This document shows, piece after piece, positions 1-64,000 of a DNA stretch of 64,000 nt (positions within the stretch are counted from its first letter, which is position 1; every line of letters starts with the position of its first letter). The notes below the pieces were generated by a model. It saw only the letters and a program-made list of their open reading frames with translations. It was not told the DNA's origin and made no database searches. The DNA is taken from contig OZ251535.1 of NCBI GenBank assembly GCA_965243165.1, positions 1,281,572 to 1,345,571 on the forward strand, given 5' to 3'. Source of the DNA: Candidatus Spongiisociaceae bacterium (GTDB taxonomy: Bacteria > Actinomycetota > Acidimicrobiia > Spongiisociales > Spongiisociaceae). The translations under genes were made by a program, and so were the position numbers.

Positions 1-246
1 GAGGAGGTGACGGCGTCGATCGGCGCCGACTACTGCCACCGGGAAGAGGTGGACATCGTGGGATCCTTCAATCAGGACATAGAGGACTGGCGCCGGGGCG
101 CGTCCCTCATCCGTTCGGGGGTCATCGCCGACGAACTCGACCGGCTCATCACCGCCCGCTACCCCTTCGGTCGGGCGGGGGAGGCCCTGTCCCTGGTCAC
201 CTCCGAGCCGACCTACCGGGTGTTCGTGGAGAACGGCGCCCCTTGA
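1..246 (+). CDS. Zn-dependent (MDR family) alcohol/polyol dehydrogenase, C-terminal fragment; gene starts upstream of the window
   Basis: ORF 7..246 translation (…VIADELDRLITARYPFGRAGEALSLVTS…) resembles the C-terminal Rossmann/dimerisation tail of sorbitol/threonine-dehydrogenase-like MDR enzymes; the frame is open to position 1. Confidence 0.55.
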   Translation, partial: EEVTASIGADYCHREEVDIVGSFNQDIEDWRRGASLIRSGVIADELDRLITARYPFGRAGEALSLVTSEPTYRVFVENGAP

Positions 247-296
247 CAGGGCCGGCGTCTGACCAAGGCCCGGGCGGAGGCGGCGAAGGAGGTCTG

Positions 297-1634
297 ATGG
301 AGGCGGACATGGAGGTGGTAGCCGGGGTGGACATCGGCAGCAGCGCCGCCCGCGCCGTCGCCGTCGACCGCAGCGGCCGGGTGGTCTCCACCGCCCGGGC
401 CGGCTACCGCCCGGTCGGCCTGCCGGCGGGCGAAGCCGATCCGGCCGTCTGGCTGGAGGGGTTGAGCGGGGCCTTCCGCCGCCTCCGATGCCGAACCCCC
501 GCCGCCCTGGGAATCGGCGGACAGAGCCCCACCACCGTGGCCTCGACCGGGCGGCGGGCCCTGACCTTCCGCCACCCCGCCGGCGCCGCCGAGGGCCCGC
601 CCGGGCAGCACCAGGCGCACGCCTCCCTGCTGCGGGAGCGGTACGGCGCCAGGGTGCGGCCCCGGCTGATGTGGGACTTCCTGATATCGAGTCTGGGCGG
701 CTACCCCTTCTTCCAGAGCGTGTGGCCGGAGTCGGCGCTGCTCGACGGGTTCGGAGACCCGATCCAGGCCGGCTCCTATGCGGGAGTGACCTCGGGGGAA
801 TACGGCATCCCGCCCGGAATCACCCTGGCCCCCGGAGACAACGACGCCTCCATGACCGCCTGGGCGGCCGCCATCGATGCGCCGGGCAAGGGTTTCGATC
901 CGGGGGGCAGGACCGGAGGCCTGGGGGTGGCGGTGGGGGCGGGCGAAGACGGAGAGCCCCCCGAATACGGATTGGCCTGCCACGTCCCCGGCGTCTACAT
1001 CGTGGGGGGGCCGGCGGCTTCCCACGGCGCGATCCTGGACTGGTGGGCGGGGGTAACCGGCCGGTCCATCCCCGACCTGATCGAAGAAGCCGCATCGGTC
1101 GAGCCGGGGGCGGGCGGGGTGATGGTGCTGCCCTTCCTGGAGGGTGAGCGGGCGCCCAGATGGAATCAGAGCCTGCGGGCGGAGATCTTGGGGCTGGGGT
1201 TGGATGCGGGCGCCGGGGCCGTAACCCGGGCGATCCTCGAAGCCGCCGCCTACGGGCTGGCCCACATCGCCCGCGGCCTGGCCGCCCAAGGCGTCGAGCT
1301 GCACCGGGTGGTCTGCTGCGGCGGCCCCTCCCGCAGCTCCCTGTGGACTTCCATCAAGGCTTCGGCCCTGGGGGTGCCTTTCGACGTGCCCGCCTGCCGG
1401 GAGATGGCGGCCTACGGAGCGGCGCTGGCGGCCGGCGCCGCGGTCGGATGGTGGCCCCGGCCGGGGGAGGGGGGGAAGGGCGGATGGCCCTCGCCGCCGG
1501 TAACCGCCTGCGAACCCGACCCCGACCTGTACGCCTTCTACCTGGACCAGGCGGAGATGTTCATCGCCCTGGGAGACGAAGCAGAGGCGCGTCTGGAGAC
1601 GGGTACGATTCGCCGGCGGCTGGGAAAGAAATAA
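297..1634 (+). CDS. FGGY-family carbohydrate kinase (xylulokinase/ribulokinase-like)
   Basis: N-terminal VAGVDIGSSAARAVAVD (FGGY N-domain) and C-terminal GGGPSRSSLWTSIKASALGVPFDV…AYGAALAAG (FGGY C-domain); ATG at 297 is preceded by GAAGGAGG. Confidence 0.8.
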   Translation: MEADMEVVAGVDIGSSAARAVAVDRSGRVVSTARAGYRPVGLPAGEADPAVWLEGLSGAFRRLRCRTPAALGIGGQSPTTVASTGRRALTFRHPAGAAEGPPGQHQAHASLLRERYGARVRPRLMWDFLISSLGGYPFFQSVWPESALLDGFGDPIQAGSYAGVTSGEYGIPPGITLAPGDNDASMTAWAAAIDAPGKGFDPGGRTGGLGVAVGAGEDGEPPEYGLACHVPGVYIVGGPAASHGAILDWWAGVTGRSIPDLIEEAASVEPGAGGVMVLPFLEGERAPRWNQSLRAEILGLGLDAGAGAVTRAILEAAAYGLAHIARGLAAQGVELHRVVCCGGPSRSSLWTSIKASALGVPFDVPACREMAAYGAALAAGAAVGWWPRPGEGGKGGWPSPPVTACEPDPDLYAFYLDQAEMFIALGDEAEARLETGTIRRRLGKK

Positions 1635-1731
1635 CAGAGGAAGAAATAGCAGAGGGGTGCGAACGAACAGGCGCAGCCGGGCGGGCTGAAGACCGCCGCG
1701 GCGGACGAAACCGGCAAGGAGACCGTACAGA

Positions 1732-2517
1732 ATGAAACAGATTTCCTCGGCAGTGGGGGCGGCCAAGACCCGGCGCGCCTCCCGGTTCATGGGCAAGGAC
1801 GGGCGGGCTTTCCTGGTCGCCATCGACATGCAGTCCTCCTCGGGCGCCGGTCCGGACCTCGACGTGGTGGAGCGGGTGGCAGACGGAGGGCCGGACGGCA
1901 TCCTCTCCACCTGGCAGATCGCCCGCCGCTACCCGGAGGCTTTCGCCCGCTGCGGCCTGGTGCTGCGGGTGGACGGCGGGGTCACCCAGATGGGCAGCTA
2001 CGGCGCGGGCGACACCTTCGCCCTCCTGTACGGGGCGGAGCAGGCGGCCATCATCGGCGCCGATGCGGTGGTGCTGATGGTCTACCCCGGCTTCGACGAC
2101 GAGGGGCCCTCGCTGCGGCGCCTGACGGCGCTGGTCGGCGAATGCGAGAAGATCGGGATGCCGGTGATCGCCGAGTCCATCCCCGGCGGCTGGGGCCGAG
2201 ACGTGCCCTGGGACGCCGAGAACATCAGCCGGGGGGCTCGAGTTTGCGTGGAGCTGGGCGCCGACGCCATAAAGACCATGGCCCCGCCCGACCTCGACGA
2301 CCTCCCCGAAGCGGCGGCCAACTGCGAGGCCCCCATCTTCGTGCTGGGCGGCCCCAAGCGGGACAGCGAGGACGAAGCGGTCGAATACGCCCGCCGGGTG
2401 GTGGAGATGGGGGCTTCGGGGATCGCCTTCGGACGCAACACCTGGAGCGCCGCCGACCCCGCCGAGATGGTGCGCCGCCTCTACGAAGCGGTGCATGGCC
2501 GCCCCCGCGGCAACTGA
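1732..2517 (+). CDS. DhnA/DeoC(LacD)-family class I aldolase (FbaB/LsrF-like TIM-barrel aldolase)
   Basis: 261 aa; pattern LVAIDMQSS…LRVDGG…VVLMVYPGFDDE…ADAIKTM…FVLGGPK is typical of the DhnA-type aldolase family; RBS AAGGAGA upstream of ATG 1732. Confidence 0.65.
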   Translation: MKQISSAVGAAKTRRASRFMGKDGRAFLVAIDMQSSSGAGPDLDVVERVADGGPDGILSTWQIARRYPEAFARCGLVLRVDGGVTQMGSYGAGDTFALLYGAEQAAIIGADAVVLMVYPGFDDEGPSLRRLTALVGECEKIGMPVIAESIPGGWGRDVPWDAENISRGARVCVELGADAIKTMAPPDLDDLPEAAANCEAPIFVLGGPKRDSEDEAVEYARRVVEMGASGIAFGRNTWSAADPAEMVRRLYEAVHGRPRGN

Positions 2518-2691
2518 CCGAAGCACCAACAGAAAGCACACAGACGACCGGAAAAAGCACGGAACAGGGAGGAAAGCTAGCCTCGGAAAGGGTATTTCGG
2601 CCCGGCGGCGGGCCCCGAACAGGGCCGGCGGGGGGAACGTAGACATCAGGAGAGAAGCCCCGGTGCGGGCTTCGACGGGAGGTAAGGACCG

Positions 2692-3930
2692 ATGAGACAC
2701 AAGCCCATGAAGTTCCTGGCCGCGTTGGCGGCGCTTGCTCTGGCTGCGGCCGCCTGCGGCGGCGGCTCCGAACCGGATACCACCGCGGCGGCCGCGCCGA
2801 CCACTACCGCCGCTGCGCCCACCACTACCGAGGCTGCCCCGGCCACTACCGCCGCTGCGCCGGCAACTACGGAGGCTGCCCCGGCCACTACCGAGGCTGC
2901 TCCGGCAACCACCGAGGCTGCTCCGCCCGACTGGGGGGCGGCCGACTTCAACGGCGACGGCGCGGTGCGGCTGGCGGTCATCATGGACGGCCCCCGCGAC
3001 GACGGCGCCTACTACCAGGCTCTCGTGGAGCAGGTGGAGGAGATCTCCCGGGACGGAGGTTACGAAGACCCGCTGGTGGTCGACCAGGTCGACCCGGCCG
3101 AATCCCGCAGCGAGCTGGAGAACCTGGTTGCCCAGAGCGTGGACGTAGTGGCCATCGGGTCGAGCTCGCTGGCCGACGGCAACCACGACCTCTTCTTGGA
3201 ACACGAGGAGATATTCTGGTACTGCAACTGCGGCTCCGGCTATCAGGACACCGAGGGCCTGCTCCGCAGCGCCGACAGCGGGGTGGAGCTGAACATCTCC
3301 GGCGGTTACGCCACCGGCCTGCTGATGCAGGAACGGGGCGGCACCAGCGCCGTGTTCATCGGATGTTGCGAGCTCAACTTCGAGGTCGAGTCCTTCCTGG
3401 CCTTCGAGTACGGCCTCAAGCTGGTGGACGAGTCGTTCGAGGCCACCTACGTGCCCACCGGGAACTTCCCGTTCGACTTCAACAACACGGCCGGCGCCAC
3501 CGAGGCCTACAACAACGCGGTGGCCGAGGGCGCATCGGCGGTGTATCCGTTCCTGGGCGGCGCCCACGAGCCGATCGTCGCCCTCGCCAACGAGGACGGT
3601 TTGATCGTCATGACCGCCGGGCCGTCCAACGGCTGCGAGCGCACCGACCTGGACTACGACCTCGAGATCAAGTTCGACGCCGGCGACTACCTGGAGCCGA
3701 TCTTCACCGAGATACTCAACGGTACTGCCGAGGAGGCGGTGATGGTGGATGGTGAGTTGGCGGGCGGCATCCGCTATTTCAAGGTGGGGGTCGACCCCGA
3801 GGTGGGCGCCGAGTTCTGCGGCGCATCCGACGAGCAGGTGCAGATGCTGGCCGATCTGAACGCCCGCATCGGCGCCGACGAGTTCGCCGAGAAGACCTAC
3901 GAGATCTTGTCCACTGCTTACGGCTTCTAA
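2692..3930 (+). CDS. ABC transporter substrate-binding lipoprotein, BMP (basic membrane protein/PnrA-like) family, with Thr/Ala/Pro-rich N-terminal linker
   Basis: Signal peptide plus lipobox (LAAAACGG); repeated APATTEAAPATT linker; globular domain with BMP-like motifs; immediately followed by matching two-domain ATPase and two permeases. Confidence 0.65.
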   Translation: MRHKPMKFLAALAALALAAAACGGGSEPDTTAAAAPTTTAAAPTTTEAAPATTAAAPATTEAAPATTEAAPATTEAAPPDWGAADFNGDGAVRLAVIMDGPRDDGAYYQALVEQVEEISRDGGYEDPLVVDQVDPAESRSELENLVAQSVDVVAIGSSSLADGNHDLFLEHEEIFWYCNCGSGYQDTEGLLRSADSGVELNISGGYATGLLMQERGGTSAVFIGCCELNFEVESFLAFEYGLKLVDESFEATYVPTGNFPFDFNNTAGATEAYNNAVAEGASAVYPFLGGAHEPIVALANEDGLIVMTAGPSNGCERTDLDYDLEIKFDAGDYLEPIFTEILNGTAEEAVMVDGELAGGIRYFKVGVDPEVGAEFCGASDEQVQMLADLNARIGADEFAEKTYEILSTAYGF

Positions 3931-4505
3931 AGAAGACGAGCGGATAGGCGGAGAGGATAGAAGTTGCCGGCAGACGGCGGGTCGCCCGCCGGGGGTTTCG
4001 CTGTGAGCCAACGCACCCGAACAACCCGGCCGGCCCCTGTCCGCTCGTCCTCCGGCCAGGGCCGGCGGAGGCCGCACTTCCATCCGGCCGCCGAAATCTG
4101 TCACACCCCCCTGATACCTTGGGGCGGTACAGAAACCGCAGCCGGTCCGGATGCTGCGGTCATACAGAGGCCGCTCCGCCCAGGGCCGAGGCTCCAAGGG
4201 CGGGGCGGCCGACCTGGCTGTGCTGAGACGGATCGGGCGCAGGGGGCCGCAGCACGCCCTCTGTGTCCGAAGACGGTGGTTCGGTGGCGGCGGGGGCGGG
4301 GCCCGGCGAAGCCGGGGCGGGGGGCGGAGAACGCGAAAAACCGAAAAGCGGTGTGCTGTTGGGGCTTGGTTCGGTTTGAGAAGACGAGCTGACAGGCAGA
4401 GGGGATAGCGGTTGGTGCTGGTCGGCGGGTTGTCTGCCGGGGGCTTCGCCGTGAGGCCAAGGCATCCGAACAACCTGGCCGGCTCTGTCCGCTCGTCTTC
4501 TGAGG
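3931..4505. repeat. Composite MITE-like repeat cluster (S unit, L unit, S unit) in the intergenic region
   Basis: The ~115 bp S unit has terminal inverted repeats GAAGACGAGCGGATAGG … CCTGTCCGCTCGTCCTC. The ~300 bp L unit (CACCCCCTGATACCTTGGGGCGGTACAGAAACCGCAGCC…GGAGAACGCGAAAAAC) recurs at five other loci in the window in both orientations. Confidence 0.75.
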
Positions 4506-4632
4506 CCGGGTTCTTGGTTGGGAGCGGCCCGCCCCGCCCCCGCCTCGGCCGGCCTCGCGCCGGGCGCCGCCGTTCTGGGCGGGTGGAATCCGCGGATGCC
4601 GTCTCGGGGCGGGGCCCATCGAGGAGCAACAG

Positions 4633-6207
4633 ATGACGGCCGGCGGCGGGGCGGGCGCACCGGCGCTCGAAGTAGTCGGGATGACCAAGCGCTTCGGGCA
4701 GGTAACGGCCTGCGACGAGGTGGACTTCACGCTTCGCCGGGGCGAGATACACGGCGTCCTCGGCGAGAACGGCGCCGGCAAGTCCACCCTGATGCGGGTG
4801 ATCTTCGGCTTGACCCTGGCAGACGAGGGCCTGCTGAAGCTCGACGGACAGCCCGTCCGCATCCTCGACCCCCTGGAGGCGGGGCGGCTCGGCATCGGCA
4901 TGGTGCATCAGCACTACAGCCTGGTGGACGCGCTCACCGTGTGGGAGAACGCGGCGCTGGGGGAGCAGGGCCGCCTCGATCCGGCCGCCACCCGCCGGCG
5001 CATCGCCGAGATATCGGAGAAGTACGGCCTAGAGGTGGACCCCGGCGCCCGGGTGCGCGACCTGCCGGCCGGCATCCGCCAGCGGGTGGAGATAATCAAA
5101 TGCCTGCGCCGCGAGCCGCGCATCATCATCCTCGACGAGCCGACCTCGGTGCTGACCCCCTCCGAGTCGGAGCAACTGTTCGACGTGCTCGCCGAAGGGG
5201 TGAAGAGCGAGCAGTGGGCGGTGGCGCTGGTGAGCCACAAGCTCGACGAGATCCTGCGGGCCACCGACCGGATCACGGTCATGCGGCGGGGGCGGGTGGC
5301 GGCGCGGTATCCGACCGCCCGCGCCGACGCTCCTTCCCTGGCCCGGGCGATGGTGGGCCGCCCGGTGGCGCTGCGGGCGGTAACCGCCGGCCTGGACGCC
5401 GCCCCCGGCCGGGCGGACGGCGGCGCGGGGCCGGATTTCGAGGGCGCCCCGCCGGTGCTGCGGATCGAGGGGGCGTCGGTGAAGGCGGGGGACGGCGCCA
5501 TGCTGTTGGACGGCCTGTCGCTGGAGGTGCGGGCGGGGGAGATCGTGGGGATGGTGGGGGTGGAGGGCAACGGCCAGACCGCCTTGGCCGACGTGATGTC
5601 CAGCCTGCGGGAACTGGACGAGGGCCGGGTGGAGGTGGAAGGCCGGCCGGTCCCCGCCGGCGCGGCGGGCGCCATGGCCAAAGCCGGGGTGTCGGTCATC
5701 CCCGCCGACCGCCATTCGTCGGGGTGTGTGCTGGGCATGACGGTGGCCGAGAACCTGATGCTCTCCCTGATGGACCGCATGCAAAGCCGGGGGCTGCTGC
5801 GGCGGGGCGCCATCCGCCGCAACGCCCTGGAATTGGTGGAGGAGTACGGCATCCTCACGCCCGGCCCGGATGCGCCGCTGGCCAACCTGTCGGGCGGCAA
5901 CCAGCAGCGGGTGGTGCTGGCGCGCGCCCTCTCCGCCGGCCCCAAGGTCCTGGTGGCGCATCAGCCCACCCGGGGCCTCGACGTGGGCGCCATCGAATAC
6001 GTGGGCGACCGGCTGCGCCGCGCCGCCGACGCCGGGCTGGGGGTGTTGCTCATCTCCTCCGACCTGGGGGAGATCTTCGCCTTGGCAGACCGCATCGCCG
6101 TCATCTACCGGGGGCGCATCGCCGGCGAGATGCCCCGCTCCCAACTCGACCTGGAACGCCTGGGGCTGTTGATGGGAGGGGCCGGCGCCGAGGAGGAGGC
6201 GGCGTGA
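4633..6207 (+). CDS. ABC transporter ATP-binding protein with two tandem ABC domains (sugar/nucleoside CUT2-like type)
   Basis: Walker A GENGAGKST, signature and Walker B in the first half; second ABC domain (LSGGNQQRVVLARAL…) in the second half; RBS GAGGAG before ATG 4633. Confidence 0.85.
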   Translation: MTAGGGAGAPALEVVGMTKRFGQVTACDEVDFTLRRGEIHGVLGENGAGKSTLMRVIFGLTLADEGLLKLDGQPVRILDPLEAGRLGIGMVHQHYSLVDALTVWENAALGEQGRLDPAATRRRIAEISEKYGLEVDPGARVRDLPAGIRQRVEIIKCLRREPRIIILDEPTSVLTPSESEQLFDVLAEGVKSEQWAVALVSHKLDEILRATDRITVMRRGRVAARYPTARADAPSLARAMVGRPVALRAVTAGLDAAPGRADGGAGPDFEGAPPVLRIEGASVKAGDGAMLLDGLSLEVRAGEIVGMVGVEGNGQTALADVMSSLRELDEGRVEVEGRPVPAGAAGAMAKAGVSVIPADRHSSGCVLGMTVAENLMLSLMDRMQSRGLLRRGAIRRNALELVEEYGILTPGPDAPLANLSGGNQQRVVLARALSAGPKVLVAHQPTRGLDVGAIEYVGDRLRRAADAGLGVLLISSDLGEIFALADRIAVIYRGRIAGEMPRSQLDLERLGLLMGGAGAEEEAA

Positions 6208-7331
6208 TCCCCGGCGCCCCCCCGCCGCCCGGCGGTTCGGCGGGGGGTTGGCGCGGACGGGCCGAGACGGCCCTGCTGTACCTGCTCAGCATCGGGGGGA
6301 CGCTGCTGATATCGGGCGGCCTGGTGGCCGTTACCGGCAACTCTTGGACGCAGGTGTTGGGCGCTCTGCTGAACGGCGCCTTCCTCGCCCCGGGACGGTG
6401 GGGGAACACCCTGGCGGTGGCGGCGCCCATGCTGCTGGTGGCGCTGGGAATGGTGATCGGGGTCAAGTCCGGAATATTCAACATCGGCCAGGAAGGCCAG
6501 CTGCTGATGGGGGCGATGGCGATGGCGTATGCGGGCACCAAGCTGGCCGGGCCGGGGCCGCTGCTGCTGGCGGGGGGGCTGATCCTCGGAACCCTGGCCG
6601 GGGGGCTGTTCGCCGCCCTGGCGGCGGTGATGCGGTTCCGCCGGGGGGTGCCTGAGGTGATCTCCACCCTGCTGCTGGTGTTCATCGCCTTCCAGATCAA
6701 CGGTTTCGCCATCACCACCGACTGGTTGCTGCGCGACCTCGACCCCAACCGGCCCAGCCGGGCGGTAACCAGCGCCCAGCTGCCGGACGCCGTCCATCTG
6801 CCGGTGATCACCCTGTTCGGCAACGAGTTCCATCTCGGGCTGGTGTTCGCCTTGGCCGCGGCGGTGGCGGCGGCGTTCCTGATGGCGCGCACCTCGATCG
6901 GCTTCAAGCTGCGCCTGCTGGGCAGCAGCCCCCAAGCAGCCCAGAACGCGGGGGTGGCGGTGACCCGATGGGGGAGCGCGGCGCTGTTCGCCTCGGGGGC
7001 GATGGCCGGCTTCGCCGGGGCGGTGATGTTGGCGGGGGGCGCTTCTAGTTCCCGTCTGACCAGCGGGTTCGCCGCCAACTTCGGATGGCAGGGGCTGCTG
7101 GTGGCGCTGCTGGCCCAGAGCCGCCCGTTGCTATGCATTCCCATGGCGGTCGTGTTCGCCGGCCTCCGCACCGGGTCGGGTTTCCTGGCCGCCACCGGCG
7201 TGGACCGCAAGATCGTGGACGTGATCCAGGCGCTGCTGGTGCTGGCGCTGCTGATTCCCCCGGCGGTGCAGTTCATCCGCGACCGGCGCAAGGCCATGGC
7301 AGGCGCCGGCGCCGAGCCGAAGGCGGGCTGA
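6204..7331 (+). CDS. ABC transporter permease (first of two; BMP/nucleoside-sugar type)
   Basis: GTG at 6204 overlaps the ATPase stop (GTGA). Multi-TM hydrophobic protein. It corresponds to the C-terminal in-frame part of ORF 4518..7331, whose N-terminal part is a spurious alternative-frame read-through of the ATPase gene. Confidence 0.75.
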   Translation: MIPGAPPPPGGSAGGWRGRAETALLYLLSIGGTLLISGGLVAVTGNSWTQVLGALLNGAFLAPGRWGNTLAVAAPMLLVALGMVIGVKSGIFNIGQEGQLLMGAMAMAYAGTKLAGPGPLLLAGGLILGTLAGGLFAALAAVMRFRRGVPEVISTLLLVFIAFQINGFAITTDWLLRDLDPNRPSRAVTSAQLPDAVHLPVITLFGNEFHLGLVFALAAAVAAAFLMARTSIGFKLRLLGSSPQAAQNAGVAVTRWGSAALFASGAMAGFAGAVMLAGGASSSRLTSGFAANFGWQGLLVALLAQSRPLLCIPMAVVFAGLRTGSGFLAATGVDRKIVDVIQALLVLALLIPPAVQFIRDRRKAMAGAGAEPKAG

Positions 7332-8266
7332 TGGGCGGCGTGCTGTCCGCGCTGGCGGACATCTTCAGCAGCCCCACCATGTACGGGAGCGCGGTGCGCC
7401 TGGGCGGCTTCCTGGCCTTCGCGGCGCTGGGCGAGCTGGTGGCGGAGAAGGCGGGAACCATCAACATATCGGTGGAGGGGTCGCTCTTGGCGGGGGCCTT
7501 CGGGGGGGCGGTCGCCTACCATCTGACCGGGTCCACCTGGGCGGGGCTGGCGGCTGGGGCGGCCGCCGGGGTTGCGGTCGCCCTGATCCAGGCCAACATG
7601 AGCCACCGCCTGACCGCCGACCAGTTCGTGGTGGGCCTCACCGCCAACGTGCTGGTCCTGGGCCTGGCCGGATACCTGGACGCCCTCATCGATCCGATCT
7701 CCAAGCGGGCGGCGGTCATCGAGATACCGCTGCTCTCGGACATTCCGCTCATCGGCCCGGCCCTGTTCGGCCAGACCTGGCCCACCTACCTGCTGTATCC
7801 GCTGTTCCCTCTCACCTGGTGGCTGCTGCACCGCACCCGTTGGGGCTTGGAGGTGCGCTCGGTGGGCGAAAACCCCCAGGCCAGCGACGTTTCCGGCATC
7901 GACGTGAACAAACGCCGCCGCCAGGCCGTCTACTACGGCGGGGTGCTGGCGGGGCTGGGGGGGGCGTTCCTGGTGCTCGGCCAGGTGGGGAGCTTCGACA
8001 CCGGAGCGGTGGGCGGCCGGGGCTTCATCGCCATCGCCGCCGTCTACTTCGGCGGCTGGACTCTCCGGGGCGCCCTGCTGGGGGCGCTCCTGTTCGGCCT
8101 GGCCGACGCCTTCCGCCTGGCGGTGCCGGTGCTCGGCTACCAGCTCAACGCCCAACTCCTGGCCGCCCTCCCCTATGTCCTGACCATCGCCGTCATGTAC
8201 TTCATCACCAAACCCTTCCGCCAACCTGCCGCCCTGGCCCACCCCTTCATCCGCGGCCTCCGATGA
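7331..8266 (+). CDS. ABC transporter permease (second of two)
   Basis: ATG 7331 overlaps the upstream stop (ATGA coupling); hydrophobic; motif RWGLEVRSVGENPQASDVSGIDV typical of the cytoplasmic loop of CUT2/BMP-type permeases. Confidence 0.75.
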   Translation: MGGVLSALADIFSSPTMYGSAVRLGGFLAFAALGELVAEKAGTINISVEGSLLAGAFGGAVAYHLTGSTWAGLAAGAAAGVAVALIQANMSHRLTADQFVVGLTANVLVLGLAGYLDALIDPISKRAAVIEIPLLSDIPLIGPALFGQTWPTYLLYPLFPLTWWLLHRTRWGLEVRSVGENPQASDVSGIDVNKRRRQAVYYGGVLAGLGGAFLVLGQVGSFDTGAVGGRGFIAIAAVYFGGWTLRGALLGALLFGLADAFRLAVPVLGYQLNAQLLAALPYVLTIAVMYFITKPFRQPAALAHPFIRGLR

Positions 8267-8330
8267 GCTCCGGCTGCTCCGCGTTCGCATCCTGCTTGGA
8301 CAGCGCGGCTGTCTTCTGGGTGATGACGGC

Positions 8331-9053
8331 ATGATATTTTCATATCACCCGCAGATCATCGAGCGGTATCCGACCATCCGGGCGGGGGTGGTGTATGCGG
8401 CGGGGTTGGTGAACGGCCCCAGCCCGGAGGGGTTGTTGGAGGAATACCGTGCTCAGCAGCGTGCGTCCGCGGCCGAGCTGGCGGGGAGGTCGTTGGCGGA
8501 TATTCCTTCTCTCGGGGCTTGGCGGAGGGTGTTCTCCAGCTTCGGAGTGAAACCCACGCAGTACCGTTCGGCGGCCGAGGCGCTCCTCCGGCGGCTGTCC
8601 AAACACGGGGATATCCCGTCCATCAACTCGGCGGTGGACATCGCCAACCTGGTGTCGATCCGACGGCGGCTTCCGGTTGCGGCCATGGATCAGGCGTCGG
8701 TGGACGGATCGACGACGGTGCGCTTCGCCGAGGGAGGCGAGCAGTTCACCGGCCTGGGGAGCCGCCGGACAGCGGCGCCGCCGCCCGGCGAGGTGATCTT
8801 CGCGGACGAGGCCGGGGTGGTGAGCGCCCGCCGCTGGTGCTGGCGGCAGAGCGCCCAGAGCGCGGCCGGGCCTGACACCGCCGTTGCCCTGTACACGGTG
8901 GAAGGCCACCACCCAGACGCCGAAGCAGAGACCGCCTCGGCCCTCGACGACTTGATCCGATTGCTCGAGAAACACCAACCCGGGGCCCGGTTGGAATCAG
9001 CCTTGCTCTCGCCGGACAACCCCGGTTTCACCCCTCGGCGGCCCGCCCGGTAA
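8331..9053 (+). CDS. B3/4 (Phe-tRNA-synthetase-beta-like tRNA-binding) domain protein
   Basis: 240 aa with PTQYRSAAEALLRRL…PSINSAVDIANLVS pattern reminiscent of COG3382 B3/4-domain proteins. Its last ~60 bp are duplicated upstream of giant-gene copy 2. Confidence 0.45.
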   Translation: MIFSYHPQIIERYPTIRAGVVYAAGLVNGPSPEGLLEEYRAQQRASAAELAGRSLADIPSLGAWRRVFSSFGVKPTQYRSAAEALLRRLSKHGDIPSINSAVDIANLVSIRRRLPVAAMDQASVDGSTTVRFAEGGEQFTGLGSRRTAAPPPGEVIFADEAGVVSARRWCWRQSAQSAAGPDTAVALYTVEGHHPDAEAETASALDDLIRLLEKHQPGARLESALLSPDNPGFTPRRPAR

Positions 9054-9111
9054 GGCTGGGAGGTTGCCCGCGCCGGCGCGGCGGGCTTGTCTGGCGGCTT
9101 TTCGGTTGTGC

Positions 9112-9140
9112 TTGATTTTCTCGGGGGGGGGGGGTAGTAT
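9112..9140 (+). promoter_or_regulatory. Putative sigma70-type promoter of giant gene 1: TTGATT - 17 nt spacer ending in a 12-G homopolymer - TAGTAT
   Basis: -35 TTGATT 9112-9117; G12 at 9123-9134; -10 TAGTAT 9135-9140. The same architecture is conserved before all four paralogs. Confidence 0.55.
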
Positions 9141-9204
9141 TGTGGTTGTTGACCGTTGTCCCCTTGCTTCGGTGAGGGGTTGGCTTGATGGAGGAGGTGG
9201 CCTG

Positions 9205-12200
9205 ATGTTGTTGGGTTGGTCGTTGTTGCGGGGGGGGGGGGGCTGGTGTTGAGGCCGCGGCGTTGGTTGGGTTTGGGGTTGGCGGTTGCTTTGGTGTTGG
9301 GGGTGCTGCCGACTGCGCCGGTTGGGGTGGTGGGTCAGTCGTCTTTTTTGATTACGTTGTCGTTCGATGACGGGGAGAGCACGCCGTCGGCGTTGACGGG
9401 GGTGGCGGAGGAGGGCGGCGGTCAGACGGTGCGGGTGGTGGCGACGGCTTCGGCGGCGACGTCGTCGGCGGTGACGGTGAACGTGTCGGCGGCGGCGGGC
9501 ACGGCGACTGCGACGACGGATTATGCGATTTCGGCTTCGTCGTGGACGGTGACGATCGCCAGCGGGGATACGGTGGGGCATTCGGCGGCGTTGACGGTGA
9601 CACCGGTCAATGACACGCGGGTGGAGGGGGATGAGACGATTGTGTTTTCGGCGACTACGGCCGCGACGGGGTATTCGGCGATTGCTGATGTGAGTTTGAA
9701 TATCGAGGATGACGATGATGATATTGTGTTGTCTTTGGACAAGTCGGCGGTGTTGGAGTGGGCGGCGGATCAGACGGTTACGGTGACGGCGGAGTTCGAG
9801 GGGGCAACGGCGTCGGATTTGGGTTCGTCTTCGGATGTGGTGGTGTCTGTAGCGGGGGGCGCCGGGGCGGATGGAGCAACGCTGGGTGCGGAGGGTCCGC
9901 CGCCGTCGGGGGATTTTTGGACGGATCAGACGGGTGATTCGTTTACGGTGTCGATTGCGGCGGGGGCGGTGTCGGGTTCGGCCAGTTTCGATTTGCGGGC
10001 TCGGGCGGATGGGGTTGCGGAGGCTGGGGGGGAGAAGGTGGCGGTGTCGGGGGCGTTGTCGGGGTTTACGATAACAGATGCGGAGTTGACGATTCATGAT
10101 GCGGTGGTGACGCTAAGTTTTACTGATGCGGCGGATCAGCCTGTTACGGGGTTGGGGGAGGACGACGGAGCGCAGACGGTGCGGGTGGCGGCTTCGGTTC
10201 CGGCGGGGGCGCCTGCGGATGTGGATGTGTCGGTGTCGGTGGACGATGATAATTCGACTGCGGCGGAGGGGTCGGGCGGGGATTATACGACTACGGCGCC
10301 TGCTTCGACTTCGGTTGCGATCAGTTCGGGTGAGACGAGCGGGTCGTCGGGTGATTTGGTGTTTACGCCTTTGTCGGATCGGGTGTTCGAGGATCATGAG
10401 GTTATCAAGTTTACGGGTACAGCTGCGGGATATGAAGTTGAGGATGGTGATTTGCAGATCATCGACGCAGATCGTACGATTGCTTTTTATCCAGATGATG
10501 GTGGTACTATTAGGAACGGTTCGTTTTACATGCGTGAGGACGGCGATCCTACGTTTGGTATTCATCAATGTGGATGCAATCGTAACGGCCCGAGGCCTGG
10601 GTTCACTGTCCGGATAGACGGGGTTACATCTTCTACCTACAGTCAGAACTTGAGGATGCGTTTTGGTGGTATCACCGGGACGGCGAAATACGCTAGCTAT
10701 GATCCAGAGGGTCTAGGTGGAATAAATGATTTTTATTCTGAAGTGGACGTTGGAGGGGGCAAGTGGTTGGACTTGCCCGCGGGAAGTATTTACACGATTA
10801 GCTGGTTCGATACGGGCCAAAATTTTGATTCATGGAGGGATCATGTAGCGGAGCCGGATGAGATTGGTTATATTGGGGCTCGTCCGTCGGGTGTTTATAC
10901 TTTAGAGGGGTTTACGTTGGTCAATATTCCTTTGGTGATCATCGATGATGATGTTCAGTTCAATCCTTTGGATAGGGATGTTACGTCGGTGACGGAGGGT
11001 TCGACGACTGCGGCTGTCAATATCAGTGCGAGTATGAATGCTAATTCTTCTCAATTGACGTCTGATACGGAGCTGCCGTTGTCGGTGTTGAGGGAGGATG
11101 ATCCTGAGGTGGGGGTAGCGGGTGTTGATGATTTCTCTTACTCGGGGTTGACCGACGCGACGGTGGCGGCGGGGCAGATACAGACTGGGTCTTCTCCGGG
11201 GGTGTTGTCTGGATTGATGGTTGTGGATGATACGGTGGTGGAGGGCCCGGAGCTGGTGAAGATCATGAGCTCCCCGGCTTTGGCGGCGGCGAAGCCGAAT
11301 GGGGATGAAACTGATCAGGAAGTTACGTTCGACAGGCTGGAGACGCATGTGACGATCGAGGATGATGATGCTGATATTACGTTGTCGGTGTCGCCGGGGA
11401 CGGTGGCGGAGATGGCGGCCGGTCAGCCGGTGACGGTGGTGGCGGAGTTTGCGGGGTCGTCGTCGGTTTTGACTTCTGCTACGAGTGTGGCGGTGCAGAT
11501 AGCCGGGGGTACGGCAACGTTGACGACTGATTTCACTACGGGTCTGGCGAATGACCGGTTGACGGTTACGATCCCGGCGGGCCGGACGTCGGGGTCGAAG
11601 ACGTTTACGTTGACGGCGATCGACGACAGCACACAGGAGCCTAGCGGGGAGACAGTTACGTTCGAGGGGCATGGAACCACGCGGGTGCGCGGGGCAGATG
11701 TGACGGTTACAGGCGCGTCGTTGACGATCATGGATCCGGGTATGGAGGTGGTGTTGTCTTTGACGGACACCGGGGCTTCTCCGATGGAGTTGTCGGCGGT
11801 GGGGGAGGACGGCGGGGCGAAGACGGTGCGGGTGACGGCTACGGTGGGTACGGCCCTGTCGGGCAGTGATCTGGATGTGGCGGTTACGGTGGGCGCGTTG
11901 GGGAGTTCGGCGGATGAGGGGGATGATTACACGGTTGATGAGTCTTCGGTTACGGTGACCATCGCGGATGGGGCCACTTCTGGGTCGGCGGATGTGGTGG
12001 TTACGCCTGTTTCGGATATGGTTACGGAGGATCATGAGACGATCCTGTTCACGGGGGAAGCGGCGGGGTATGCGGTTGCGCCGGCTTCGTTGGCGGTTAC
12101 CGACGCCGACCGGGCGATTACGTTGGTGTACGGTGCTAACCGGGGGCATGAGGTGGCGTATCAGGAGCAGGCGGCTCTCAGTAATCCACAGTGGAGGTAT

Positions 12201-15200
12201 GTTACCGCCCGTGTGGAGGGTGTGTCTTCTACTTATTCCGGCAGTATCAGGGGGCGGGTCGAGACAGAGTCCGGTACGGCAACGGTGGTTTCTACCGGCT
12301 CGTCGACCAGCGGGGACCTCTACAATTGGCTTGAGCATGCTACTGATATGAGTGAGCACAGGTATGTTGATATCGGTGCGGGTAATACGGAGTCGACTGC
12401 TTGGTTCCGTTCGCGTGTCCGGGCGGATGACGCAGCGGAGCCGGTGGAGGATTTGTATGTTATGTTGTCGGGTTTGACTGATGGTTTCACGGTGGAGCGG
12501 GTGAAGGCGACGGTGGTGGATCGGGTGGATACGGCGGTGGTGTTGACGTTGGGGGGTACGGGGGGTACGGTGTCGGAGGGCGGGGACCTTTCGGGTCTGT
12601 CGGTTACGGCGGGGTTTCCGTCTGGTGTTACGTCGAATGCGTTGGGTTCTGATCTGGTGGTGACGTTGGGCGCTCCGGAGGCGGGTACGGCGGGGGCGGA
12701 TGATTTTTCGTGGACGCCGCCCGATCCTGCGGATACGTTGACGATTCCAACGACGGCGACGGTGAGTCCGGACGCGGATGCGGTGTCGCCTGCGGGGGTG
12801 TCGATCACCGATGATTCGGTGGTGGAGAACCCGGAGACGCTGCAGCTGACCGGCAGCTACACGCTGGACGGTGAAACCCGGGAAACGTCGGCGGAGTTGA
12901 CGATCGAGGACGACGACGCGAATGTGGTGTTGTCGGTGTCGCCGGGGACGGTGGCGGAGGGCAGCACGGAGGAGGTGCGGGTTACGGCCCGGTTCGCGGG
13001 GTCGGCTACGGAGTTGACGTCGGATACGACGGTTACGGTTACCATCGCGGCGGGTACCGCGGTGTTGACGACTGATTTCACTACGGACGCGACGGGCAGT
13101 CAGGTGTCGGTGGTGATCCCGGCCGGGTCTCTGTCGGGGTCGGCGACGTTCAACCTGACAGCGGAAACAGACAGCACCATGGAGGGGAACGAGACGGTTG
13201 CCTTGTCGGGGGCGGGGACGATCGGGTCGCAGACGTTGATGGTGACGGGCGCTGCGGTGAACATCGTCGATTCGGGGATCACGTTGGCGGTGGATGCGGA
13301 TACGGGTACGTCGGGTGATCAGTCGTCGGTGGGTGAGGAGGGGGGTACCAAGACGGTGGAGGTGGAGGTTACGTTGCCGGCGGCGTCTTCTTCGGGCAAC
13401 GGCGCTGTGACGGTTGGGTTGAATGTGGTGGGCGGCACGGCGGTGTTGGACGACAACTCGGACGGGGATTCGGAGTTCGGGGTGGGGGAGGACTTCCGGG
13501 TGACGTATCCGTCGGGGCAGACCAATGTTTCGGTTGAGGTTGCTGAGGGTGACACGACGGGGACGGCGACGTTCGATGTGGTGTTGAACAACGACAACGT
13601 TGCTGAGGGTTCTGCGGCGGAGACGGTGGTGATCGAAGGCGCGGCGGTCACCGTCAACAGTACGTCGTATGAGGTGGTGTCAACGAGTTTCGGGATCACC
13701 GACGACGACGCGTCGCCCACCACTATTGGTTTGACCTTGCTGGACGCAGACGGGGAGGACTTGACAGAGGTCCGGGAGGACGGCGGCACGGTGCGGGTGC
13801 GGGTGAAGGCCGCCTTGGCGGGGGACAAGGTGCTGCCCCGGTCGGTGACGGTTCCGCTCACGGTGGGCATGTCGGGCGGCGCCGCAGCGCCGCATGATTT
13901 CAAGTCGGTTTCGTCGTTGGCGGTGACGATTCCGCCTTATGAGGATGAAGGCACCGTCGAGTTTGATCTGGAGCTGATCGACGATACGAGGCCGGAGGGC
14001 GCCGAGGAATTGACGGTCCACGGCGGCACGCTGGGGGCTGCTCTGACCGGTTTGGGGTTCACGGCGGTGGAGTCCGATTCGTTGACCATCGTGGACAACG
14101 ACATCATCCTGGGTTTGTTGGACGCCGAGGGAGACCTGCTGACCAAGGTTCTGGAAGGAACCAGCCCCCAGGTGCGGGTGCAGGTGTCGTATTCGGGGAC
14201 TTCGACGTCGTCTTCTCCTCGGGTGGTGGAGATATCCGTTGAAGACGGCACCGCCGCGGCCGGGAGTGATTACACCGCTGTCCGGGTGGACCCGGTTCTC
14301 GTACCTCGGAACCGGAACAGCGACAGTTGGCCTATTCCGGGTTTGAGCTTGACCGACAACCGCGATTTCGATGGTGACAAGACGTTGCGGGTGTCCGCCT
14401 CGGCGGAGGGGTTCGACATCGCCCCGGTGGAGCTCATCATTCAGGACAACGAGATCCGGTTGTCGTTGAACCAGGCGTCGGTGCGGGAGGACGCAGGGCG
14501 GATCACCCGAAGGGTTACCGCCCGGGCTGGTTCCGCGCCGCCTGAAGACTTGGTGGTGAACATAACGGTCGGCGGGGGCCGTTCGTCGGGGAATGGTTAC
14601 ACCCGTTTGAGTCCGGCCCGGTTCTCGGTCACGATTCCCGCCGGGGAGACGTCGGGGTCCAGATCGTTCTCCATGACCGTGACCGACGACTCCACCCCCG
14701 GCAATTCCAAGACGTTGTCGGTTGCGGGTTCCGCTTCTGGGTTCTCGGTTGCGTCGGCTCGTTTGACCATCACCGACGACGGCGACACCGCCGCACCCCC
14801 GTCCCCGCCCCCATCAGGCGGCGGGGGCGGAGGCGGAGGGGGAGGTGGTGCTCCACCCCCATCAGGCGGCGGCGGAGGCGGGGGCGGTGGAGGCGGCGGT
14901 GCTCCGCCCCCGGCCGGTGGAGGCGCGCAGCCCCCGGCCCAGCCGCCTGCGCCGGTGTGCGTCGGCCGGTTCTGCGACGACGACGGCAACGTCCATCAGG
15001 ACAACATCGAACGCATCGCGGTGTGGAGGATCACCCTCGGCTGCGACGCCCAGGACGCCACCAAGTACTGCCCCGACGCGGAGATCACCCGCCGGCAGAT
15101 GTCCGCCTTTCTGCACCGGGCCGTCTCGCAGCGGTGGACCATCCAAGCCCCCGAAGGGATCGAGCTGTCCGACGTTGGCGCGGATGAGTGGTTCCGCCCC

Positions 15201-15548
15201 TTCGCGGAATGGGTCGTCTCCGTCGGAGCGTTCAGCGCCCCCAACGGCGTGTTCGACCCGGGCGGGGTGGTTACCCGGGCGGACATGGCGATCATGATGA
15301 TCGGCGCCTTCCCCCACCTCGACGCCGTCCCCACCGAAACCAGCCGGTTCGGCGACGTAGAGGGCCTCTCCCCCGAAGTCCTCGCCGCCCTCGAAGGCAT
15401 GTATCAGACAGGGGTAACCCGAGGGTGTTCCGCCGAGCCGCTGAACTACTGCCCTAGCCAGCCGGTTACCCGGGCGCAGATGGCATCCTTCTTCGTCCGG
15501 GCCGTCAACCTCGCCCCCGCCGACACCCAACCCACCGCCGGCACCTGA
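9205..15548 (+). CDS. Giant secreted Calx-beta-repeat surface protein with C-terminal triple SLH anchor, paralog 1. The ATG start at 9205 is out of frame with the main ORF (9216..15548) because of the 13-G tract at 9230-9242
   Basis: RBS GAGGAGG 7 nt before ATG 9205. Signal-peptide-like N-terminus. More than 15 repeats with the Calx-beta signature (…TDYAISASSWTVTIASGDTVG…VTPVNDTRVEGDETIVFS…). Gly/Pro linker. Three SLH-like motifs (F.DD.GNVHQDNIERIA.W…ITRRQMSAFLHRAV). From the ATG the frame terminates after 15 codons (MLLGWSLLRGGGGWC*); an in-frame GTG at 9246 directly follows the tract. Confidence 0.8.
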
Positions 15549-15565
15549 CCGCAGCTGCTTCTTTA

Positions 15566-15603
15566 TCCGGCTCGGCCTCCCCAGCCAACCCAGGAGGCCG
15601 GGA
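15566..15603 (+). terminator. GC-rich stem-loop immediately 3' of giant gene 1 (candidate intrinsic terminator; no clear U-tract)
   Basis: CCGGCTCGGCCTCC-CCAGCCAACCC-AGGAGGCCGGG inverted repeat about 20 nt after the stop; conserved after all four paralogs. Confidence 0.45.
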
Positions 15604-15771
15604 ACCTGCGCCGCTCGGCCCATGACCTCCCCTCCAATTCGTAGAGCCGCTTTGCTCTCGCTGGGCAACCCTGGTTTCACCCTCGGCGGTCCGCCCGGTA
15701 AAGGGCTGGGCGGGTTCTGGGCGGCTGCCCGCGCCGGCGCGGCGGCTTGTTTGGCGGCCCCTCGGTTATGC

Positions 15772-15800
15772 TTGACTATTGGGGGGGGGGGGGGTAGTAT
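15772..15800 (+). promoter_or_regulatory. Putative promoter of giant gene 2: TTGACT - ATT + 14 G (17 nt spacer) - TAGTAT
   Basis: -35 15772-15777; G14 at 15781-15794; -10 15795-15800. The palindrome CCCGCGCCGGCGCGG lies 30 bp upstream at 15728-15742. Confidence 0.55.
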
Positions 15801-15862
15801 TGTTGTTGTGATCGTTGTCCCCTCGCTCGGTGAGGGGCTGGCTTGATGGAGGAGGTGGCCTG

Positions 15863-18800
15863 ATGATGCGGGGTTGGTCGTTGCTGCGGGGGGGGGGGGG
15901 CCAGGTGTTGAGGCCGCGGCGTTGGTTGGGTTTGGCGTTGGCGGTTGGTTTGGTGTTGGGGGTGTTGCCGGTTGGTCCGCCGGGGGTGGTGGGTCAGTCG
16001 GCGACGATTACGTTGTCGTTCGATGACGGGCAGGGTACGCCGTCGGCGGTGACGGGGGTGGCGGAGGAGGGCGGCGGTCAGTCGGTGCGGGTGGTGGCGA
16101 CGGCTTCGGCGGCGACGTCGGCGGTGGTGGCGGTGAACGTGACGGCGGCGGCGGGCACGGCGACTGCTACTACGGATTATGCGATTTCGGCGGCGTCGTG
16201 GACGGTGACGATCGCGAGCGGGGCTACGGTGGGGCGGTCGGCGGCGTTGACGGTGACTCCGGTCGCCGATGCGTTGGTGGAGGGGGATGAGACGATTGTG
16301 TTTTCGGCGACTACGACCGCGACTGGTTATTCGGCGATTGCTGATGTGAGTTTGAATATCGAGGATGCTGATGTGATTACGTTGTCGTTCGATGACGGGC
16401 AGTCGACGCCGTCGGCGGTGACGGGGGTGTCGGAGGAGGGCGGCGGTCAGTCGGTGCGGGTGGTGGCGACGGCTTCGGCGGCGACGTCGGCGGCGGTGAC
16501 GGTGAATGTGACTGCGGCGGCGGGTACGGCGACTGCTACTACGGATTATGCGATTTCGGCGGCGTCGTGGACGGTGACGATCGCGAGCGGGGCTACGGTG
16601 GGGCGGTCGGCGGCGTTGACGGTGACTCCGGCCTCCGACATGTTGGTGGAGGGGGATGAGACGATTGTGTTTTCGGCGACTACGACGGCGACGGGTTACG
16701 CGGCGATCGGGAGTGTGAATTTGAGTATTGGGGATGATGACAATGTGATTACGTTGTCGTTCGATGACGGGCAGGGTACGCCGTCGGCGTTGACGGGGGT
16801 GCCGGAGGGGGGCGGCGGTCGGTCGGTGCGGGTGGTGGCGACGGCTTCGGCGGCGTCGGGGGTGGAGTTGACGGTGAATGTGTCGGCGGCGGCGGGCACG
16901 GCGGCGGATCCGGAGGATTATGGGATTTCGGCTTCGTCGACGTCGGTGACGATTGCTTCGGGGGATACGGTGGGGTATTCGGAGGTGTTGACGGTGACTC
17001 CGGTGGATGACTTGTCGGTGGAGGGGGATGAGACGATTGTGTTTTCGGGGTCTACGACCGTGCCGGGTCATGCGGCGATTGCTGATGTGAGTTTGAATAT
17101 CGTGGATGATGACAATGTGATTACGTTGTCGTTTGCGGATGCGGCGGGTCAGCCTGTTGATGGGTTGGGGGAGGACGGCGGGCGTCAGTCGGTGCGGTTG
17201 GTTGCTTCGGTTCCGGCGGGGGTGCTGGTGCCGGCGGATGTGGATGTGTCGGTGACGGTGGATGATGCTCCTGAGACGGCGACGCCGGGGGCGGGCGGGG
17301 ATTATACGGCTTCTGGGATTCCTGCTTCGTTGACGGTTTCTATCAGTTCGGGTGGAACGGTGAGCGGGTCGTCGGGCGATTTGGTGTTTACTGCTTTGTC
17401 TGATCGGGTGTTAGAGGATCATGAGATCGTGAGGAGGTTTACGGGTACGGCTTCGGGGTATACGGTCAAGGATGCTGATTTGTTGATTTTGGATGCGGAT
17501 CGTACTATTGTTGTTACTATGGATAATCTGAGACAACCTACGACCCATCATTTTTTTACTCGTGATGACGGTACTTTCGTTTTACGGGAGACTGGTGATC
17601 CTAGGAGCGGGCCGATATTTTGTTCTTGTCATGACGGCCCTCAGCCGTGGTTCACCGGCCGGGTGGATGGGGTTACTTCTTCTACCTACAGTCAGAACCT
17701 GACCATGTATTTCAAGCTTTTCAGCGGGACTGCTGAAGTTGTTAGCGGCGGTGAAATTCCCGGAACTGTGGATATCACTGGTTTAATTTTGGATGATTGG
17801 TTTCGTAGGTCCCGTACACACAACGTCCGGGCGACGTTGAATGCGGGCAACACTTTTTTCAGGTTTAGGCCGGGCGGTTCTCAGGCTGATTTTTTTAGCG
17901 GTTACAATTTTATCGCGGAGCCTGATGAGACTTTCACGATTGGATTTGCTAAAACCTGGAACGGCTTTGAACCGCCGGATGGGTTCGAGATTGTTCCGGT
18001 GCAGGGGGTGGTGATCGATGATGATGTACAGCTTGAGAGGTTTTGGGTGGATGTTACGTCGGTGGCGGAAGGTTCGCCGACGGATGTGAAAATTGGTACG
18101 GGTTTTAATGCTAGTTTGACTGATTATGGCAGTGTCCCGTCTGACCAGAACCGTGAGGGTCGGAACAATGCTCAACGTTCCGAGTTGACGTCTGATACGG
18201 TGGTGTCGTTGTCGGTGGTGGAGGGGCCGGGGTTGCTGAGCGCCGACGAGTATTCTGCCACTTGGACGAGGAGGTCGATAACTATTGCGGCGGGTGCTGC
18301 GGGTGACGGCGGTTGGGAGACAACGTTGACGAATCTGTCGGTTGCGGATGATGGTGTGGTGGAGGGTCTGGAGCGGCTGCGGATCGTGGGTACGGCGGCG
18401 TTGGCGGCGACCAAGTCTGATGGGTCGCCTACTGATCAGGTGGTTACTTTCAAGGACCTGTCAGCGAATATTATTACGGTGACGGATGCCAATGCTGATA
18501 TCACGTTGTCGGTGTCGCCGGGGACGGTGTCGGAGACGGCGGCCGGTCAGCCGGTGACGGTGTCGGCGGAGTTCGCGGGGTCGTCATCGGTTTTGACGTC
18601 TGATACGGATGTGGCGGTGCAGATAGCCGGGGGTACGGCAACGTTGACGTCTGATTTCACTACGGGTCTGGCGAATGATCGGTTGACGGTTACGATCCCG
18701 GCGGGGGAGACGAGGGGGTCGAAGTCGTTTACGTTGACGGCGATCGACGACAGCACACAGGAGCCTAGCGGGGAGACGGTTACGTTCGCGGGGCATGGGA

Positions 18801-21800
18801 CTACGCGGGTGGGCGGGCAGACGGTTACGGTTACGGGCGGTGAGTTGACGATTATGGATCCGGGTTCGGAGGTGGTGTTGTCTTTGACGGACACCGGGGC
18901 TTCTCCGGCGGTGTTGTCGGCGGTGGGGGAGGACGGCGGGGCGGAGATGGTGCGGGTGACGGCTACGGTGGGTACGGCCCCGTCGGGCAGTGATCTGGAT
19001 GTGGCGGTGACGGTGGGCGCGTTGGGGAGCACGGCGGACGCGGGGGATGATTATACGCTTTCTGGGTCTTCGGTTACGGTGACCATCGCGGATGGGGCCA
19101 CATCTGGGTCGGCGGATGTGACGGTTACGCCTGTTCCTGATACGGTTACGGAGGATCATGAGACGATCTGGTTCACGGGGACAGCAACAGGTTATGTGGT
19201 TGCGCCGGTTTCGTTGGAGATCACCGACGCCGACCGGACGGTCACGTTGGAGTTCGCTGTTTCGGGGTCTTATCCGTTGGAGTTTCGGGAGGGGCGTTAT
19301 GGTAATGAGTGGAGGAGTATCACCGCCCATGTGGAGGGTGTGTCTTCTACGTATTCCGGTAGTATCGAGGGGCGGGTCCGGCCAGAGTCGGGTACGGCTG
19401 TGGTGGACGCTACCGGCCAGTCGAGCGGGGATCTCTACAATTGGCTCGAGTCTTCTAACACGGGTGATCACAAGCATGTCAGTATCGGTGCGGGTGCTAC
19501 GTCGTCGGGGCCTGCTTGGTTCAATTCGCGTGTCCGGGCGGATGACGCGGCGGAGCCGGTGGAGGATTTGTTCTATACGTTGTCGGATTTGACTGATGGT
19601 TTCACGGTGGAGCGGGTGAGGGTGACGTTGGTGGATCCGTTGGACACGGCGGTGGTGTTGACGTTGGGGGGTACGGGGGGTACGGTGTCGGAGGGCGGGG
19701 ACCTTTCGGGTCTGTCGGTTACGGCGGGGTTTCCGTCTGGTGTTACGTCGAATGCGTTGGGTTCTGATCTGGTGGTGACGTTGGGCGCTCCGGAGGCGGG
19801 TACGGCGGGGGCGGATGATTTTTCGTGGACGCCGCCCGATCCTGCGGATACGTTGACGATTCCAACGACGGCGACGGTGAGTCCGGACGCGGATGCGGTG
19901 TCGCCTGCGGGGGTGTCGATCACCGATGATTCGGTGGTGGAGAACCCGGAGACGCTGCAGCTGACCGGCAGCTACACGCTGGACGGTGAAACCCGGGAAA
20001 CGTCGGCGGAGTTGACGATCGAGGACGACGACGCGAATGTGGTGTTGTCGGTGTCGCCGGGGACGGTGGCGGAGGGCGACACGGAGGAGGTGCGGGTTAC
20101 GGCCCGGTTTGCGGGGTCGGCTACGGAGTTGACTTCGGATACGACGGTTACGGTTACCATCGCGGCGGGTACGGCGACGTTGACGACTGATTTCACTACG
20201 GACGCGACGGGCAGTCAGGTGTCGGTGGTGATCCCGGCGGGTTCTTTGTCGGGGTCGGCGACGTTCAATTTGACAGCGGAAACAGACAGCACCATGGAGG
20301 GGAACGAGACGGTTGCCTTGTCGGGGGCGGGGACGATCGGGTCGCAGACGTTGATGGTGACGGGCGCTGCGGTGAACATCGTCGATTCGGGGATCACGTT
20401 GGCGGTGGATGCGGATGCGGGTCCGTCGGGTGCGTCGGGTGTTCAGTCGTCGGTGGGTGAGGAGGGGGGCACCAAGATGGTGGAGGTTACGGTTACGTTG
20501 CCGACGGCGCCTTCGGGGAGCGCCGAGGTGGTGGGGTTGAATGTGGTGGGCGGCACGGCGGTGTTGGACGACGATTCGGAGTTCGGGGTGGGGGAGGACT
20601 TCCGGGTGACGTATCCGTCGCCGCAGTCGCCGGCGCCGCCGGCGGGTCATAGTTTGGCGGTTGAGGTTGCTGATGGTGCTACGACGGGGTCGGCGACGTT
20701 TACGGTGGTGTTGGACGACGACGATGTTGCGGAGGGTTCTGCGGCGGAGACGGTGGTGATCGAAGGCGCCGCTGTCACCTACGGCGGTGGTACGTATGAG
20801 GTGGTGTCGACCAGTTTTGGGATCACCGACGACGACGCGTCGCCCACCACTATTGGTTTGTCCTTGCTGGACAGCGAAGGGGAGGACTTGACAGAGGTCC
20901 GGGAGGACGGCGGCACGGTGCGGGTGAGGGTGAAGGCCGCCCTGGCGGGGGAAAAGGTGCTGCCCCGGTCGGTGACGGTTCCGCTCACGGTGGGCATGTC
21001 GGGCGGCGCCTTAGCGGTGCATGATTTCAAGCGGGTTTCGTCGCTGGCGGTGACGATTCCGCCTTATGAGGATGAAGGCACCGTTGAGTTCGATCTGGAA
21101 CTGATCGACGATACGAGGCCGGAGGGCGCCGAGGAGCTGACGGTCCACGCCGGCACTCTGGGGGCCGGCTTGACCGGTTTGGGGTTCACCGCGGTGGAGT
21201 CCGATTCGTTGACCATCGTGGACAACGACATGATCCTGGGGTTGTTGGACGCCGAGGGAGAGCCGCTGACCAGGGTTCTGGAAGGGGCCAGCCCCCAGGT
21301 GCAGGTGCAGCTGTCATATCCAGGAATACACTGGAGCAGCCCCCGGTTCGTGCGGGTAACCGTCGAGGCCGGAACCGCCGCCGGCAGCGACTACCGCATC
21401 CCGGTTGCCCCCGGCGACGTGTTCTTCCCGCCCGGTCAGAACAGCGCAACCAAGACGATCGGGTTGAACACGGTCAACGACCGCTCGGTCGAGGGCGACG
21501 AAACGTTGCGGGTGTCCGCCGCGGCGGAGGGGTTCGACATCGCTCCGGTGGAGCTCATCATTCAGGACAACGAGATCCGGTTGTCGTTGAACCAGGCGTC
21601 GGTGCGGGAAGACGCAGGCCGGATCACCCGGACGGTTACCGCCGCAGCGAGTTCCGCACCCCCCGAGGATCTGGTGGTGAATGTTAGGGTCGCGGGGAGC
21701 GGTTACACCAGCCTGAGTCCGAGGTCGTTCTCGATCACTATTCCCGCCGGGGAGACGTCGGGGTCCAGATCGTTCTCCATGACCGTGACCGACGACTCCA

Positions 21801-22684
21801 CCCCGGGCAATTCCAAGTCGGTGTCGGTTACGGGTTCCGCGTCTGGGTTCGACGTTTCGTCGGCTCGTTTGACCATCACCGACGACGGCGACACCGCCCC
21901 GCCGCCTCCCCCGCCCCCGGCCGGAGGCGGCGGCGGAGGGGGAGGCGGCGGAGGCGCTCCGCCCCCATCAGGCGGCGGCGGAGGGGGAGGTGGTGCTCCG
22001 CCCCCAGCAGGAGGAGGGGGAGGCGGGGGCGGCGGTGCTCCGCCTCCGGCCGGTGGAGGCGCGCAGCCCCCGGCTCAGCCGCCCGCTCCGGCGTGCGTGG
22101 GCCGGTTCTGCGACGACGACGGCAACGTCCACCAGGACAACATCGAACGGATCGCGGTGTGGCGGATCACTCTCGGCTGTGACGCCCAGGACGCCACCAA
22201 GTACTGCCCCGACGCGGAGATCACCCGCCGGCAGATGTCCGCCTTCTTGCATCGGGCCGTTTCGCAGCGGTGGACCATCGAAGCCCCCGAAGGGATCGAG
22301 CTGTCCGACGTCGGCGCGGATGAGTGGTTCCGCCCCTTCGCGGAGTGGGTCGTCTCCGTGGGAGCGTTCAGCGCCCCCGGAGGGGTGTTCGACCCGGGCG
22401 GGGTGGTTACCCGGGCGGATATGGCGATCATGATGATCGGCGCCTTCCCCCACCTCGACGCCGTCCCGACCGAAGCGAGCCGGTTCGGCGACGTAGAGGG
22501 CCTCTCCCCCGAAGTGTTGGCCGCCCTCGAGGGCATGTATCAGACGGGCGTAACCCGTGGATGCTCCGCCGAGCCGCTGAATTACTGCCCTGCCCAGCCG
22601 GTTACCCGGGCGCAGATGGCTTCGTTCTTCGTCCGGGCCGTCAACCTCGCCCCCGCCGACACCCAACCCGCCGCCGGCACCTGA
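15863..22684 (+). CDS. Giant Calx-beta-repeat/SLH surface protein, paralog 2 (the only copy in frame with its ATG start)
   Basis: RBS GGAGGAGGTGG then ATGATG at 15863. The 12-G tract 15889-15900 encodes RGGGGQ in frame. Three N-terminal Calx-beta units, alternative middle module (TMDNLRQPTTHHFFTRDDGTFVLRETGDP…), Gly/Pro linker, three SLH motifs. Confidence 0.85.
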   Translation: MMRGWSLLRGGGGQVLRPRRWLGLALAVGLVLGVLPVGPPGVVGQSATITLSFDDGQGTPSAVTGVAEEGGGQSVRVVATASAATSAVVAVNVTAAAGTATATTDYAISAASWTVTIASGATVGRSAALTVTPVADALVEGDETIVFSATTTATGYSAIADVSLNIEDADVITLSFDDGQSTPSAVTGVSEEGGGQSVRVVATASAATSAAVTVNVTAAAGTATATTDYAISAASWTVTIASGATVGRSAALTVTPASDMLVEGDETIVFSATTTATGYAAIGSVNLSIGDDDNVITLSFDDGQGTPSALTGVPEGGGGRSVRVVATASAASGVELTVNVSAAAGTAADPEDYGISASSTSVTIASGDTVGYSEVLTVTPVDDLSVEGDETIVFSGSTTVPGHAAIADVSLNIVDDDNVITLSFADAAGQPVDGLGEDGGRQSVRLVASVPAGVLVPADVDVSVTVDDAPETATPGAGGDYTASGIPASLTVSISSGGTVSGSSGDLVFTALSDRVLEDHEIVRRFTGTASGYTVKDADLLILDADRTIVVTMDNLRQPTTHHFFTRDDGTFVLRETGDPRSGPIFCSCHDGPQPWFTGRVDGVTSSTYSQNLTMYFKLFSGTAEVVSGGEIPGTVDITGLILDDWFRRSRTHNVRATLNAGNTFFRFRPGGSQADFFSGYNFIAEPDETFTIGFAKTWNGFEPPDGFEIVPVQGVVIDDDVQLERFWVDVTSVAEGSPTDVKIGTGFNASLTDYGSVPSDQNREGRNNAQRSELTSDTVVSLSVVEGPGLLSADEYSATWTRRSITIAAGAAGDGGWETTLTNLSVADDGVVEGLERLRIVGTAALAATKSDGSPTDQVVTFKDLSANIITVTDANADITLSVSPGTVSETAAGQPVTVSAEFAGSSSVLTSDTDVAVQIAGGTATLTSDFTTGLANDRLTVTIPAGETRGSKSFTLTAIDDSTQEPSGETVTFAGHGTTRVGGQTVTVTGGELTIMDPGSEVVLSLTDTGASPAVLSAVGEDGGAEMVRVTATVGTAPSGSDLDVAVTVGALGSTADAGDDYTLSGSSVTVTIADGATSGSADVTVTPVPDTVTEDHETIWFTGTATGYVVAPVSLEITDADRTVTLEFAVSGSYPLEFREGRYGNEWRSITAHVEGVSSTYSGSIEGRVRPESGTAVVDATGQSSGDLYNWLESSNTGDHKHVSIGAGATSSGPAWFNSRVRADDAAEPVEDLFYTLSDLTDGFTVERVRVTLVDPLDTAVVLTLGGTGGTVSEGGDLSGLSVTAGFPSGVTSNALGSDLVVTLGAPEAGTAGADDFSWTPPDPADTLTIPTTATVSPDADAVSPAGVSITDDSVVENPETLQLTGSYTLDGETRETSAELTIEDDDANVVLSVSPGTVAEGDTEEVRVTARFAGSATELTSDTTVTVTIAAGTATLTTDFTTDATGSQVSVVIPAGSLSGSATFNLTAETDSTMEGNETVALSGAGTIGSQTLMVTGAAVNIVDSGITLAVDADAGPSGASGVQSSVGEEGGTKMVEVTVTLPTAPSGSAEVVGLNVVGGTAVLDDDSEFGVGEDFRVTYPSPQSPAPPAGHSLAVEVADGATTGSATFTVVLDDDDVAEGSAAETVVIEGAAVTYGGGTYEVVSTSFGITDDDASPTTIGLSLLDSEGEDLTEVREDGGTVRVRVKAALAGEKVLPRSVTVPLTVGMSGGALAVHDFKRVSSLAVTIPPYEDEGTVEFDLELIDDTRPEGAEELTVHAGTLGAGLTGLGFTAVESDSLTIVDNDMILGLLDAEGEPLTRVLEGASPQVQVQLSYPGIHWSSPRFVRVTVEAGTAAGSDYRIPVAPGDVFFPPGQNSATKTIGLNTVNDRSVEGDETLRVSAAAEGFDIAPVELIIQDNEIRLSLNQASVREDAGRITRTVTAAASSAPPEDLVVNVRVAGSGYTSLSPRSFSITIPAGETSGSRSFSMTVTDDSTPGNSKSVSVTGSASGFDVSSARLTITDDGDTAPPPPPPPAGGGGGGGGGGGAPPPSGGGGGGGGAPPPAGGGGGGGGGAPPPAGGGAQPPAQPPAPACVGRFCDDDGNVHQDNIERIAVWRITLGCDAQDATKYCPDAEITRRQMSAFLHRAVSQRWTIEAPEGIELSDVGADEWFRPFAEWVVSVGAFSAPGGVFDPGGVVTRADMAIMMIGAFPHLDAVPTEASRFGDVEGLSPEVLAALEGMYQTGVTRGCSAEPLNYCPAQPVTRAQMASFFVRAVNLAPADTQPAAGT

Positions 22685-22702
22685 CCGCAGCTGCTTCTTT
22701 AT

Positions 22703-22742
22703 CCGGCTCGGCCTCCCCAGCCAACCCAGGAGGCCGGGCCGG
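22703..22742 (+). terminator. Conserved GC-rich stem-loop 3' of giant gene 2
   Basis: CCGGCTCGGCCTCC-loop-GGAGGCCGGGCC. Confidence 0.45.
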
Positions 22743-22811
22743 AACCGCCCCTGGAGTCTGTGTAGCCCTGCCTGGCGGCTTCTTCGGTGTGCTTGACTAT
22801 TCGGGGGGGGG

Positions 22812-22842
22812 GGGGGTAGTATGTTGTTGTGATCGTTGTCCC
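22812..22842 (+). promoter_or_regulatory. Putative promoter of giant gene 3: TTGACT - ATTC + 15 G (19 nt spacer) - TAGTAT
   Basis: -35 22812-22817; G15 at 22822-22836; -10 22837-22842. The spacer is 2 nt longer than in the other three copies, and the upstream CCCGCGCCGGCGCGG palindrome is missing in this copy. Confidence 0.5.
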
Positions 22843-22883
22843 CTCGCTCGGTGAGGGGCTGGCTTGATGGAGGAGGTGGCCTG

Positions 22884-25800
22884 ATGATGCGGGGTCGGTC
22901 GTTGCTGCGGGGGGGGGGGGGGGCTGGTGTTGAGTCGGCGGCGTTGGTTGGGTTTGGGGTTGGCGGTTGGTTTGGTGTTGGGGGTGTTGCCGGTTGGTCC
23001 GCCGGGGGTGGTGGGTCAGTCGGCGACGATTACGTTGTCGTTCGATGACGGGGCGGGTACGCCGTCGGCGGTGACGGGGGTGTCGGAGGGGGGCGGCGCG
23101 CAGTCGGTGCGGGTGGTGGCGACGGCTTCGGCGGCGACGTCGGCGAATGTGGATGTGACGGTGTCGATCGCGGCTGGTACGGCGACTGCTACTACGGATT
23201 ATGGGATTTCGGCGACGTCGGCGACGGTGCAGATCGCCAGCGGGCAGACGGTGGGGCGGGCGGCGGCGGCGTTGACGGTGACGCCGGTGGATGATTCGTC
23301 GGTGGAGGGGGATGAGACGATTGTGTTTTCTGCTACTACGACCGCGACTGGTTACGCGGCGATTTCTGATGTGAGTTTGAATATCGTGGATGATGATTTT
23401 TATTCGATTACGTTGTCGTTCGATGACGGGGAGAGCACGCCGTCGGCGTTGACGGGGGTGGCGGAGGGGGGCGGTGGTCAGTCGGTGCGGGTGGTGGCGA
23501 CGGCTTCGGCGGCGACGTCGGCGGCGGTGACGGTGAATGTGACGGCGGCGGCGGGCACCGCGACCGCGGCGACGGATTATGCGATTTCGGCGACATCGGA
23601 GTCGGTGACGATTGCGAGCGGGGAGACGGTGGGGCGGGCGGCGGCGGCGTTGACGGTGACGCCGGTGGATGATTCGTCGGTGGAGGGGGATGAGACGATT
23701 GTGTTTTCGGCGACTACGACGGCGACTGGTTACGCGGCGATTGCTGATGTGAGTTTGAATATCGTGGATGATGACAATGTGATTACGTTGTCGTTTGTGG
23801 ATGCGGCGGGTCAGCCTGTTGGGGGGTTGGGGGAGGACGACGGGGTTCAGAGGGTGCGGTTGGTTGCTTCGGTTCCGGCGGGGGTGCAGGTGCCTGCGGA
23901 TGTGGATGTGTCGGTGACGGTGGATGATGCTCTTGAGACGGCGACGCCGGGGGCGGGCGGGGATTATACGGCTTCTGGGATTCCTTCTTCGTTGACGGTT
24001 TCTATCGCTTCGGGTGGAACGAGCGGGTCTTCGGGTGATATGGTGTTTACTGCTTTGTCTGATCGGGTGTTCGAGGATCATGAGATCGTGAGGAGGTTTA
24101 CGGGTACGGCTTCGGGGTATACGGTCGAGGGCGCTGATTTGTTGATTTTGGATGCGGATCGTACGATTGTTGTTAGGATGGATAATCTGAGAAGGCCTAC
24201 GACCCATATTTGGTTTACTCGTGATGACGGTACTTTCGTTTTACGGGAAACTGGTGATCCTACAGGTCCTTGGAACGGTCCGCAATTTTGTTCTTGTCAT
24301 GACGGCCCTATCCCGTGGTTTACTTTCACGGTGGATGGGGTTACTTCTTCGACCTACAGTGAGAACCTGACCTTGGTCTTCAATGCTTTCGACGGGACTG
24401 CCAAAATTAATAATCTCCCTTCAAACCTCCCTGGACAGCCCGATGTAACAAGTTTGGGTATCAGAGAAAATAACCGTGACAGCCAGAATCATAGGGCGAC
24501 GTTGAATGCGGGCAGCTTATTTGTCCGGCTTCGTCCGAGCGGTGCTCAGAATGAAATCGACAGCTACTACGATTATGTCGCGGAGCCTGATGAGACTTTC
24601 ACGATTGGGGTTGAGCCGATAGATGGTTTTGAGATTGTCAATGTTGATGGTGTGGTAATCGATGATGATGTACAGGTCCATATGGCTGTTCAAGGTACTC
24701 CGACGGTGGCGGAGGGTTCGTCGAGGGATTTGGTTATTGGTGCAGGTATGAACGCTAACCATACTGATCTTGAAAATATCCTGTCATACTGGAACCCTGA
24801 GCGTCGGAAGAATAATCAACGTTCCGATATAACGTCTGATACGGTGGTGTCGTTGTCGGTGGCGGAGGGGCCGGGGTTGTTGAGCGCCGACGATTTTTCT
24901 TCTTTCGATTGGAAGAGGAGGTCGATTACTATTCCGGCGGGTGCTGCGAATGATGGCGGTTGGGAGACAACGTTGGAGAATCTGTCGGTTGCGGATAATA
25001 CGGTGGTGGAGGGCCCAAAGAAGCTGCGGATCGTGGGTGCGCCGGCGTTGGCGGCTGCCAAGCCGGATGGGTCGCCTACTGATCAGGTGGTTACTTTCAA
25101 CAACGTGCAGTTGGATGTTTTGACTGTGACGGATGATGATGCTGATATCACGTTGTCGGTGTCGCCGGGGGTAGTGTTGGAGAAGGCGGGCGGTCAGACG
25201 GTGACGGTGGTGGCGGAGTTCGCGGGGTCGTCGTCGGAATTGACTTCGCATACGGATGTGGAGGTGCAGATAGCCGGGGGTACGGCAACGTTGACGACTG
25301 ATTTCACTACGGATGTCACGAATGACCGGTTGACGGTTCGGATTCCGGCGGGTCTGACGAGCTGGTCGAAGTCGTTCACGTTGACGGCGTCTGACGACGG
25401 TGTGACGGAGGCCGGCGGGGAGACGGTTACGTTCGCGGGGCATGGGACCACGCGGGTGGGCGGGCAGACGGTTACGGTTACCCCCGGTGAGTTGACGATT
25501 ATGGATCCGGGTTCGGAGGTGGTGTTGTCTTTGACGGACACGCAGGCTACGCCGGAGGCGTTGTCGGCGGTGGGCGAGGACGGCGGGGCGGAGACGGTGC
25601 GGATAACGGCTGCGGTGGGTACGGCCCCGGCGAGCGATCTGGATGTGGCGGTGACGGTGGGCGCGTTGGGGAGCACGGCGGACGCGGGGGTTGATTACAC
25701 GGTTGATGAGTCTTCGGTTACGGTGACCATCCAGGGTGGGCAAACGACTGGGTCGGCGGATGTGACGGTTACGCCTGTTCCGGATGCGGTTACGGAGGAT

Positions 25801-28800
25801 CAGGAGACGATCCGGTTCGCGGGAACGGCAACAGGGTATGTGGTTGCGCCGGTTTCGTTGGAGATCACCGACGCGGATCGGTCGATTATGTTGGAGCTGG
25901 GGTTCAATCCGCGGGATTATCCGTCGGTGCTGTTTCCGGAGTACTCGGGGGACGGCGGTGCTCAATGGAGGAGTGTTACCGCCCGCGTGGAGGGTGTGTC
26001 TTCTACTTATTCCGGCAATATCAGGGGGCGGGTCATAACAGAGTCCGGTACAGGTGCGGCGGGGGCGTCGGTGTCTTCTACGGGTCCTGGTTCGGGGGAT
26101 ATCTATAATTGGCTTACCCATTCGACCACGAGTCATCATAGGTATGTTGATATCGGTGCGGGTAATACGTCGTCGGGGCCTGCTTGGTTCACGTTGCATG
26201 TCCCGGCGGACGACGCAGCGGAGCAGACGGAGTATTTCGATTTTACGTTGACGGGTTTGACTGATGGTTTCACGGTAGTGCCGGTCAAGGGGGCGGTGGT
26301 GGATCTGGTGGACACGGCGGTGGTGTTGTCGCCGGGGGGTACGGTGACCGAAGGCGGGACGGGTTCGGGTCTGTCGGTTACGGCGGGGTTTCCGTCTGGG
26401 GTTACGTCGAGCACGATTGGTTCTGGCCTGGTGGTTACTTTGGGCGCTCCGGAGGCGGGTACGGCGGGGTCGGATGATTTTTTGTGGACGCCGCCTGATC
26501 CTGCGGATACGGTGACGATCGCGATGGGGCAGACGGAGAGTCCAGCCGGGGATGCGGTGGCGCTGGCGGGGTTGTCTATCACCGATGATTCGGTGGTGGA
26601 AGACCCGGAGACGCTGCAGCTGACCGGGTCTTACATGCTGGACGGCGAAACCCGGGAGGCGGAGGGGACGTTGACGGTGTTGGACAATGACACGGAGGTG
26701 GTGTTGTCGGTGTCGCCGGGAACGGTGGTGGAGGGCAGCACGGAGGAGGTGCGGGTTACGGCCCGCTTTGCGGGGTCGTCTTCGGTGTTGACGTCGGATA
26801 CGACGGTTACGGTTACCATCGCGGCGGGTACGGCGACGTTGACGACTGATTTCACTACGGACGCGACGGGCAGTCAGGTGTCGGTGGTGATCCCGGCGGG
26901 TTCTTTGTCGGGGTCGGCGACGTTCAATTTGATGGCGGTTACAGACTCAGTTACGGAGTCGGCGGGGGAGACGGTTGCCTTGTCGGGGGCGGGGACGATC
27001 GGGTCGCAGACGTTGATGGTGACGGGCGCTGCGGTGAACATCGTTGATTCGGGTATTACGTTGGCGGTGGATGCGGATACGGGTACGACGGGTGATCAGT
27101 CGTCGGTGGGTGAGGACGCGGTGACCAAGACGGTGGAGGTGGAGGTTACGTTGCCGGCGGCGTCTTCTTCGGGCAACGGCGCTGTGACGGTTGGGTTGAA
27201 TGTGGTGGGCGGCACGGCGGTGTTGGACGACAACTCGGACGGGGATTCGGAGTTCGGGGTGGGGGAGGACTTCCGGGTGACGTATCCGTCGGGGCAGACC
27301 AACGTCTCGGTTGAGGTTGCTGAGGGTGACACGACGGGGACGGCGACGTTCGAGGTGGTGTTGAACGACGACAACGTTGCTGAGGGTTCTGCGGCGGAGA
27401 CGGTGGTGATCGAAGGCGCGGCGGTCACCGTCAACACCACGTCGTATGAGGTGGTGTCAACCAGTTTCGGCATCACCGACTCCACCGACGACGCGTCGCC
27501 TACGACTATTGGTTTGACCCTGCTGGACGCAGACGGGGAGGACTTGACAGAGGTCCGGGAGGACGACGGTACGGTTCGGGTGCGGGTGAAGGCCGCCTTG
27601 GCGGGGGACAAGGTGCTGCCCCGGTCGGTGACGGTTCCGCTCACGGTGGGCATGTCGGGCGGCGCCTTAGCGGTGCATGATTTCAAGCGGGTTTCGTCGC
27701 TGGCGGTGACGATTCCGCCTCATGAGGATGAGGGAACCGTTGAGTTCGATCTGGAGCTGAACGACGATACGAGGCCGGAGGGCGCCGAGGAATTGACGGT
27801 CCACGCCGGCGCGCTGGGGGCTGCTCTGACCGGTTTGGGCTTCACGGCGGTGGAGTCCGATTCGTTGACCATCGTAGACAACGACATCATCCTGGGTTTG
27901 TTGGACGCCGACGGGGACCCGCTGACCAAGGTTCTGGAGGGCAGCAACCCCCAGGTGCAGGTGCAGCTGTCGTATCCAGGAATACACTGGTCGTCCCCTC
28001 GGTGGGTGCAGGTAACCGTGGGGGGCGGAACCGCCTCTGGAAGCGACTTCCGCATCGCGTCGGCCCCCGGCGCCGTGTTCTTTCCGATCCGTGTGAACAG
28101 CGCAACCAAGGCGTTCGGGTTGAACGCGGTCAACGACCGCGCGTTCGAGGGCGACGAAACGCTGCGGGTGTCCGCCGCGGCGGAGGGGTTCGACATCGCT
28201 CCGGTGGAGCTCGTCATTCAGGACAACGAGATCCGGTTGTCGTTGAACCAGGCGTCGGTGCGGGAGGACGCAGGCCGGATCACCCGGACGGTTACCGCTA
28301 CGGCGAGTTCCGCACCCCCCGAGGATCTGGTGGTGAATGTTAGGGTCGCGGGGAGCGGTTACACCAGCCTGAGTCCGAGGTCGTTCTCGATCACTATTCC
28401 CGCCGGGGAGACGTCGGGGTCCAGATCGTTCTCCATGACCGTGACCGACGACTCCACCCCGGGCAATTCCAAGTCGGTGTCGGTTACGGGTTCCGCGTCG
28501 GGGTTCGACGTTTCGTCGGCTCGTTTGACCATCACCGACGACGGCGACGTCGCTGCCCCCCCGCCCCCATCCGGCGGCGGCGGCGGGGGAGGGGGCGGTG
28601 GTGCTCCGCCCCCATCAGGCGGCGGCGGGGGAGGCGGAGGAGGTGGCGGCGGCGGCGCTCCACCCCCAGCCGGCGGAGGAGGGGGAGGCGGTGGTGGCGC
28701 CCCGCCCCCGGCCGGTGGAGGCGCGCAGCCCCCGGCCCAGCCGCCCGCGCCGGTGTGCGTGGGCCGGTTCTGCGACGACGACGGCAACGTCCACCAGGAC

Positions 28801-29346
28801 AACATCGAGCGCATCGCGGTGTGGCGGATCACTCTCGGCTGTGACGCCCAGGACGCCACCAAGTACTGCCCCAATGCGGAGATCACCCGCCGGCAGATGT
28901 CCGCCTTCTTGCACCGGGCCGTCTCGCAGCGGTGGACCATCGAAGCCCCCGAAGGAATCGTGCTCACCGACGTCGGCGCGGATGAGTGGTTCCGCCCCTT
29001 CGCGGAGTGGGTCGTCTCCGTGGGAGCGTTCAGCGCCCCCGGCGGGGTGTTCGACCCGGGCGGGGTGGTTACCCGGGCGGATATGGCGATCATGATGATC
29101 GGCGCGTTCCCCCACCTCGACGCCGTCCCCACCGAAGCGAGCCGGTTCGGCGACGTAGAGGGCCTCTCCCCCGAAGTGTTGGCCGCCCTCGAGGGCATGT
29201 ATCAGACGGGCGTAACCCGTGGATGCTCCGCCGAGCCGCTGAATTACTGCCCTGCCCAGCCGGTTACCCGGGCGCAGATGGCGTCGTTCTTCGTCCGGGC
29301 CGTCAACCTCGCCCCCGCCGACACCCAACCCGCCGCCGGTACCTGA
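22884..29346 (+). CDS. Giant Calx-beta-repeat/SLH surface protein, paralog 3. The ATG start at 22884 is out of frame with the main ORF (22927..29346) across the 15-G tract at 22909-22923
   Basis: Same RBS/ATGATG leader as copy 2. From the ATG the reading runs into ORF 22836..23048 (…RGGGGAGVESAALVGFGVGG…). The main ORF has two N-terminal Calx-beta units, the copy-2-type middle module, Gly/Pro linker and three SLH motifs. An in-frame GTG at 22927 directly follows the tract. Confidence 0.8.
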
Positions 29347-29365
29347 CCGCAGCTGCTTCTTTATC

Positions 29366-29404
29366 CGGCCCGGCCTCCCCAGCCAACCCAGGAGGCCGGG
29401 CCGG
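29366..29404 (+). terminator. Conserved GC-rich stem-loop 3' of giant gene 3
   Basis: CCGGCCCGGCCTCC-CCAGCCAACCC-AGGAGGCCGGGCCGG. Confidence 0.45.
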
Positions 29405-29527
29405 AACCGCCCCCCGGGGGAACCTGCGCAGTCCGGTCCAGGGCCTCCCCCCTCCAATGCTTAGAGGGGGGTCTGGGAGGCTGCCCGCGCCGGCGCGGCG
29501 GCTTGTTTGGCGGCCCCTCGGTTGTGC

Positions 29528-29556
29528 TTGACTATTCGGGGGGGGGGGGGTAGTAT
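29528..29556 (+). promoter_or_regulatory. Putative promoter of giant gene 4: TTGACT - ATTC + 13 G (17 nt spacer) - TAGTAT
   Basis: -35 29528-29533; G13 at 29538-29550; -10 29551-29556. Upstream palindrome CCCGCGCCGGCGCGG at 29483-29497. Confidence 0.55.
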
Positions 29557-29616
29557 CTTGTTGCTAGACTGGTTTGCAGTCCCCTTGAGGGGTCGTCTCG
29601 TGGAGGAGGTGGTCTG

Positions 29617-32600
29617 ATGCTGGGTTGGTCGTTGCTGCGGGGGGGGGGGGCAGGTGTTGAGTCGGCGGCGTTGGTTGGGTTTGGGGTTGGCGGTTGGTTT
29701 GGTGTTGGGGGTGCTGCCGGTTGGTCCGCCGGGGGTGGTGGGTCAGTCGGCGACGATTACGTTGTCGTTCGACGACGGGGAGAGTACGCCGTCGGCGTTG
29801 ACGGGGGTGGCGGAGGAGGGCGGCGGTCAGTCGGTGCGGGTGGTGGCGACGGCTTCGGCGGCTACGTCGGCGGCGGTTACGGTGAATGTGTCGATCGCGG
29901 CGGGTACGGCGACCGCGGCGACGGATTATGCGGTTTCGGCGGCGTCGGCGACGGTGACGATCGCCAACGGGGATACGGTGGGGTATTCGGCGGCGTTGAC
30001 GGTGACGCCGGTGGATGATGCGTTGGTGGAGGGGGATGAGACGATTGTGTTTTCGGCGACTACGTCGGCGACGGGTTATTCGGCGATTGCTGATGTGAGT
30101 TTGAACATCGAGGATGCTGATGTGATTACGTTGTCGTTCGATGACGGGGCGGGCACGCCGTCGGCGGTGACGGGGGTGTCGGAGGAGGGCGGCGGTCAGT
30201 CGGTGCGGGTGGTGGCGACGGCTTCGGCGGCGACGTCGGCGGCGGTTACGGTGTCGGTGTCGATCGCGGCGGGTACGGCGACTGCGACGACGGATTATGC
30301 GGTTTCGGCTTCGTCGACGACGGTGACGATCGCCAACGGGGATACGGTGGGGCAGTCGTCGGCGTTGACGGTGACTCCGGCCTCCGACGCGTTGGTGGAG
30401 GGGGATGAGACGATTGTGTTTTCGGGGTCTACGACGGCGACGGGTTATGCGGCGATTGCTGATGTGAGTTTGATTATTGGGGATGATGACAATGTGATTA
30501 CGTTGTCGTTCGATGACGGGGAGAGTACGCCGTCGGCTGTGACGGGGGTGTCGGAGGGGGGCGGCGGTCGGTCGGTGCGGGTGGTGGCGACGGCTTCGGC
30601 GGCGTCGTCGGCGGCGGTGACGGTGGATGTGTCGGCGGCGGCGGGTACGGCGACTGCGGCGACGGATTATGCGGTTTCGGCTTCGTCGGCGTCGGTGACG
30701 ATCGCGGCGGGGGATACGGTGGGTTATTCGGAGGTGTTGATGGTGACGCCGGTGGATGACTTGTTGGTGGAGGGGGATGAGACGATTGTGTTTTCGGGGT
30801 CTACGACCGTGCCGGGTCATGCGGCGATTGCTGATGTGAGTTTGGTTATTGGGGATGATGACAATGTGATTACGTTGTCGTTTGTGGATGAGGCGGGTGA
30901 GCCTGTTGGGGGGTTGGGGGAGGACGACGGGGCGCAGGCGGTGCGGTTGGTTGCTTCGGTTCCGGCGGGGGTGCAGGTGCCGGCGGATGTGGATGTGTCG
31001 GTGACGGTGGATGATGCTCCTGAGACGGCGACGCCGGGGGCGGGCGGGGATTATACGGCTTCTGGGATTCCTGCTTCGCTGACGCTTTCTATCGCTTCGG
31101 GTGGGACAGTGAGCGGGTCTTCGGGTGATTTGGTGTTTACTGCTTTGTCGGATCGGGTGTTCGAGGATCACGAGATCGTGAGGAGGTTTACGGGTACGGC
31201 TTCGGGGTATACGGTCGAGGACGCTGATTTGCTGATCATGGACGCCGATCGTACGATTGTTTTTCATGTAGATGATGATCGTGGTAATATTATTAGGAGC
31301 GGGTCGTTGTACATGCGTGAGCGGGGCGATCCGGTTGGCACTAATGAATGTGACTGCAATCGGGTGGGCCCGAGGCCTGGGTTCACTGTCCGGATAGACG
31401 GGGTTACGTCTTCTACTTACAGTCAGAACTTGAGGATGCGTTTTGGCGGTATCAGCGGGACGGCGAAATACCCGTTCTATAATCCAGAGGGTCTGGGTGG
31501 ATTTAATGATTTTTATTCCCTAGCAGACGAAAGCGGGAGGAGCAGGTGGTTGGAGTTGCCTGCGGGAAGTATTTACGCAATTAGCTGGTTCAATTCGGGC
31601 GAGAACTTTGATTCATGGAAGGATCATGTAGCGGAGCCGGATGAGATTGGTTACCTTGGGGCTCGTCCGTCGGGTGTTCATACTTTGGAGGGGTTTACGT
31701 TGGTCAATATTCCTTTGGTGATCATCGATGATGATGTTCAGTTCAATCCTTTGGGGAGGAGTGTTACGTCGGTGACGGAGGGTTCAACGACGGCGGCTGT
31801 CAATATCAGTGCGCGTATGCATGCTAATTCTTCTCAATTGACGTCTGATACGGAGCTGTCGCTGTCGGTGTTGAGGGAAGATGATCCTGAGGTAGGGGTA
31901 GCGGGTGTTGATGATTTCTCTTACTCGGGTTTGACTGACGGGACTGTGGCGGCGGGGCAGATACACACTGGATCTTCTCCGGGGGTGTTGTCTGGACTGG
32001 CGGTTGTGGATGATACGGTGGTGGAGGGCCCGGAGCAGGTGAAGATCATGAGCTCCCCGGCTTTGGCGGCGGCGAAGCCGAATGGGGATGAAACTGATCA
32101 GGAGGTTACCTTCGACAGGCTGGAGACGCACGTAACGATTGAGGATGATGATGCTGATATCAGTTTGTTGGTGTCGCCGGGGTCGGTGGTGGAGAAGGCA
32201 GGCGGTCAGACGGTGACGGTGGTGGCGGAGTTCGCGGGGTCGTCGTCGGTTTTGACGTCTGATACGGATGTGGAGGTGCAGATAGCCGGGGGTACGGCAA
32301 CGTTGACGACTGATTTCACGGTTTCGGGTTTGGATGCCAACGATCGGTTGACGGTTACGATCCCGGCGGGCCGGACGTCGGGGTCGAAGACGTTTACGCT
32401 GACGGCGCTCGTCGACAGCGTGACGGAGTCCAGCGGGGAGACGGTTACGTTCGAGGGGCATGGAACCACGCGGGTGCGCGGGGCAGCCGTGACGGTTACG
32501 GGCGCCTCGCTGACGATCATGGATCCGGGTATGGAGGTGGTGTTGTCTTTGACGGACACGGGGATTTCTCCGGAGGCGTTGTCGGCGGTGGATGAGGACG

Positions 32601-35600
32601 GCGGAGCGAAGACGGTGCGGGTGACGGCTGCGGCGGGGGCGGCTGTGACGGGGAGTCAGACAATAACGGTTACGGTGGGCGCGGCGGGGAGTACAGCGGA
32701 TGAGGGGGATGATTATACGGTTGATGCGTCTTCGGTTACGGTGACCATCGCGGATGGGGCTATGTCGGGGACGGCGGATGTGGTGATTACGCCTGTTTCG
32801 GATACGGTTACGGAGGATGATGAGACGATCCGTTTCACGGGGGAATTGGCGAGTTATGTGGTTGCGCCGGTTTCGTTGGGAATCACCGACGCCGACCGGA
32901 CTATCACGTTGGAGTTCGCTGTTACGGCGCCGCATCCGTTGGAGTTTCGGGAGGGGCGTTATAGTGATGAGTGGAGGAAGGTTACCGCCCGTGTGGAGGG
33001 TGTGTCTTCTACTTATTCCGGCAGTATCAGGGGGCGGGTCAGGCCAGAGGCCGGTACGGCAACGGTGGTTTCCACCGGCCCGTCGACCAGCGGGGATCTC
33101 TACAATTCACTCGAGCATGCTACTGACACGAGTGAGCACAAGTATGTCGATATCGGTGCGGGTAATACGTCGGCGGGTGTTTGGTTCGTTTCGCGTGTCC
33201 TGGCGGATGACGCGGCGGAGCCGGTGGAGGATTTGTACTATACGTTGTCGGATTTGACTGATGGTTTTACGGTGGAGCGGGTGAGGGCGACATTGGTGGA
33301 TCGGTTGGACACGGCGGTGGTGTTGACGCTGGGGGGTACGGGGGCTGCGGTGTCGGAGGACGGGGACCTTTCGGGTCTGTCGGTCACGGCCGGTTTTCCG
33401 TCTGGTGTTACTTCGAGCACGATTGGTTCTGATCTGGTGGTGACGTTGGACGCTCCGGAGGCGGGTACGGCGGGGGCGGATGATTTTTCGTGGACGCCGC
33501 CCGGGACTGCCGACACTTTGACGATCGAGGCGGGGCAGACGGCGAGTCCGGCGGTGTCGCCGGCGGGGGTGTCGATCACCGATGATTCGGTGGTGGAGAA
33601 CCCGGAGACGCTGCAGCTGACCGGCAGCTACACGCTGGACGGCGAAACCCGGAAGACGGAGGCGACGTTGACTATCGAGGACGACGACGCGAATGTGGTG
33701 TTGTCGGTGTCGCCGGGGACGGTGGTGGAGGGCGACACGGAGGAGGTGCGGGTTACCGCCCGGTTCGCGGGGTCGGCTACAGAGTTGACGTCGGATACGA
33801 CGGTTACGGTTACCATCGCGGCGGGTACGGCGACGTTGACGACTGATTTCACTACGGACGCGACGGGCAATCAGGTGTCGGTGGTGATCCCGGCCGGGTC
33901 TCTGTCGGGCTCCGCGACGTTCAACCTGACAGCGGAAACAGACAGCACCATGGAGGGGAAGGAGACGGTCACCTTGTCGGGGGCGGGGACGATCGGGTCG
34001 CAGACGTTGAGGGTTACGGGCGCTGCGGTGAACATCGTCGATTCGGGTATTACGTTGGCGGTGGATGCGGATGCGGATACGACGAATAATCAATCGTCGG
34101 TGGGGGAGGAGGGGGGCACCAAGATGGTGGAGGTTACGGTTACGTTGCCGACGGCGCCTTCGGGGAGCGCCGAGGTGGTGGGGTTGAATGTGGTGGGCGG
34201 CACGGCGGTGTTGGACGGGGATTCGGAGTTCGGGGTGGGGGAGGACTTCCGGGTGACGTATCCGTCGCCGCAGTCACCGCCGCCGCCGACGGGTCATAGT
34301 TTGGCGGTTGAGGTTGCTGATGGTGCTACGACGGGGTCGGCGACGTTTACGGTGGTGTTGAACGACGACGATGTTGCTGAGGGTTCTGCGGCGGAGACGG
34401 TGGTGATCGAAGGCGCCGCTGTCACCTACGGCGGTGGTACGTATGAGGTGGTGTCGACCAGTTTTGGGATCACCGACGACGACGCGTCGCCCACCACTAT
34501 TGGTTTGTCCTTGCTGGACAGCGGCGGGGAGGACTTGACGGAGGCCGGCGAAGGCGGCGGTACGGTTCGGGTGCGGGTGAAGGCCGCCTTGGCGGGGGAC
34601 AAGGTGCTGCCCCGGTCGGTGACGGTTCCGCTGGTGGTGGGTCAGTCGGGCGGAGCCGCGGCGGGGACGGATTTCAAGTCGGTCTCGTCGCTGGCGGTGA
34701 CGATTCCGCCTCATGAGGATGAGGGAACCGTTGAGTTCGATCTGGAGCTGATAGACGATACGAGGTTGGAGGGCACCGAGGAATTGACGATCCACGGCGG
34801 CACTCTGGGGGTTGCTCTGACCGATTTGGGGTTCACCGCGGTCGAGTCCGATTCGTTGACCATCGTGGACAACGACATCATCCTGGGTTTGTTGGACGCT
34901 GACGGGGACCCGCTGACCAAGGTTCTGGAAGGCACCAGCCCCCAGGTGCGGGTGCAGGTGTCGTATTCAGGGACTTCTACGTCATCCTCTCCTCGGGTGG
35001 TGGAGATATCCGTTGAAGACGGCACCGCCGCGGCCGGGAGTGATTACACCGTTGCCCGGGTGGACCCGGTTCTCGTACCTCGGAACCGGAACAGCGACAG
35101 TTGGCCTATTCCGGGTTTGAGCTTGACCGACAACCGCGATTTTGATGGTGACAAGACGTTGCGGGTGTCCGCCTCGGCGGAGGGGTTCGACATCGCCCCG
35201 GTGGAGCTCATCATTCAGGACAACGAGATCCGGTTGTCGTTGAACCAGGCGTCGGTGCGGGAGGACGCAGGGCGGATCACCCGCACGGTCACCGCCCAGG
35301 CGGGTTCCGCACCCCCCGAGGACCTGGTTGTCAACATTGTGGTCGGTGGGGGCCGTTCGTCGGGGAATGGTTACACCCGTTTGAGTCCGGCCCGGTTCTC
35401 GGTCACGATCCCCGCCGGGGAGACGTCGGGATCCAGATCGTTCTCCATGACCGTGACCGACGACTCCACCCCCGGCAATTCCAAGACGGTGGCGGTTACG
35501 GGCTCCGCGTCGGGGTTCGACATTTCGGCGGCTCGTTTGACCATCACCGACGACGGCGACACCGCCGCACCCCCGTCCCCGCCCCCATCAGGCGGCGGCG

Positions 35601-36361
35601 GCGGAGGAGGCGGCGGCGGTGCTCCACCCCCATCAGGCGGAGGCGGCGGGGGCGGCGGTGCTCCACCCCCGGCCGGAGGCGGCGGAGGCGGCGGCGGAGG
35701 AGGGGGCGGTGGTGCTCCGCCCCCGGCCGGAGGAGGCGCCCAGCCCCCGGCCCAGCCGCCCGCACCGGCCTGCGTCGGCCGGTTCTGCGACGACGACGGC
35801 AACGTCCACCAAGACAACATCGAACGCATCGCCGTGTGGCAGATCACCCTCGGTTGCGACGCCCAAGACGCCACCAAATACTGCCCCGACGCCCAGATCA
35901 CCCGCAGGCAGATGTCCGCCTTCCTGCATCGGGCCGTTTCCCAACGGTGGACCATCCAAGCCCCCGAAGGGATCGAACTCACCGACGTCGAAGCCGACGA
36001 ATGGTTCCGCCCCTTCGCGGAATGGGTCGTCTCCGTCGGAGCCTTCAGCGCCCCCGAGGGCGTGTTCAACCCCGGCGGGGTGGTCACCCGGGCGGATATG
36101 GCGATCATGATGATCGGCGCGTTCCCCCACCTCGACGCCGTCCCCACCGAAGCGAGCCGGTTCGGCGACGTCGAGGGCCTCTCCCCCGAAGTGTTGGCCG
36201 CCCTCGAAGGGATGTACCAGACGGGCGTTACCCGAGGATGTTCCGCCGAACCCCTCAACTACTGCCCTGCCCAGCCGGTTACCCGGGCGCAGATGGCGTC
36301 GTTCTTCGTCCGAGCCGTCAACCTCGCCCCCGCCGACACCCAACCCACCGCCGGCACCTGA
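29617..36361 (+). CDS. Giant Calx-beta-repeat/SLH surface protein, paralog 4. The ATG start at 29617 is out of frame with the main ORF (29654..36361) across the 12-G tract at 29639-29650
   Basis: RBS GGAGGAGGTGG then ATG 29617. The ATG frame continues as ORF 29617..30018. The main ORF has three N-terminal Calx-beta units, the copy-1-type middle module (HVDDDRGNIIRSGSLYMRERGDP…), Gly/Pro linker and three SLH motifs. An in-frame GTG at 29654 follows the tract. Confidence 0.8.
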
Positions 36362-36379
36362 CCGCAGCTGCTTCTTTAT

Positions 36380-36418
36380 CCGGCCCGGCCTCCCCAGCCA
36401 ACCCAGGAGGCCGGGCCG
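36380..36418 (+). terminator. Conserved GC-rich stem-loop 3' of giant gene 4
   Basis: CCGGCCCGGCCTCC-loop-GGAGGCCGGGCCGG. Confidence 0.45.
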
Positions 36419-36699
36419 GAACCGCCCCCCGGACCTGCGCAACCCGGTCCCAGCCCCCCGGATCGAGGCGGCCGGGTCAGAAGCCTCCGGTGAAGCGGCG
36501 GGTGTGGATGTAGAGGCCGATAACGGGCAGATGAAATGCACGCCTGCATCCCTTCTGACCTGGGGTGATCACAATGAGATACTGTCTGATCAGAACTTGA
36601 GGTTCACCTGCCGGGTGAACGCCGCCGCTTCGGGGGTCTGGGATGTACAGGCCGGTGAACAGGCGCGGCCAGCGGCCCGCCCCGCGTGGATATGAATAA

Positions 36700-37650
36700 T
36701 CGGGCTAGAGACCCCTAAAAATCCGATGCCCCCTCAAGAGGGACGAGCAGACAGAGCCGACCAGGTGATTTGGATGCGTTGGCCTCACGGCGAAACCCCC
36801 GGCAGAAAACCCGCTGACCAGCAACGACCTCTATCCCCCTCTGCCATCAGCTCGTCTTCTCGAACTGAACCAATCCGAGCAGCAAACTGAACCCAACCCG
36901 AGCAGCACCCCGATTTTCGCGTTCTCCGCCCCCCGCCCCGGCTTCGCCGGGTCTCCCGCCCCCGCCGCCGCCGATCCATTGTTTTCGGGCGCTGGGGGCG
37001 TGTTGGGGCCCTCTGCGCTCGATCCGCCTCGGCACAGCCAGGTTGGCCGCCTTGCCCTTGGAGTTTTGGCTCTGGGCGGAGCGGCCTCTGTATGACCGCA
37101 GCATCCGGATCGGCTGCGGTTTCTGTACCGCCCCAAGGTATCAGGGGGCTGTGACAACTTTCGGCAGCCGGATGGAAGATGATGAAATGAACGGAACCGG
37201 GCCTGAGCACACACACACTGTTTTTCGCGTTCTCTGCCCCCCGGCCCCGGCTTCGCCGGGTCTCCCGCCCCCGCCGCCTCCGATCCATTGTTTTCGGGCG
37301 CTGGGGGCGTGTTGGGGCCCTCTGCGCTCGATTCGCCTCGGCACAGCCAGGTTGGCCGCCTTGCCCTTGGAGTTTTGGCTCTGGGCGGGGCGGCCTCTGT
37401 ATGACCGCAGCATCCGGATCGGCTGCGGTTTGTGTCCGCCTCAAGGTATCAGGGGGGTGTGACAACTTTCGGCAGCCGGATGGAAGGCGGGCTCCGCCGG
37501 CCCTGGTTGGAGGACGAGCGGATATGGGCTGACCAGGTTGTTCGGGTGCGTTGGCCCGGCGGCGAAATTCCTGGCAGGCAACCCCGCCGTCTGCCGGCAA
37601 ACTTCTATCCTTCTCTGCCTATCCGCTCATCTTCTAAGCCTGATGGCCGA
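36700..37650. repeat. MITE-like repeat cluster: S unit (reverse), two tandem L units (reverse, ~36880-37160 and ~37165-37470), S unit (reverse)
   Basis: Shares landmark sequences with the other copies (TTTTCGCGTTCTCCGCCCCCC…, …CCCCAAGGTATCAGGGGG(C/G)TGTGACA). S-unit terminal inverted repeats GGAGGACGAGCGGATATGGG … GCCTATCCGCTCATCTTC. Confidence 0.75.
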
Positions 37651-37652
37651 CA

Positions 37653-39647
37653 TCACGCCGCTAAGGACAGCAAAAGGGCTCGCGAGAGCAAGGCTGCCAT
37701 CTGCCCTCTGGTGATGGGTTGGTCGGGGCAATAGCGGAGCGGGGCGGTTGCACACCCGTCACCGATACCCGCCGCTTTCAGGGCTTCTGCGGCTCGGACA
37801 ACTCGGTCGGGTTGATCCGACATGTCGGCGAACAACCCTTGCACCCTTACGGAAGGAGTGATGAGGTCGAAGATGGAGGCGATCATTTCGGCTATTTCTG
37901 CTCTGGTTACTATCCCGTCCGGATTGAACTCACCGCCCGGCGGCCGCATTACTTCCCTCATTATTTGCTGCTCAACCGCCCACTCCATATAATGTTGGTA
38001 ATTTTCTTCGTAGTCTACGCCTTCTATCTCGTTGGGCATTATCCAGCTTACTTCCCGCGGAAATGACTCCAAAATTGCCGCCGCCCTATACAGGAAGGCC
38101 GCCATCTGCTTTCGGGTGATAGTATCATCCGGGCAGAATCTGCCGCCGCCGCATTCTTGGGCTATCCTGTCGGAAACTATATGTTCTATATATGGTTCGT
38201 GTTCATGGCAGTCGTCATCCGAGAACTGTCCGGCAGGTTTCAAGCGGCCTTCGGAGTCCAAAAGCAGGTCGTGGAGCTCTACTGGGATGGCGCTGCTCAA
38301 CTGATTGGGATGCAGATTCAGGAATATCAGGCCTGGGATTTGGCTGAGTTCGCGGGGGACAGCGCCGGTCAGCTGATTGCAGCCCAGATGCAACCAACCC
38401 AGATTGGTTAGTTTCGATAATTCTGGTGGTATACTGCCTGTCAACTCATTGTGGTACAGATTGAGGGTTCGTAGATTGGTCAGTTGTGAGAGTTGGGTCG
38501 GTATAGGTCCGGTCAATCTATTTCTATCCAGCCCCAGATCTTCAAGGTTGGTTAGTCGGGCGAGCTCGGCTGGTATGGGTCCGGTTAGCCGGTTGTCTCC
38601 CAGCCATAGAGCACTGAGGTTCGTAAGCTGAGAGAGTTGTTTGGGCAGCGGTCCGGTCAAATTGTTTCCCCCCAGTGCGATTGCTGATAGGTCGGTCATT
38701 CGGCCAAGTTGAGGTGGTATGGAGCCGGTCAGGTTGTTGTTGTACAGATAGAGAATACCCAGGTTGGTGAGTTGTGAGAGCTCTGGCGGTATAGAACCGA
38801 CTAATTGATTGTCGCCTAGATCGAGGATTGACAGATTGGCGAGCTGGGACAGTTCTTTGGGTATAGGCCCGGTCAATCGGTTGCCTTGCAATATCAGCAT
38901 TACTAAGTTGGTCATTTGAGATAGCTCGACGGGTATAGGTCCGCTCAGACGGTTGCCGGACATGTTAGAGGCTGTCAGCTTGGTTAGTTGGCCCAATTGG
39001 GCTGGGACAGGCCCCGATAGTTTGTTTGCGAACAGATGCATGGCGGTCAGATTGGTCAGGTTTCCGAACTCACTGGGGATAGGACCGGTCAGCTCATTCA
39101 GGCCTAGATTCATCGTATGCAGTTTGGTGAGGTTTCCGAGCTGAGGCGGGATGGGGCCGGTCAGGTCGTTCTTGCGAAGGTAAAGCAATTCCAGGTTGGT
39201 GAGCCGTCCGAGTTCGGCTGGGATAGCGCCCGAGTGGTTTCCGCGCAGGTGCAGCACTTCGAGGTGGGTCAGGTCTCCGATTTGGGGCGGGATGGGGCCG
39301 GCAACGTCGCTCACTCTGAGTTCGGAGACCCGTTGGTTCTTCATCTCAACGCCGATCCACGAGGTGATCGGTGCGTTGTCGCCTCTGCCCCATTGCCGCA
39401 GGTAATGGTCGGCCTCAAGGCCGGCGTTGTCAGGGTGGCGGGTCCAGACATTGCGGACGGCGACCAATGCCCGGCAGTCATCGACCAGCCCCTGAGGGGA
39501 GGGGTCGTCGACGAAGGTCCCGTCGTAGCAACCGAGAGCGCTGAGGTCGGGGATGGGGTTGCTCTGCGCACCGGCGGACAGCACCAAGGCGGCGGTCAGT
39601 CCGGCGGCGCCCAGGATCGGGGCAGCGGGACAGCGGATTTTCTTCAT
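37653..39647 (-). CDS. Secreted leucine-rich-repeat protein (plant-type LxxLxxLxLxxNxLTGPIPxxLGxLTN repeats) with C-terminal SLH domains
   Basis: 664 aa with signal peptide (MKKIRCPAAPILGAAGLTAALVLSAGA), about 14 consecutive 24-aa LRRs, and C-terminal SLH-like motifs (FCPDDTITRKQMAAFLYRAA; RYCPDQPITRGQMAALLSRAL). Confidence 0.85.
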   Translation of the reverse strand: MKKIRCPAAPILGAAGLTAALVLSAGAQSNPIPDLSALGCYDGTFVDDPSPQGLVDDCRALVAVRNVWTRHPDNAGLEADHYLRQWGRGDNAPITSWIGVEMKNQRVSELRVSDVAGPIPPQIGDLTHLEVLHLRGNHSGAIPAELGRLTNLELLYLRKNDLTGPIPPQLGNLTKLHTMNLGLNELTGPIPSEFGNLTNLTAMHLFANKLSGPVPAQLGQLTKLTASNMSGNRLSGPIPVELSQMTNLVMLILQGNRLTGPIPKELSQLANLSILDLGDNQLVGSIPPELSQLTNLGILYLYNNNLTGSIPPQLGRMTDLSAIALGGNNLTGPLPKQLSQLTNLSALWLGDNRLTGPIPAELARLTNLEDLGLDRNRLTGPIPTQLSQLTNLRTLNLYHNELTGSIPPELSKLTNLGWLHLGCNQLTGAVPRELSQIPGLIFLNLHPNQLSSAIPVELHDLLLDSEGRLKPAGQFSDDDCHEHEPYIEHIVSDRIAQECGGGRFCPDDTITRKQMAAFLYRAAAILESFPREVSWIMPNEIEGVDYEENYQHYMEWAVEQQIMREVMRPPGGEFNPDGIVTRAEIAEMIASIFDLITPSVRVQGLFADMSDQPDRVVRAAEALKAAGIGDGCATAPLRYCPDQPITRGQMAALLSRALLLSLAA

Positions 39648-39689
39648 CGGTATTCCGGCGGTTGGGCCTGTAGGTCGAACTCCAAGTAA

Positions 39690-40285
39690 ACCCTAACCCG
39701 ATAAGAGGACGAGCGGACAGGGCTGACCAGGTTGTTGGATGCGTCGGCCTCACGGTGAAACCCCGGCAGACAACCCGCCGGCCCGGCAACGACATCTATC
39801 CCCCTCTGCCTGTCAGCTCGTCTTCTCGACTCAAACCGAAACCAAGCCGGGGGGGGGGGGAGCGCATTCGTTTTTCGCGTTCTCCGCCCCCCGCCCCGGC
39901 TTCGCCGGGTTTCCCGCCGCCGCCGCCGAACCACCGTCTTCGGACACCGAGGACGCGTTGCCGCCCCCTGCGCCCGATCCGCCTCGGCACAGCCAGGTCG
40001 GCCGCCCCGCCCTTGGAGCCTCGGCTCTGGGTAGAACGGCCTCTGTATGACCGCAGCATCCGGATCGGCTGCGGTTTCTGTACCGTCCCAAGGTACCAGG
40101 GGGGTGTGACAGATTTCGGCAGCCGGCTGGAAGGCGGCGCCGCCGGCCCTGGTCAGAGGACGAGCGGCAGGAACCGACCAGGTTGTTCGGGTGCGTTGCC
40201 CGGCGGCGAAACCCCCGGCGGGCAACCCGCCGTCTGCCGACAACTTCTATCCCTCTGCCTGTCTGCTCGTCTTCTGATCCTGATC
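39690..40285. repeat. MITE-like repeat cluster: S (reverse), L (reverse, with an 11-G homopolymer at 39851-39861), S (reverse)
   Basis: Same repeat families as 3931-4505; S-unit terminal inverted repeats present. Confidence 0.75.
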
Positions 40286-40340
40286 GTTCACGAGAGGGGG
40301 GGGGGGCGGGCAGATGAAGTGAATTATCGGGGTTGAAGAA

Positions 40341-40808
40341 TTGAGCGGCAACACTCGGCTATCATTACCGGCTGTGATTGCCTTGCCCTCCCCCGACTGG
40401 ACATACCAGCCTCGTTCCGCCTGTGACCTTCCCGACGTGATGGAAGCGCCGGACAGGCGGGGGCCGTTCGTGGTGCCCATCTCACAGTTCGTTGTGGACT
40501 GGAACTGGTGTGACCGCCCTGCCCGCCTTATTCACGATCCGCCTGTGTACGAAGGCAGCGACCCTCTGCTGCTGCCTTCGATCGCGGCTGTCGTGCATGC
40601 TCTGGCTGACCGTGACAGCATCCGTCTGCCCGACTGGGTTCTCGAATATCGGGCTCCTGAAGATGTGATTCTGTTCGGCGGTCATCTGGACACCCCTCTG
40701 GGCGGCTGGGTCAGACAACATGCGCCGTCAGCTTGCGCCTACCATCGGGTATGGTTCGATGCTTCTCTACTGGACAAAGGAACCGACCGGCAATGGCGCG
40801 GGCGCTGA
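40341..40808 (+). CDS. Hypothetical protein (155 aa) in a lower-GC patch; possibly a truncated AbiEi-like antitoxin (speculative)
   Basis: ORF only; lower GC than surroundings; positioned directly upstream of an AbiEii-like N-terminal fragment. Confidence 0.3.
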   Translation: MSGNTRLSLPAVIALPSPDWTYQPRSACDLPDVMEAPDRRGPFVVPISQFVVDWNWCDRPARLIHDPPVYEGSDPLLLPSIAAVVHALADRDSIRLPDWVLEYRAPEDVILFGGHLDTPLGGWVRQHAPSACAYHRVWFDASLLDKGTDRQWRGR

Positions 40809-40975
40809 ACAATATCGAGTTACGCGATCTACTCGCTGAAGTGGATCAAGAACTTGCAGGCTGCGCTGATTCTATATCTATAGTCGCGGCCGGCGGGGCA
40901 GCTATAGCACTTCAATGGCGGCAACGTTCAACTTACGATGTTGATATAGTTGAGATGAATGCGATGTTGATATAG
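40793..40975 (+). pseudogene. N-terminal fragment (~60 aa) of an AbiEii/AbiGii-family nucleotidyltransferase toxin, truncated
   Basis: MARALNNIELRDLLAEVDQELAGCADSISIVAAGGAAIALQWRQRSTYDVDIV fits the minimal nucleotidyltransferase motif (hGG.A..L…R.S.DhDh) at the N-terminus of AbiEii-family proteins. The frame ends within a 25-bp tandem duplication, and the rest of the expected ~250-aa protein is absent. Confidence 0.4.
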
Positions 40976-40985
40976 TTGAGATGAA
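40936..40985. repeat. Perfect 25-bp tandem duplication (CGATGTTGATATAGTTGAGATGAATG x2)
   Basis: Seen directly in the sequence; overlaps the end of the AbiEii-like fragment. Confidence 0.9.
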
Positions 40986-41000
40986 TGAAATGAAGGCGCG

Positions 41001-42143
41001 TCAGGCGGTTTCGGCGGCGAAGTGGCAGGCGGCGGACTGGCCCGGCCCCACTGCGGTCAGGAAAGCGGTTTGGCTGCGGCACTGTTCCCGCCCCTTGGAC
41101 AGGAAACACCGGGGGTGGAAGGCGCACCCGGAGGGGCGGGCCGCCAGGGTGGGGGGGCTTCCGGGGATGGGCGCCAGCTGTTCGAGGTCTCCGTCCAGGC
41201 GGGGGAGGCTGGTGAACAGACCGATCGTGTAGGGGTGGCGGGGGCGGTGGAAGATGTCATCGACCGTTCCGGTTTCCACGATCCGGCCGGCGTACATGAC
41301 CGCCACCCGGTCGGCGGTTTCGGCGATCACCCCCAGATCGTGGGTCACCAGGATCATCGAAGCCTCCGCCGCCCGGCATCCGGCCGCCAGCACCTCCAGC
41401 ACCTGGGCTTGGATGGTGACGTCCAGGGCGGTGGTCGGTTCGTCGGCGATCAGGACCGAAGGGCGGTTGGCGACGGCGGCGGCGATCACCGCCCGCTGGC
41501 GCATGCCCCCCGACAGCTCGTGGGGGAACTGGCTGTAGCGCCGGCGCGGTTCGGGGATGCCCACCAGGTCGAGCAGCTCCACCGCCCGCTTCTTGGCTTC
41601 GGCCCGGCCGGCGCCGTGGATGGTCAGCGCCTCCCTTATCTGATGCCCCACCCGCATCACCGGGTTGAGCGAGGTCATCGGGTCCTGGAAGACCATGGCG
41701 ATCTCCCTTCCCCGCACCCCTTCCAGCTCCTTGTCCGACAGCTCCAGCAGGTCCCTTCCCCGGTAGACGACCTCCCCGGCGGTGATTTCGGCGTTGCCGG
41801 GCAGCAGCCCCGCCAGCGAGGAGACGGTTACCGTCTTGCCCGAGCCGGATTCGCCCACCAGCCCCAGGATGTCCCCCGGATAGAGGGAGAAGGCCGCGTC
41901 CTCGACCGCGGAGAGAACGCCGGCCGGGGTGCGGAAGGAGACCGAGAGGCCGCGCACCTCCAGCAGGGGGGCGGCTTCCTCCGGGCCGGGGCGGCCGGGC
42001 GGGTCGAGGCCGGCGGCGGAGTTCCTGGACAACGCCGGGCCGCGCTCAGGCGCCTTCGGCCAGGTCGGAGAGGAGGGCGCAGGCTTCTCTTTCCAGCACG
42101 CCGGCCGCCTCGGCGGTGAAGGCGGTGGCCCACTCCGGCTCAT
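41001..42143 (-). CDS. Oligopeptide/dipeptide-type ABC transporter ATP-binding protein (OppD/DppD-like), orphan. The true start is probably internal (around 42000) because the 5' end overlaps the upstream gene
   Basis: [11 protein letters not shown]…GESGSGKT…[14 protein letters not shown]…[12 protein letters not shown] plus C-terminal oligopeptide-ABC extension; no cognate permease or binding-protein genes nearby. Confidence 0.75.
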
Positions 42144-43446
42144 AGCCGCCCCGGGCGAACTCCTCGGCGGTGGGGACGTAGCCGGTTGCGCCGTTGGTGT
42201 AGCCCGCCATGTGGGTGAACTCGAAGGGCGACGCCTCCCTGACCCGCACCCCCGTCTCGGCGAAGGGTTCGCCCGGGAAACCCACCAGCGCCGCGTCTCC
42301 GATCCGGATGCCGTGCAGGGCGGCGGGCAGAGACGTCCGGCCCCGGCTCATTTTGGCCCAGGCGGCGCTGATCAGGGCCCGGCGCGCCCGGTAGCGGGCC
42401 TCGAGCACCTCCGCTTCGCCCGCTCCCGAGGCGCGCAGCTCCAAGAACCGCCGGGACAGGGCGGCGGCTTCGGCCTCCGCCTGCTCGGGGGGCGCCGTTT
42501 CCCGCAGCGGCATCTCGATGGGGCGTTCTATGACCTTCACCGGCGGTTCCTGCTCCGCCAAGGGCTCGTCGGCCCAGATCCCCAGGGGGGCGCCCGACTC
42601 GACGATGCGGTCGAAGCGGCGGCGGACGGGGAGGGTGCGCAGGCGGGTGAACACCTTGGACGCCTCCGCCCCCAGCCGGGTGCCCATCCGCTCGGCGGCG
42701 GCGGTGTTCCCGGTGAGCGCCTCGACGGTCATGATGTCCCCGGCGCAGCCCTGCAGATACAGGCAGGAGGCGCCGGTGAGCTGTTCCACCACCCGCTTGG
42801 CGACCCCCGGAAAGTCGGGGCTGATCAGCCGGTTCTGATAGGCGAGGACGATGGGGTGGGCGGCGTAGCAGACCAGGGCGGCCAGCGGGCGCTCGTCGAG
42901 GTCGTCGAAGCGGACCACCATCACCGCCGGGTCGCTGAAGCCGTCCGGGTTCTGCCCCACCACCATCCTCCCGCCGGGGGCCCGCAGCCTCCGGTTGACG
43001 GCGATGCGGCTCTCGCCCCAGCCCGCCGCCGTCCGGGCGGGGCGGAGGGCGGCCTTGGCCTGATGGACGGCGCCCAGCGTCTGCGACCAGACCGTTTCCC
43101 GGTAGCCGGGGGCCAGCTCGCTGCCTGCCCGCCCCGACCGGTCGCCCAGGAAGTTCGACCACACCGGCCCGGCGTGGGTGTGGGTGAAGGAGACCCGGAC
43201 GTTGGCCGGGTCGATGCCCAGCACGGCGGCGGCGTCGGCCCGGATGCGGTCGGAGTCCTCGACGGTCACCACCATCAGGTCGTAATCGAGGACGGCGAAG
43301 CTCTCGGTTTCCCCCTCCACCACCAGAGCGGTCACCCACAGGTCGAGATGGACCCCCTCGGCCCGGTCGTGGGTCTGCGCCCCCCATCCGGCGTGCTCGA
43401 TGCCGATCGGCGGGGTTATGTTCCCGCGGCCCGCCCCTGCCCTCAT
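42046..43446 (-). CDS. Putative neutral/alkaline ceramidase-like hydrolase (N-terminal domain family)
   Basis: N-terminal GRGNITPPIGIEHAGWG…GVHLDLWVTALVV resembles the DITPP.G…GY… motif of neutral ceramidase-like proteins; 466 aa; assignment is tentative. Confidence 0.4.
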   Translation of the reverse strand: MRAGAGRGNITPPIGIEHAGWGAQTHDRAEGVHLDLWVTALVVEGETESFAVLDYDLMVVTVEDSDRIRADAAAVLGIDPANVRVSFTHTHAGPVWSNFLGDRSGRAGSELAPGYRETVWSQTLGAVHQAKAALRPARTAAGWGESRIAVNRRLRAPGGRMVVGQNPDGFSDPAVMVVRFDDLDERPLAALVCYAAHPIVLAYQNRLISPDFPGVAKRVVEQLTGASCLYLQGCAGDIMTVEALTGNTAAAERMGTRLGAEASKVFTRLRTLPVRRRFDRIVESGAPLGIWADEPLAEQEPPVKVIERPIEMPLRETAPPEQAEAEAAALSRRFLELRASGAGEAEVLEARYRARRALISAAWAKMSRGRTSLPAALHGIRIGDAALVGFPGEPFAETGVRVREASPFEFTHMAGYTNGATGYVPTAEEFARGGYEPEWATAFTAEAAGVLEREACALLSDLAEGA

Positions 43447-43495
43447 GGAAGCTCCTCCGGTCGTCCGGCGGCAAGAGTACCGGTGCAGAAGCCGC

Positions 43496-44275
43496 TCACC
43501 CCGGCGGCCAATCGAGCTTCTTGGCGGTCAAGCCCCCGTCCACCTTGAGCGTCTCGCCGGTGATGAACCCGGCCTTGGGGGAGAGCAGGAAGCAGACCGC
43601 CGCCGTAACTTCGGAGGGGTCGGCGAAACGCTGTTGGGCGTGGAGGGCGTCGGCGTCGGGTTTGGACAGGCGGCCGCTCTCGACCGCCTCGCGCGAGAAG
43701 GGGGTGTCGATGTATCCGGGCGCCACCGCGTTGACCCGGACGCCCAGGTGGGCCCATTCGGCGGCCAGGGTGCGGGTCAGGGAGCTGACCCCCGCCTTGG
43801 AAGCGGCGTAGGGGGCGCGGAGCGGCCATCCGAAGAACTCGGCCACCGAGGAGAAGTTGACGACGGCGCCGCCCCCGCCGGGGATCATGAGCCGGGCGGC
43901 CGCCTGGCACCAGTAGAAGGTGCCCGACAGGTTGACGGCCAGCACCTGCTGCCAGACCGCCGGGTCGAACTCGGCGCTGGGCGCGGCCCGCTGGATGCCG
44001 GCGCAGTTGACCAGGGCCCGCACCGGCGGCCCCCACTCTTCGATCCGGCGGGCGGCGGCGGCCACCGAATCGGGGTCCGCCGCGTCGCAGACCGCCTCCA
44101 GCACCCGGTCCGCTCCGTATTCCTCGGTGAGGGCGGCGGCGTGGCCGGGATGCAGATCCACCGCCGCCACCCGGTAGGGCGGGTCTTCGGCGAGCAGGGC
44201 TTCCACCACCGCCGAGCCGATGCCGCCCGCCGAGCCGGTGACGATGGCCGCCCCCGCCGGCGCGCCTGCGGCCAC
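43496..44275 (-). CDS. SDR-family short-chain dehydrogenase/reductase
   Basis: TGSAGGIGSAV cofactor motif, NCAG, catalytic YAASKAG; 259 aa. Confidence 0.85.
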   Translation of the reverse strand: MAAGAPAGAAIVTGSAGGIGSAVVEALLAEDPPYRVAAVDLHPGHAAALTEEYGADRVLEAVCDAADPDSVAAAARRIEEWGPPVRALVNCAGIQRAAPSAEFDPAVWQQVLAVNLSGTFYWCQAAARLMIPGGGGAVVNFSSVAEFFGWPLRAPYAASKAGVSSLTRTLAAEWAHLGVRVNAVAPGYIDTPFSREAVESGRLSKPDADALHAQQRFADPSEVTAAVCFLLSPKAGFITGETLKVDGGLTAKKLDWPPG

Positions 44276-44281
44276 GGCGGC

Positions 44282-44707
44282 CTATTCCTGCGGGCCCCCG
44301 CCCCCGGAGGGCGCCGTCCAGCGCGCCTCGGAGCCGGGCGGGGCGTAGAACCAGAGCACGGTGAGGCCGTCCGGCCCCGAATGGGTCTGGTGCGGGACGT
44401 TGGAAGGGGCGATGAGCACCGTTCCCTTCTCCAAGGGATGTTCGTCGCCGTCGATGTCCACCCGCCCCCCGCCGGACATCACCACCGTTACCTCCTCCGC
44501 CTCGTGGGCGTGGGTTGCGGTGGAGAAGTTGGGCGGCAGGCACGACGTTCCCATCACCAGCTTGGAGGAGTTGCCCCGGGCCGGCGAGGCCTTCACCGCC
44601 ACCGCCCGCCCCTCCACCAGGTTCCCGTCCCCGGCGCCTCCTTCGGCCAGGGCCCGCTGGATCTCCTCGGCCAGGTCCGCCGCCGTCCAATGGGGGGCTT
44701 CGGCCAT
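44282..44707 (-). CDS. Cupin-domain protein
   Basis: 141 aa with two His-containing cupin motifs (THAHEAEEVTVVMSGGG…; NVPHQTH). Confidence 0.6.
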   Translation of the reverse strand: MAEAPHWTAADLAEEIQRALAEGGAGDGNLVEGRAVAVKASPARGNSSKLVMGTSCLPPNFSTATHAHEAEEVTVVMSGGGRVDIDGDEHPLEKGTVLIAPSNVPHQTHSGPDGLTVLWFYAPPGSEARWTAPSGGGGPQE

Positions 44708-44775
44708 TTCATCACCTCTGTGATCGCTTGGGTTCGTTCCGGCGCCAGGTTACCCCCGATGCCCGCCCGGAGTTG

Positions 44776-45282
44776 TCAGGAGAGGCGGAGGATGATGATT
44801 CCGGCGACGGTGATCAGGTTGATGCGGATGGAGTCGCGGATGGCGTTCCATTTCTCGGACTGCCAGCTGACGTACCACTCGGCCCCGACGACCTGGATGA
44901 TCAGGAACCACACGGCCAAGGCCGCCAGGAAGGCGAGGTAGCCGAACAGCTTGGCCGATTCCCAGGCCTCGGCCGCGGCGGTGAGGTTGACGGCCAGGAA
45001 GATGCTGCCCGCCAGGCCCAGCGCGGCTACGGCCAGCTCGCACACCAGGATGGCTGCGAAGGCCGCCCGGTGCAGGGCCGGCGACCGCACTTCCCGCCAT
45101 CGGACGCCGCGGTCCCGGTTGGTGGTGTCCATCGTCATGATGTGGCGGACGAAGTCGAGGTTCGCTCCGGGGGCGGTGAGGTTGTTGAGGGCTGCGACGG
45201 CCGCAGTGACCGCGGTTCCCAGCAGCAGGACGAGGGGTATCAGCCGGAAGGCGGCCTCGGCGGCGGGAAGGGCCGATTCCAT
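44776..45282 (-). CDS. Small integral membrane protein (DUF2165-like)
   Basis: 168 aa with 4 predicted hydrophobic helices. Confidence 0.45.
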   Translation of the reverse strand: MESALPAAEAAFRLIPLVLLLGTAVTAAVAALNNLTAPGANLDFVRHIMTMDTTNRDRGVRWREVRSPALHRAAFAAILVCELAVAALGLAGSIFLAVNLTAAAEAWESAKLFGYLAFLAALAVWFLIIQVVGAEWYVSWQSEKWNAIRDSIRINLITVAGIIILRLS

Positions 45283-45289
45283 GGTTCCC

Positions 45290-45880
45290 TCAAGGCTCTT
45301 CGGGAAGGCGGCGGGCCATGAGCTTTTGGGTCACGCCGCCGATGGTGGCCTCGAAGGCCGCCAGGCTGATCTCCGCCAGGCGGGGGGAGCAGTCGGCGGC
45401 GGCGAAGTTCTGGCGCTCGGCCAGGCGCGCCCAGTGCGGGGCGAGCCGGTTGGGGCCGGTTACGCCCCCCTTGCCCAGGTCGGAGGCAACGTAGCGGATG
45501 TTGGTTACGCCCGAGTTGATGATGCGGATCGTGCACATCTCGCACGGCTCGAGCGAGGTGACCAGGGTGTGTCCGCGCAGGTCGGCCTGCGGGGCGTGTT
45601 CGTTCTCATACCTGGTCAGCAGGGTCATCTCGGCGTGGAGGTCGCTGCGGAACCGGGGGAAGAACATCCGGTTTCGTTCCCTCAGCACCACCCGGCCGTC
45701 CGGATCGGCGATCAGCGCCCCGATGGAGGCGTTCCCCTCCAGCCCGGTCTCGACCGCGTCCGCCACCGTGAGGCGGGAGTGATGGTCGTCCGGCCGCTCG
45801 TCGGGCAACGCTTCTGCCTCGTTGAGCAGGCCCAGAAGAGCGTTCCGCACCTCGGCGGGTACCGCTTCGGCTCCGTCCAT
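45290..45880 (-). CDS. CMP/dCMP-type (CDA fold) nucleoside/nucleotide deaminase
   Basis: Zinc-binding motifs HAEM…PCEMC. Confidence 0.8.
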   Translation of the reverse strand: MDGAEAVPAEVRNALLGLLNEAEALPDERPDDHHSRLTVADAVETGLEGNASIGALIADPDGRVVLRERNRMFFPRFRSDLHAEMTLLTRYENEHAPQADLRGHTLVTSLEPCEMCTIRIINSGVTNIRYVASDLGKGGVTGPNRLAPHWARLAERQNFAAADCSPRLAEISLAAFEATIGGVTQKLMARRLPEEP

Positions 45881-45977
45881 CGCATCCTCCCGAGTCCAGG
45901 TCCGCCCGTCGATTCAGGAACGGCTGTCGGCAAGGCTAGCTAGTTGCTCAGCAGGCCCGAGAGCGCCCCTGGCCTGC

Positions 45978-46059
45978 CCGGGTTTCCGAAAGATTCGAAT
46001 ATCTTTCTCGAGAATAGGCCGATTTCGGCCTTTATTGCCGAAAGATTGTAGAATCTTTC
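45978..46059 (+). promoter_or_regulatory. Paired-palindrome element copy A: two GAAAGAT-N6-ATCTTTC sites 62 bp apart, with a conserved GGCC…GGCCTTTATT spacer
   Basis: GAAAGATTCGAATATCTTTC at 45978-45997 and GAAAGATTGTAGAATCTTTC at 46040-46059. Confidence 0.6.
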
Positions 46060-46079
46060 GGAGGCCGCTGCATGAAGCC

Positions 46080-46615
46080 CTGTGCGCAGGTACCGTCTGG
46101 GCTTCGACCAGGCCAACACACCCAAAAACAACCTGACCAGCCTTACCGCCCGCCCTCTCGAACCCAAACCAAACCGAAAACCCAAGCCCGAAGCCAGCAC
46201 ACCGTTTTTCGCGTTCTCCGACCCCCGCCCCGGCTTCGCCGGGCCCCGCCCCCGCCGCCGCCAAACCATCGTTTTCGGACGCCGGGGGCGCGTTGCGGCC
46301 CCCTGCGCCCGATCCGCCTCGGCACAGCCAGGTCGGCCGCCTCTCCCTTGGAGCCTCGGCCCTGGGCGGAGCGGCCTCTGTATGACCGCAGCATCCGGAT
46401 CGGCCGCGGTTTCTGTACCGAAACAAGGTATCAGGGGGGTATGACACAAATCGGCAACCGGACGGAAGGCGGGCTCCGCCGGCCCCGGTTATCCATCTCA
46501 GAGACGCGCGGATGAGCGTCGACCAGGGTGTTCAGGTCCGCCGGGCGGCCAAAGAACCCCTGGCAGGCACCCCGCCGGCCGCCGGCGGCTTCTACCCTCC
46601 GCCCGCCTGTCCGCG
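46080..46615. repeat. L unit (reverse) followed by a degenerate S unit
   Basis: Landmarks TTTTCGCGTTCTCCGACCCCC… and …AACAAGGTATCAGGGGGGTATGACA. Confidence 0.7.
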
Positions 46616-46631
46616 CTTCTGCTCATAGCCG

Positions 46632-46722
46632 AAAGATTGTACAATCTTTCCGAAAAATATGCCTTTCTGGGCTTTATTACAGAAAGATTGTCATATCTTT
46701 CGCGGGCGCCGAACGATTGTTC
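46632..46722 (+). promoter_or_regulatory. Paired-palindrome element copy B (includes a perfect 20-bp palindrome GAAAGATTGTACAATCTTTC)
   Basis: Sites at 46632-46651 and 46683-46702, followed by a CCGAACGATTGTTC half-palindrome. Confidence 0.6.
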
Positions 46723-46729
46723 TACCGCC

Positions 46730-46930
46730 GCGGTGGTCGTACAGGCGAGCAACAGGGAGGCGCGGACGGCGGGGAACCCTCGATCTGGCGGTGGTGAACG
46801 GGATGGTGGTGCTGGGGAGCGGACGCCATCGGGTGGAGTGGGGGTCAAGGACGGCAAGGCGGCGGCGCCGGCGCCCGAGGAGATGCTTCCCGCCGCTGGC
46901 GGAGGCGGGCCTCGAGGGCTCGGGTCTGCG
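46730..46930 (+). pseudogene. Degenerate ~180 bp duplicate of the translation-initiation region and first ~45 codons of the hydantoinase-like gene (compare 48795-48990); start codon lost (ATG to ACG)
   Basis: About 85-90% identity by eye with GGTCGTACAGGCGAAGCAACAGGGAGGCGCGGATGGCGGGG…CTCGATCTGGCGGTGGTGAACGGGACGGTGGTGCTGGGGAGCGGGCGCCATCGGGTGGG…. Confidence 0.65.
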
Positions 46931-46994
46931 GTGAAAGATATTACAATCTTTTCCCAATAAAGGCATTTTCGGCCTTTATTTCGGAAAGATATTA
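46924..46994 (+). promoter_or_regulatory. Paired-palindrome element copy C (at the 3' end of the regulator gene)
   Basis: GAAAGATATTACAATCTTTT and GGAAAGATATTAATATCTTTCC. Confidence 0.55.
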
Positions 46995-48648
46995 ATATCT
47001 TTCCAGCGGGCGGGCCGGGGGGTTGCCGGCAGGGTAGTAGCGCCGGGCTCTGGTTTGCCCTTTAGCGCGGGCGAGGCCGGCCCTTACAAGATCGTTCAGC
47101 AGATCTCGGACCACTCCCGTTTGTTCGCCCAACAGCTGGCCGCCTTCCACGGTGGAGATGCTTCCACGGCGGACGATCTCGTCGAGAAGGGTCTGCCGCC
47201 GGCGGCTGCGGGCCTGGATGCCGGCGGCGCCGGTTCGCATCACGACCTCGTCGGAGAGCACGTAGCGGGCGCCGCCCCGAACGCCCACCCGTTTGAGCAT
47301 GCCCTTCGCGGCGGCGCCTGCCAGGATTTCGCTTGCGTCGTTGCCGGGCATCAGCTCCCGCAGGCGCCTGGGGGTGACCGATCCCTCCGTGCGGGCGGTC
47401 ACCAGCGCCCGGCGCTCCTCGACGGTCATGGGGTGGTCGGCAAAGAGCTGGAGCCAGATCTGGTCCTCCACGCCGACCAGGGCGCGGTTGCGAAGCGTGA
47501 CGGTCACGGAGGAAGGGGTGGGATCGAAATAGGGGGGCTCCAGAAGCCTGGCCTCCATCTCTCGGAACATGAGTTCCACCCCGTCCCCGTATTCCTCCAC
47601 GAGACCCATGGTTTTCAGCACGCCCATGATCCGGGGGTTGCGGCTGTAGTGCTCGGTCCGGATGTTGTCCACCGTTATGTGGGCGGGCAGCGGCCCCGGA
47701 CTGGTTATCTCCACGCGGTCGTCCCAGACCGTGATGTCGATGGTGGCGCCCGCCAGGCTGTAGTCCCGGTGGGCGAGCGCGTTGGTTACGGCCTCTCGGA
47801 GCACTTCCTGCGGGTACTCCGGGATGGTTTCCCGCCTCACGCCGATCACGGCTTCGAACTGCATGGTGTGATGGGCGATCATCTGCAGGCACTTGTCCAC
47901 GACGAGGGGCAGGGGGCCTTTGATCTCCGCCCGTTCGCTGGTCGGCCCGGGACCGGGGCCGACCCCGGTGCGGCGCACGAACTGCACTCTGGCGGCGGAT
48001 GTGTAGGCGGTGGGGTCTTTGGCGAACAGGACGGCCCCCGCCGTCAACACCTGCACATCCGCCGCTCCTGCGGACGGTTCTGCGACCCCGAGGTCGACGA
48101 GGGCCCGCGCCAGGCTCGACCGCTTTGCGGCCTTTCTGCCGTCGGCCTTCAGCGCCCGGTTCACGACGCCCAGGTCGAAGTCCCCCGGGTCGAAGTATTC
48201 GAGGTGTTCCTCCTCGCCGGGGTGCTCGGAGCGGGCCGCGACGAACCGTCCGAAGGCGTCGCCCCGCAGCGGCTGCGAATCGCCCCCGACGCGCCGCAGG
48301 AGCCTGCCGTCGGGGGTGGTGACGATCCGTTTCCGGACCTCGGGCACCGAGGTGATGGTCAGCTCCACGCCTTCGACGCGGACCGATCCGACCTGAACCT
48401 CGACATCGCATTCGGCCGCGAATCGGTGGATGCGGTCCTGGGTTCTCTGGCTGAGGGGGCACCCGACGATGGTGCGGTCGTCGTCCACGCCGTGGATGAT
48501 CAGCCCTCCGTCTGTCATCGCCATCGCCGGGATGGCGTCGAGCATCCCCCTGGACACCCCACGCTTGAAATCCAGTTCGGCGTGCTCGCGCCGGCCGAAC
48601 CGCTCCCAGAACTCGTCGGCGGTCATCTCGTCGGGGATGTCGGTGATG
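46992..48648 (-). CDS. Putative transcriptional regulator of the Schlafen-like AlbA_2 (divergent AAA) + ATPase-like (HATPase_c_4) + HTH family (COG2865-like)
   Basis: MTSITDIPDEMTADEFWERFGRREHAELDFKRG… N-terminal AlbA_2-like region. Central region VTNALAHRDYSLAGATIDITVWDDRVEITSPGPLP is typical of these ATPase-like domains. RBS GAGGAAG before ATG at 48648. The ORF track extends further 5' only by reading through the palindrome element. Confidence 0.55.
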
Positions 48649-48667
48649 GATGTCATGTCTTCCTCGG

Positions 48668-48760
48668 GAAAGATATTACAATCTTTCCGGAGAATACGCC
48701 TGTTTGGGCCTTTATTGCCGAAAGATTGTAATATCTTTCGCGGGCCGAACAATTGTTCGG
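48668..48760 (+). promoter_or_regulatory. Paired-palindrome element copy D, between the divergent regulator and the hydantoinase-like operon (candidate operator/promoter region)
   Basis: GAAAGATATTACAATCTTTC (48668-48687), GAAAGATTGTAATATCTTTC (48720-48739) and the perfect palindrome CCGAACAATTGTTCGG (48745-48760). Confidence 0.6.
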
Positions 48761-48850
48761 CTGTAAGCCCCGGCTTCGCCGGGTGCGCCTCCGGCCGTCC
48801 TGGGTTAGGCTTGGCGGCGGTCGTACAGGCGAAGCAACAGGGAGGCGCGG

Positions 48851-50461
48851 ATGGCGGGGGCACCCCTCGATCTGGCGGTGGTGAACGGGACGGTGGTGCT
48901 GGGGAGCGGGCGCCATCGGGTGGGGGTGGGGGTCAAGGACGGCAAGGTGGCGGTGCTGGCGCCCGAGGAGATGCTTCCCGCCGCCGCCCGCACCATCGAC
49001 GCCAAGGGCAACTACGTGCTGCCGGGGGTGGTGGACTCCGAGGCGCACCCCGGCTGCTACGTGCCCTTCGACTACGACATGAAGACCGAGTCGAGGGCGG
49101 CCGCCGCCGCCGGCATCACCACCTGGGGGATCCAGGCGCCCACCACCCGGCTCGGCACCAAACCCTTCAAGGAGGTCGTCGCCAAGGCGGATGTGGTGTC
49201 GTTCAACGAGTCGTTCCCCTCGGGGCGGGATGTGATAAACGAGCACAGCCACGTCGACGCCTACCTGACCTACATGCTCGAAACCGACGAGCACGCCCGC
49301 GAGATACCCCAGTACGCCGAGGAGCACGGGGTCACCTCCTTCAAGCTCTACCTGCAGACCCGCTCCATGAAGGGCATGTCCGACGACGACGACACCAACT
49401 GGCCGTCCCGCCGCGCCGGACTCGGCACCGGCATCGACGACGGCACCGTGTTCCTGGTCATGGAGGAGACCGCCCACCTCGGCTATCCGGGGATCGTCCA
49501 CATCCACCCGGAGAACTGGGAGATCGGGCGGATATTCGAAGAGCGGCTGCGGGCCGGCGGGCGCACCGACTTCGGGGCGTGGACGGACCGCTCGCCCGAC
49601 CTCATGGAGGCGCACCATATCCGCTCCTACGCCTACCTGGCCATGCAGACCCCCGGACGCGTGCCCCTCTACCTGCAGCACTGCACCACCCGGCTCTCCT
49701 TCGAGGAAGTGGCCAAGGCCCGCGCCGAGGGGCTGGAGCTCTACGCCCAGACCGGTCCGCCCTGGCTGTGGGCCGAACCCGAATACGGCTGGCGCATCAA
49801 CGTCCCCCTCCGCCGCCGCGACAACATCGAGGCGCTGTGGGTGGCCCTCGCCGAGGGGATCGTGGACGTGGTCGGCTCCGACCACGTGGTCGGGTGGGAG
49901 CCGGCCTCCTACGAGCAGATGTACAACCCGGTCATCTGGGACTGCCGCACCGGATTCTCCCGGGTGGAGCTGTTCCTGCCGGTGTTGCTCTCCGAGGGCG
50001 TCAACAAGGGGCGCATCAGCCTGGAGCGGGCGGTGCAGGTCAGCAGCGAGAACCCGGCCAAGACCTCCGGGCTGTGGGGCAGGAAAGGGTCGCTGCTGCC
50101 GGGGTTCGACGCCGACTTCGTGATCATCGACCTGGGGCGGGAGGTGAAGGTCGGCAAGGAGCACATCAACACCCGCTCCGGCTGGTCGATCATGGAAGGC
50201 CACACCTTCACCGGCTGGCCGGTCATGACCATCCTGCGGGGCGAGGTGAGCGCCGAGTGGGCCGACGACTCGCCGGGGATGCGCCCGGTGGGGGCGCCGC
50301 GCGGCGAGTACCTGCCCCGTTCCCTGCGCCCCAAGCGGGGGGTGATCGACACCAGCCCGGTGCGGGCGGCCCCCGCCGACCGCTGGTTGGCCGACGATTT
50401 CCTCCGCCCCGGTTTCTCCCCCGAGACCGCCAAGTACCAGGGCGTCAGAGAGGGAGGCTGA
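48851..50461 (+). CDS. Cyclic amidohydrolase (D-hydantoinase/dihydropyrimidinase/allantoinase-like, amidohydrolase superfamily)
   Basis: 536 aa; N-terminal LAVVNGTVVLG…VKDGKVAVLAP…IDAKGNYVLPGVVDSEAHP and internal metal-binding His motifs typical of DHOase/hydantoinase-type enzymes. Confidence 0.75.
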   Translation: MAGAPLDLAVVNGTVVLGSGRHRVGVGVKDGKVAVLAPEEMLPAAARTIDAKGNYVLPGVVDSEAHPGCYVPFDYDMKTESRAAAAAGITTWGIQAPTTRLGTKPFKEVVAKADVVSFNESFPSGRDVINEHSHVDAYLTYMLETDEHAREIPQYAEEHGVTSFKLYLQTRSMKGMSDDDDTNWPSRRAGLGTGIDDGTVFLVMEETAHLGYPGIVHIHPENWEIGRIFEERLRAGGRTDFGAWTDRSPDLMEAHHIRSYAYLAMQTPGRVPLYLQHCTTRLSFEEVAKARAEGLELYAQTGPPWLWAEPEYGWRINVPLRRRDNIEALWVALAEGIVDVVGSDHVVGWEPASYEQMYNPVIWDCRTGFSRVELFLPVLLSEGVNKGRISLERAVQVSSENPAKTSGLWGRKGSLLPGFDADFVIIDLGREVKVGKEHINTRSGWSIMEGHTFTGWPVMTILRGEVSAEWADDSPGMRPVGAPRGEYLPRSLRPKRGVIDTSPVRAAPADRWLADDFLRPGFSPETAKYQGVREGG

Positions 50462-50464
50462 GCC

Positions 50465-51226
50465 GTGGCGGTCTGGGACGACGTTATAACCGAGACCGAC
50501 CGGGCGGTTTTCGAGGAGGCCGGCTGGGGCCGCCGGGCCGGATACGGAGAGCGCCCGGCGGTCATGGTGATCGACGTCAACTACAACTTCTGCGGCGACC
50601 GCGCCGAGCCGATCCTCGATTCGATCAAGAGATGGCGGTATTCCTGCGGGCCGGCCGCCTGGGAACGGGGGATCCCCGCCATCCGGAAGATACTGGAGGC
50701 GGCCCGCCGCAAGCGCCTTCCGGTCGTCTACACCACCAACCCCCGCCGGGCCGACGGCTTCGACCTGGGGGTGTGGACGCTGAAGAGCACCCGCGCCGAG
50801 GACGAGGTGGACGTCATGGGGCACAAGGGCAACGAGATCGTGGCCGAGGTGGCGCCCCGGGAGGGCGATCTGTTCATCGAGAAGCGCAAGCCCTCCGCCT
50901 TCTTCGGCACCCCTTTGGTCAGCCACCTCAACATGATGGGGGCCGATTCGCTCATACTCACCGGGACCACCACCAGCGGCTGCGTGCGCGCCAGCGCGGT
51001 GGACGCCCTGTCCTACGACTTCAGGGTGACCATTCCCCACGAGGCTGTGTTCGACCGGGGCGGGGCGTCCCACAAGATCGCCCTCTTCGACCTGCACATG
51101 AAGTACGTGGACGTCACCGATCTCGCCGATGTCCTCGCCTACCTGGAAGGTCTGCCCGCCGGTCTCTTCGACCGCACCTATCCGCCCGCCGCCCAAGCCG
51201 CCCGGGCCGCCCGGAAGGAGTCCTGA
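50465..51226 (+). CDS. Isochorismatase-family cysteine hydrolase (N-carbamoylsarcosine-amidase-like)
   Basis: 253 aa; PAVMVIDVNYNF…, SLILTGTTTSGCVRASAVDALSYDFRVTIPHEAV (catalytic Cys context). Confidence 0.75.
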   Translation: MAVWDDVITETDRAVFEEAGWGRRAGYGERPAVMVIDVNYNFCGDRAEPILDSIKRWRYSCGPAAWERGIPAIRKILEAARRKRLPVVYTTNPRRADGFDLGVWTLKSTRAEDEVDVMGHKGNEIVAEVAPREGDLFIEKRKPSAFFGTPLVSHLNMMGADSLILTGTTTSGCVRASAVDALSYDFRVTIPHEAVFDRGGASHKIALFDLHMKYVDVTDLADVLAYLEGLPAGLFDRTYPPAAQAARAARKES

Positions 51227-51807
51227 TGGGCCTCGATTTCCCGATCCGCAAGTTCATCGTCCAAGCCGAGGTCGAGCACAGCCGGGAAGGCGTCGCCGCC
51301 GACCCGCCCCTCTGCAAGGCGGTGGCGGCGGCCGTGATCCGCAACCCCTACGCCGGCGCCTATCACGAGGACCTGTCGGAGGCGGTCGAGTTCTCCGCCG
51401 GCCTCGGCCCGTTGCTGGGGGACATGGTCCTGCAGGCCCTCGGCGCGCCGGTCGCCTCCTACGGCAAGGGCGGGATCGCCGGCCTGGACGGCTCGCAGGA
51501 GCACGCGGTGATGTTCCTTTCCACCGCCTTCGCCGACCCCTTCCGCGAGTTCGTCGGGGGCGGGGCGGCTTGGATTTCGTCGGCCACCGTCACCGCCTCG
51601 GCGGGGGCGCCGCTCACCATCCCGCTCGCCCACAAGGACGCCCTCTACGTACGCGACCACTACGACGCCGTCACCCTCTACCCGGGCGACGCGCCCCGCC
51701 CCGACGAGGTGGTGGTGGCGGTGGCCGTCGCCAACCGGGGCCGCCTCAACGCCCGGCTGGGCGGCCTGGCCCCCGAAGACGCGGTCGGCAAGGACGGTCT
51801 GCGCTGA
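51226..51807 (+). CDS. AA_synth/DUF1185 family protein (so-called amino-acid-synthesis family, frequently encoded next to hydantoinase-type genes)
   Basis: ATG 51226 overlaps the upstream stop (ATGA). About 193 aa MGLDFPIRKFIVQAEVEHSREGVAADPPLCKAVAAAVIRNPYAGAYHEDL… This is the C-terminal in-frame part of the artefactual long ORF 48430..51807. Confidence 0.55.
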   Translation: MGLDFPIRKFIVQAEVEHSREGVAADPPLCKAVAAAVIRNPYAGAYHEDLSEAVEFSAGLGPLLGDMVLQALGAPVASYGKGGIAGLDGSQEHAVMFLSTAFADPFREFVGGGAAWISSATVTASAGAPLTIPLAHKDALYVRDHYDAVTLYPGDAPRPDEVVVAVAVANRGRLNARLGGLAPEDAVGKDGLR

Positions 51808-51830
51808 CATGAACCGCCGGGGTTGACGGG

Positions 51831-53027
51831 GTGGCGGGGCCGCAGCGCACCGCGGTGGTGAACATAGGGGCGCTGGTCACCGGCGACCTGTCCCGGCCGA
51901 CGGCCGAAGCCGACAGCCTGCTCATCGAAGACGGGCGGATCGCGGCGGTCGGGGCGGGCTTGGGGGCGGAGGGCGCCGACCAGGTGGTGGACGCCAACGG
52001 CGCCACCGTGGGGCCGGGCCTGATCGACTCCCACTGCCATGTGGTGATAGGGGACTACACCCCCCGCCAGCAGACGGTGGGGTTCTTGAGTTCCTACGTG
52101 CACGGGGGGATCACCCAGGCGATTTCGCCCGGCGAGATCCACGCCCCCGGACGGCCGCACGACGCCCACGGGGTGGTGGCGCTGGCCGTTCTCGCCCAGC
52201 GGTCGTGGAGCAACTACCGGCCCAACGGCATGAAGGTGCACGGGGGCGCGGTGGTGCTGGAGCCGACCCTGGAGGAGGGCCACTTCCAGTACATGGCCGA
52301 CCAGGGGATCCGCCTCGCCAAGTTCGGGTTCGGCCTCTACGGCGACCCGGCCGACGGCCTGCCCCAGGTCCGGGCCGCCCAGGAGATCGGCATCAAGGTC
52401 ATGTGCCACTCGGGCGGCGCCTCCATCCCCGGCTCGAAGCCCATCACCTCCGAGCACCTCATGCTGCTCCGCCCCGACGTGTGCGGCCACATCAACGGCG
52501 GCCCCACCTCCCTCGACGACGAAGGGCTGGAGGAGATCATCGCCTCCACCGATCTGGTGCTGCAGATCGTTCAGGCCGGCAACCTGCGCAGCGCCCTCCG
52601 CATCGTCGGCCTCGTCCTCGAGCACGGCGCCGAGGGCCGGGTGATCCTCGGTTCCGACACCCCGACCGGCACCGGGGTCATGCCGCTGGGGGTGTTGAAG
52701 ACCATGGCCGAGCTGTCATCGCTCACCGGCGCCGACCCGGCGGTGGTGTGGGCCTGGGCTTCGGGGGCGACGGCCGACGTCTACGAGCTGGAGGCCGGGA
52801 AGATCGAGGCGGGCCGCCCGGCCGATCTGGTGATAGCCGACGCCCCCTGGGGTTCCTACGGGGGCGATGCGCTGGGGGCCCTGGCCCGCGGGGACATCCC
52901 CGGCATCAGCGCGGTGATCATCGACGGGCGGATCAGGGCCCTCCGCAGCCGCAACACCCCCGCCGCCGCGCGCCGGGCAACGGTAACGCCCGAGATCGGC
53001 GAGCTCCCGGGATCGGCCCACGTCTGA
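51831..53027 (+). CDS. Metal-dependent amidohydrolase (amidohydrolase-1/enamidase-like)
   Basis: GTG start; VDANGATVGPGLIDSHCHV metal-binding motif; 398 aa. Confidence 0.7.
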   Translation: MAGPQRTAVVNIGALVTGDLSRPTAEADSLLIEDGRIAAVGAGLGAEGADQVVDANGATVGPGLIDSHCHVVIGDYTPRQQTVGFLSSYVHGGITQAISPGEIHAPGRPHDAHGVVALAVLAQRSWSNYRPNGMKVHGGAVVLEPTLEEGHFQYMADQGIRLAKFGFGLYGDPADGLPQVRAAQEIGIKVMCHSGGASIPGSKPITSEHLMLLRPDVCGHINGGPTSLDDEGLEEIIASTDLVLQIVQAGNLRSALRIVGLVLEHGAEGRVILGSDTPTGTGVMPLGVLKTMAELSSLTGADPAVVWAWASGATADVYELEAGKIEAGRPADLVIADAPWGSYGGDALGALARGDIPGISAVIIDGRIRALRSRNTPAAARRATVTPEIGELPGSAHV

Positions 53028-53149
53028 GCCGGGCGGCTCCAAGGGCTGCCCCGGCAAGAACCTCGTGTAAGAAAAAGCGCGGACAGGCGGGCGGAGGGCA
53101 GAAGCCGCCGGCGGCCGGCGGGTTGCCTGCCGGGGGTTCTCCGGCCGCC

Positions 53150-53665
53150 CGGCAGACCTGAACACCCCGGTCGACGCTCATCCGCGCGTCTCTGAGATGA
53201 ACAACCGGGGGGTCGGCGGAGCTTCGGCTTCCGTCCGGCTGCTGATTTGTGTCACACCCCCCTGATACCTTGGAGCGGTACATAAACCGCAGCCGATCCG
53301 GATGCTGCGGTCATACAGAGGCCGCTCCGCCCAGAGCCGAGGTTCCAAGGGCGGGGCGGTCGACCTGGCTGTGCCGAGGCAGATCGGGCGCAGAGGGAGG
53401 CAACGCGCCCTCGGCGCCCGAAGACGGTGGTTCGGAGGCGGCGGGGGAGGGGGCCCGGCGAAGCCGGGGCGGGGGGCGGAGAACGCGAAAAACAGTATGT
53501 TGCTTCGGGCTTGGGTTTGCGGTTTGGTTTGGGTTCGAGAGGGCGGGCGGTAGGGGCTGACCAGGTTGTTTTGGGTGCGTTGGCCTGGTGCGAAACCCGG
53601 GCGGCGCCCGCTGACCCGCTGTAACTTCATTCCTTCTGCCTATCCGCTCGTCTTGATCACGGCTG
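53150..53665. repeat. MITE-like repeat cluster: degenerate S, L (forward, ~53230-53520), S (reverse)
   Basis: CACACCCCCCTGATACCTTGGAGCGGTACATAAACCGCAGCC…GGAGAACGCGAAAAAC; the S unit ends with GCCTATCCGCTCGTCTTG. Confidence 0.75.
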
Positions 53666-54239
53666 AAGCAATTCCACCAACACCCGGCCCGTCAGGATCC
53701 GCCGCAGCCACAACCGTACCGTTATATCATCATTGCCCATCGGGGCCCTTCCTGCAGTCGACTTGTGTTTGCATCACCGATTACAGTCGGGCCCCGACCA
53801 ACTTTCAAGGACCCAACCCCACCCCGCCCTCCCCCCACGTTTTCGCGAAGCCTCAGCAATTCCAACCAGAAGTTCATTCCAACCCAAGCGCCCCAAGAAC
53901 GCGAAAATCGGCCCCCGCCGCCGGCAAACCCGGGCCCATCCCCCGCCGCCGCCTCCTTGAACGAAAATCCGCCGGGCCGCACGAGGCCGCCTCCGGCCCC
54001 GAGGGGCCGGAACGAACGGGATCCGTCTCTGACCGCCGCCCTCTCCAGAACTCGCGGCGGTGTTTGTGCTTCAGCCCAATAGGTATACCAAATTTCGGGG
54101 CTTCCGGCTAGGGGTACGTATGTTCGGAGAAACTTCGCGGACTCGACCGCTTCGATCTTCCGGCCTCACCGGGGTGCGCCCGGATCGGAGGGTCGGGCTC
54201 GGAAGCGGTGTTCATGACGGCCTCCCGCCGCACACCTCA

Positions 54240-54305
54240 TCGACCGCTCGGCTCGGTTGACACGCCCGCCTCGTTGGAGGACGAGGGCGGCAAACCGTTG
54301 AGCCG
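54240..54305 (-). terminator. Long imperfect GC-rich hairpin 3' of the hydrolase gene (candidate terminator)
   Basis: GCTCGGCTCGGTTGACACGCCCGCCTCGT-TGGAGG-ACGAGGGCGGCAAACCGTTGAGCCGAGCC. Confidence 0.4.
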
Positions 54306-54319
54306 AGCCGTCTATTCGG

Positions 54320-56292
54320 TCACCCGGTCGTTTCGCCCGCGGCCGGTCTGCTCGGCAGGGAGCTGCGGATGTCGAGCAGGCCTTGGTCTTCGATCGGGTC
54401 CTCGGTGAACCGGACGGCGCTCTCGTCTCCTTTGAGGTAGTAGTCGAACCAGTTCTTCGTGAAGTAGTTGCGGATGAAGACCGGCAGGTACACATCGGCG
54501 CCGCCCGCCTCGCCCCACCCCAAGGGGGTATAGAGCTCACCCTGGAACCGGGGGTCGAGAACGTCTTGGCCCACCGCTTTTCTCGCCGCCGCCGCCGGCG
54601 CGCTCCGGTACGCCTCGCCGTCGGCCTCCAAGGGGTTCTGTTCGGAGAACAGGGCCGAGAAGTCGTCGACCAGCAGGTCGTGGTTCACGTCCGTGACCGA
54701 GATGATCACCTTGTCGCCGGTGGCCCGGTTGTATGCGTTCCTGGCTATGGGCTGGGGGTTCTCATCGGTGGGCGGCACTCTTTCCTGTTCGAGCTGCCAG
54801 ATGTCCTCCGGGTCGCCCCCGGCGGCGAGGTATGTGTTCCACATCAGGCCGCGGAACACGTCTTGGACGAAGGCGTCCTCCGAGCCGTGGATCTGCATCA
54901 CCGGGCCGGGGTTCCCGGCGGGCTGGCCGTCCTCGGCGGCGCCGCCTCCGAAGACGCCCTCCGGCTCCCAGTAGCGGGGAGGGCCGTTGTTGTATCCGAC
55001 GGCGGCGTCCACCCTGTCCAGGCTCGCCACGGCGAACTGGGCGGTCATGGAACCGAGCGAGTGCCCCGCAACCCCGATGTTCTCCAGGTCGAGGGCGCCG
55101 GCGAAGAGGCCGCACACATCGGCGCCGTGGTTGGGCTGGCCCCGGGCCGCATATTCGGAGGCGCACGCATCTCCGTCCTGGTCGAGGCTGTAGAGGCCGT
55201 CGATGATGGTTTCCACGTCGGCCACCCGCTGGGTGAAGAACCCGCCCATCATCTCGCCCACCTGCTCGGGCCCGCCCGGCGCGGCGTTCAGCCCGGACGG
55301 GTCCGGCGGTCCTCCGAGTCCGGACGGTTCGGTTCCGAACAGGTACTTGTAGAAGCCGGGGATGACCTTGAACTCCCCGATGATGGTCTGGTAGGCCCGG
55401 TCGACCGCCGCCGCGTCCGACGCCTGCGCGTACTTGGAGTCGGGGCTGTCCAGCGCGTTGGGCAGCGAGCTGTCGGAGATGAAGCTGGGGGCGACCACCA
55501 CGTAGCCGTGGCTGGCCATGTACTCGGCGAAGCCCGTCCATCCGAACGAGGTGCCGCCCAGTCCGTGCGCGGCGATGATCACCGGAAACCGGCCCTCGGC
55601 GACGGGCGCCCGGTAGTGCGAATCGATGATCCGCTCCCTCGCCCCGGCCATGATCGACTGCATCGCCCCCTGGTTCGTGAAGGCGCTCCGCCCTTCGGCG
55701 TCGACCAGGTTGGCAAGGAACCCCAGGGCGCCGAACTCGTACTGGCTGCTGAACGTCCGGCTGATGCTGGCGGCGAAATCGTCGAGGGCCGCCTTGCGCG
55801 CCGAACCCGGGTCGTCCACCGGGTACCACATGTGCGCCGGCACGATCTGGGTTTCGCCCGCGTCGTTTATCTCCTGCAGGGTTGCCTGGTAGCCGTCGGA
55901 GGAGTGGGCGGCGTTCCAGCCGTCGAAGGGGCGGGCCGGATCGTGGAAGTAGACCTCCCGCACGCCGACTGCGTACCCGCCCCTTTCTACGTATGAGGCC
56001 AAGGGAGGGCCGTCCGGGCCGGGGGCTGCGCCGCCGGGGTCGGTTTCGGCGGCGGCTGCGGTCGAGGATGAGGATGAGGACGAGGTCGGGGTTGGGCCGT
56101 CCGGGCCGGGGGTTGCGCCGCCGGGGTCGGTTTCGGCGGCGGCGGCTTCGGTCGAGGGCGGGGGCGGGTCCTCGGTGCCGGCGTCGCGGCACCCGGCCAG
56201 CAGCAGGCCCGCCATGACGGCGGACGCGATGACCCCCGCCGCCGGGTTCCTACTGCGCCGTCTTCTTTGCGGCCTGTTCGATGCGGCTTTCA
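54320..56292 (-). CDS. Secreted alpha/beta-hydrolase lipoprotein, PAF-acetylhydrolase/lipase-like, with Tat-like signal and a duplicated Ser/Thr/Pro-rich linker
   Basis: Start MKAASNRPQRRRRSRNPAAG…LLLAGC (RR motif plus lipobox). The linker AAAETDPGGA(T/A)PGPDGP occurs twice around a poly-Ser run. IAAHGLGGTSFGWTGFAEYMASHGYVVVAP and GHSLGS nucleophile elbow. Confidence 0.65.
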
Positions 56293-56404
56293 TGCATCCT
56301 CCGTTCGAGGGTTCTACATACAACCGGCCCGGCGGCCGGCTTATTCCCACTGTATGCCCGGCCGCGCCGGTATATCATCACGGCAGGACGAGGGAAGGCC
56401 TCCG

Positions 56405-57046
56405 ATGAACCGTTCCACCGAAGTCGTGGTCCCGGCCCGCGAGGGGAGGGGCGTCTACGTCGACCGGGGGCAGCTGCTCGACGTCGTCGACCTCGAAGGC
56501 CGCCAGGTGGGAGATCTGATCGCCTGGTTCCGCCGCGACCCCTCCGAATACATGTCCCCGACCCACACCGTTTCCTGCAACGCCTCGATCCGGTTGGGGG
56601 TGGGTTCCCAGCTCTTCTCCAACCGGCGCAACCCGGTGTTCACCATCGTGCGCGACGACGTCGGCAAACACGACATCATCGTTCCCTGCTGCGACCATGA
56701 ACGCTATGCGCGCGACTACGGATTGGAAGACCACCCCCACTGCCTGGGCGCCCTCGAACAGGCCCGCGACCTGCTGGGCGAGAACCGGAAGCCGGCGGGC
56801 GAGACGGCCTGGAACGTCTTCATGCACAACCGGGTGACCGCCGACGGGGAGGTCGTAACCGATCCCGCCGTCCACGAGGCCGGGGCGACCATCACCCTGC
56901 GCGCCCACGATGACCTGGTGGTGCTGCTGTCCGCCTGCCCCCAGGATCTCACCCCCTGCAACGATTTCAACCCCACATCCATGTTGCTGAGGGTGCGGGG
57001 CGGGCAACCCGAAACGCCGCCGCCGAACGAAGGAGTCAGAAAATGA
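56405..57046 (+). CDS. DUF1989 (urea-carboxylase-associated family) protein
   Basis: About 213 aa MNRSTEVVVPAREGRGVYVDRGQLLDVVDLEGRQVGDLIAWF… pattern typical of DUF1989 proteins; RBS AGGGAAGG. Confidence 0.5.
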   Translation: MNRSTEVVVPAREGRGVYVDRGQLLDVVDLEGRQVGDLIAWFRRDPSEYMSPTHTVSCNASIRLGVGSQLFSNRRNPVFTIVRDDVGKHDIIVPCCDHERYARDYGLEDHPHCLGALEQARDLLGENRKPAGETAWNVFMHNRVTADGEVVTDPAVHEAGATITLRAHDDLVVLLSACPQDLTPCNDFNPTSMLLRVRGGQPETPPPNEGVRK

Positions 57047-58080
57047 CCGAGGCCGGAGCACACCCCAAGGCAGCGCGCCTGACGGATTCGGCCCGCAAGA
57101 TCCGCTCTCCGTTCGTGCTGGACCTCTCGCTGCGCTTCTACTCGCCGCAGGAAAACCTGGAGGGGATGAAGCACCCTGCGGTGGCGGCATTTCAGGAGTT
57201 CGCCGCCGAGCAGTGGACGCCGCCGGCCGCCGCCGAGGAGGGCGCCCGGCGGGTTGCGCTGCTGATCCCCTGCACCAAGTACAAGCCCTACTCCACCAGC
57301 CGGGAGCACCGCGCCGTCAACGGGGCGCTGCTGGAGGCGGGTTGGAAGCCGGAAGGCGTCTCGACCGCCCCCCGCGCCCTCCGCGGGGTCTTGGACGAAG
57401 GCGAAGCCCCCGAGGTGCTGCATGACGGCCCGCTGCGGCGGGGCGGCGTCTACCTCGACCGCTTCGTCATGTCGGAGCCGCTCGGCCTGGTCCCTTACGA
57501 GCACATCTGCTTCTGGCGGAAGCGGCAGAGCCCGGCGGCCACCTACGACGATCCGGGGCTGTTCGAGTCGAGGGGCACCTCGGTGTCGCCCGAGCGCCCC
57601 GACTGCACCGCCGTTCGGCTGGCGAACGGGCGGTGGCGGTGGGGGCCGGGCGAGCGGCAGGCCTACGCCGAGACCCACAACATCCTGGCGGGCGTCATCC
57701 GGCGGGCGCTGGTGCGGCTGTCGCCCTTCTATGCGGCCATCGGCGCCTGGGTGTCGCCGGGCCTCACCCACCGCAGCTTCCTGGCCGACCGCGCCTTCCG
57801 CAAGGCCGACGGCCTGCCCCTGTCGCGGGCGGGCCTTGAGGGCCCGGTCGAGCTGGTGGGGGTGCTGGACGGCGCGCCGCCGGGGCTGGTAACCGTCATG
57901 CCCACCCGGGAACAGCTCGAGGACGCCCGCCGCCGCCTGGCCGAGCGGCTCCGGTCGGAAGGGCGCAACGCCTCGCCGGGCGCCGTGCGCGCCGTGTACG
58001 CCAGGGGGGACGGCAACGACACCCCCCTCGGGCTGCCGGAGAGCCTGAACCATCTGACCGCCTGGCTGGCAGATATATGA
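57043..58080 (+). CDS. Conserved hypothetical protein (345 aa), translationally coupled between the DUF1989 gene and the aldolase-aminotransferase gene
   Basis: ATGA overlaps at both ends (57043 and 58077); no family recognised with confidence. Confidence 0.4.
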   Translation: MTEAGAHPKAARLTDSARKIRSPFVLDLSLRFYSPQENLEGMKHPAVAAFQEFAAEQWTPPAAAEEGARRVALLIPCTKYKPYSTSREHRAVNGALLEAGWKPEGVSTAPRALRGVLDEGEAPEVLHDGPLRRGGVYLDRFVMSEPLGLVPYEHICFWRKRQSPAATYDDPGLFESRGTSVSPERPDCTAVRLANGRWRWGPGERQAYAETHNILAGVIRRALVRLSPFYAAIGAWVSPGLTHRSFLADRAFRKADGLPLSRAGLEGPVELVGVLDGAPPGLVTVMPTREQLEDARRRLAERLRSEGRNASPGAVRAVYARGDGNDTPLGLPESLNHLTAWLADI

Positions 58081-60047
58081 GCGCAGCGCTGGAGGGGCGG
58101 CGGGAGGAGGTGGCCGCCGCCGCCCGGATGCTGGCCGCCGCCGGTCTGGTGGAAGCCTTCGGCCACGTCTCGGCGAGGATTACGGGCGGGTTTCTGATCA
58201 CCAGCACCCGGCCCATGGTGGAAGCCCGGGCCGAAGACGTGATCGAGGTGCGGGGCGGGCGCCCGGTGTCGGGTCCGGCCGAAGCCCTTCCCATGGAGGC
58301 CCCGTTGCATGCCGCCGTCTACGGCGCCCGCCCCGATGCGGAGGCCGTCTGCCGGGGGCATCCTCCCTATGCGGCGGTGTGGGGGGCGGGGGCCGAGGCT
58401 CTTCCCCTGCTGCACGGCCTGGGGGGGATGAGCGGGGCGGCGGCGCCGGTTCACCCCGATATCGAGCTGATCAAGACCCCGGAGCAGGCGGAGGCGGCGG
58501 CCGGCGCGCTGGGGGGCGGCTGGTCGCTCCTGCTGCGGGCCAACGGATGCCTGACGGTGGGCGGGGACCTCCTCGAAGCGGCCGTCCGCCTGTGGTTCCT
58601 CGAGGAGCGGGCCCGGATAGCGGTGCAGGCCCGCCGGGCCGGGATCGCCCCCGGGGAGAGCGCCTCCGCCTGGCTCCGGCGGCTGGAGGATTCGGACGCC
58701 GAGCTGGTCAGAGCCAAGGCCTGGTTCCTCAGCGCCTACGGAAGCCCCCGAACCGGGCCCGCCGGGGGGCGGGGGGCGGCGGCCGCCGGGGCCGAGCAGC
58801 TCGACAACCGGCCGGCGATGACCGGAGAGGAGGCGGACGGCTTCCGGGCCGGCTTCGTCGAGCACCTGTGCCAGACCGTCCCGGGCATCAAGGAGACGGT
58901 GATAGTCGACGCCGCCGGCTGTTCGCTCAAGACCGCCGAGGGGCGCATCCTGTTGGACATGATCTCGGGGATCGCGGTCTCCAACGTCGGGCACTGCCAC
59001 CCGGCGGTGGTGGAGGCCGTCCGGCGGCAGGCGGGCCGCTTCGCCCACGTGGACGTGTACGGGCGTTTCACCCTGCCGCCGCAGGTGGAGATCGCCCGCC
59101 GCCTGGCGTCTGTAACTCCGGACGGCCTGGACAAGGCCTTCCTGACCAGCACCGGAACCGAAGCCACCGAAGGGGCCTTGAAGCTGGCCCGCAAGTACAC
59201 GGGCCGTCCGGGGTTCACGGCCTTCGAGCAGTCGTTCCACGGGCGTACCTTCGGGGCGCTCTCCGTTACCTGGAAGGAGGAATGGCGCAAACCCTTCGAG
59301 CCCCTGCTGGGGCCGGTGCGCTTCGCTCCCTTCGACGACCTGGATGCGGCAGCGGCGGCGGTCGGCGAAGACACGGCGGCGGTCATAGTGGAGCCGATCC
59401 AAGGCGAGGGCGGGGTGCGGGTGCCGTCGGAGGATTTCCTGCCCGGTCTGCGCGAGCTCTGCACCGAGCGGGGCGCTTTGCTGATCTGCGACGAGGTGCA
59501 GGGCGGGATGGGCCGCTCCGGCCGGTGGTTCTCCTGCCAGAACTGGGGTGTAACGCCGGACATCATCACGGTGGCCAAGGCTTTCGGCGGCGGCCTGCCG
59601 CTGGGGGCGTTCATCTCCACCGAGGAGATATTTGCCACCTTCCTCGACCCGCCCCTGTCCCACCTCACCACCTTCGGCGGCAACCCCGTCTCGTGCGCCG
59701 CCGCCGCCGCCGCCTTCGACGTGATCCAGAGCGAAGGCCTGGTGGAGCGCTCCCGCGAGCTGGGCCGGTACCTGCGGGCCGGCCTCCGCGAGGCGGCGCA
59801 GCGCCATCCCGGAGCGGTGGCCGAAGTCAGGGGCGTCGGCCTGTGGTGCGCCTTCGACGTCACCCCGCCCGAACTGGCCCAACCCCTCGTAGAAGAAATG
59901 CTGCACCGGGGTGTAGTGGCCGGCTCCATGCTCAATTCGGCGGGAACCATCCGAGTAGCTCCCCCGCTGGTGATAGAGCGCACCGAAATAGACCGCTTCC
60001 TGGCCGTTCTCGCTTCTTCGCTCGACGCGACAGCAGATGCACACTGA
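58077..60047 (+). CDS. Fusion protein: N-terminal class II aldolase/adducin-like domain (~220 aa) + C-terminal class III (omega) pyridoxal-phosphate aminotransferase (~430 aa)
   Basis: The N-terminal region has a class-II-aldolase-like fold signature (VEAFGHVSARI…). The C-terminal region has SGIAVSNVGHCHPAVVEAV, DEVQGGMGRSGRWF and the TVAKAFGGGLP Lys motif of AT-III enzymes. One continuous 656-aa frame. Confidence 0.7.
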   Translation: MSAALEGRREEVAAAARMLAAAGLVEAFGHVSARITGGFLITSTRPMVEARAEDVIEVRGGRPVSGPAEALPMEAPLHAAVYGARPDAEAVCRGHPPYAAVWGAGAEALPLLHGLGGMSGAAAPVHPDIELIKTPEQAEAAAGALGGGWSLLLRANGCLTVGGDLLEAAVRLWFLEERARIAVQARRAGIAPGESASAWLRRLEDSDAELVRAKAWFLSAYGSPRTGPAGGRGAAAAGAEQLDNRPAMTGEEADGFRAGFVEHLCQTVPGIKETVIVDAAGCSLKTAEGRILLDMISGIAVSNVGHCHPAVVEAVRRQAGRFAHVDVYGRFTLPPQVEIARRLASVTPDGLDKAFLTSTGTEATEGALKLARKYTGRPGFTAFEQSFHGRTFGALSVTWKEEWRKPFEPLLGPVRFAPFDDLDAAAAAVGEDTAAVIVEPIQGEGGVRVPSEDFLPGLRELCTERGALLICDEVQGGMGRSGRWFSCQNWGVTPDIITVAKAFGGGLPLGAFISTEEIFATFLDPPLSHLTTFGGNPVSCAAAAAAFDVIQSEGLVERSRELGRYLRAGLREAAQRHPGAVAEVRGVGLWCAFDVTPPELAQPLVEEMLHRGVVAGSMLNSAGTIRVAPPLVIERTEIDRFLAVLASSLDATADAH

Positions 60048-60096
60048 CCCCCAATTTGTGCAGTTATCGAAACAGCATGGACCAGAAGCCTCGGAA

Positions 60097-60125
60097 TTGA
60101 CAGCACAGGGCAAGTTGTCTACAAT
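60097..60125 (+). promoter_or_regulatory. Near-consensus sigma70 promoter TTGACA-N17-TACAAT upstream of the lipoprotein gene
   Basis: TTGACA 60097-60102, TACAAT 60120-60125, about 55 nt before the TTG start with GAGGAG RBS. Confidence 0.5.
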
Positions 60126-60178
60126 CAATTCATGTTGAAAGAAGAATCAAGCAAATAAAGTAGCGAGGAGCGGGAAAA

Positions 60179-62299
60179 TTGAACCGATCAATAACCACCG
60201 GTATTATTGTACTTTGGGCTATCTTCATGGTGGCTTGTGGGGGCTTTAGTGCCGATCGTTCCACCACAGCGCCCACAACAGAAGGTGCCACCACAACCAC
60301 TATCTCACCCCTGTTAGAATCAGTTACCATCCGGGATGGGAAGTTTGAGTTCAGTAACTTCACTGTCCAGTTTATGGAGACCATAGATGAACGAGGTAGG
60401 ATGGAAGGGGAACTATGGCCTAGTTATATTGGGGATGCTAAAGGTATTTGGATGGTGCTGTCTTTTGATATTGAAAATATTGGTGATGAACCTAGGGACT
60501 GGGATGGCAGTGTGGATTTTTCCTGGGATGGGGCAGAGTATGATTGTGACTGGTATAGACCAAGGGGTGAAACCATTAATCCCAAGCTATCACTGGCAGG
60601 GGCAGCAGTGTTATGCGATGTTCCTAGTTCGCTATCGCAAAGGGAGCAGATCATTTCTATAGAAGTGGCTGATTCGTTTATGAGTTTGGGTACTGATAGA
60701 CGCGTGAGAATCAACACAGACAATGAGGTTACTCGGGCCGCGCCCGCCGGAACAGCGGCGGTTGAACCATCCACTACTAACACGGGCCTCCGGTCCGTAG
60801 ATCTGGCGCTTTCGACCGTCAGCGGCTTCGGTTACGGATACTGGATCGCTCTTGACCAGGGTTTCTATGAGGATGAGGGTCTGAACGTGACCTTGCAGGG
60901 CACCGGCGGGTCGTCCGACGTAGCCTTTATCCTGGCGGCGAACAACGCCGAGGCGGGCATGGGCGTGTCGGCTGCTGCGCTCTTCGCTATTGAGGATGGT
61001 GTCGGTTTGTATCCGTTCTTTACCTACGCCTATGGCGAGGTCTTTGACGTGGTGGTGCCGGCGGGTTCGAGTATCTCTGACATCGCAGGTCTGGCCGGAA
61101 AAGTGATAGGTATATCCGAGCTAGCTGGCGGCGAAGTGCCCCTGGTACGGGCGCTCTTGGTTGAGGCCAGGCTTGATCCGGATACCGACGTGAACATCAT
61201 CGAGGTGGGTACCGACGCTCCTAGCGTAAAGGCGGCTATTGATAGGGGTGATATCCAGGCCTATTCATCGGCTAAGTCCGATATCGCTATGATGAACGAG
61301 GTCGGTTTGGACACCATGTCTATCGCCCCTGCCTCGTTAGATACGCTTCCCGCCGAAGGGTTGCTGGCCACCAACGAAACGAAGAATGACCGGGATCTTT
61401 TGATCGGCCTGGGCCGGGCAACGGCCAAGGGTCAACTGATGGCCTATACCAACTTCGATGGAGCGGTGTGTATTCTGAAGAGATACATTCCCGATGAGTT
61501 CACCAACGAGCAGGCGGGGCGCCGAGGGTTGGCGGCCGTCATTGAGATTACCACCCCTCCGCAACAGAACGGCGATTACCGGTTCGGTTTCCTGAATGCG
61601 GACGGTTGGAATACCTATGTGAACATCTTTGTGCAGGCTGGGGTGCTCTCCGCTCCGTTTGACATGAGCGAGTACGTGATTGACGATCTACTTGACGAGA
61701 TAAACGACTTTGATCGGCAGGAGATCATAGACCTGGCTAACAATTTGCCTACCGAATGCACGATGAACACCGCGACCACAGTTGATAGCCCATTGCCGAC
61801 CAGGGTTACGACCACCACGATTTCAACCAACTTGATATCGTCCGGAATATACGAGGTTGGATACGATATTAATCCCGGCCTATATCGGTTCTACACACCA
61901 GGCTTGTGTTATTGGGAGAGATTGGCAGGGTTCTCGGGTGAGTTCGGAGATATCATCACTAACAATAATGTAACGGGATATTTTATCGTTGAAGTGCTAC
62001 CCAGGGATGCCGGATTTGGGTTGAATTGTACTGGTGCTGTCCAATTGGTTGATAGCTATGCCGATACTCCCGGTGGCCAGCGTTTGTCTCCTGACACGAC
62101 GGTGATCCCCTCCGGAGTATATGAGGTTGGTATCGACATAGAACCGGGATTGTATCGGCTGGAGGGGTCTTGCTATTGGGAGCGGTTAGCGGGATTCTCG
62201 GGTGAGTTTGAAGATATCATCGCTAACAACAACACTAACGGTGTGTTTCGGGTTGAAATCCAGGCATCAGACGCCGGGTTCGGGTTAGCCTGTGTATGA
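60179..62299 (+). CDS. Multidomain lipoprotein: N-terminal beta-rich domain, central NMT1/SsuA-like periplasmic binding domain, and two C-terminal ~70-aa repeats (YEVGxDIxPGLYR…CYWERLAGFSGEF.DII.NNN)
   Basis: TTG start; lipobox MVACGG; lower GC (~50%) than the flanking DNA; internal duplicated C-terminal module visible in the protein. Confidence 0.55.
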   Translation: MNRSITTGIIVLWAIFMVACGGFSADRSTTAPTTEGATTTTISPLLESVTIRDGKFEFSNFTVQFMETIDERGRMEGELWPSYIGDAKGIWMVLSFDIENIGDEPRDWDGSVDFSWDGAEYDCDWYRPRGETINPKLSLAGAAVLCDVPSSLSQREQIISIEVADSFMSLGTDRRVRINTDNEVTRAAPAGTAAVEPSTTNTGLRSVDLALSTVSGFGYGYWIALDQGFYEDEGLNVTLQGTGGSSDVAFILAANNAEAGMGVSAAALFAIEDGVGLYPFFTYAYGEVFDVVVPAGSSISDIAGLAGKVIGISELAGGEVPLVRALLVEARLDPDTDVNIIEVGTDAPSVKAAIDRGDIQAYSSAKSDIAMMNEVGLDTMSIAPASLDTLPAEGLLATNETKNDRDLLIGLGRATAKGQLMAYTNFDGAVCILKRYIPDEFTNEQAGRRGLAAVIEITTPPQQNGDYRFGFLNADGWNTYVNIFVQAGVLSAPFDMSEYVIDDLLDEINDFDRQEIIDLANNLPTECTMNTATTVDSPLPTRVTTTTISTNLISSGIYEVGYDINPGLYRFYTPGLCYWERLAGFSGEFGDIITNNNVTGYFIVEVLPRDAGFGLNCTGAVQLVDSYADTPGGQRLSPDTTVIPSGVYEVGIDIEPGLYRLEGSCYWERLAGFSGEFEDIIANNNTNGVFRVEIQASDAGFGLACV

Positions 62300-62394
62300 T
62301 CAATGCCGGTTTGATATCGTTGCCCGATACGCCAGTATCCGCACCCCCCCGATCCCGTTGATCCATCCCCCAATGACCGAAGCAGGAGTAGACG

Positions 62395-62889
62395 ATGAAT
62401 GATTGGAACATGTACCTGCTGGCGGTCGGCCCTGCGGGCAGCGGAGCCGTCTCCGAAGGTCTGTTGCAAGATTTCCATGAGCGCATTCCGTTGCCGGGGC
62501 GCTCCACCGGAGGAGGCAACGATCGGTACACGGCGCGCTTCTATGTGACTGCTTCCTCGATCACCGAGGCGGTGGAGGCTGCGGTCGAAGTCTTCAGAAC
62601 CGCCGCCGCGGAGGCCGGCATGCCCGATTGGCCTCTGCGGCAGGTGGAAGCGGTGCACGAGGACGAGGACCTGGCTTTGGTCCTCGCCGATGGATCCCTG
62701 CCCGAGATGTGGCGCACCAGCGACATCGCCGATCACCTGGGGGTGTCCGAAGCCCGCGCCGATGACCTCACCAGACGCGAAGGCTTCCCGCCGCCTTTCG
62801 GAACGACGCCCTTCACCCGCATATGGGCCGCCGACGATATCCGGAAGTTTCTGGACAGCCGGGCCGCCAGCCGCAAGGCGCCGGTGTAG
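62395..62889 (+). CDS. Hypothetical protein with possible C-terminal HTH (excisionase/MerR-like)
   Basis: Good RBS AGGAG 7 nt before ATG; …MWRTSDIADHLGVSEARADDLTRREGFPPPF resembles a helix-turn-helix. Confidence 0.35.
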   Translation: MNDWNMYLLAVGPAGSGAVSEGLLQDFHERIPLPGRSTGGGNDRYTARFYVTASSITEAVEAAVEVFRTAAAEAGMPDWPLRQVEAVHEDEDLALVLADGSLPEMWRTSDIADHLGVSEARADDLTRREGFPPPFGTTPFTRIWAADDIRKFLDSRAASRKAPV

Positions 62890-62945
62890 TCGCTCAAGGA
62901 CCATGCACTGTGATATTCGGGGAGGTTGTCCCTCTAGCTAACTAA

Positions 62946-63371
62946 CTAATAAGAATAAAAGAGAGTATCTTTATGCATCTTGCTTTGGATTTTTTCAAAG
63001 AGCTCTCTTTCTGTAGTAGTTCCATCTTTGGCGAGACTAAGAGCATGTGATAAACCTACTGAGTTGGTACTTTTCTGTTCTTCAATGGCTAGGGTTAATT
63101 CACCGGAGCTAGAGATGGTAAGCTGATAGGAATGAAGGTGCAAAGCATCGCCTTTATCGGCACTCTTGAAATGATCAAAGACAAATTGATTCGCCATATA
63201 GTTCATTAGATCCTGTTGTAATACTAGGACAAGCTTACGGCCGAGGGATTCAAATATCCCAATTTTATGGTGAAGTTGCATGAGGATGGTTTTAGCTGTC
63301 ATCTTCCAGTTGATTCCCATAGGCTTATCCTCAAGTTCAACAGGATCACTAATAGCGTTAACTCCTTCCAA
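62946..63371 (-). CDS. Hypothetical protein in an AT-rich (~40% GC) island
   Basis: ORF only; composition sharply different from the genome background. Confidence 0.35.
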   Translation of the reverse strand: MEGVNAISDPVELEDKPMGINWKMTAKTILMQLHHKIGIFESLGRKLVLVLQQDLMNYMANQFVFDHFKSADKGDALHLHSYQLTISSSGELTLAIEEQKSTNSVGLSHALSLAKDGTTTERELFEKIQSKMHKDTLFYSY

Positions 63372-63438
63372 AAATCTTTGTCTATGTGGCCAGACTGTGC
63401 CTGTAGTATCAAGGGCCTGTATTTCAATTCCTACAAAG

Positions 63439-63801
63439 TCAATCAGCCTTGTTTGTCGAACCAGTATTATGAAAATAATCTACAGTTCCACCCGGAACTG
63501 GTATTTCAGAAATGAGATGAACTTCATCACCAGGCTGGGGGTCCATTAGTAGATGTTGACAATCGGTAAACACCTGTCCGTTCGCCAGGAAGCGGTTTGG
63601 GCATATGATTAAGGGAATTGCTTCTCGTTTAAATCTTACTATGCATGTTCCGATAGAAGTTTGTGGATCACTCTTACGTATCTTATAGCAAGTAGTGGAT
63701 GTGAAAGGGCATTGTTGTGAATTTACAATTCTCTTCCAGTTCACTGAGTCATCAAGAGTTGACCGGCCGAACGACTCTGCTATGCGGTGCTCGGCAGTCA
63801 T
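63439..63801 (-). CDS. Hypothetical protein in the AT-rich island; may be the N-terminal part of the same gene as 62946..63371 if a frameshift is present
   Basis: ORF only; same strand and 67 bp upstream of the previous ORF. Confidence 0.3.
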   Translation of the reverse strand: MTAEHRIAESFGRSTLDDSVNWKRIVNSQQCPFTSTTCYKIRKSDPQTSIGTCIVRFKREAIPLIICPNRFLANGQVFTDCQHLLMDPQPGDEVHLISEIPVPGGTVDYFHNTGSTNKAD

Positions 63802-64000
63802 AATGCTAAAGACATGTAGCTAGGCTTGTGGAGAAGGACAACACTCTCACGAAGCTCGATGCCATGCTTGGTATTCCAGCGTGTTCTAAATACATCAATA
63901 GAATCCAACGATAAACCTTCCATTGAGGCCGCATCAGCTAGCAACTTGTCTGATGGAACTTTTACACCGTTAAAGGCGGAATCTCCTATCACAATCGCAA
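63798..64000 (-). CDS. Hypothetical protein, partial at window end; overlaps the start of 63439..63801 by 4 nt (ATGA)
   Basis: ORF 63798..63992, AT-rich. Confidence 0.2.
   Translation of the reverse strand, partial: AIVIGDSAFNGVKVPSDKLLADAASMEGLSLDSIDVFRTRWNTKHGIELRESVVLLHKPSYMSLAL

Follow-up and report, generated by a model that had tools for sequence, protein, structure and literature searches.

A composite, non-coding S-L-S repeat with inverted-repeat termini in an uncultured lineage of Acidimicrobiia

Introduction

The 64-kb stretch of DNA analysed here (the window), from a Candidatus Spongiisociaceae bacterium, contains a non-coding repeat of ~570 bp in five intergenic clusters, far above chance. 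This raises the question of whether the repeat is a mobile element, a structured RNA, a gene or part of the punctuation of the host chromosome. A preliminary description of the window had seen two nested MITE-like families, a short S and a longer L, and had offered a small structured RNA as an alternative for L. Our analysis favours, with a probability of roughly 55%, a single composite, non-coding and non-autonomous interspersed element, S-L-S, that bears terminal inverted repeats (TIRs) and is mobilised in trans.

Results

Repeat clusters in the window

The window holds six L copies and ten S copies, one of the latter a degenerate remnant. They fall into five clusters rather than the six first reported, six being the number of L copies among them. 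The L copies are 85–91% identical to each other (BLAST, E-values 1e-95 to 1e-111). GAGAACGCGAAAA occurs six times in the window (0.00 expected) and the TIR GAAGACGAGCGGAYAGG, with at most three mismatches, 14 times (0.49 expected). This count bears out the TIRs described for S, except that they are degenerate in clusters 4 and 5. The hairpin ACCGCAGCCGGTCCGGATGCTGCGGT is present in the L copies as described, and in place of GAGAACGCGAAAAAC one copy has ...AAAATC. Of the G homopolymers, said to be 10 to 11 nt long, one at 40296–40306 has 11 nt but the other, at 39849–39860, has 12.

Cluster 1 lies on the forward strand. Directly after the TAA stop of a substrate-binding-protein gene there is a 5' S of subtype Sa (3931–4051), followed by the L core with a G/T-rich tail (4052–4378, the L copy as a whole being placed at 4052–4379; conserved core 4087–4341) and by a 3' S of subtype Sb in direct orientation (4379–4502). 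Clusters 2 and 3 are on the reverse strand. Cluster 2 begins 18 nt downstream of the stop of an LRR-SLH gene with an Sa 5' S (37511–37635) and ends with an Sb 3' S (36741–36860). Between them are two L copies, at 37220–37506 and then 36883–37178, with a period of 337 nt and no S between them, which agrees with the tandem pair originally placed at 36700–37650. In cluster 3 the order is Sa (40157–40275), L core (39870–40152), a tail at 39827–39869 that holds the 12-nt G run, and Sb (39706–39826), which ends 59 nt upstream of the LRR-SLH gene start.

Cluster 4 has a 5' S of the diverged subtype Sc (46490–46623, reverse strand), an L of the type II subfamily (46170–46488, reverse strand) and a degenerate 3' S remnant without an assigned strand (46080–46169), which was missed by the S profile. 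Cluster 5 has an Sc 5' S (53066–53190, forward strand) and an L core at 53210–53493 that extends with its G/T-rich tail to 53539 (forward strand). Its 3' S (53540–53654, reverse strand) is inverted relative to the 5' S, the type II arrangement. The S-L-S architecture in both orientations, as first described, therefore holds overall but not in every detail, since the 3' S of cluster 5 is inverted and that of cluster 4 is only a remnant.

Distribution beyond the window

As a probe we used a 27-mer that is invariant in the six window L copies and in nearly every copy found later. It had no exact match in 185,579 species-representative genomes, OY282370.1 included, and neither the exact 27-mer nor a gapped 29-base pattern was found in JGI metagenome contigs. 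Comparison of whole clusters with plasmids and phages (blastn) gave no match. Further copies came only from a single ENA metagenome series, where spurious ORFs led to them in nine contigs; a HMMER scan with the frame-4 alignment gave seven true matches. These contigs carry eight further independent loci, and L002/L084 and L086/L087 are orthologous pairs among them. The density is five clusters per 64 kb in the window and roughly one per 15–20 kb in the metagenome contigs, two of which terminate inside L. Our search of the literature on MITEs in sponge Acidimicrobiia found nothing relevant. S-L-S is a new, lineage-restricted repeat family, and it belongs to an uncultured lineage of Acidimicrobiia whose relatives are named as sponge associates.

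S and L as one unit

Each unit consists of a ~290-bp core L between two ~120-bp S modules. The L core contains four GC-rich, hairpin-forming blocks, followed by the G/T-rich tail. Every S module has its own 17–20-bp inverted repeats at its ends (AGAAGACGAGCGGAYAGG), and these form stems in predicted S folds. Because each S ends in this way, the outermost termini of the unit, AGA(A/G)GACGAGC...GCTCGTC(T/C)TCT, are always inverted repeats.

In the 1.52 Mb of sequence searched, all 21 S profile matches adjoin an L and there is no orphan TIR away from the known S modules; the sole extra TIR match lies in an S fragment within the L083 cluster. In clusters 1–3 the three 5' S copies are 85–87% alike, as are the three 3' S copies, which share a TIR mismatch (GCTGA), whereas 5' and 3' S are only 78–80% identical to each other. 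The 5' and 3' S are thus distinct, position-specific subtypes that co-vary with the L subtype, and they form two co-evolving subfamilies in which the 3' S is either direct or inverted. The Sa-L-Sb order is also found in metagenome loci L083, L086/L087 and L088, and the type II order, in which the 3' S is inverted, in L001 and L085, with the S-L junction sequence kept within each type. Because S is never solo and its subtypes co-vary with L, S-L-S behaves as one unit. As far as these sequences allow us to judge, S and L are modules of a composite and not the two independent nested families first proposed.

This evidence bears on whether S might be an independent MITE family that inserts site-specifically beside L in either orientation, with L a separate, older element or gene. 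We regard this as quite improbable because no solo S was found in the 1.52 Mb, and because S subtypes common to copies in different genomes indicate that whole units were copied. The idea does draw on several observations. At one and the same L-tail junction the 3' S can have either orientation, and every S has a complete TIR pair of its own. The divergent L of L002/L084 is without a 5' S, which means that L can persist without the full composite, and there is no S inside the tandem L-L pair. Also, L083 carries additional S fragments next to a full S. Both orientations, though, are explained with no new insertion if S inverts between the repeats at its own ends.

Evidence for mobility of S-L-S

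The closest reference is the syntenic 3.0-Mb Acidimicrobiia chromosome OY282370.1 (L003), with which window positions 1–3929 and 4631–9034 are collinear at 78–88% nucleotide identity. At the site of cluster 1 this chromosome is empty, with a spacer of ~104 bp compared with 700 bp, including S-L-S, in the window. No full L or S was found in the 21.6 kb of OY282370.1 that we examined. This is the sole empty site, and its junction cannot be aligned. The flanks of different copies are unrelated; together with the sharp boundaries, this led us to reject segmental duplication. As in MITEs, copies are dispersed (five clusters in the window and eight loci elsewhere) and differ in presence between genomes. 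Mobility is supported, at the level of sequence comparison, by the empty site, the unrelated flanks and the metagenome contigs that break inside L.

Two checks had been suggested in the preliminary description, one for target-site duplications and one for a cognate transposase, and neither gave a positive result. At seven copies there is no consistent direct repeat of 2–10 bp within ±4 nt of the ends, and the only 7-bp flank match (L083) is part of a conserved S-end extension that is also seen in two window copies. Pfam scans agree with the description that the window contains no transposase. No parent insertion sequence with the S TIR was found in the window either, and neither it nor a transposase turned up in ~160 kb of sequence with L copies and 1.3 Mb from related genomes. 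In the two pairs of related metagenome strains the orthologous copies are filled in both members, and so show no recent polymorphism. Since no target-site duplication is detectable, S-L-S falls outside the strict definition of a MITE. The label MITE-like is apt for its non-coding nature, intergenic position, TIRs and occurrence in both orientations, but not in this respect.

Coding capacity and conservation of L

Reading frames are not preserved between L copies, which differ by indels of 1, 2, 3 and 34 nt; the last, an insertion in L002, is not a multiple of three. GC content is flat across codon positions in L (0.67–0.77), and ORFs over L have no Pfam match. These data uphold the earlier view that the Arg/Gly-rich ORFs are spurious. 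At ~570 bp and with no coding capacity, the unit lies within the size range of MITEs (about 50–600 bp). It is true that long open frames occur on both strands and that public gene callers predicted proteins there (P0001–P0007, P0009 and P0010), one of which, P0003, lies on a 3.19-Mb NCBI contig, but the predicted proteins are all singleton clusters. The idea that L encodes a small Arg/Gly/Pro-rich protein has almost no chance of being correct and is effectively refuted by the unconserved frames, the frame-shifting indels and the flat codon-position GC.

L is nonetheless well conserved. Orthologous L copies are 95.4% identical compared with 90.3% for the remaining part of the same spacer, a conservation at least equal to that of coding DNA (about 93% at third codon positions). 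The invariant blocks are significantly clustered, the longest run of 18 being matched in 80 of 20,000 shuffles. Such blocky conservation is not required of an element that is purely selfish and decaying.

One explanation for this pattern would be that L is a small-RNA gene or a cis-acting RNA element, expressed from what is written here as the forward strand, which we think unlikely. It comes with an equally tentative predicted promoter of its own, of the extended -10 type (TGnTAnnnT at TGATACCTT), and with the similarly doubtful proposal that the S modules only flank or spread L, or serve as terminators or processing hairpins. Several features are consistent with an RNA. In one window copy the forward strand folds better than the reverse (-137.4 versus -113 kcal/mol; z -3.7 versus -1.9), and in L002 z is -1.6 versus -0.55. 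Beyond the blocky pattern and the higher identity of orthologous L relative to its spacer, variation is lower in stem columns than in unpaired ones (about 21% versus 59%). In L002/L084, hairpin P2 has a 34-nt palindromic insertion precisely at its tip and is lengthened by it without disruption. Within the putative promoter, the T, A and final T of TACCTT are invariant in 17 of 17 copies, the substitutions in L002 (TATGTT) hit degenerate positions, and L is at its most variable over the next 7 nt, as a discriminator region would be. Finally, nine of 11 independent loci have L in the same direction as the gene immediately upstream.

By contrast, tests more specific for an RNA did not favour one. 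There was no Rfam 15 match at the gathering score and only chance-level matches at E up to 10. Compensatory change was seen in 0 of 61 predicted pairs, a test with little power because 37 of the 61 never vary, the covariation score was 0.052 compared with 0.056 for shuffles, and no covariation was found on either strand. Stem mismatches are of both kinds, some copies having G-U on the forward strand and others on the reverse, as neutral transitions would give, and a conserved C6 run does not co-vary with its predicted G-run partner. Neither a sigma-70-type promoter nor a terminator was detected by consensus scans in the clusters covered, and the TG of the proposed extended -10 is missing in two of 17 copies. 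The window has no tRNA or tmRNA genes. The structured-RNA alternative thus receives no backing from Rfam or from covariation, the latter with low power, and a transcribed L RNA is possible but unsupported. The fuller proposal that L is an undescribed ~220–260-nt structured RNA of sponge-associated Acidimicrobiia, with an internal extended -10 promoter, spread by S modules and with pairs possibly mobilising genes, is distinctly unlikely.

Gene context

Copies are located at gene 3' ends and often abut stop codons, as in cluster 1, L086/L087 and L088, and as L itself does in L002. The LRR-SLH gene (37653–39647) lies between two S-L-S units in the same orientation. It is suggestive only, but paired units such as these could mobilise intervening host genes. 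The LRR-SLH gene has a low GC content and encodes a eukaryote-like surface protein.

The position of the copies could also mean that S-L-S is not mobile but is host-maintained punctuation like REP/BIME, spread or homogenised by recombination or gene conversion. Its roles would be as sites for DNA-binding proteins, or as terminators or mRNA stabilisers at gene ends. Both parts of this idea appear very improbable to us. In the closest relative the invariant 27-mer is absent from the whole 3.0-Mb chromosome and no full L or S occurs in the 21.6 kb examined there, whereas one would expect a housekeeping function to be kept. Unrelated flanks and sharp ends defined by TIRs also argue against it, and S is not a REP-type short palindrome. 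Within L there is no terminator-like hairpin with a T-run in the two clusters scanned, and the lone terminator match in cluster 5 is no more than chance would give. In its favour are the gene 3' ends and nearby stop codons, the orientation bias, the blocky conservation with a 26-bp near-perfect palindrome in L, and the lack of both a target-site duplication and a transposase.

Discussion

If S-L-S is a composite element moved in trans, its S termini would be recognised by a transposase whose gene lies elsewhere in the genome, and this enzyme would move, or would once have moved, the entire unit by its outer ends. Recombination could then give the tandem forms (S-L-L-S and S-L-S-L-S) and invert the 3' S by way of the repeats that bound it. 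Copies would build up just downstream of genes, mostly co-oriented with them, where insertions are tolerated.

Should the composite move in this way, it would be a very dense repeat, by extrapolation possibly with 100–200 copies that make up 3–4% of a ~3-Mb genome, in a host lineage known only from metagenomes. The repeat breaks short-read assemblies, as the two contigs that end inside L illustrate, and it is a source of spurious Arg/Gly/Pro-rich 'proteins' in public databases. From its position at gene boundaries it could terminate, stabilise or drive transcription, and the two units around the gene for a eukaryote-like surface protein hint at a way in which symbiosis genes could be shuffled. 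It also offers a clean test case of a TIR-bearing element without target-site duplications, and of a strongly conserved non-coding core.

We compared S-L-S with known systems. Some could be set aside. REP/BIME/REPIN sequences do not fit because the 17–20-nt S termini are not palindromic, the S interior is asymmetric and the window has no Y1-transposase-like gene. IS200/IS605-derived PATEs and omega-RNAs are characterised by similar subterminal hairpins, a lack of TIRs and matches to HEARO or IS605-orfB RNA models; S-L-S has TIRs, the hairpins at the two ends of L are unrelated in sequence and there is no Rfam match. Integron attC sites were rejected because no GTTRRRY cores were seen on inspection.

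Compared by description, bacterial MITEs such as Correia/NEMIS of Neisseria, ERIC and RUP are likewise short, non-coding, multi-copy and intergenic with TIRs, and are presumably mobilised in trans, often at gene ends, with hairpins possible in transcripts. Unlike them, S-L-S is at the upper size limit (~570 bp), has no detectable target-site duplication or known parent insertion sequence, and ends in ~120-bp modules with their own TIR pairs. It has no sequence similarity to Rfam families, plasmids or phages. BOX of Streptococcus pneumoniae and the BIMEs of enterobacteria are also modular and lie between genes, with partly complementary end modules on either side of a central one and a varying module copy number, seen here as S-L-L-S and S-L-S-L-S. 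However, the S-L-S modules are three to eight times longer and have no sequence relationship to either. Nor does S form a palindrome of the REP type, and a search for RAYT-like genes found none.

RLEP and related dispersed repeats of Mycobacterium leprae are non-coding, several hundred bp long, with a conserved core and no transposase, and lie preferentially at gene 3' ends; RLEP is not known to have inverted-repeat termini. S-L-S resembles them as a non-coding repeat of an actinobacterial, host-associated genome, with a conserved core, no transposase and a location at gene 3' ends, but differs in its inverted-repeat termini, in sequence and in belonging to the class Acidimicrobiia. In mobile insertion cassettes (MIC231 of Bacillus cereus) and composite transposons, two TIR-bearing end modules likewise surround a passenger, which is moved by the outer ends; a mobile insertion cassette carries passenger genes but no transposase. 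S-L-S is TIR-bounded in the same way, but its end modules encode no transposase and its passenger L, the best-conserved part of the unit, has no coding capacity.

Copies of the repeats and their distribution

Using BLAST with seed copies against the window, we recovered six copies of L, the conserved core of approximately 290 bp, at 4052–4379 (+), 36883–37178 (–), 37220–37506 (–), 39870–40152 (–), 46170–46488 (–), and 53210–53493 (+), with identities of 85–91% and E-values of 1e-95 to 1e-111. The approximately 120-bp S module, which has its own inverted repeats, is present directly beside these L copies as nine clear copies and one degenerate remnant. GAGAACGCGAAAA occurs six times in the window with 0.00 expected, and the terminal repeat of S (terminus AGAAGACGAGCGGAYAGG) gives 14 matches with up to 3 mismatches allowed, 0.49 being expected. 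The repeats claimed in a preliminary description of this DNA are thus real, and its account of a hairpin and of G homopolymers agrees with ours. The clusters also stood, except that five were found rather than six (1 near 3931–4502, 2 near 36741–37635, 3 near 39706–40275, 4 near 46080–46623, and 5 near 53066–53654), all of them intergenic.

The window has a G+C content of about 68%. Its ABC-ATPase is 85% identical to a homolog on the uncultured Acidimicrobiia chromosome OY282370.1 (locus L003), and the next relatives by this protein are MAGs named Acidimicrobiia, Candidatus Spongiisociaceae, or Candidatus Spongiisocius. The names of these relatives, together with the LRR/SLH and Calx-beta genes in the window, make it likely that the host lineage is sponge-associated. 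One 27-mer of L is the same in all six copies of the window and, with few exceptions, in those recovered later. This 27-mer was absent from 185,579 species (one genome each) and from JGI metagenomes, and whole clusters had no BLAST match among plasmids and phages. Further copies were found only indirectly, by searching public protein sets for spurious ORFs with translated L as the query. One frame of L retrieved P0001 and P0002, and a second frame, used in a full HMMER scan, retrieved seven more singleton 'proteins'. The contigs bearing these ORFs (L001, L002, and L083–L088) belong without exception to a single ENA metagenome series and have G+C contents of 62–72%; they contribute nine full L copies plus two truncated at contig ends. 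Profiles of L and S were run over 80 loci from related genomes (1.3 Mb) and gave only one weak match, covering the 3' third of L, at L003 2359–2445 (–), just downstream of a radical-SAM gene (E = 2e-5). This may be a relic of L, a distant relative, or a chance match, and we regard it as unproven. The S-L-S family is new and unusually dense.

S and L form one composite unit

In clusters 1–3, the S located 5' of L (Sa) differs from the S located 3' of it (Sb): copies at the same position are 85–87% identical, those at different positions 78–80%, and Sb copies have a common mismatch in the left repeat (GCTGA). The order Sa-L-Sb also occurs in L083, L086/L087, and L088. A second subfamily, consisting of clusters 4 and 5, L001, and L085, has more diverged S modules, a 3' S that is inverted at the same junction, and L copies that share subtype-specific bases. 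The S–L linker is conserved within each type. The position-specific subtypes, the recurring order, and the conserved linker indicate that copying acted on whole S-L-S units and not on separate S and L elements. The preliminary description took S and L to be two independent nested families. Among the serious readings this one is the weakest. S was always found beside L (21 of 21 S profile hits abut an L in the 1.52 Mb searched), and its subtype is tied to position. There were no orphan S terminal repeats outside known S modules, the sole extra match falling in a fragment of S within the L083 cluster. Variant arrangements include S-L-L-S in cluster 2, with a period of 337 nt, and S-L-S-L-S in L001. 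The orthologous loci L002 and L084 contain a diverged form of L (78% identity) that is without a 5' S, begins immediately downstream of a stop codon, and has a 34-nt palindrome inserted at the tip of its second hairpin.

Coding status and possible transcription of L

L was rejected as a protein gene because no reading frame is kept across copies, indels of 1–3 and 34 nt occur, and G+C is flat over codon positions (0.67–0.77), where real genes of the host are expected to be strongly biased. A Pfam scan of an ORF spanning L gave no match. As the preliminary description had proposed, the repeats generate spurious Arg/Gly-rich ORFs. Public sets contain singletons that gene callers derived from L copies. 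These 'hypothetical proteins' (P0001–P0007, P0009, and P0010; 170–270 amino acids, rich in Arg, Gly, and Pro) are annotation artefacts, and it was through them alone that the repeat could be located in public data.

The main rival explanation, which is compatible with a mobile element, is that L has a transcribed function. The forward strand of L folds much better than the reverse and the insertion in L002 lengthens a hairpin rather than breaking it. However, RNAalifold on 15 copies predicted four hairpins with compensatory change in 0 of 61 pairs, and covariation was no higher than in shuffled controls. In the stems, some copies have G-U mismatches on the forward strand and others on the reverse, the pattern expected from neutral transitions; no Rfam family matches L at any threshold. 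Consensus scans revealed neither a sigma-70-type promoter nor a terminator in those clusters that they covered. TGATACCTT matches an extended –10 element, with key bases invariant in 17 of 17 copies. In L002 this putative –10 has the sequence TGATATGTT; the stretch after it is the most variable in L. Invariant positions of L are significantly clustered (longest run 18, reached by 80 of 20,000 shuffles), L is co-directional with the upstream gene at 9 of 11 independent loci, and identity between orthologs is 95.4% for L, about 93% for third codon positions, and 90.3% for the remainder of the spacer. None of the points in favor of an RNA is decisive.

Other features of the window

Four tandem ORFs of about 2,100–2,300 amino acids occupy 9216–36361 with a period of about 7 kb, are 85–100% identical in blocks, and show strong positive GC skew (up to 0.37) and weak SLH and Calx-beta matches. 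Synteny with L003, the nearest genome, ends at 9034, just before this array, which is therefore probably lineage-specific. At 37653–39647 (–) is an LRR protein gene with a C-terminal SLH domain and a G+C content of about 58%, below that of its surroundings. Two S-L-S units of the same orientation (clusters 2 and 3) bracket it, and these are flanked in turn by one full copy and one mini copy of a third repeat family, T (about 180 bp; core GGGCGGGCAGATGAAATA.GCGCCCGCATCCCTTCTGACCTGGGG...GAATAATCGGGG). The arrangement looks like a composite transposon, a resemblance that is unproven. T is located at 36524–36704, 40289–40340 (internally deleted), L001 7043–7213, and L002 2428–2526; it adjoins S-L-S clusters three times and stands alone once, in L002. 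G homopolymers of 12 nt (39849–39860) and 11 nt (40296–40306) lie, respectively, within and immediately next to the S-L-S unit located upstream of the LRR-SLH gene, and the first position has mixed sequence in other L copies. These runs are a possible site of slipped-strand phase variation for this surface protein.

A fourth family, P, is an AT-rich hairpin unit of about 78 bp with two 20-bp palindromes (GAAAGATTGTANAATCTTTC) around GGCCTTTATT. Its copies are at 45988–46067, 46631–46708, 46933–47011, and 48668–48747, and two of them directly bracket cluster 4. Direct repeats of about 300 bp (46631–46896 and 48668–48984; 76–96% identical) flank an AlbA_2/HATPase_c_4 gene at 46992–48863. These repeats resemble operator arrays or a further small mobile element. 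Between 60001 and 64000, G+C falls to 50–52% compared with 65–72% elsewhere; this stretch contains an NMT1/THI5-like gene (60179–62299) and may be foreign DNA.

Evidence for and against movement of the S-L-S unit

Positions 1–3929 and 4631–9034 of the window are collinear with L003. The spacer between the same two genes is about 104 bp in L003 versus 700 bp, including S-L-S, in the window, where the insertion starts immediately after the stop codon. The flanks of different copies are unrelated, similarity ends at the S termini, and two metagenome assemblies break inside L. At window 3928–3931, L002 9950–9953, L086 3506, L087 130, and L088 758, the element's outer end touches or overlaps the neighboring gene's stop codon. 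Element ends read T(A/C/G)AGAAG / CTTCT(A/C/G)A and can therefore themselves supply a stop codon; that at cluster 1 is TAA, and its L003 counterpart is TAG. Three results count against simple transposition. In each of two pairs of related metagenome strains, the orthologous sites of both members are filled. No consistent target-site duplication, a feature raised in the preliminary description, was found around the seven copies whose flanks could be compared on both sides. Domain scans found no transposase in the window, as had been noted, and a cognate enzyme sought farther afield was absent from the L-bearing contigs.

The best-supported reading is that S-L-S is a lineage-restricted, composite, non-autonomous element that moves, or formerly moved, as a unit via its S termini. 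An enzyme encoded elsewhere would act on these termini and move the whole unit, and variants would arise by later tandem duplication and by inversion of the 3' S. S-L-S differs from a strict MITE in its lack of consistent target-site duplications, has no known parent, and is filed outside any named family. In the way it works, it is like either a MITE or a mobile insertion cassette.

What the first reader, a model, noticed from the sequence alone, without database searches (positions are those of the whole stretch)
9100..36420. Tandem array of four giant paralogous Calx-beta-repeat proteins with C-terminal triple SLH anchors
Four head-to-tail genes of 6.3 to 6.9 kb occupy 27 kb. Each encodes a secreted ~2100-2300 aa protein with three parts: an array of more than 15 Calx-beta-like ~100-aa units (DY…TVTIASG…VTPV.D…VEGDETIVFS), a poly-Gly/Pro linker (PPSGGGGGGGGGGAPPP…AQPPAQPPAP) of copy-specific length, and three SLH motifs at the C-terminus. 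SLH at the C-terminus rather than the N-terminus is unusual, as is the combination with Calx-beta arrays in a ~70% GC organism. Conserved promoter, leader and terminator modules surround every copy. The adjacent convergent LRR-SLH gene suggests a dedicated S-layer/cell-surface adhesin locus.
Basis: partly seen in the sequence, partly recalled or inferred. Interest (0 to 1): 0.8.

Follow-up and report, generated by a model that had tools for sequence, protein, structure and literature searches.

The report
Switchable giant surface proteins, sponge symbiont
Four tandem genes in a sponge-symbiont actinobacterium encode wall-anchored surface rods about 2,200 residues long, and each gene carries two slippage-prone poly-G tracts (promoter and start of coding region) that probably switch the copies on and off independently.

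Summary
Four head-to-tail ORFs (6.3-6.9 kb) encode paralogous acidic proteins of about 210-225 kDa. Each has a signal peptide, about 14-16 divergent Calx-beta-like domains, a Gly/Pro linker and a C-terminal triple SLH wall anchor. HMMs, PDB sequence matches and AlphaFold/Foldseek all support this. Closest relatives are MAGs of Candidatus Spongiisociaceae (Acidimicrobiia), so the source is probably a sponge symbiont. Calx-beta and LRR "eukaryotic-like" proteins are already known to be enriched in sponge Acidimicrobiia, and C-terminal SLH anchors are not unusual.

The window's only ten homopolymers of 9 nt or more are all poly-G. Eight sit at two fixed positions per gene: G12-14 fills the promoter spacer (TTGAYT-17/18-TAGTAT), and G12-15 follows the SD-preceded ATG. 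Only copy B is in frame. A, C and D are 1 nt off but otherwise intact.

The same promoter cassette precedes 47 loci in three related genomes (G11-G19). All 42 evaluable ones drive SLH-anchored genes. Three strain-level comparisons differ at the tract. The copies are also gene-conversion mosaics with variable repeat numbers.

Best reading: a contingency-locus family giving stochastic, combinatorial surface variation in a symbiont. Switching itself is inferred, not shown.

The parts
9112..9140 (+). Promoter of copy A: TTGATT, 17-nt spacer (TTCTC + G12 at 9123-9134), TAGTAT
9205..15548 (+). Copy A. The SD (GGAGGAGG)-preceded ATG is at 9205 and the G13 tract at 9230-9242. The ATG frame stops after 15 codons. 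The long ORF (2110 codons from 9216; the GTG at 9246 lies in its frame) is offset by one base, a predicted translational OFF state.
15574..15599 (+). Short (8-bp) version of the post-stop hairpin after copy A
15772..15800 (+). Promoter of copy B: TTGACT, 17-nt spacer (ATT + G14 at 15781-15794), TAGTAT
15863..22684 (+). Copy B. ATG at 15863 and G13 tract at 15888-15900, in frame for 2273 codons. This is the only copy predicted ON at both switches. It is identical to database protein P0001.
16006..17133 (+). Three tandem 369-nt repeats encoding the N-terminal Calx-beta units of B. C has two copies (23027-23774), D has three (29755-30882) and A has one.
21932..22059 (+). Gly/Pro linker repeats of B (39-nt unit). 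Equivalents lie at 14808-14911 (A), 28561-28737 (C) and 35579-35738 (D), and their length is copy-specific.
22091..22681 (+). Triple SLH wall anchor of B (197 aa). Equivalents lie at 14955-15545 (A), 28753-29343 (C) and 35768-36358 (D).
22702..22743 (+). 15-bp G+C hairpin after the stop of B, with no U tail. The same element lies at 29364-29405 (after C) and 36379-36420 (after D).
22793..22822 (+). Promoter of copy C: TTGACT, 18-nt spacer (ATTC + G14 at 22803-22816), TAGTAT
22884..29346 (+). Copy C. ATG at 22884 and G15 tract at 22909-22923. The ATG frame stops after 54 codons. The long ORF (2139 codons from the GTG at 22927) is one base out of frame, a predicted OFF state.
29528..29556 (+). 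Promoter of copy D: TTGACT, 17-nt spacer (ATTC + G13 at 29538-29550), TAGTAT
29617..36361 (+). Copy D. ATG at 29617 and G12 tract at 29639-29650. The ATG frame stops after 133 codons. The long ORF (2235 codons from the GTG at 29654) is one base out of frame, a predicted OFF state.
37653..39647 (-). Convergent neighbour: signal peptide, LRR array, and the same type of triple SLH anchor (36% identical to that of B)

Best explanation
The locus is a tandem array of four independently transcribed paralogues.

Each encodes a Sec-exported, very acidic (pI about 4) rod of 14-16 Calx-beta-like domains. The rod is held non-covalently on the cell wall by a C-terminal triple SLH module through a Gly/Pro spacer, so the variable N-terminal end projects outward.

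Each gene has two hypermutable poly-G tracts. One fills the spacer of a sigma-70-type promoter, so its length sets the -35/-10 distance and hence transcription level. One lies just after the start codon, so its length sets the reading frame and hence translation ON or OFF. Slipped-strand mispairing at these tracts would let each cell express a random subset of the copies. In the assembled consensus only B is ON at both switches.

Segmental gene conversion between copies, and gain or loss of N-terminal repeats and linker repeats, diversify the proteins further.

The organism is probably a sponge symbiont (Ca. Spongiisociaceae relative). The likely role is variable adhesion or camouflage towards host cells or matrix, or escape from phages that use the protein as a receptor.

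Shown: the gene structure, domain identities, tract positions, frames, family-wide conservation of the tracts, and the mosaicism. Inferred: that tract lengths actually switch, that they control expression, the cell-wall ligand, and the biological role.

Tracts in the window:
- The only 10 homopolymers of 9 nt or more in 64 kb are all poly-G on the + strand. Eight of them occupy the same two positions in each of the four genes.
- A G12 pattern is found 19 times against 0.89 expected from shuffles.
- The promoter scan finds TTGACT-17-TAGTAT with the tract as the spacer. The four spacers are 17, 17, 18 and 17 nt.
- Only B is in frame from the SD-preceded ATG. A, C and D are each one base from an in-frame length, yet keep uninterrupted ORFs of 2110-2235 codons.

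Relatives:
- There are 47 unique promoter-type tracts, TTGAYN-(3-5 nt)-G(n)-TAGCGT/TAGCAT/TAGTAT, in three Spongiisociaceae genomes. Lengths are G11 x24, G12 x19, and single cases of G14, G15, G18 and G19.
- 42 of 42 evaluable tracts are followed by an SLH anchor on the same strand.
- G-runs outnumber C-runs on the gene strand by 77 to 5 (this count is not de-duplicated).
- In OZ241842 a second tract lies inside the signal-peptide coding sequence, downstream of the hydrophobic core. Six genes are in frame and four are off by 1 nt. The same leader occurs with G11 (in frame), G10 and G12 (out of frame) in L016, L020 and L006.

Strain-level pairs:
- L194 and L195 differ by one G at both orthologous promoters, within 93-94% identical flanks.
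- L072 and L073 differ at the tract, within 97% identical flanks.

Mosaicism:
- The best-matching pair of copies changes along the gene.
- Identical runs reach 432 nt, against at most 67-91 nt in shuffles.

Precedents:
- G10-G11 tracts slip at high frequency in the actinobacterium Bifidobacterium breve (PMC9187656).
- Poly-G between -35 and -10 controls N. meningitidis porA and T. pallidum tp0126, with 17 nt optimal (PMC7864442).
Against: - No read-level or population data exist for this locus. Tract lengths come from one consensus assembly, and long homopolymers are the weakest point of long-read consensus. The individual ON/OFF calls may therefore be wrong.
- In the window's genes (unlike OZ241842) the coding tract lies upstream of the hydrophobic core. 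A GTG 3-4 nt after the tract (9246, 15905, 22927, 29654) could start a protein with a complete signal peptide (MLRPRRWLGL...), with the G-run acting as a Shine-Dalgarno-like sequence. The frame relative to the upstream ATG might then not matter.
- Most related promoters have G11 or G12, giving spacers of 15-16 nt. The length that is 'ON' cannot be deduced, and the narrow length distribution could also mean a selected fixed length.
- In the L194/L195 alignments a few other single-base indels occur outside the tracts, so tract differences are suggestive rather than exclusive.
- The SLH ligand is unverified: csaB and pyruvylated wall polymer were not examined.
Confidence: 0.65

Rival explanations
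1. Promoter-only switching. The real start codon is the GTG just after the coding-region tract, and that G-run serves as a ribosome-binding or leader element. All four proteins are then translatable, and only the promoter tract (if anything) modulates expression.
For: - A GTG in the long-ORF frame lies 3-4 nt after the tract in all four copies. It would give a normal signal peptide, MLRPRRWLGLGLAV...VVGQ|S.
- In A the upstream ATG frame ends after 15 codons, overlapping this GTG, which would be compatible with translational coupling.
Against: - All four copies keep a strong SD (GGAGGAGG) 7-8 nt before the upstream ATG.
- In B the ATG frame runs straight into the protein.
- In the related genome OZ241842 the homologous tract lies after the hydrophobic core. 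No downstream start could retain a signal peptide there, and genes off by 1 nt exist alongside in-frame ones.
Confidence: 0.25
2. The tracts are stable sequence elements or assembly artefacts and there is no phase variation. Under this reading, poly-G is a fixed-length promoter or leader motif (for example a regulator site or G-rich structure) inherited with the duplicated cassette, and the frame differences are homopolymer consensus errors.
For: - Lengths cluster tightly at G11-G12 in relatives.
- Homopolymer length is error-prone in long-read assemblies (general knowledge).
- The L001 orthologue works with an interrupted tract, GGGAGGGGGAGGG.
Against: - The position is conserved in more than 50 loci from several independent assemblies, so the tracts themselves are not artefacts.
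- Near-identical promoters carry G15 versus G18, and G11, G12, G14 and G19 also occur.
- All three strain-level comparisons differ at the tract, including two short-read-style assemblies.
- G10-11 tracts are experimentally unstable in another actinobacterium (PMC9187656).
Confidence: 0.15
3. The proteins are the S-layer (lattice-forming coat) itself rather than adhesins. The array then provides alternative S-layer variants, as with the sap genes of Campylobacter fetus.
For: - Triple SLH anchor.
- Very acidic proteins, rich in Thr, Ala, Val and Gly, with little Cys.
- Multiple variant copies.
Against: - A 14-16-domain beads-on-a-string architecture with a long flexible linker is typical of fibrillar adhesins, not of known lattice-forming S-layer proteins (general knowledge).
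- The same anchor is attached to many different passengers, including an LRR protein, so SLH here is a general anchor.
- Self-assembly is not testable here.
Confidence: 0.2
4. Three of the four copies are decaying pseudogenes left by recent tandem duplication.
For: A, C and D are out of frame relative to the SD-preceded ATG.
Against: - Apart from the tract, each keeps an uninterrupted ORF of 6.3-6.7 kb.
- Every frame defect maps to the homopolymer and is one base from an in-frame length.
- The same pattern recurs in a related genome.
Confidence: 0.05

Closest known systems
Poly-G promoter-spacer phase variation: Neisseria meningitidis porA and Treponema pallidum tp0126 / tpr genes (PMC7864442)
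   Same: A homopolymeric G tract lies between the -35 and -10 hexamers of a surface-protein gene. Tract length sets the spacer, and 17 nt is optimal. In T. pallidum a whole paralogous family (tpr) carries such tracts.
   Different: - The tracts here are longer (G11-G19).
- The organism is a high-GC actinobacterial symbiont, not a pathogen.
- A second tract sits in the 5' coding region of the same gene.
- 10 to 26 genes per genome share one promoter cassette.
- Expression effects have not been tested.
Mycoplasma hyorhinis Vlp system (recalled from general knowledge, not checked here)
   Same: Several tandem paralogous surface-protein genes each have their own promoter with a homopolymer in the spacer. 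This gives combinatorial ON/OFF expression, and in-frame repeat expansion adds size variation.
   Different: In Vlp the tract is poly-A, the proteins are small lipoproteins and the cell has no wall. Here the proteins are wall-anchored and about 220 kDa, built of folded Calx-beta domains.
Bifidobacterium breve sortase-dependent pilus G-tract switch (PMC9187656)
   Same: In an actinobacterium, an intragenic G10-G11 tract near the start of a surface-structure gene decides whether translation continues. The organism is a host-associated commensal.
   Different: That system has a single intragenic tract, no promoter tract, sortase/LPXTG anchoring, and one or two loci per genome.
SLH-anchored surface proteins of Firmicutes: B. 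anthracis Sap, P. alvei SpaA, C. thermocellum SdbA/OlpB (PDB 3PYW, 6BT4, 6CWC; PMC4045903)
   Same: Three tandem SLH repeats form one wall-binding module, with TRAE-like motifs (here ITRRQ, VTRAD, VTRAQ). C-terminal placement matches the scaffoldins.
   Different: - Sequence identity is only 15-20%.
- SLH1 and SLH3 carry conserved Cys pairs (GC...YCP) that I do not recall in the classical domains.
- The host is an acidimicrobial actinobacterium.
- The wall ligand is unknown.
Sponge aggregation factors and other multi-Calx-beta adhesion proteins (PMC5400394, PMC11670116)
   Same: Secreted proteins with 2-15 Calx-beta domains mediate Ca2+-dependent adhesion and allorecognition in the symbiont's presumed host phylum. 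The Calx-beta arrays here are of similar length.
   Different: There is no Wreath, VWA or VWD domain, and no evidence of common descent. The resemblance is at domain-type level only.

Membership tests
SLH domain (Pfam PF00395) triple wall-anchoring module | Sequence match to the SLH HMM above the curated cutoff | tested here: met
   The isolated 197-aa C-terminus scores 32 bits against a cutoff of 20.8, and 24 of 25 family members match. In the full-length proteins the score is marginal at 18.8-22.4 bits. phmmer against the PDB hits Sap SLH at E=5.6e-11.
SLH domain (Pfam PF00395) triple wall-anchoring module | Three repeats folding into one pseudo-threefold helical module | tested here: met
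   The AlphaFold model has pLDDT 79.5, pTM 0.81 and six helices in three pairs. The top 15 Foldseek PDB hits are all SLH trimers (Sap, SpaA), with TM 0.55-0.74 and probability 1.0.
SLH domain (Pfam PF00395) triple wall-anchoring module | Conserved TRAE-type motif in each repeat | tested here: met
   The motifs are ITRRQ, VTRAD and VTRAQ. The Arg residues are invariant in the 25-sequence alignment as R46, R108 and R173.
SLH domain (Pfam PF00395) triple wall-anchoring module | Binds pyruvylated secondary cell-wall polymer; genome encodes CsaB | not testable with these tools
   Only a 64-kb window is available, and no csaB-like gene was seen in it.
Calx-beta domain (Pfam PF03160) | Sequence match to the Calx-beta HMM above the curated cutoff | tested here: inconclusive
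   Whole-protein scores are 47.1 and 50.6 bits for B and D (cutoff 27), but 19.7 and 21.6 for A and C. Of 27 single units, 7 match at E<=0.01 (best 9.6e-6). A profile of the units hits NCX1 CBD domains at E=1.9e-5.
Calx-beta domain (Pfam PF03160) | Calx-beta beta-sandwich fold rather than cadherin, DUF11 or another Ig-like fold | tested here: met
   The unit model has pLDDT 89.7. The top 12 Foldseek PDB hits are NCX1/CALX CBD1 or CBD2 domains, with integrin beta4 Calx-beta lower in the list. TM is 0.45-0.61, E is 3e-3 to 9e-3 and probability is 1.0. No cadherin hit ranks above them.
Calx-beta domain (Pfam PF03160) | Acidic Ca2+-binding residues at the distal loops | not tested
   An Asp is nearly invariant (D88), and D..E-GDE and terminal DDD motifs recur. 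No structural mapping or binding test was done.
Simple-sequence contingency locus (slipped-strand phase variation) | Long homopolymer placed in a promoter spacer or in the 5' coding region of a surface-protein gene | tested here: met
   Eight tracts of G12-G15 lie at two fixed positions in the four genes. The same is seen in 47 related promoters and 12 related signal-peptide coding regions.
Simple-sequence contingency locus (slipped-strand phase variation) | Tract length differs between cells or strains at the same locus | tested here: inconclusive
   This was not testable for the window locus. In relatives, all three strain-level comparisons differ at the tract, and near-identical paralogous promoters carry G11 to G19. 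No read-level data were available.
Simple-sequence contingency locus (slipped-strand phase variation) | Gene otherwise intact in the OFF state, and OFF lengths within one or two units of ON | tested here: met
   A, C and D are 1 nt off with open 2110-2235-codon ORFs. L006, L008, L018 and L020 are 1 nt off with more than 1000 open codons.
Simple-sequence contingency locus (slipped-strand phase variation) | Tract length changes expression | not testable with these tools
   This needs reporter assays, transcriptomics or proteomics.
Silent-cassette antigenic variation (vlsE / pilE-pilS / C. fetus sap type) | One expression site plus promoterless silent copies | tested here: not met
   All four copies are full length, each with its own promoter, SD and start codon. 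Gene conversion between them is evident, but there is no expression-site architecture.
Sponge aggregation factor family | Wreath domain together with Calx-beta (and VWA or VWD) domains | tested here: not met
   Pfam finds only Calx-beta and SLH. The family definition is taken from PMC5400394.

The most novel reading that the evidence does not exclude
A mutualistic sponge symbiont may run a pathogen-style surface-variation system. Dozens of SLH-anchored 'eukaryotic-like' proteins would each sit behind a poly-G promoter cassette, some with a second poly-G frame switch, so that every cell displays a random subset. The Calx-beta rods would imitate the host's own Calx-beta aggregation factors, letting the symbiont dock to host allorecognition or adhesion and phagocytosis control, or escape from them. 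That would make symbiont-host recognition in the oldest animal lineage a stochastic, bet-hedged process.
Probability: 0.2. Interest if true: 0.85.

Novelty: new variant of a known kind. Interest (0 to 1): 0.68.

Why it matters
How sponge symbionts avoid being eaten by a host that feeds on bacteria is a long-standing question. Their large sets of eukaryotic-like repeat proteins are the usual suspects, but nothing is known about how those proteins are displayed or regulated.

This locus suggests two concrete answers. They are hung on the wall by SLH anchors. They are also expressed stochastically through hypermutable poly-G switches, with recombination between copies adding variety.

If so, contingency loci, which are regarded mainly as a pathogen strategy, also shape a mutualistic symbiosis. 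The idea is directly testable from existing long-read metagenomes by counting tract lengths per read, and from metatranscriptomes or metaproteomes.

It also warns annotators that many such genes will be called with truncated N-termini or as pseudogenes. The database proteins P0002-P0004, for example, all start inside the signal peptide.

Tried and rejected
- **Source contig look-ups.** Exact look-ups for window proteins failed for the LRR-SLH protein, P0001 and P0002. I could therefore not read the rest of the source genome. I could not locate the three further paralogues P0002-P0004, or confirm they are in this genome, and could not look for csaB.
- **RNA genes.** Rfam at gathering threshold and a tRNA scan of the window found nothing.
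- **Metagenome scan.** It was too generic: 120 hits in unrelated, mostly low-GC organisms, plus apparent poly-G read artefacts, and none from this family. It gave no population data.
- **Literature.** The search for 'Spongiisoci' returned an unrelated archaeon. Searches for phase variation or contingency loci in sponge symbionts, and for SLH in sponge symbionts, found nothing relevant.
- **Structure input.** I rebuilt it from database proteins.
- **Terminator.** A canonical intrinsic terminator is rejected, because the post-stop hairpin lacks a U tail.
- **5' UTR.** A conserved, unusually stable 5' UTR structure is rejected, with z-scores of -0.8 to +0.7.
- **Expression-site model.** An expression-site/silent-cassette model is rejected, because every copy has its own promoter.
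- **Pseudogenes.** Simple pseudogenes are rejected, because the ORFs are intact.

Full report
**1. Observation**

The window contains four + strand ORFs at 9216-15548, 15815-22684, 22927-29346 and 29654-36361. Their maximal lengths are 2110, 2289, 2139 and 2235 codons. I call them A to D. Their translations are clearly paralogous, and DNA identity between pairs is 81-87%.

G+C drops from about 0.70 in the flanks to 0.56-0.63 inside the genes, with a GC skew of about +0.3.

The flanks encode ordinary functions: an FGGY kinase, a DeoC aldolase, ABC transporter components, a B3/4-domain protein, an oligopeptide-transporter ATPase and a ceramidase-like protein. This is therefore not a dedicated cell-envelope island.

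**2. What the proteins are**

*Repeat units.* An HMM seeded on the N-terminal repeats and iterated on the four proteins finds 13-14 units of about 110 aa per protein. The undetected stretch (B residues 555-780, for example) shows the same GTA...D[YF]...AEPDETF pattern by eye. The total is therefore about 14-16 units.

*Calx-beta identity.* Several lines agree:
- Pfam Calx-beta is above its cutoff for B and D (47.1 and 50.6 bits against 27) and below it for A and C.
- Of 27 single units, 7 hit Calx-beta at E<=0.01.
- A profile of the 27 units hits the Calx-beta domains of NCX1 in the PDB at E=1.9e-5.
- An AlphaFold model of unit 1 (pLDDT 89.7) has Calx-beta domains as its 12 best Foldseek PDB matches.

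*SLH anchor.*
- The isolated C-terminal 197 residues score 32 bits on Pfam SLH against a cutoff of 20.8, and 24 of 25 homologous anchors match.
- They match the SLH module of B. anthracis Sap at E=5.6e-11.
- The model (pLDDT 79.5, pTM 0.81) matches only SLH trimers (Sap, SpaA) at TM 0.55-0.74.
- Each repeat has a TRAE-type motif. SLH1 and SLH3 have conserved Cys pairs, GC...YCP.

*Other properties.* The mature proteins are 210-225 kDa with pI about 4.05. The Gly/Pro linker is encoded by 39-54-nt repeats of copy-specific number. The N-terminal Calx-beta unit is a 369-378-nt tandem repeat present once in A, twice in C and three times in B and D.

The convergent neighbour at 37653-39647 (-) is signal peptide + LRR + the same kind of SLH anchor.

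**3. Whose genome**

A database protein identical to B lies on a 3.19-Mb contig.

A genome scan with the anchor found 55-76% identical copies in circular MAGs labelled Candidatus Spongiisociaceae or uncultured Acidimicrobiia. There were at least 15 to 25 or more hits per genome. Weaker copies at 30-38% identity occur in other Acidimicrobiia MAGs. The window therefore probably comes from a sponge-associated acidimicrobial symbiont.

Enrichment of Calx-beta, LRR, fn3 and cadherin 'eukaryotic-like' proteins in sponge Acidimicrobiia is already published (PMC11706023). C-terminal SLH modules are well known in the cellulosome-anchoring scaffoldins (PMC4045903).

**4. The feature that was missed**

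The window has only ten homopolymers of 9 nt or more. All are poly-G on the + strand, and eight lie at two fixed places in each gene. A G12 pattern occurs 19 times against 0.89 expected.

*Tract 1* fills the spacer of a sigma-70-like promoter:

| Copy | -35 | Spacer | -10 |
|---|---|---|---|
| A | TTGATT | TTCTC + G12 = 17 nt | TAGTAT |
| B | TTGACT | ATT + G14 = 17 nt | TAGTAT |
| C | TTGACT | ATTC + G14 = 18 nt | TAGTAT |
| D | TTGACT | ATTC + G13 = 17 nt | TAGTAT |

*Tract 2* lies further downstream. A 60-64-nt leader ends in GGAGGAGGTGG, and an ATG follows 7-8 nt later. Seven or eight codons after that ATG comes the second tract (G13, G13, G15 and G12 in A to D), which encodes the Gly run in MMRGWSLLRGGGG.

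From this ATG only B is in frame, for 2273 codons. A stops after 15 codons, C after 54 and D after 133. Each is one base from an in-frame length, and each long ORF is otherwise uninterrupted.

**5. The tracts are a family trait and vary**

The loci fetched from relatives are oriented with the anchor gene on the + strand. In them, G-runs of 9 nt or more outnumber C-runs by 77 to 5 (this count is not de-duplicated).

After removing duplicates there are 47 promoter-type tracts of the form TTGAYN-(AATT/AATC...)-G(n)-TAGCGT/TAGCAT/TAGTAT:

| Genome | Tract lengths |
|---|---|
| OZ241842 | G11 x9, G12 x2 |
| OZ251578 | G11 x9, G12 x13, and one each of G14, G15, G18, G19 |
| OZ241841 | G11 x6, G12 x4 |

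All 42 tracts that can be evaluated are followed on the same strand by an SLH anchor, 1.8-8.4 kb downstream and before the next promoter. Tandem arrays of three or more such units occur in relatives: L007/L012, L029, L033, L035, L047 and L049. Five of these genes were scanned. All have SLH, and one reaches the Calx-beta cutoff.

In OZ241842 a second tract lies inside the signal-peptide coding region, after the hydrophobic core, so no downstream start could rescue export. Of ten genes examined, six are in frame and four are 1 nt off. The same leader occurs with G11 (in frame, L016), G10 (L020) and G12 (L006).

Three strain-level comparisons were possible, and all differ at the tract:
- L194 and L195 come from two samples of one project and their proteins fall in one cluster at 90% identity. 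They differ by one G at both orthologous promoters (G10 vs G11, and G11 vs G12), within 93-94% identical flanks.
- L072 and L073 are two genomes from one sample. They differ by a 5-nt change confined to the tract, within 97% identical flanks.

One single-copy orthologue (L001) has an interrupted tract, GGGAGGGGGAGGG, with an 18-nt spacer. That is what a 'locked' version would look like.

**6. Recombination**

The pair of copies that is most similar changes along the gene:
- A-B at 97-100% over A 12476-13270;
- A-C at 96-98% over A 13273-13640;
- A-D at 92-98% over A 10784-11300 and 14037-14437;
- B-C at 98% near B 21558;
- two divergent 'alleles' (A/D type and B/C type, about 50% identity) over A 10433-11300.

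The longest identical runs are 432, 197, 179, 145, 140 and 86 nt. They exceed what shuffling the mismatches allows, where the largest run in any shuffle was 57-91 nt depending on the pair.

Three more family members on the contig that carries the B-identical protein (P0002-P0004) are again mosaics of A-D-like segments plus novel ones.

The A-B intergenic region contains a copy of the last 55 nt or so of the upstream B3/4-domain gene, which is a footprint of the tandem duplication.

**7. Mechanism proposed**

*Shown:* each copy is a self-contained unit of promoter, leader, SD, ATG, signal peptide, Calx-beta rod, Gly/Pro spacer, SLH anchor and hairpin.

*Inferred from established behaviour of such tracts:* G10-G11 tracts slip frequently in Bifidobacterium (PMC9187656). 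Poly-G between -35 and -10 controls porA and T. pallidum tp0126, with 17 nt optimal (PMC7864442). On that basis:
- Replication slippage changes tract 1, tuning transcription through spacer length.
- Slippage changes tract 2, toggling translation.
- Cells therefore express different subsets of A-D and of the other family members.

In the consensus, A is promoter-17/frame-OFF, B is promoter-17/frame-ON, C is promoter-18/frame-OFF and D is promoter-17/frame-OFF.

*Inferred from domain biology:*
- The SLH trimer binds a secondary wall polymer.
- The Gly/Pro segment spans the wall.
- The Calx-beta domains, with recurrent acidic D..E-GDE and DDD motifs, form a Ca2+-stiffened rod of the order of 60 nm. 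This assumes about 4 nm per Ig-like domain.
- The most variable part lies at the distal N-terminal end.

*Role (speculative):* variable adhesion or camouflage in the sponge mesohyl, possibly exploiting the host's own Calx-beta-based aggregation factors (PMC5400394), or escape from phages.

**8. Rivals**

- *Promoter-only switching.* A GTG just after tract 2 could start a protein with a complete signal peptide, so the frame may not matter in this genome. The conserved SD+ATG and the OZ241842 architecture argue against this, but do not exclude it.
- *Fixed elements or assembly errors.* The positional conservation excludes artefactual tracts. Individual lengths remain uncertain, and the tight G11/G12 clustering could reflect a selected length.
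- *True S-layer variants rather than adhesins.* This cannot be tested here.
- *Pseudogenes.* This is contradicted by the intact ORFs.

Transcriptional slippage on the G-run could also blur ON and OFF at the RNA level. It was not tested.

**9. Relation to known systems**

Mechanistically the locus works like classical contingency loci: porA, the T. pallidum tpr genes and tp0126, and the Bifidobacterium pilus genes. From memory, the Mycoplasma hyorhinis Vlp family also combines per-gene promoter homopolymers with repeat-length variation.

It is not an expression-site/silent-cassette system, and not a member of the sponge aggregation-factor family.

What is new:
- the setting, an uncultured mutualist of sponges in the Acidimicrobiia;
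- the passengers, which are giant Calx-beta rods and other 'eukaryotic-like' proteins;
- the SLH anchoring of these proteins;
- the dual tract per gene;
- the scale, with one promoter cassette on 10-26 genes per genome.

I found no report of phase variation or SLH anchoring in sponge symbionts in the searchable literature. That is absence of evidence in one library only.

**10. Verdict**

The real interest is the poly-G switch architecture and its family-wide conservation. It is a new variant of a known kind and is directly testable with existing read data. Switching itself remains inferred.

Noticed in passing
window 36731-37590 and 39697-40260: Repeats of about 300 nt flank the LRR-SLH gene: two tandem copies downstream and about 1.5 copies upstream, at 79-97% identity. 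The upstream copy contains a G12 run (39849-39860). A fragment with the same 'TTTTTCGCGTTCT' core next to a G11 run occurs in a related genome (L004, about position 1671). There was no Rfam match. They may be a family of intergenic mobile or regulatory repeats.
   Followed up: partly
window 40296-40306: A further G11 tract lies 35 nt upstream of an ORF (40341-40808, 155 aa, no Pfam match). It is not of the TTGACA...TAG promoter type.
   Followed up: no
window 9246-36361 (the four giant genes): Synonymous sites are strongly strand-asymmetric. Third codon positions are G 0.50-0.52, T 0.22, C 0.21-0.23 and A 0.04, against C 0.45-0.53 and T 0.02-0.04 in flanking genes. GC3 is 0.73 against 0.89-0.95. 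This explains the GC dip and the +0.3 GC skew. The cause is unknown: transcription-associated C-to-T change, foreign origin, or selection for a C-poor mRNA. The LRR gene has a different bias (GC3 0.65, A 0.22).
   Followed up: partly
window 9000-9207 vs 15649-15865: The A-B intergenic region carries an 83% identical copy of the region upstream of A, including the last 55 nt or so of the B3/4-domain gene (8331-9053). This is a footprint showing that the array grew by tandem duplication of a unit that began inside that gene.
   Followed up: yes
L001 9910-9940 (orthologue between fmt and rsmB in OZ251578): The promoter has an interrupted G tract, TTGACAAAAAT-GGGAGGGGGAGGG-TAGCTT, with an 18-nt spacer. 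This is apparently a stabilised ('locked') version of the poly-G cassette. Orthologues in two other samples (L194, L195) have pure G10 and G11 tracts.
   Followed up: partly
SLH anchors, e.g. window 22091-22681: SLH repeats 1 and 3 carry invariant Cys pairs (G-C-x6-9-[YF]-C-P), and an additional CxGRFC lies at the start of the module. These are conserved across all 25 aligned Acidimicrobiia anchors and suggest disulfide-stabilised loops, which I do not recall in classical Firmicute SLH domains.
   Followed up: no
database proteins P0002, P0003, P0004: Three further paralogues (2252, 2134 and 2155 aa) are recorded on a contig of the same length as the one carrying the B-identical protein. They are not A, C or D. 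All three were called from an internal GTG inside the signal peptide (MLGVLPVGPP...), as expected if their upstream frames are also broken. A, C and D themselves did not appear among the database hits. I could not resolve whether the window and that contig are the same assembly.
   Followed up: partly
window 60001-64000: G+C falls to 0.50-0.52, against about 0.70 elsewhere. The region holds an NMT1/THI5-like binding-protein ORF (60179-62299) and small ORFs without Pfam matches. It may be foreign DNA.
   Followed up: partly
window 42046-43446 (-): The ORF matches the N-terminal domain of neutral/alkaline ceramidase (Pfam PF04734, 60.8 bits). This is a sphingolipid-related enzyme in a putative animal symbiont.
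   Followed up: no

What the first reader, a model, noticed from the sequence alone, without database searches (positions are those of the whole stretch)
9216..36361. Mosaic/cassette architecture among the four paralogs suggests gene conversion or antigenic variation
The copies share near-identical blocks: the SLH region, the central VLSVSPGTVAEG…, and the C-proximal LSLNQASVREDAGRITRTV… But they carry two alternative internal non-Calx modules of about 150 aa. Copies 1 and 4 have the FYPDDGGTIRNGSFYMREDGDP…GVTSSTYSQNLRMRFGGI type. Copies 2 and 3 have the TMDNLRQPTTHHFFTRDDGTFVLRETGDP…NLTMYF type. They also differ in the number of N-terminal Calx-beta units (1, 3, 2, 3) and in linker length. 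Block-wise identity interrupted by divergent cassettes is what recombination between tandem paralogs produces.
Basis: seen in the sequence. Interest (0 to 1): 0.7.

Follow-up and report, generated by a model that had tools for sequence, protein, structure and literature searches.

The report
Phase-variable mosaic surface protein gene family
Four neighbouring genes of an uncultured sponge-associated actinobacterium encode giant cell-wall-anchored surface proteins that have clearly swapped segments with one another, and each carries two slippery runs of G at its start that look like on/off switches, so this symbiont may vary its surface coat the way some pathogens do.

Summary
Four tandem + strand genes (9216-15548, 15815-22684, 22927-29346, 29654-36361) encode 2,110-2,289-aa Calx-beta repeat proteins with a triple SLH anchor. 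Their nucleotide alignment is a statistically unambiguous mosaic: 537 quartet-informative sites fall in 87 runs against 249±8 expected, and at least four breakpoints separate all three possible groupings. Recent conversion tracts exist (432 nt identical between copies 1 and 2). Two regions hold deeply diverged types (dS>1). At least three further paralogs outside the window take part.

Two corrections apply:
- The SLH block is conserved by purifying selection (dS 0.1-0.57, dN 0.01-0.03), not by conversion.
- The "non-Calx" modules are homologous to each other and probably divergent Calx-like units.

There are no silent cassettes, recombinases or reverse transcriptases, so this is not pilS/vls-type cassette variation.

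A new feature emerged. Every copy has a G12-14 tract filling its -35/-10 promoter spacer and a G12-15 tract in its leader-peptide codons. Only copy 2 is in frame. The same poly-G promoter precedes about 45 giant SLH-protein genes in four related Candidatus Spongiisociaceae/Acidimicrobiia chromosomes.

Best reading: an Opa/Vlp-like contingency gene family, a new member of a known kind. Actual switching is inferred, not shown.

The parts
9112..9140 (+). Copy 1 promoter: -35 TTGATT, spacer of 17 nt (ttctc + G12 at 9123-9134), -10 TAGTAT
   Evidence: homologous to the promoters that the scan flagged for copies 2-4
9190..9242 (+). Copy 1 Shine-Dalgarno GGAGGAGGTGG (9190-9200), ATG 9205, and leader-codon tract G13 (9230-9242). 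The ATG frame stops after 15 codons (OFF); G14 or G11 would restore the frame
9216..15548 (+). Copy 1 ORF, 2110 aa. It has one ITLSFDDG unit plus a unique second unit, a type-A variable region, and a triple SLH domain at 14968-15545
15772..15800 (+). Copy 2 promoter: TTGACT, spacer of 17 nt (att + G14 at 15781-15794), TAGTAT
15848..15900 (+). Copy 2 SD, ATG 15863, and leader tract G13 (15888-15900). It is in frame with the whole gene (ON): MMRGWSLLRGGGGQVLRPRRW...
   Evidence: database protein P0001 equals this ORF from the second ATG
15815..22684 (+). Copy 2 ORF (2289 aa from the first possible start; 2273 aa from ATG 15863). Three ITLSFDDG units, type-B variable region, SLH at 22104-22681
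22793..22822 (+). Copy 3 promoter: TTGACT, spacer of 18 nt (attc + G14 at 22803-22816), TAGTAT
22869..22923 (+). Copy 3 SD, ATG 22884, and leader tract G15 (22909-22923). Out of frame; G14 would restore it
22927..29346 (+). Copy 3 ORF, 2139 aa. Two ITLSFDDG units, type-B variable region, SLH at 28766-29343
29528..29556 (+). Copy 4 promoter: TTGACT, spacer of 17 nt (attc + G13 at 29538-29550), TAGTAT
29602..29650 (+). Copy 4 SD, ATG 29617, and leader tract G12 (29639-29650). Out of frame; G11 or G14 would restore it
29654..36361 (+). Copy 4 ORF, 2235 aa. Three ITLSFDDG units, type-A variable region, SLH at 35781-36358
10406..11414 (+). Variable region 1 in copy 1 (equivalents: c2 17431-18538, c3 24090-25185, c4 31180-32197). 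Two deep types, c1/c4 versus c2/c3, with dS>1 between types
12531..12962 (+). A 432-nt tract identical to copy 2 19646-20077, the most recent conversion
13354..13793 (+). Segment where the grouping is c1~c3 and c2~c4 (47:2 informative sites; dS 0.03-0.04). Equivalents: c2 20478-20920, c3 27131-27576, c4 34125-34567
14108..14655 (+). Variable region 3 in copy 1 (equivalents: c2 21235-21761, c3 27891-28417, c4 34882-35429), again c1/c4 versus c2/c3
15567..15602 (+). Conserved GC-rich hairpin after the stop codon. Identical copies lie at 22703-22738, 29365-29400 and 36380-36415. Terminator-like, with no T run

Best explanation
The locus is a tandem array of four complete, independently expressed genes. 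Each encodes a giant secreted protein with these parts: a signal-peptide-like leader, about 15 Calx-beta-type beta-sandwich units, a Pro/Gly linker and a triple SLH cell-wall anchor. They belong to a family of at least seven paralogs in this genome, which is a sponge-associated Acidimicrobiia of the Candidatus Spongiisociaceae group.

Two processes shape the array.

1. Shown: homologous recombination or gene conversion between paralogs has repeatedly moved segments of about 0.4-3 kb. Unequal exchange between the 83-92% identical 366-nt N-terminal units has changed unit number. Each gene is therefore a different mosaic of shared scaffold and old, diverged variable regions. The anchor is held constant by purifying selection.

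2. Inferred from sequence logic and conservation: each gene has two slipped-strand switches. One is a poly-G tract that makes up most of the -35/-10 spacer and sets transcription level. The other is a poly-G tract about 25 nt after the SD-ATG, in the leader codons, and sets the translational frame. In this assembly only copy 2 is in frame, and the other three are one G away from being in frame.

Together these would give stochastic, combinatorial expression of different surface proteins. The scheme is that of Neisseria Opa or Mycoplasma Vlp, not silent-cassette conversion. The likely selective agents are host (sponge) recognition or phagocytosis, or phage; this part is speculation.
For: Mosaic and recombination:
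- Sliding identity varies widely and the closest pair changes along the genes.
- Informative sites are clustered: 87 runs against 249 ± 8.
- The GENECONV-like runs test gives p<=0.0005 for all six pairs.
- A 432-nt tract is identical between copies 1 and 2.
- Segmentation gives five segments covering all three possible groupings.
- dS ranges from 0.01 to >1 along one alignment.
- The nearest neighbour per 100-aa window switches among c1-c4 and the out-of-window paralogs P0002-P0004. The best homolog from any other genome is less similar than the closest in-genome paralog in all but three of the 88 windows.
- N-terminal units are 83-92% identical within and between genes.

Switches:
- All homopolymers of 11 nt or more in the 64 kb are the 8 tracts at homologous 5' positions of the four genes, plus two downstream.
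- G12 occurs 19 times against 0.89 expected, and 0 of 100 shuffles reach that count.
- The promoter scan independently flags TTGACT-17/18-TAGTAT at copies 2-4.
- Frame analysis shows copy 2 in frame and the other three out of frame.

Conservation in relatives:
- In 51 loci from four related MAG chromosomes there are 45 TTGAnn-(3-5 nt)-G11-19-TAnnnT motifs. All lie on the strand of the SLH-protein gene that defines the locus. The 44 examined are each followed by a long ORF (1,246-2,848 codons in 41 of them). G runs outnumber C runs 67 to 4.
- Illumina-type scaffolds show the same motif.
- Three paralogs in OZ241842 have 99-99.7% identical downstream sequence but leader tracts of G10, G11 and G12.
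- Interrupted ('locked') tracts occur at the homologous promoter position in other family members.

Selection: the ectodomain has dN/dS of about 0.5-1, against about 0.05 for the SLH domain.
Against: - No read-level or population data are available, so tract-length heterogeneity and switching are not shown.
- Homopolymer lengths in long-read MAG assemblies are error-prone, so the ON/OFF calls are provisional.
- Two conspecific scaffolds (96.3% identical) have the same tract lengths at both comparable loci, G10/G10 and G11/G11.
- Most relatives have spacers of 15-16 nt, and 'locked' promoters exist at both 15 and 18 nt. It is therefore unknown which lengths are active.
- An in-frame GTG directly after the leader tract could allow translation regardless of tract length.
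- The promoter and SD are consensus matches only.
- The adhesin or host-interaction function is unproven.
Confidence: 0.7

Rival explanations
1. Ordinary divergence of tandem duplicates with uneven selective constraint. Conserved blocks are simply constrained and variable blocks are simply free, with no recombination.
For: This is true for the SLH domain, where protein identity comes from purifying selection (dS 0.10-0.57, dN 0.01-0.03).
Against: All three quartet groupings are each strongly supported in different contiguous segments (47:2, 24:8, 256:42). dS drops to 0.01-0.05 in tracts that differ by pair. The runs test lies about 20 sd from expectation. One tree cannot produce this pattern.
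Confidence: 0.03
2. Programmed cassette-type antigenic variation, as in pilE/pilS, vlsE or msp2. One expressed gene would be rewritten from silent donor cassettes.
For: The structure is mosaic with old variable types. Only one of the four copies is in frame from the SD-ATG.
Against: All four copies are full length with their own promoter, SD, leader, anchor and terminator hairpin. No partial or promoterless copies occur elsewhere in the window. No recombinase, invertase or reverse transcriptase is encoded in the window. The shortest dS between copies is mostly 0.03-0.2, which points to evolutionary rather than within-lifetime exchange.
Confidence: 0.07
3. The mosaic is real, but the poly-G tracts are fixed promoter or leader elements inherited with the gene family. 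They could be a spacer of convenient composition, a G-quadruplex or a regulator site. They would not be switches, and expression would be regulated conventionally.
For: The orientation is strictly G on the coding strand (45 of 45 promoter motifs), which fits common descent of a promoter 'chassis'. Tract lengths are identical in two conspecific strains. Lengths cluster tightly at 11-12 in relatives. G11 is the minimum for a two-tetrad quadruplex (established knowledge).
Against: Tract length differs (10, 11, 12) among paralogs that are 99-99.7% identical downstream, and ranges from 11 to 19 overall. Three of four leader tracts put the SD-ATG out of frame by exactly one slip. Interrupted tracts occur at the same position, as is typical of decaying contingency loci. 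G runs of 10 or more are intrinsically hypermutable in every bacterium tested (established knowledge).
Confidence: 0.2
4. Assembly artefact. A metagenome assembler stitched reads of different strains or paralogs into chimeric copies, and homopolymers were mis-called.
For: The source is evidently a MAG chromosome, since the relatives are MAGs. Homopolymer length is the weakest point of long-read consensus.
Against: The copies differ by 5-60% in most 150-nt windows, and the longest shared exact tract is 432 nt, far shorter than HiFi reads. Tandem arrays with the same uneven identity profile occur in independent related genomes. Poly-G promoters occur in four long-read chromosomes and in short-read scaffolds.
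Confidence: 0.05

Closest known systems
Neisseria Opa protein gene family
   Same: Both have several complete paralogous surface-protein genes per genome. Each gene is switched on or off by a repeat in the leader-peptide codons that changes the frame. Hypervariable regions are reassorted among loci by recombination, giving mosaic alleles. (Established knowledge, compared.)
   Different: Opa uses CTCTT pentamers, not poly-G, and has no promoter tract. Opa proteins are small outer-membrane beta-barrels of a Gram-negative pathogen. Here the proteins are about 2,200-aa SLH-anchored Calx-beta repeat proteins of an actinobacterial sponge symbiont. Switching has not been demonstrated here.
Mycoplasma hyorhinis vlp genes; Neisseria porA/opc promoters
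   Same: A homopolymer tract lies in the -35/-10 spacer, so its length sets promoter strength. In vlp, a tandem cluster of surface-protein paralogs each has its own tract. (Established knowledge, compared.)
   Different: vlp uses poly-A and encodes small lipoproteins with internal repeats. Here the tract is poly-G and makes up nearly the whole spacer, and a second coding tract is present.
Helicobacter pylori sabA (two-level repeat control)
   Same: One adhesin gene carries both a promoter homopolymer that tunes transcription and a 5' coding repeat that sets the frame. Paralogs (sabA/sabB/omp27) exchange by gene conversion. (Established knowledge.)
   Different: sabA uses poly-T plus CT repeats and encodes an outer-membrane adhesin. 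The family is small, whereas related genomes here carry tens of loci.
pilE/pilS, vlsE and msp2 silent-cassette antigenic variation
   Same: A surface protein gets a mosaic sequence by gene conversion between related sequences.
   Different: The defining architecture, one expression site plus promoterless partial donors, is absent here.
Calx-beta 'eukaryote-like' proteins enriched in sponge-symbiotic Acidimicrobiia (PMC11706023)
   Same: The organism group and domain class are the same. That paper reports that Calx-beta, LRR, fn3 and cadherin domain genes are significantly enriched in sponge-symbiotic members of family TK06 and genus UBA11606.
   Different: A term search of that paper found no occurrence of 'S-layer', 'SLH' or 'phase varia', so SLH anchoring and phase variation are not discussed there; poly-G tracts and inter-paralog recombination were not among the terms searched. 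No paper in the searchable library links sponge symbionts with homopolymer switches.

Membership tests
Simple-sequence-repeat contingency (phase-variable) loci | A homopolymer or short repeat long enough to slip (about 8-9 nt or more), located in the promoter spacer or the 5' coding region | tested here: met
   G12-14 lies between the -35 and -10 hexamers, and G12-15 lies about 25 nt after the SD-ATG, in all four genes. The tracts are enriched over shuffles.
Simple-sequence-repeat contingency (phase-variable) loci | A one-unit length change alters spacer length or reading frame, with a predictable on/off outcome | tested here: met
   Copy 2 is in frame. Copies 1, 3 and 4 are out of frame by +1, -1 and -1 G. 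Promoter spacers are 17, 17, 18 and 17 nt.
Simple-sequence-repeat contingency (phase-variable) loci | Tract length is polymorphic among otherwise near-identical sequences, strains or reads | tested here: inconclusive
   For: G10, G11 and G12 occur in three paralogs that are 99-99.7% identical downstream, and the range is 11-19 among family promoters. Against: two conspecific scaffolds have equal lengths at two loci. No reads are available.
Simple-sequence-repeat contingency (phase-variable) loci | Reversible, high-frequency switching of expression is observed | not testable with these tools
   This needs read-level data, transcriptomics or proteomics, or reporter assays.
Mosaic multigene surface-protein families (Opa/Vlp type) | Several complete paralogs, each with its own expression signals | tested here: met
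   Promoter, SD, leader, anchor and terminator hairpin are present in all four copies. At least three more paralogs (P0002-P0004) lie on the same 3.19-Mb chromosome.
Mosaic multigene surface-protein families (Opa/Vlp type) | Variable regions are reassorted among paralogs by recombination | tested here: met
Silent-cassette gene-conversion systems (pilE/pilS, vlsE) | A single expression locus plus promoterless partial donor cassettes | tested here: not met
   There is no partial copy elsewhere in the window by blastn or tblastn. All four copies are complete. The rest of the genome could not be searched.
Diversity-generating retroelements / invertible-promoter systems | A nearby reverse transcriptase with template and variable repeats, or a site-specific recombinase with inverted repeats | tested here: not met
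   The 20 flanking ORFs tested give transport and metabolic families, an LRR+SLH protein and a Schlafen AlbA_2/HATPase_c_4 protein, or no Pfam hit; none is a recombinase, invertase or reverse transcriptase.
Calx-beta domain proteins (PF03160) | A significant match to the Pfam model above the gathering score | tested here: met
   Copy 4 scores 50.6 bits (E=2.3e-13) and copy 2 scores 47.1 bits, against a cut-off of 27. Copies 1 and 3 are below the cut-off on their own (19.7 and 21.6 bits) but are clearly homologous.
SLH-anchored cell-wall proteins | A C-terminal or N-terminal triple SLH domain | tested here: met
   Pfam SLH scores 18.8-22.4 bits, around the 20.8 cut-off. phmmer against the Sap SLH domain (3pyw/6bt4) gives E about 1e-9. 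Three SLH-like repeats are visible in the sequence. Binding to pyruvylated cell-wall polymer was not tested.

The most novel reading that the evidence does not exclude
The array may be part of a dedicated, genome-wide hypervariation system in a non-pathogenic animal symbiont. In this reading, tens of SLH-anchored giant surface-protein genes share one promoter/leader 'chassis' with two-tier poly-G switches. The extreme G/T-rich, C-depleted coding strand of the ectodomain bodies decays 5'->3' from the promoter and would be functional. It would promote R-loop or G-quadruplex-initiated gene conversion, as the pilE G4 does in Neisseria or switch regions do in immunoglobulin genes. Segment shuffling would then be stimulated by transcription of the switched-on copy, rather than being only slow evolutionary exchange.
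Probability: 0.12. Interest if true: 0.85.

Novelty: new member of a known kind. Interest (0 to 1): 0.62.

Why it matters
Sponge symbionts are known to be enriched in 'eukaryote-like' repeat proteins, but how these are deployed is unknown and the bacteria are uncultured. If the four genes, and the tens of similar genes in related genomes, are switched on and off by poly-G slippage and reshuffled by recombination, then a mutualist or commensal uses the contingency-locus strategy described mainly for mucosal pathogens.

That would mean a surface coat that varies from cell to cell, with consequences for host recognition, avoidance of phagocytosis and phage resistance inside the sponge.

The idea is directly testable with existing long-read metagenome data, by counting tract lengths per read. 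It also carries a practical warning. Frame-shifted members of this family are likely to be annotated as pseudogenes or with wrong starts, so counts of such proteins from MAG annotations may be biased. In the protein database searched with copy 4, only copy 2 of the four window genes appeared among the hits.

Tried and rejected
- The first genome scan used an out-of-frame query and found nothing. It was repeated with an alignment of the SLH domain.
- The metagenome pattern scan (TGCTTGACTATT-N11-18-TAGTAT) was too loose. Conspecific metagenome contigs of the window's own species could therefore not be obtained.
- The look-up of encoding contigs holds no record for P0001 or P0002. The listing of cluster members gave no accessions or names. 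The positions of paralogs P0002-P0004 on the 3.19-Mb chromosome are therefore unknown.
- The AlphaFold model of the variable GVTSSTYS module failed (pLDDT 31 with a 10-sequence alignment), so no fold search was run. Pfam finds nothing meaningful for the module. Only the weak hhalign link to the canonical units remains.
- Rfam gave no hit at gathering thresholds for the whole window. With relaxed thresholds on 39640-40360 it gave only chance microRNA matches. The 163-nt repeat there does not fold better than shuffles (z = 0.11).
- Considered and rejected: DGR, invertible promoter and silent-cassette archive; SLH identity as evidence of conversion; unit-number difference between conspecific strains L173 and L174, where the 106-aa length difference between P0005 and P0007 is only a start-codon choice.
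- I could not decide which promoter tract lengths are 'on', because locked relatives exist with spacers of both 15 and 18 nt.


Full report
**What is there.** The window is about 70% G+C. It contains four co-oriented ORFs at exactly the coordinates given: c1 9216-15548, c2 15815-22684, c3 22927-29346 and c4 29654-36361. They sit between transport genes and a B3_4-domain gene upstream, and an LRR+SLH protein gene and oligopeptide ABC genes downstream. Each ORF encodes a 2,110-2,289-aa protein with these parts:
- a signal-peptide-like N-terminus;
- about 15 beta-sandwich-type units that end in ...DxDD motifs;
- a Pro/Gly-rich linker encoded by mixed GGN codons;
- a C-terminal domain made of three SLH-like repeats.

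Pfam finds Calx-beta (up to 50.6 bits) and SLH. The C-terminus matches the solved SLH domain of B. anthracis Sap at E about 1e-9.

**Organism.** The closest genomes are complete MAG chromosomes labelled Candidatus Spongiisociaceae or uncultured Acidimicrobiia (taxonomy). This is a sponge-associated actinobacterial lineage. Calx-beta proteins are already reported to be enriched in sponge-symbiotic Acidimicrobiia (PMC11706023).

**Checking the observation.** The ITLSFDDG unit count is 1, 3, 2, 3.

At nucleotide level:
- On a codon alignment, 150-nt windows range from 40% to 100% identity, and the closest pair changes repeatedly.
- Of 537 quartet-informative sites, 377 support 14|23, 90 support 13|24 and 70 support 12|34. 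They fall in 87 runs, against 249.1 ± 8.1 in 5000 permutations with a minimum of 219.
- A GENECONV-like test gives longest concordant runs of 20-83 polymorphic sites against permutation maxima of 10-24, with p<=0.0005 for all six pairs.
- A penalised segmentation gives five segments:

| Alignment columns | Grouping | Sites for : against |
|---|---|---|
| 99-3447 | 14/23 | 256:42 |
| 3450-3928 | 13/24 | 22:6 |
| 4040-4726 | 12/34 | 24:8 |
| 4769-5235 | 13/24 | 47:2 |
| 5326-7036 | 14/23 | 110:20 |

**Layers of age.** Windowed Nei-Gojobori estimates show three layers:
- Recent tracts have dS of 0.01-0.05. These are c1-c2 at columns 3901-4500, which include a 432-nt exact match (12531-12962 = 19646-20077); c1-c3 and c2-c4 at 4801-5100; and c2/c3/c4 at the 5' end.
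- The background dS is 0.15-0.4.
- Two regions, variable region 1 and a region near the 3' end, differ between the c1/c4 and c2/c3 types with dS of about 0.5 to >1.

**Selection.** The ectodomain has dN/dS of about 0.5-1. The SLH domain has dS of 0.10-0.57 but dN of only 0.01-0.03. Its near-identity at protein level is therefore purifying selection, not homogenisation.

**N-terminal units.** These 366-nt units are 83-92% identical both within and between genes. That makes them an obvious substrate for the unit-number differences.

**The family is larger than the window.**
- A database protein, P0001, is identical to c2 from its second ATG and lies on a 3,189,970-bp contig. Three more paralogs (P0002-P0004, 2,134-2,252 aa) lie on a contig of the same length.
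- In 100-aa windows, the nearest neighbour of each window gene switches among c1-c4 and P0002-P0004. For example, c4 residues 1-300 are 91-96% identical to P0002, c3 residues 1-100 are 96% identical to P0004, and c3 residues 1001-1200 are 94% identical to P0002 or P0003.
- The best homolog from any other genome is only 39-81% identical.
- The one exception is the unique second unit of c1. It is matched best by homologs from other species (P0006, P0008, P0009, P0010), so it is an old module retained only in c1.
- Tandem paralogs in related genomes show the same uneven identity profiles, 45-98%.

**The 'two alternative modules'.** They align with each other through invariant landmarks: DADRT, RE..D, GVTSSTYS.NL, GTA, AG, AEPDE, GF and DDDVQ. 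A profile of the module aligns to a profile of the canonical units in the expected register, but only weakly (hhalign E=2e-4, probability 45%). Pfam finds nothing for the module and the structure prediction failed. I therefore regard them as divergent versions of one unit, probably Calx-like with insertions. They are not unrelated cassettes.

**What kind of variation system this is not.**
- No partial copies occur elsewhere in the window. The only other similarity is the SLH domain of the LRR gene.
- No recombinase, invertase, transposase or reverse transcriptase is encoded in the window.
- Every copy has its own promoter-like site, Shine-Dalgarno sequence, leader, anchor and an identical post-stop hairpin.
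- Silent-cassette conversion, DGRs and invertible promoters are therefore not supported.

**A new feature: paired poly-G tracts.** Aligning the four upstream regions and listing homopolymers shows that every run of 11 nt or more in the 64 kb belongs to one of eight tracts at homologous 5' positions of the four genes. The only exceptions are two tracts further downstream. G12 occurs 19 times against 0.89 expected.

| Copy | -35 hexamer | Promoter tract | Spacer (nt) | Leader tract | Frame from SD-ATG | Length(s) that restore frame |
|---|---|---|---|---|---|---|
| c1 | TTGATT | G12 | 17 | G13 | out | G14 or G11 |
| c2 | TTGACT | G14 | 17 | G13 | in | (already in frame) |
| c3 | TTGACT | G14 | 18 | G15 | out | G14 |
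| c4 | TTGACT | G13 | 17 | G12 | out | G11 or G14 |

- The first tract fills the spacer between the -35 hexamer and TAGTAT. The independent promoter scan flags these sites for c2-c4.
- The second tract lies about 25 nt after a GGAGGAGGTGG-ATG start, in the leader codons (M-M-R-G-W-S-L-L-R-Gn...).
- From that ATG only c2 reads through into the gene. Each of c1, c3 and c4 is one G away from being in frame.

**Conservation of the poly-G promoter in relatives.**
- In 51 loci (1.03 Mb) around SLH-anchor genes of four related chromosomes, there are 45 motifs of the form TTGAnn-(3-5 nt)-G11-19-TAnnnT, mostly TTGACA-AATT-Gn-TAGCGT.
- All are on the strand of the SLH-protein gene that defines each locus. 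The 44 examined are each followed by a long ORF (1,246-2,848 codons in 41 of them).
- G runs of 10 or more outnumber C runs 67 to 4.
- One lineage (OZ241842) also has a leader-region tract.
- Three of its paralogs are 99-99.7% identical over the next 300 nt but carry G10, G11 and G12. The tract therefore changes much faster than the flanks.
- Short-read scaffolds of other species show the same promoter (G10, G11).
- Family members also occur with interrupted tracts at the same position, such as GGGAGGGAGAGGG and GGGGGAGGGGG. These are 'locked' promoters.

**Limits on the switch inference.**
- Two conspecific scaffolds (96.3% identical) have equal tract lengths at two loci.
- Spacer lengths in relatives are mostly 15-16 nt, and locked examples exist at both 15 and 18 nt. 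I cannot say which lengths are active.
- Homopolymer lengths in long-read MAG assemblies are uncertain.
- An in-frame GTG after the leader tract could allow some translation irrespective of frame.
- No read-level data were accessible. My one metagenome scan was wasted on too loose a pattern.

**Mechanism proposed.**
- Shown: inter-paralog recombination has built each gene as a distinct mosaic on a common scaffold. The anchor is under strong constraint and the ectodomain under weak or diversifying selection.
- Inferred: slipped-strand changes at the promoter and leader tracts switch each gene independently, so that cells display different subsets of these proteins.
- Speculative: the selective agent is host recognition or phagocytosis in the sponge, or phage that use the proteins as receptors.

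**Comparison with known systems.**
- In logic this is the Neisseria Opa scheme: leader-repeat frame switching plus reassortment of hypervariable regions among complete paralogs.
- It is combined with the promoter-spacer homopolymer of Mycoplasma hyorhinis vlp or Neisseria porA/opc.
- Two-level control on one gene is known for H. pylori sabA.
- It differs in repeat type, protein class, anchor and organism.
- The library searches found no paper linking sponge symbionts, Acidimicrobiia or SLH/Calx-beta proteins with homopolymer switching.
- I therefore rate it a new member of a known kind, of above-average interest because it is readily testable and extends contingency loci to an uncultured animal symbiont at a scale of tens of loci per genome.

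**An unexplained extra.**
- The ectodomain-coding bodies have a striking synonymous-site composition. In c2, the third-position composition is C 0.06-0.16, G 0.55-0.80 and T 0.13-0.47 over most of the first 5 kb or so.
- It returns to the genome-typical composition in the last 1.6 kb or so (C3 0.36-0.53), which includes the SLH domain. The flanking housekeeping genes have C3 0.45-0.48, G3 0.36-0.42 and T3 0.04-0.11.
- The same body-versus-anchor contrast holds in 17 of 18 giant SLH genes examined in the related genomes.
- Possible causes include transcription-associated mutation, selection for a G-rich non-template strand (with possible links to recombination) and a founder effect of the repeated unit. 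These data cannot distinguish them.

Noticed in passing
window 9123-9134, 9230-9242, 15781-15794, 15888-15900, 22803-22816, 22909-22923, 29538-29550, 29639-29650: Each of the four genes has two poly-G tracts (G12-15). One fills the -35/-10 promoter spacer and one lies in the leader-peptide codons. Only copy 2 is in frame from the SD-ATG. The finding as given did not mention this feature, and it became central to the explanation.
   Followed up: yes
L002-L047 (four related MAG chromosomes), L173, L174: A conserved promoter, TTGACA-AATT-G11-19-TAGCGT, precedes about 45 giant SLH-protein genes and is always G on the coding strand. One lineage also has a leader tract: L012, L014 and L022 carry G12, G11 and G10 with 99-99.7% identical flanks.
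   Followed up: yes
L172 7564-7593, L035 3076-3105, L174 24025-24051: The G tracts are interrupted at the homologous promoter position (GGGAGGGAGAGGG, GGGAGGGGGAGGG, GGGGGAGGGGG), giving fixed spacers of 18, 18 and 15 nt. These look like 'locked' versions of the switch. The L172 and L035 cases are in the family member that sits in the conserved def-fmt context; the L174 case precedes the third giant gene of that locus.
   Followed up: partly
window 15863-22684 (and the other three copies); giant ORFs in L001-L051: Third codon positions of the ectodomain bodies are strongly G/T-rich and C-poor (C3 about 0.1, G3 about 0.6, T3 about 0.25). A 5'->3' gradient returns to the genome-typical C3 of about 0.5 in the last 1.6 kb or so, including the SLH domain. 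The same contrast appears in relatives. This explains the +0.3 GC skew and the lower G+C of the array. The cause is unknown.
   Followed up: partly
window 39700-39860 and 40145-40306: Two copies of a direct repeat of about 140-160 nt (mean column identity 82% in the 198-column alignment) each have long complementary ends (GAGGACGAGCGGACAGG...CCTGTCAGCTCGTCTTC) and stop about 25 nt before a G12 or G11 tract. They lie between the LRR-SLH gene and the next genes. There is no Rfam match, and the fold is no better than shuffles.
   Followed up: partly
window 37653-39647 (- strand): A 664-aa leucine-rich-repeat protein has a C-terminal SLH domain that is 34-36% identical to that of the four paralogs. 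It is a second kind of SLH-anchored 'eukaryote-like' protein next to the array. It has no poly-G promoter of the family type.
   Followed up: partly
window 9723-10106 (copy 1 residues about 170-297): The second unit of copy 1 (IVLSLDKSAV...) has no counterpart in copies 2-4. It is matched best by homologs from other species (P0006, P0008, P0009, P0010; 64-71% identity). It is an old module kept in one paralog only.
   Followed up: partly
window 9216-36361, compared with the protein database: A database search with copy 4 returned copy 2 (as P0001, starting at the second ATG) but not copy 4 itself, nor copies 1 or 3, which the ranking should have placed near the top. Paralogs P0002-P0004 are annotated from a downstream GTG (MLGVLPVG...). 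This suggests that the frame-shifted members are mis-started or treated as pseudogenes by annotation pipelines.
   Followed up: no
window 60001-64000: G+C drops from about 0.70 to 0.50-0.52. The region includes an NMT1/THI5-like substrate-binding protein gene (60179-62299). It may be a foreign or compositionally distinct segment.
   Followed up: no
window 46992-48863 (- strand): This ORF has Schlafen AlbA_2 and HATPase_c_4 domains, an architecture often found in putative regulators or defence-associated genes. It is unrelated to the array.
   Followed up: no
L173 vs L174 (96.3% identical conspecific scaffolds): Flanking housekeeping genes are 97-99.8% identical. The giant Calx-SLH gene has 500-nt windows down to 88-91% identity, and its promoter region is 84% identical. 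The surface gene therefore evolves faster than its surroundings between strains.
   Followed up: partly

Follow-up and report, generated by a model that had tools for sequence, protein, structure and literature searches.

A putative wall-anchored protein with plant-receptor-like leucine-rich repeats in an acidimicrobial genome

The window (the whole 64-kb stretch of DNA that was analysed) contains a gene whose product joins a predicted signal peptide, a block of leucine-rich repeats (LRRs) resembling those of plant receptors, and a C-terminal triple S-layer homology (SLH) domain. The best explanation of the whole is that this LRR-SLH protein is a wall-anchored ligand-binding or host-interaction protein, a reading to which we give a probability of about 0.6.

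Architecture of the LRR-SLH protein

The gene is complete (37,653-39,647, reverse strand; stop codon at 37,653-37,655) and encodes 664 amino acids; its coordinates and strand match exactly those of an earlier reading made from the sequence alone (the sequence-only reading). The order proposed there, signal peptide, LRRs and SLH motifs, agrees with the ORF list, with Pfam and with an alignment of the LRR-SLH family (22 sequences). An identical database protein (P0138) is encoded on a 3.19-Mb NCBI/ENA contig. Residues 1-28 (39,564-39,647, reverse strand) are predicted to be a Sec-type signal peptide: by eye, the N-terminus (MKKIRCPAAPILGAAGLTAALVLSAGA, followed by QS) has n-, h- and AxA-like regions as in Sec signal peptides (MKKIR, a hydrophobic core, and SAGA before QS). 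This pattern is kept across the 22 family members, and in the AF2 model the same residues are the sole long low-confidence N-terminal stretch (pLDDT <50). An N-terminal cap follows (residues 29-106; 39,330-39,563, reverse strand), containing an LRRNT_2-like W-x-GV...RV-x-L segment and modelled as helical (pLDDT 82-96); the columns C40, D57 and C58 are invariant in the family alignment.

The LRR block (residues 107-463; 38,259-39,329, reverse strand) consists of one unit of 22 amino acids (107-128), one of 23 (129-151), and 13 exact 24-mers without interruption (152-463), and its DNA shows a 72-nt periodicity. The array is uninterrupted, as had been noticed from the letters; the number of repeats is 15, of which 13 are exact 24-mers, rather than the estimated 14 or so. 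All three domains named for an HMM search in the sequence-only reading were matched in Pfam: LRR_8 (PF13855, E = 1e-27), LRR_4 (PF12799, E = 3e-24) and SLH (35.9 bits, with a cut-off of 20.8), along with LRR_1 (PF00560, E = 6e-33) and LRR_14; the LRR_1 and LRR_8 scores are far beyond chance. AF2 models the block as a regular strand/3-10 solenoid (pLDDT >90 over residues ~30-450), with two strands and a 5-residue helix recurring in every repeat.

After the LRR block, Pfam finds neither a kinase nor a transmembrane helix; there is instead a flexible linker (residues 464-474; 38,226-38,258, reverse strand; pLDDT <50 for residues 465-479), whose length varies in the family, and then the triple SLH domain (residues 475-664; 37,656-38,225, reverse strand). 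Each of its three units has a T-R motif of the TRAE type (TRKQ, TRAE and TRGQ), and it contains two cysteine pairs, C499/C505 and C632/C640; these cysteines, together with R512, R582 and R647, are invariant in the 22 sequences. The family SLH profile matches the SLH domain of B. anthracis Sap (6bt4, E = 9e-18; also 3pyw), and its positions 13-184 align with residues 10-170 of SbsB (4aq1), covering all three motifs. The Pfam match and these profile matches, to wall-binding domains characterised by experiment, identify the SLH domain as genuine.

Repeat class and the LRR-SLH family

The sequence-only reading had assigned the repeats to the plant extracellular receptor type, and their length and consensus place them in the corresponding 24-residue "plant-specific" (PS) class. 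The consensus of this class is LxxLxLxxNxL(t/s)GxIPxxLGxLxx (PMC2946307), and that of the window repeats, LxxLxLxxNxLTGPIPxELxxLTN, conforms to it; 13 units of 24 amino acids and one of 23 fall within the class length of 23-25 residues (the remaining unit has 22), and the AF2 model, with its short helix in each repeat, agrees with the plant-receptor solenoid of this class, whose convex side is formed by a short 3-10/helical turn after a beta-turn. Among solved structures, plant LRR receptor ectodomains take the first 39 places by sequence match, before any bacterial LRR appears, and the best 50 Foldseek matches are all plant LRR-RK ectodomains, many of them peptide-hormone receptors solved with peptide ligands bound. 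By sequence and in its predicted model, the LRR block resembles plant LRR-RK ectodomains more than any solved bacterial LRR.

The likeness to plant LRR-RK and RLP ectodomains (ERL1, MIK2, FLS2, RGFR1, GSO1) includes the 24-residue PS-type repeat with LTGxIP (sequence E-values 1e-144 to 1e-100; Foldseek E ~1e-31, with a TM-score of at most 0.67 on the target). The LRRNT_2-like segment of the N-cap may be a further likeness, and the PDB alignments to ERL1 and HAESA begin at residue 83, inside the cap; but Pfam LRRNT_2 gave no match at E ≤ 0.1, and the invariant cysteine pair here (C40, C58) differs from that of plant LRRNT_2. Unlike the plant receptors, the window protein has no transmembrane helix, kinase, C-terminal Cys cap or island domain, and it carries an SLH anchor where they have a membrane span. 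Its repeat-unit profile is also that of the bacterial variant: the units reach +4.7 nats each in favour of the bacterial profile, whereas the plant proteins of the training set score -9.5 to -4.4.

Repeats of this type had been supposed to be uncommon in bacteria, which was not borne out. In a homologue search that scores no more than 8000 candidates, 7954 of the 8000 had E ≤ 0.001; among the best 120 homologues, 58 were non-plant proteins outside the LRR-SLH family (and 34 carried SLH), and all eight of those 58 that were inspected in full have the same repeat type fused to other bacterial-type modules. The nearest relatives are bacterial (46-53% identity), with plant proteins at 35-45%. PS-like LRR proteins of uncultured bacteria (for example, MCY3959986.1 from Chloroflexota) share with the window protein the consensus NQLTGxIPxELGxLTNL and the type of N-cap (…NPGLVADC…W.GV…RV..L.L), at 46-53% identity over the LRR block, but their passengers or anchors differ (Pfam Big_2, fn3, T9SS-sorting or peptidase). 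The PS class is thus widespread in uncultured bacteria, which corrects a common assumption; for this reason a PS-class repeat alone is no evidence of plant-to-bacterium transfer.

The entire architecture, including the Cys pairs, recurs in at least 21 other protein clusters, with full-length alignment identities of 40-93%. LRRs adjoin SLH in 10 of 80 genome loci that were retrieved through the SLH motif; these are concentrated in Ca. Spongiisociaceae MAGs, with three in a single Acidimicrobiales MAG, and two of the loci (L006 and L010) have tandem LRR-SLH pairs. Judged by these sequences, the protein belongs to a recurrent, unnamed family of sponge-associated Acidimicrobiia. The possibility that the block is a common internalin-type repeat with close homologues throughout the clade therefore holds in one part only: the repeat is not of internalin type, while homologues with the full architecture do recur through the clade. 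Since the family is recurrent and the group has been reported to be rich in "eukaryote-like" surface proteins, the gene is fairly ordinary for its lineage.

Two orthologues, 93% and 79% identical, are intact. Purifying selection acts on the gene, with dN/dS of ~0.26 (0.26 and 0.31 for the orthologues, 0.23-0.31 overall), and the intact reading frames and these ratios show a maintained function. Of 59 amino-acid differences from protein P0002, 20 affect the five variable positions of the concave face and 17 affect four variable positions elsewhere; because the differences are not concentrated on the concave face, there is no signature of host-driven diversification, and no diversifying selection on this face was seen in the orthologue comparisons. 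The SLH domain is 42-45% identical to those of LRR-SLH proteins in other genomes and only ~35% identical to those of the adjacent giant genes (see below), which points to an old fusion of LRR and SLH. A local swap of the SLH domain from the giant genes was rejected on these identities.

Proposed role and alternative explanations

The closest genome relatives are Ca. Spongiisociaceae MAGs, a family derived from sponges (PMC11384910); from these relatives, the organism is most likely sponge-associated and a member or relative of Ca. Spongiisociaceae, and on that basis the protein would count among the LRR "eukaryote-like proteins" (ELPs) found in excess in symbionts. We propose that it is exported by Sec and stays outside the Gram-positive-type (Acidimicrobiia) cell, where its triple SLH domain would bind a secondary cell-wall polymer non-covalently. 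SLH proteins bind pyruvylated secondary cell-wall polymer in a CsaB-dependent manner; no csaB (pyruvyl-transferase, PF04230) or wall-polymer genes were found among the ORFs scanned within the window. The short flexible linker would then present the 15-repeat solenoid, whose concave face may bind a specific partner, most likely a host (sponge) or extracellular-matrix protein or peptide, in the service of recognition, attachment or the avoidance of phagocytosis. Because LRR domains bind very diverse ligands, a host protein is no more than the likeliest kind of partner.

In the question of how sponges discriminate between their resident symbionts and the bacteria they feed on, the main candidates from genomes are eukaryote-like proteins, those with LRRs among them. 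The fusion to a wall anchor in sponge-type Acidimicrobiia would place an LRR module on the symbiont surface. A more specific and rather speculative idea is that this wall-displayed, plant-receptor-like family acts as a "self/symbiont" tag that keeps the bacteria from being phagocytosed by the sponge, by way of a specific host peptide or protein. The idea pictures a conserved, purifying-selected concave face on the LRR ectodomain. If it were true, the SLH tether would mean that the protein works on the outside of the symbiont and is not injected as an effector, and the protein would be a concrete, expressible bait for the host receptor; the family in any case offers a defined ectodomain of ~360 residues for binding assays.

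Alternatively, the protein might serve nutrient capture instead of host signalling, with the LRR domain binding proteins or peptides of the sponge mesohyl or seawater and passing them on to uptake systems, much as B. cereus IlsA handles haem and ferritin iron (PMC2777315). In IlsA, a scavenger at the cell surface, the LRRs likewise precede the SLH motifs, many of the plant ectodomains closest in structure bind peptides, and the upstream neighbour of the LRR-SLH gene encodes an oligopeptide-type ABC ATPase (ABC_tran and oligo_HPY), a synteny kept in L001 and L002. However, Pfam finds no NEAT or other cofactor-binding module, the 79% orthologue lies in a different context, and the only transporter component adjoining is this ATPase subunit, whose gene is 1.35 kb away; with repeats and a strain-specific insertion in that gap, co-transcription is unlikely. 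We regard nutrient capture as a doubtful explanation, though a possible one.

The gene could also form, with its neighbours, one co-regulated phase-variable surface-coat module. It is convergent with the last of four giant Calx-beta/SLH genes (2110-2289 aa), a placement noted in the sequence-only reading and found again in the ORF list; the giants have G12-15 tracts in the promoter spacer and the 5′ coding region, with poly-G at 9,123-9,134, at 9,230-9,242 and at the equivalent sites, an arrangement suited to phase variation as had been claimed, and their SLH DNA is 72-78% identical to Ca. Spongiisociaceae MAG loci. The genes adjoin directly and share the type of anchor, and the adjacency is kept in the 93%-identical strain: the L001 contig ends 5 nt after the site of the stop codon of the giant gene, which makes the arrangement probable in this sister strain. 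It is absent around the 79% orthologue, however, and in other genomes hundreds of kb separate the LRR-SLH genes from the remaining SLH genes that were retrieved. In the window the two genes converge across 1.3 kb of repeats; the LRR-SLH coding sequence has no homopolymer of 8 or more, and no homopolymer tract lies within a recognisable promoter spacer of this gene, the two C-runs upstream being outside any -35/-10 spacer and absent in L001 and L002. A single module is on this evidence improbable. The adjacency holds in the closest strain only, and the case for the "coherent surface-interaction locus" that had been suggested is weak.

Both flanks of the gene are occupied by a dispersed mosaic repeat made of two modules, X and Y. 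The downstream copy (36,731-37,644, forward strand), arranged X-Y-Y-X, separates the stop codon of the LRR gene from the end of giant gene 4; the upstream copy (39,697-40,284, forward strand), arranged X-Y-X, fills most of the 5′ intergenic region and holds a C12 run (39,849-39,860, read on the LRR gene's strand). Rfam gave only a sub-threshold gabT match (gathering thresholds for the whole window, E-value mode for the left flank), and no tRNAs were found. Module X is an imperfect palindrome of ~130 nt, with an 18-bp terminal stem that is 83.5% paired (at most 48% when the partners are slid). RNAalifold produced a weak consensus with almost no covariation for the flanking repeats, covariation in the terminal stem was no greater than in shuffles, and X folds as a rod on both strands. 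A structured RNA was accordingly rejected, and we treat X as a palindromic MITE/REP-like element and not as an RNA gene. No copies of X or Y were found by nhmmer profiles in the 80 Acidimicrobiia genome loci or L004, nor by an exact-pattern scan of JGI metagenomes.

The weakest explanation, a recent horizontal gain of a plant or algal receptor ectodomain fused here to an SLH anchor from the neighbouring giants, could appeal to the plant LRR-RKs as best solved-structure matches, to the repeat on both sides of the gene and to a GC3 of 0.65 (~0.9 in the neighbours; 0.83-0.95 for most other window genes), but it is largely refuted and very improbable, given that the nearest relatives are bacterial with plants behind, the repeat units fall with the bacterial variant (which leaves a recent plant origin of the block unsupported), the fusion appears old, kinase, transmembrane helix and Pfam LRRNT_2 match are all missing, and other copies of the flanking mosaic repeat in the window lie beside housekeeping genes. 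Codon composition, which the sequence-only reading had proposed as a check, is indeed lower in GC3 than in the neighbours, but this is not specific to the genome: family members in L004, L005, L006 and L010 share it, and low GC3 as proof of recent transfer was rejected for that reason.

Comparison with known systems

The preferred reading, a wall-anchored ligand-binding or host-interaction protein, draws support from IlsA of B. cereus, a surface-localised SP-(NEAT)-LRR-3xSLH protein that binds host proteins (PMC2777315). The window protein has in common with IlsA and with BslL of B. anthracis the signal peptide, the LRR block and three C-terminal SLH motifs; it lacks a NEAT domain (Pfam), scores 73.7 bits against NF033190 (cut-off 1275) and so is not a member, comes from a different phylum, and has an SLH variant with conserved Cys pairs. 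The repeat of IlsA, which we take to be internalin-like, is presumably shorter than the 24 residues found here.

With Listeria internalins and the Xanthomonas effectors XopAC, XopAE and XopL, the protein shares generic LRR homology, with every score far under its curated cut-off (67 bits against a cut-off of 1600 for InlA, ~12 bits for InlJ and InlK, and 103 bits against a cut-off of 450 for XopAC). Class 1 internalins of Listeria have 22-residue LRRs, an Ig-like inter-repeat region and an LPXTG or GW anchor, whereas the repeat here has 24 residues, the anchor is SLH, and no Ig-like inter-repeat, LPXTG or GW module was detected; the Xop effectors use type III secretion, in contrast to the Sec signal peptide predicted here.

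Sponge-symbiotic Acidimicrobiia are significantly richer in LRR and Calx-beta domains than free-living ones (PMC11706023), and the window, from a lineage related to the sponge-derived Spongiisociaceae, holds both classes side by side, as the LRR-SLH gene adjoins those of Calx-beta proteins. The LRR ELP class is defined operationally by a match to PF00560, PF12799 or PF13855 with E<1e-5 (PMC11706023), and the protein matches all three (E-values as given above). That enrichment was already known, as was the combination of LRR and SLH in Bacillus IlsA and BslL; SLH or S-layer anchoring has 0 occurrences in PMC11706023, and a full-text literature search returned no paper that joins S-layer homology and leucine-rich repeats with sponge symbionts. 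To the described LRR ELPs the protein adds detail in three respects: its wall-tethered architecture, its Cys-capped N-cap and its PS-type repeat.

Layout of the LRR-SLH protein and selection on its gene

The ORF at 37653-39647 (reverse strand) encodes 664 residues with the signal peptide, LRR block, and SLH motifs first described for it, except that the repeats number 15 rather than about 14. The N-terminus (residues 1-28: MKKIR, a hydrophobic core, and SAGA/QS) is a putative Sec signal peptide of typical pattern; this pattern is kept in 22 of 22 aligned family members, and in the AlphaFold model the same residues are the sole long stretch of low confidence at the N-terminus. A helical N-cap (residues 29-106) with two invariant cysteines (C40 and C58) is followed by the LRR block (residues 107-463), in which one repeat of 22 residues and one of 23 precede 13 uninterrupted repeats of 24 residues (consensus LxxLxLxxNxLTGPIPxELxxLTN; period in the DNA, 72 nt). 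An 11-residue linker, modeled with low confidence, leads to the SLH block (residues 475-664), whose three motifs end in TRKQ, TRAE, and TRGQ. HMM searches agree with this layout: Pfam LRR_1, LRR_8, LRR_4, and LRR_14 match the LRR block (E=6e-33 to 3e-23), and the Pfam SLH model reaches 35.9 bits (cut-off, 20.8). Similarly, a profile of the family's C-terminal domain matches the SLH domain of Bacillus anthracis Sap (6bt4, E=9e-18; 3pyw) and aligns with SbsB across all three SLH motifs. The solenoid is modeled confidently (pLDDT >90 for 347 residues; mean 81, pTM 0.69).

Compared with the 93%-identical orthologue of a sister strain (loci L001/L002), dN/dS is 0.26 (LRR block, 0.23; SLH, 0.16; cap, 0.63), and compared with a 79% orthologue (L004) it is 0.31. 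Three of the four neighboring housekeeping genes compared have dN about five-fold lower; the fourth encodes a deaminase and has a dN similar to that of the LRR gene. Thus, the gene is functional and evolves faster than most of its neighbors, without gene-wide positive selection. The orthologue comparison showed no excess of amino-acid differences at variable positions of the concave face relative to other variable positions.

The family, its bacteria, and a proposed role

At least 21 further protein clusters have the whole architecture (signal peptide, Cys cap, LRRs of the "plant-specific" or PS class, and three SLH motifs); their identity to the window protein across the full alignment is 40-93%, and no source gave them a name. 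The SLH motifs of the family carry two invariant cysteine pairs, C499/C505 and C632/C640. A database protein identical to the window protein (P0138) lies on a 3.19-Mb NCBI/ENA contig. Relatives with the full architecture recur in Acidimicrobiia: in a scan that started from the SLH motif [VI][TN]RxQ[MT]AAFL and covered one genome for each species, 514 stretches were confirmed and 80 of them kept (nearly all from Acidimicrobiia), and LRRs adjoin SLH in 10 of these 80. The 10 loci come from three Ca. Spongiisociaceae genomes, one Acidimicrobiales MAG (three separate loci), and a few other MAGs; two of them (L006 and L010) hold tandem LRR-SLH pairs. One relative with the same cap and LRRs (P0053; 924 aa, 3.16-Mb contig) has an insert of ∼400 residues after the LRR block and ahead of its three SLH motifs, with an HELGH zinc-metalloprotease-like motif, which suggests that the family may also tether enzymes.

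Spongiisociaceae is a SeqCode-validated family "from sponges" (PMC11384910), and the giant genes beside the LRR-SLH gene share 72-78% identity with several Spongiisociaceae loci in their 3′ SLH-coding DNA; we infer that the window probably comes from a sponge-associated relative of this family. LRR and Calx-beta domains, two classes found side by side in the window, are significantly enriched in sponge-symbiotic versus free-living Acidimicrobiia (PMC11706023). That study nowhere mentions SLH or S-layers, and our full-text search found no paper joining S-layer homology and leucine-rich repeats in sponge symbionts.

Our preferred reading, to which we give a probability of about 0.6, is that the protein would be exported by Sec and kept on a secondary cell-wall polymer by its triple SLH domain, while the LRR solenoid would project on the short linker and bind a conserved partner. 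This partner would most probably be a sponge-derived protein or peptide used for attachment or recognition, because of the lineage and the published enrichment of eukaryote-like proteins. The main rival, drawn by analogy, is that the protein may capture nutrients, as IlsA of Bacillus cereus does; we consider this unlikely.

Genomic neighborhood and flanking repeats

Four giant genes (2110-2289 residues) stand in tandem, and the LRR-SLH gene converges with the last one. Both giant genes scanned (genes 1 and 4) contain Calx-beta and SLH, and a C-terminal SLH domain is common to all four; the remaining genes of the window are ordinary transport and metabolism genes. The sister-strain contig L001 breaks off 5 nt after the site of the stop codon of the giant gene, so the adjacency probably holds there as well. 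However, the neighbors of the 79% orthologue are entirely different, and in other genomes hundreds of kb separate the LRR-SLH genes from the remaining SLH genes retrieved. The "coherent surface locus" of the sequence-only reading is therefore at best a species-level arrangement.

The proposed phase variability of the giant array is backed by its sequence. In each giant gene a G12-14 run (9123-9134, 15781-15794, 22803-22816, and 29538-29550 for genes 1-4) occupies the greater part of the 17-18-nt spacer in a TTGA(C/T)T...TAGTAT promoter, and a second G12-15 run (9230-9242, 15888-15900, 22909-22923, and 29639-29650) directly follows GGAGGAGGTG-ATG (SD-ATG). From that ATG, gene 2 alone (15815-22684) is currently in frame with its signal peptide, and the other three (1, 3, and 4) are not. 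As read from the sequence, this is a convincing, textbook design for slipped-strand phase variation, in which one of four copies would be ON. Upstream of the LRR start codon, at distances of 202 and 649 nt, there are also G12 and G11 runs on the forward strand (39849-39860 and 40296-40306; C-runs on the LRR strand), but co-regulation of the LRR-SLH gene with the array is poorly supported and, in our judgment, improbable, as its coding sequence has no homopolymer of 8 or more. We recognized no promoter-spacer context around the two upstream runs, and in their place L001 and L002 have non-homopolymeric sequence.

Both sides of the LRR-SLH gene carry a dispersed mosaic repeat, arranged X-Y-Y-X downstream and X-Y-X upstream, where X is an imperfect palindrome of ∼130 nt with an 18-bp terminal inverted repeat and Y a module of ∼285 nt with a CCCGGC-TTCG-GCCGGG hairpin. 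Five intergenic copies occur in the 64 kb, at 3931-4501 (reverse strand), 36731-37644, 39697-40284, and 46196-46614 (all forward), and 53068-53659 (mixed orientation). The same arrangement flanks the gene in L001-L003 (in L001, at 9368-9950 and 12010-13042); the repeat is absent around the 79% orthologue, from the 80 other loci of Acidimicrobiia, and, by an exact-pattern scan, from JGI metagenomes. Either strand folds as a rod, with no Rfam match and no convincing covariation, and we regard the repeat as a lineage-specific MITE/REP-like element. Since housekeeping genes are flanked by it too, it does not count as evidence for the LRR gene being mobile cargo.

Two other segments stand out. That at 40280-40985 (∼700 bp), absent from the sister strain (L001/L002), has a 155-aa ORF that matches no Pfam family and a short ORF that resembles, below threshold, the N-terminus of a DUF6036 nucleotidyltransferase (E=0.002); a perfect tandem duplication of 26 nt (40936-40987) marks its end. 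We read this segment as a likely insertion of toxin-antitoxin type, now decayed. GC falls to 43-58% at the right end of the window (60179-64000), which is compositionally atypical and includes the gene for a 706-aa NMT1/THI5-like protein (GC3 0.58).

Class and origin of the repeats, and comparison with known systems

The repeats are of plant type, as first proposed: their consensus fits the PS class as defined in PMC2946307. When the protein is searched against every PDB sequence, plant LRR receptor ectodomains take the first 39 places, including GSO1 (2.5e-144), MIK2, FLS2, RGFR1, PEPR1, ERL1, HSL1, BRI1, TDR, and PSKR1, with non-plant and bacterial LRRs ranking below them; some of the plant alignments begin at residue 83, within the N-cap. 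Similarly, the top 50 Foldseek neighbors of the AlphaFold model are all plant LRR-RK ectodomains.

The further claim, that such repeats are uncommon in bacteria, did not hold. The database search saturated, with 7954 of the 8000 candidates scored matching at E≤0.001, and the best 120, sorted by listed names and Pfam hits, comprise 21 full-length LRR-SLH proteins, 58 other non-plant proteins, and 38 plant receptor kinases (three unnamed kinase-bearing metagenome proteins were set aside). The non-plant matches join LRRs to Big_2, fn3, T9SS sorting domains, peptidase S8, or SLH; eight inspected at full length, one of them an annotated Chloroflexota protein, have the same repeat (NQLTGxIPxELGxLTNL) and related N-caps. 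LRR-block identity to the window protein is 46-53% for bacterial matches and 35-45% for plants. On profiles of 1045 bacterial and 776 plant repeat units, with the window protein and the whole LRR-SLH family left out, its units score +4.7 nats per unit toward the bacterial profile (training proteins: bacterial 0.05 to 9.4, plant -9.5 to -4.4). The bacterial score and the higher identity to bacterial matches place the protein, by sequence, within a bacterial radiation of PS-like LRRs; a recent import of the gene from plants, whose training proteins all score negative, is poorly supported and very improbable.

Base composition is atypical for the surroundings, with GC3 of 0.65 for the gene (LRR block, 0.61; SLH block, 0.62; signal peptide and cap, 0.83) against 0.83-0.95 in most other window genes. 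This does not mark a recent arrival, since relatives in other genomes share the depression (GC3 0.62-0.76, against 0.85-0.96 in their neighbors): L004 9968-11983, L005 2890-4875, L006 2974-6757, and one of the two L010 genes (1336-3561). Low GC3 is thus a long-standing family trait, which weak selection on codons or repeated exchange between symbionts might explain; it persists even between orthologues at dS about 0.4. The fusion is also old and was not assembled locally from the giant genes, since its SLH domain is 42-45% identical to those of LRR-SLH proteins of other genomes and only about 35% to those of the four giants.

The LRR is of neither the internalin nor the type-III-effector kind: curated NCBIfam models for internalin (InlA) and type-III-effector LRRs (XopAC, XopAE, XopL) score far below their cut-offs, as does that for the NEAT-LRR family. 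Though it has no name, the architecture joins known modules in a straightforward way, and the lineage was already recognized as rich in them. Like the window protein, B. cereus IlsA and B. anthracis BslL have LRRs followed by three SLH motifs, and IlsA is surface-localized and binds host proteins (PMC2777315).
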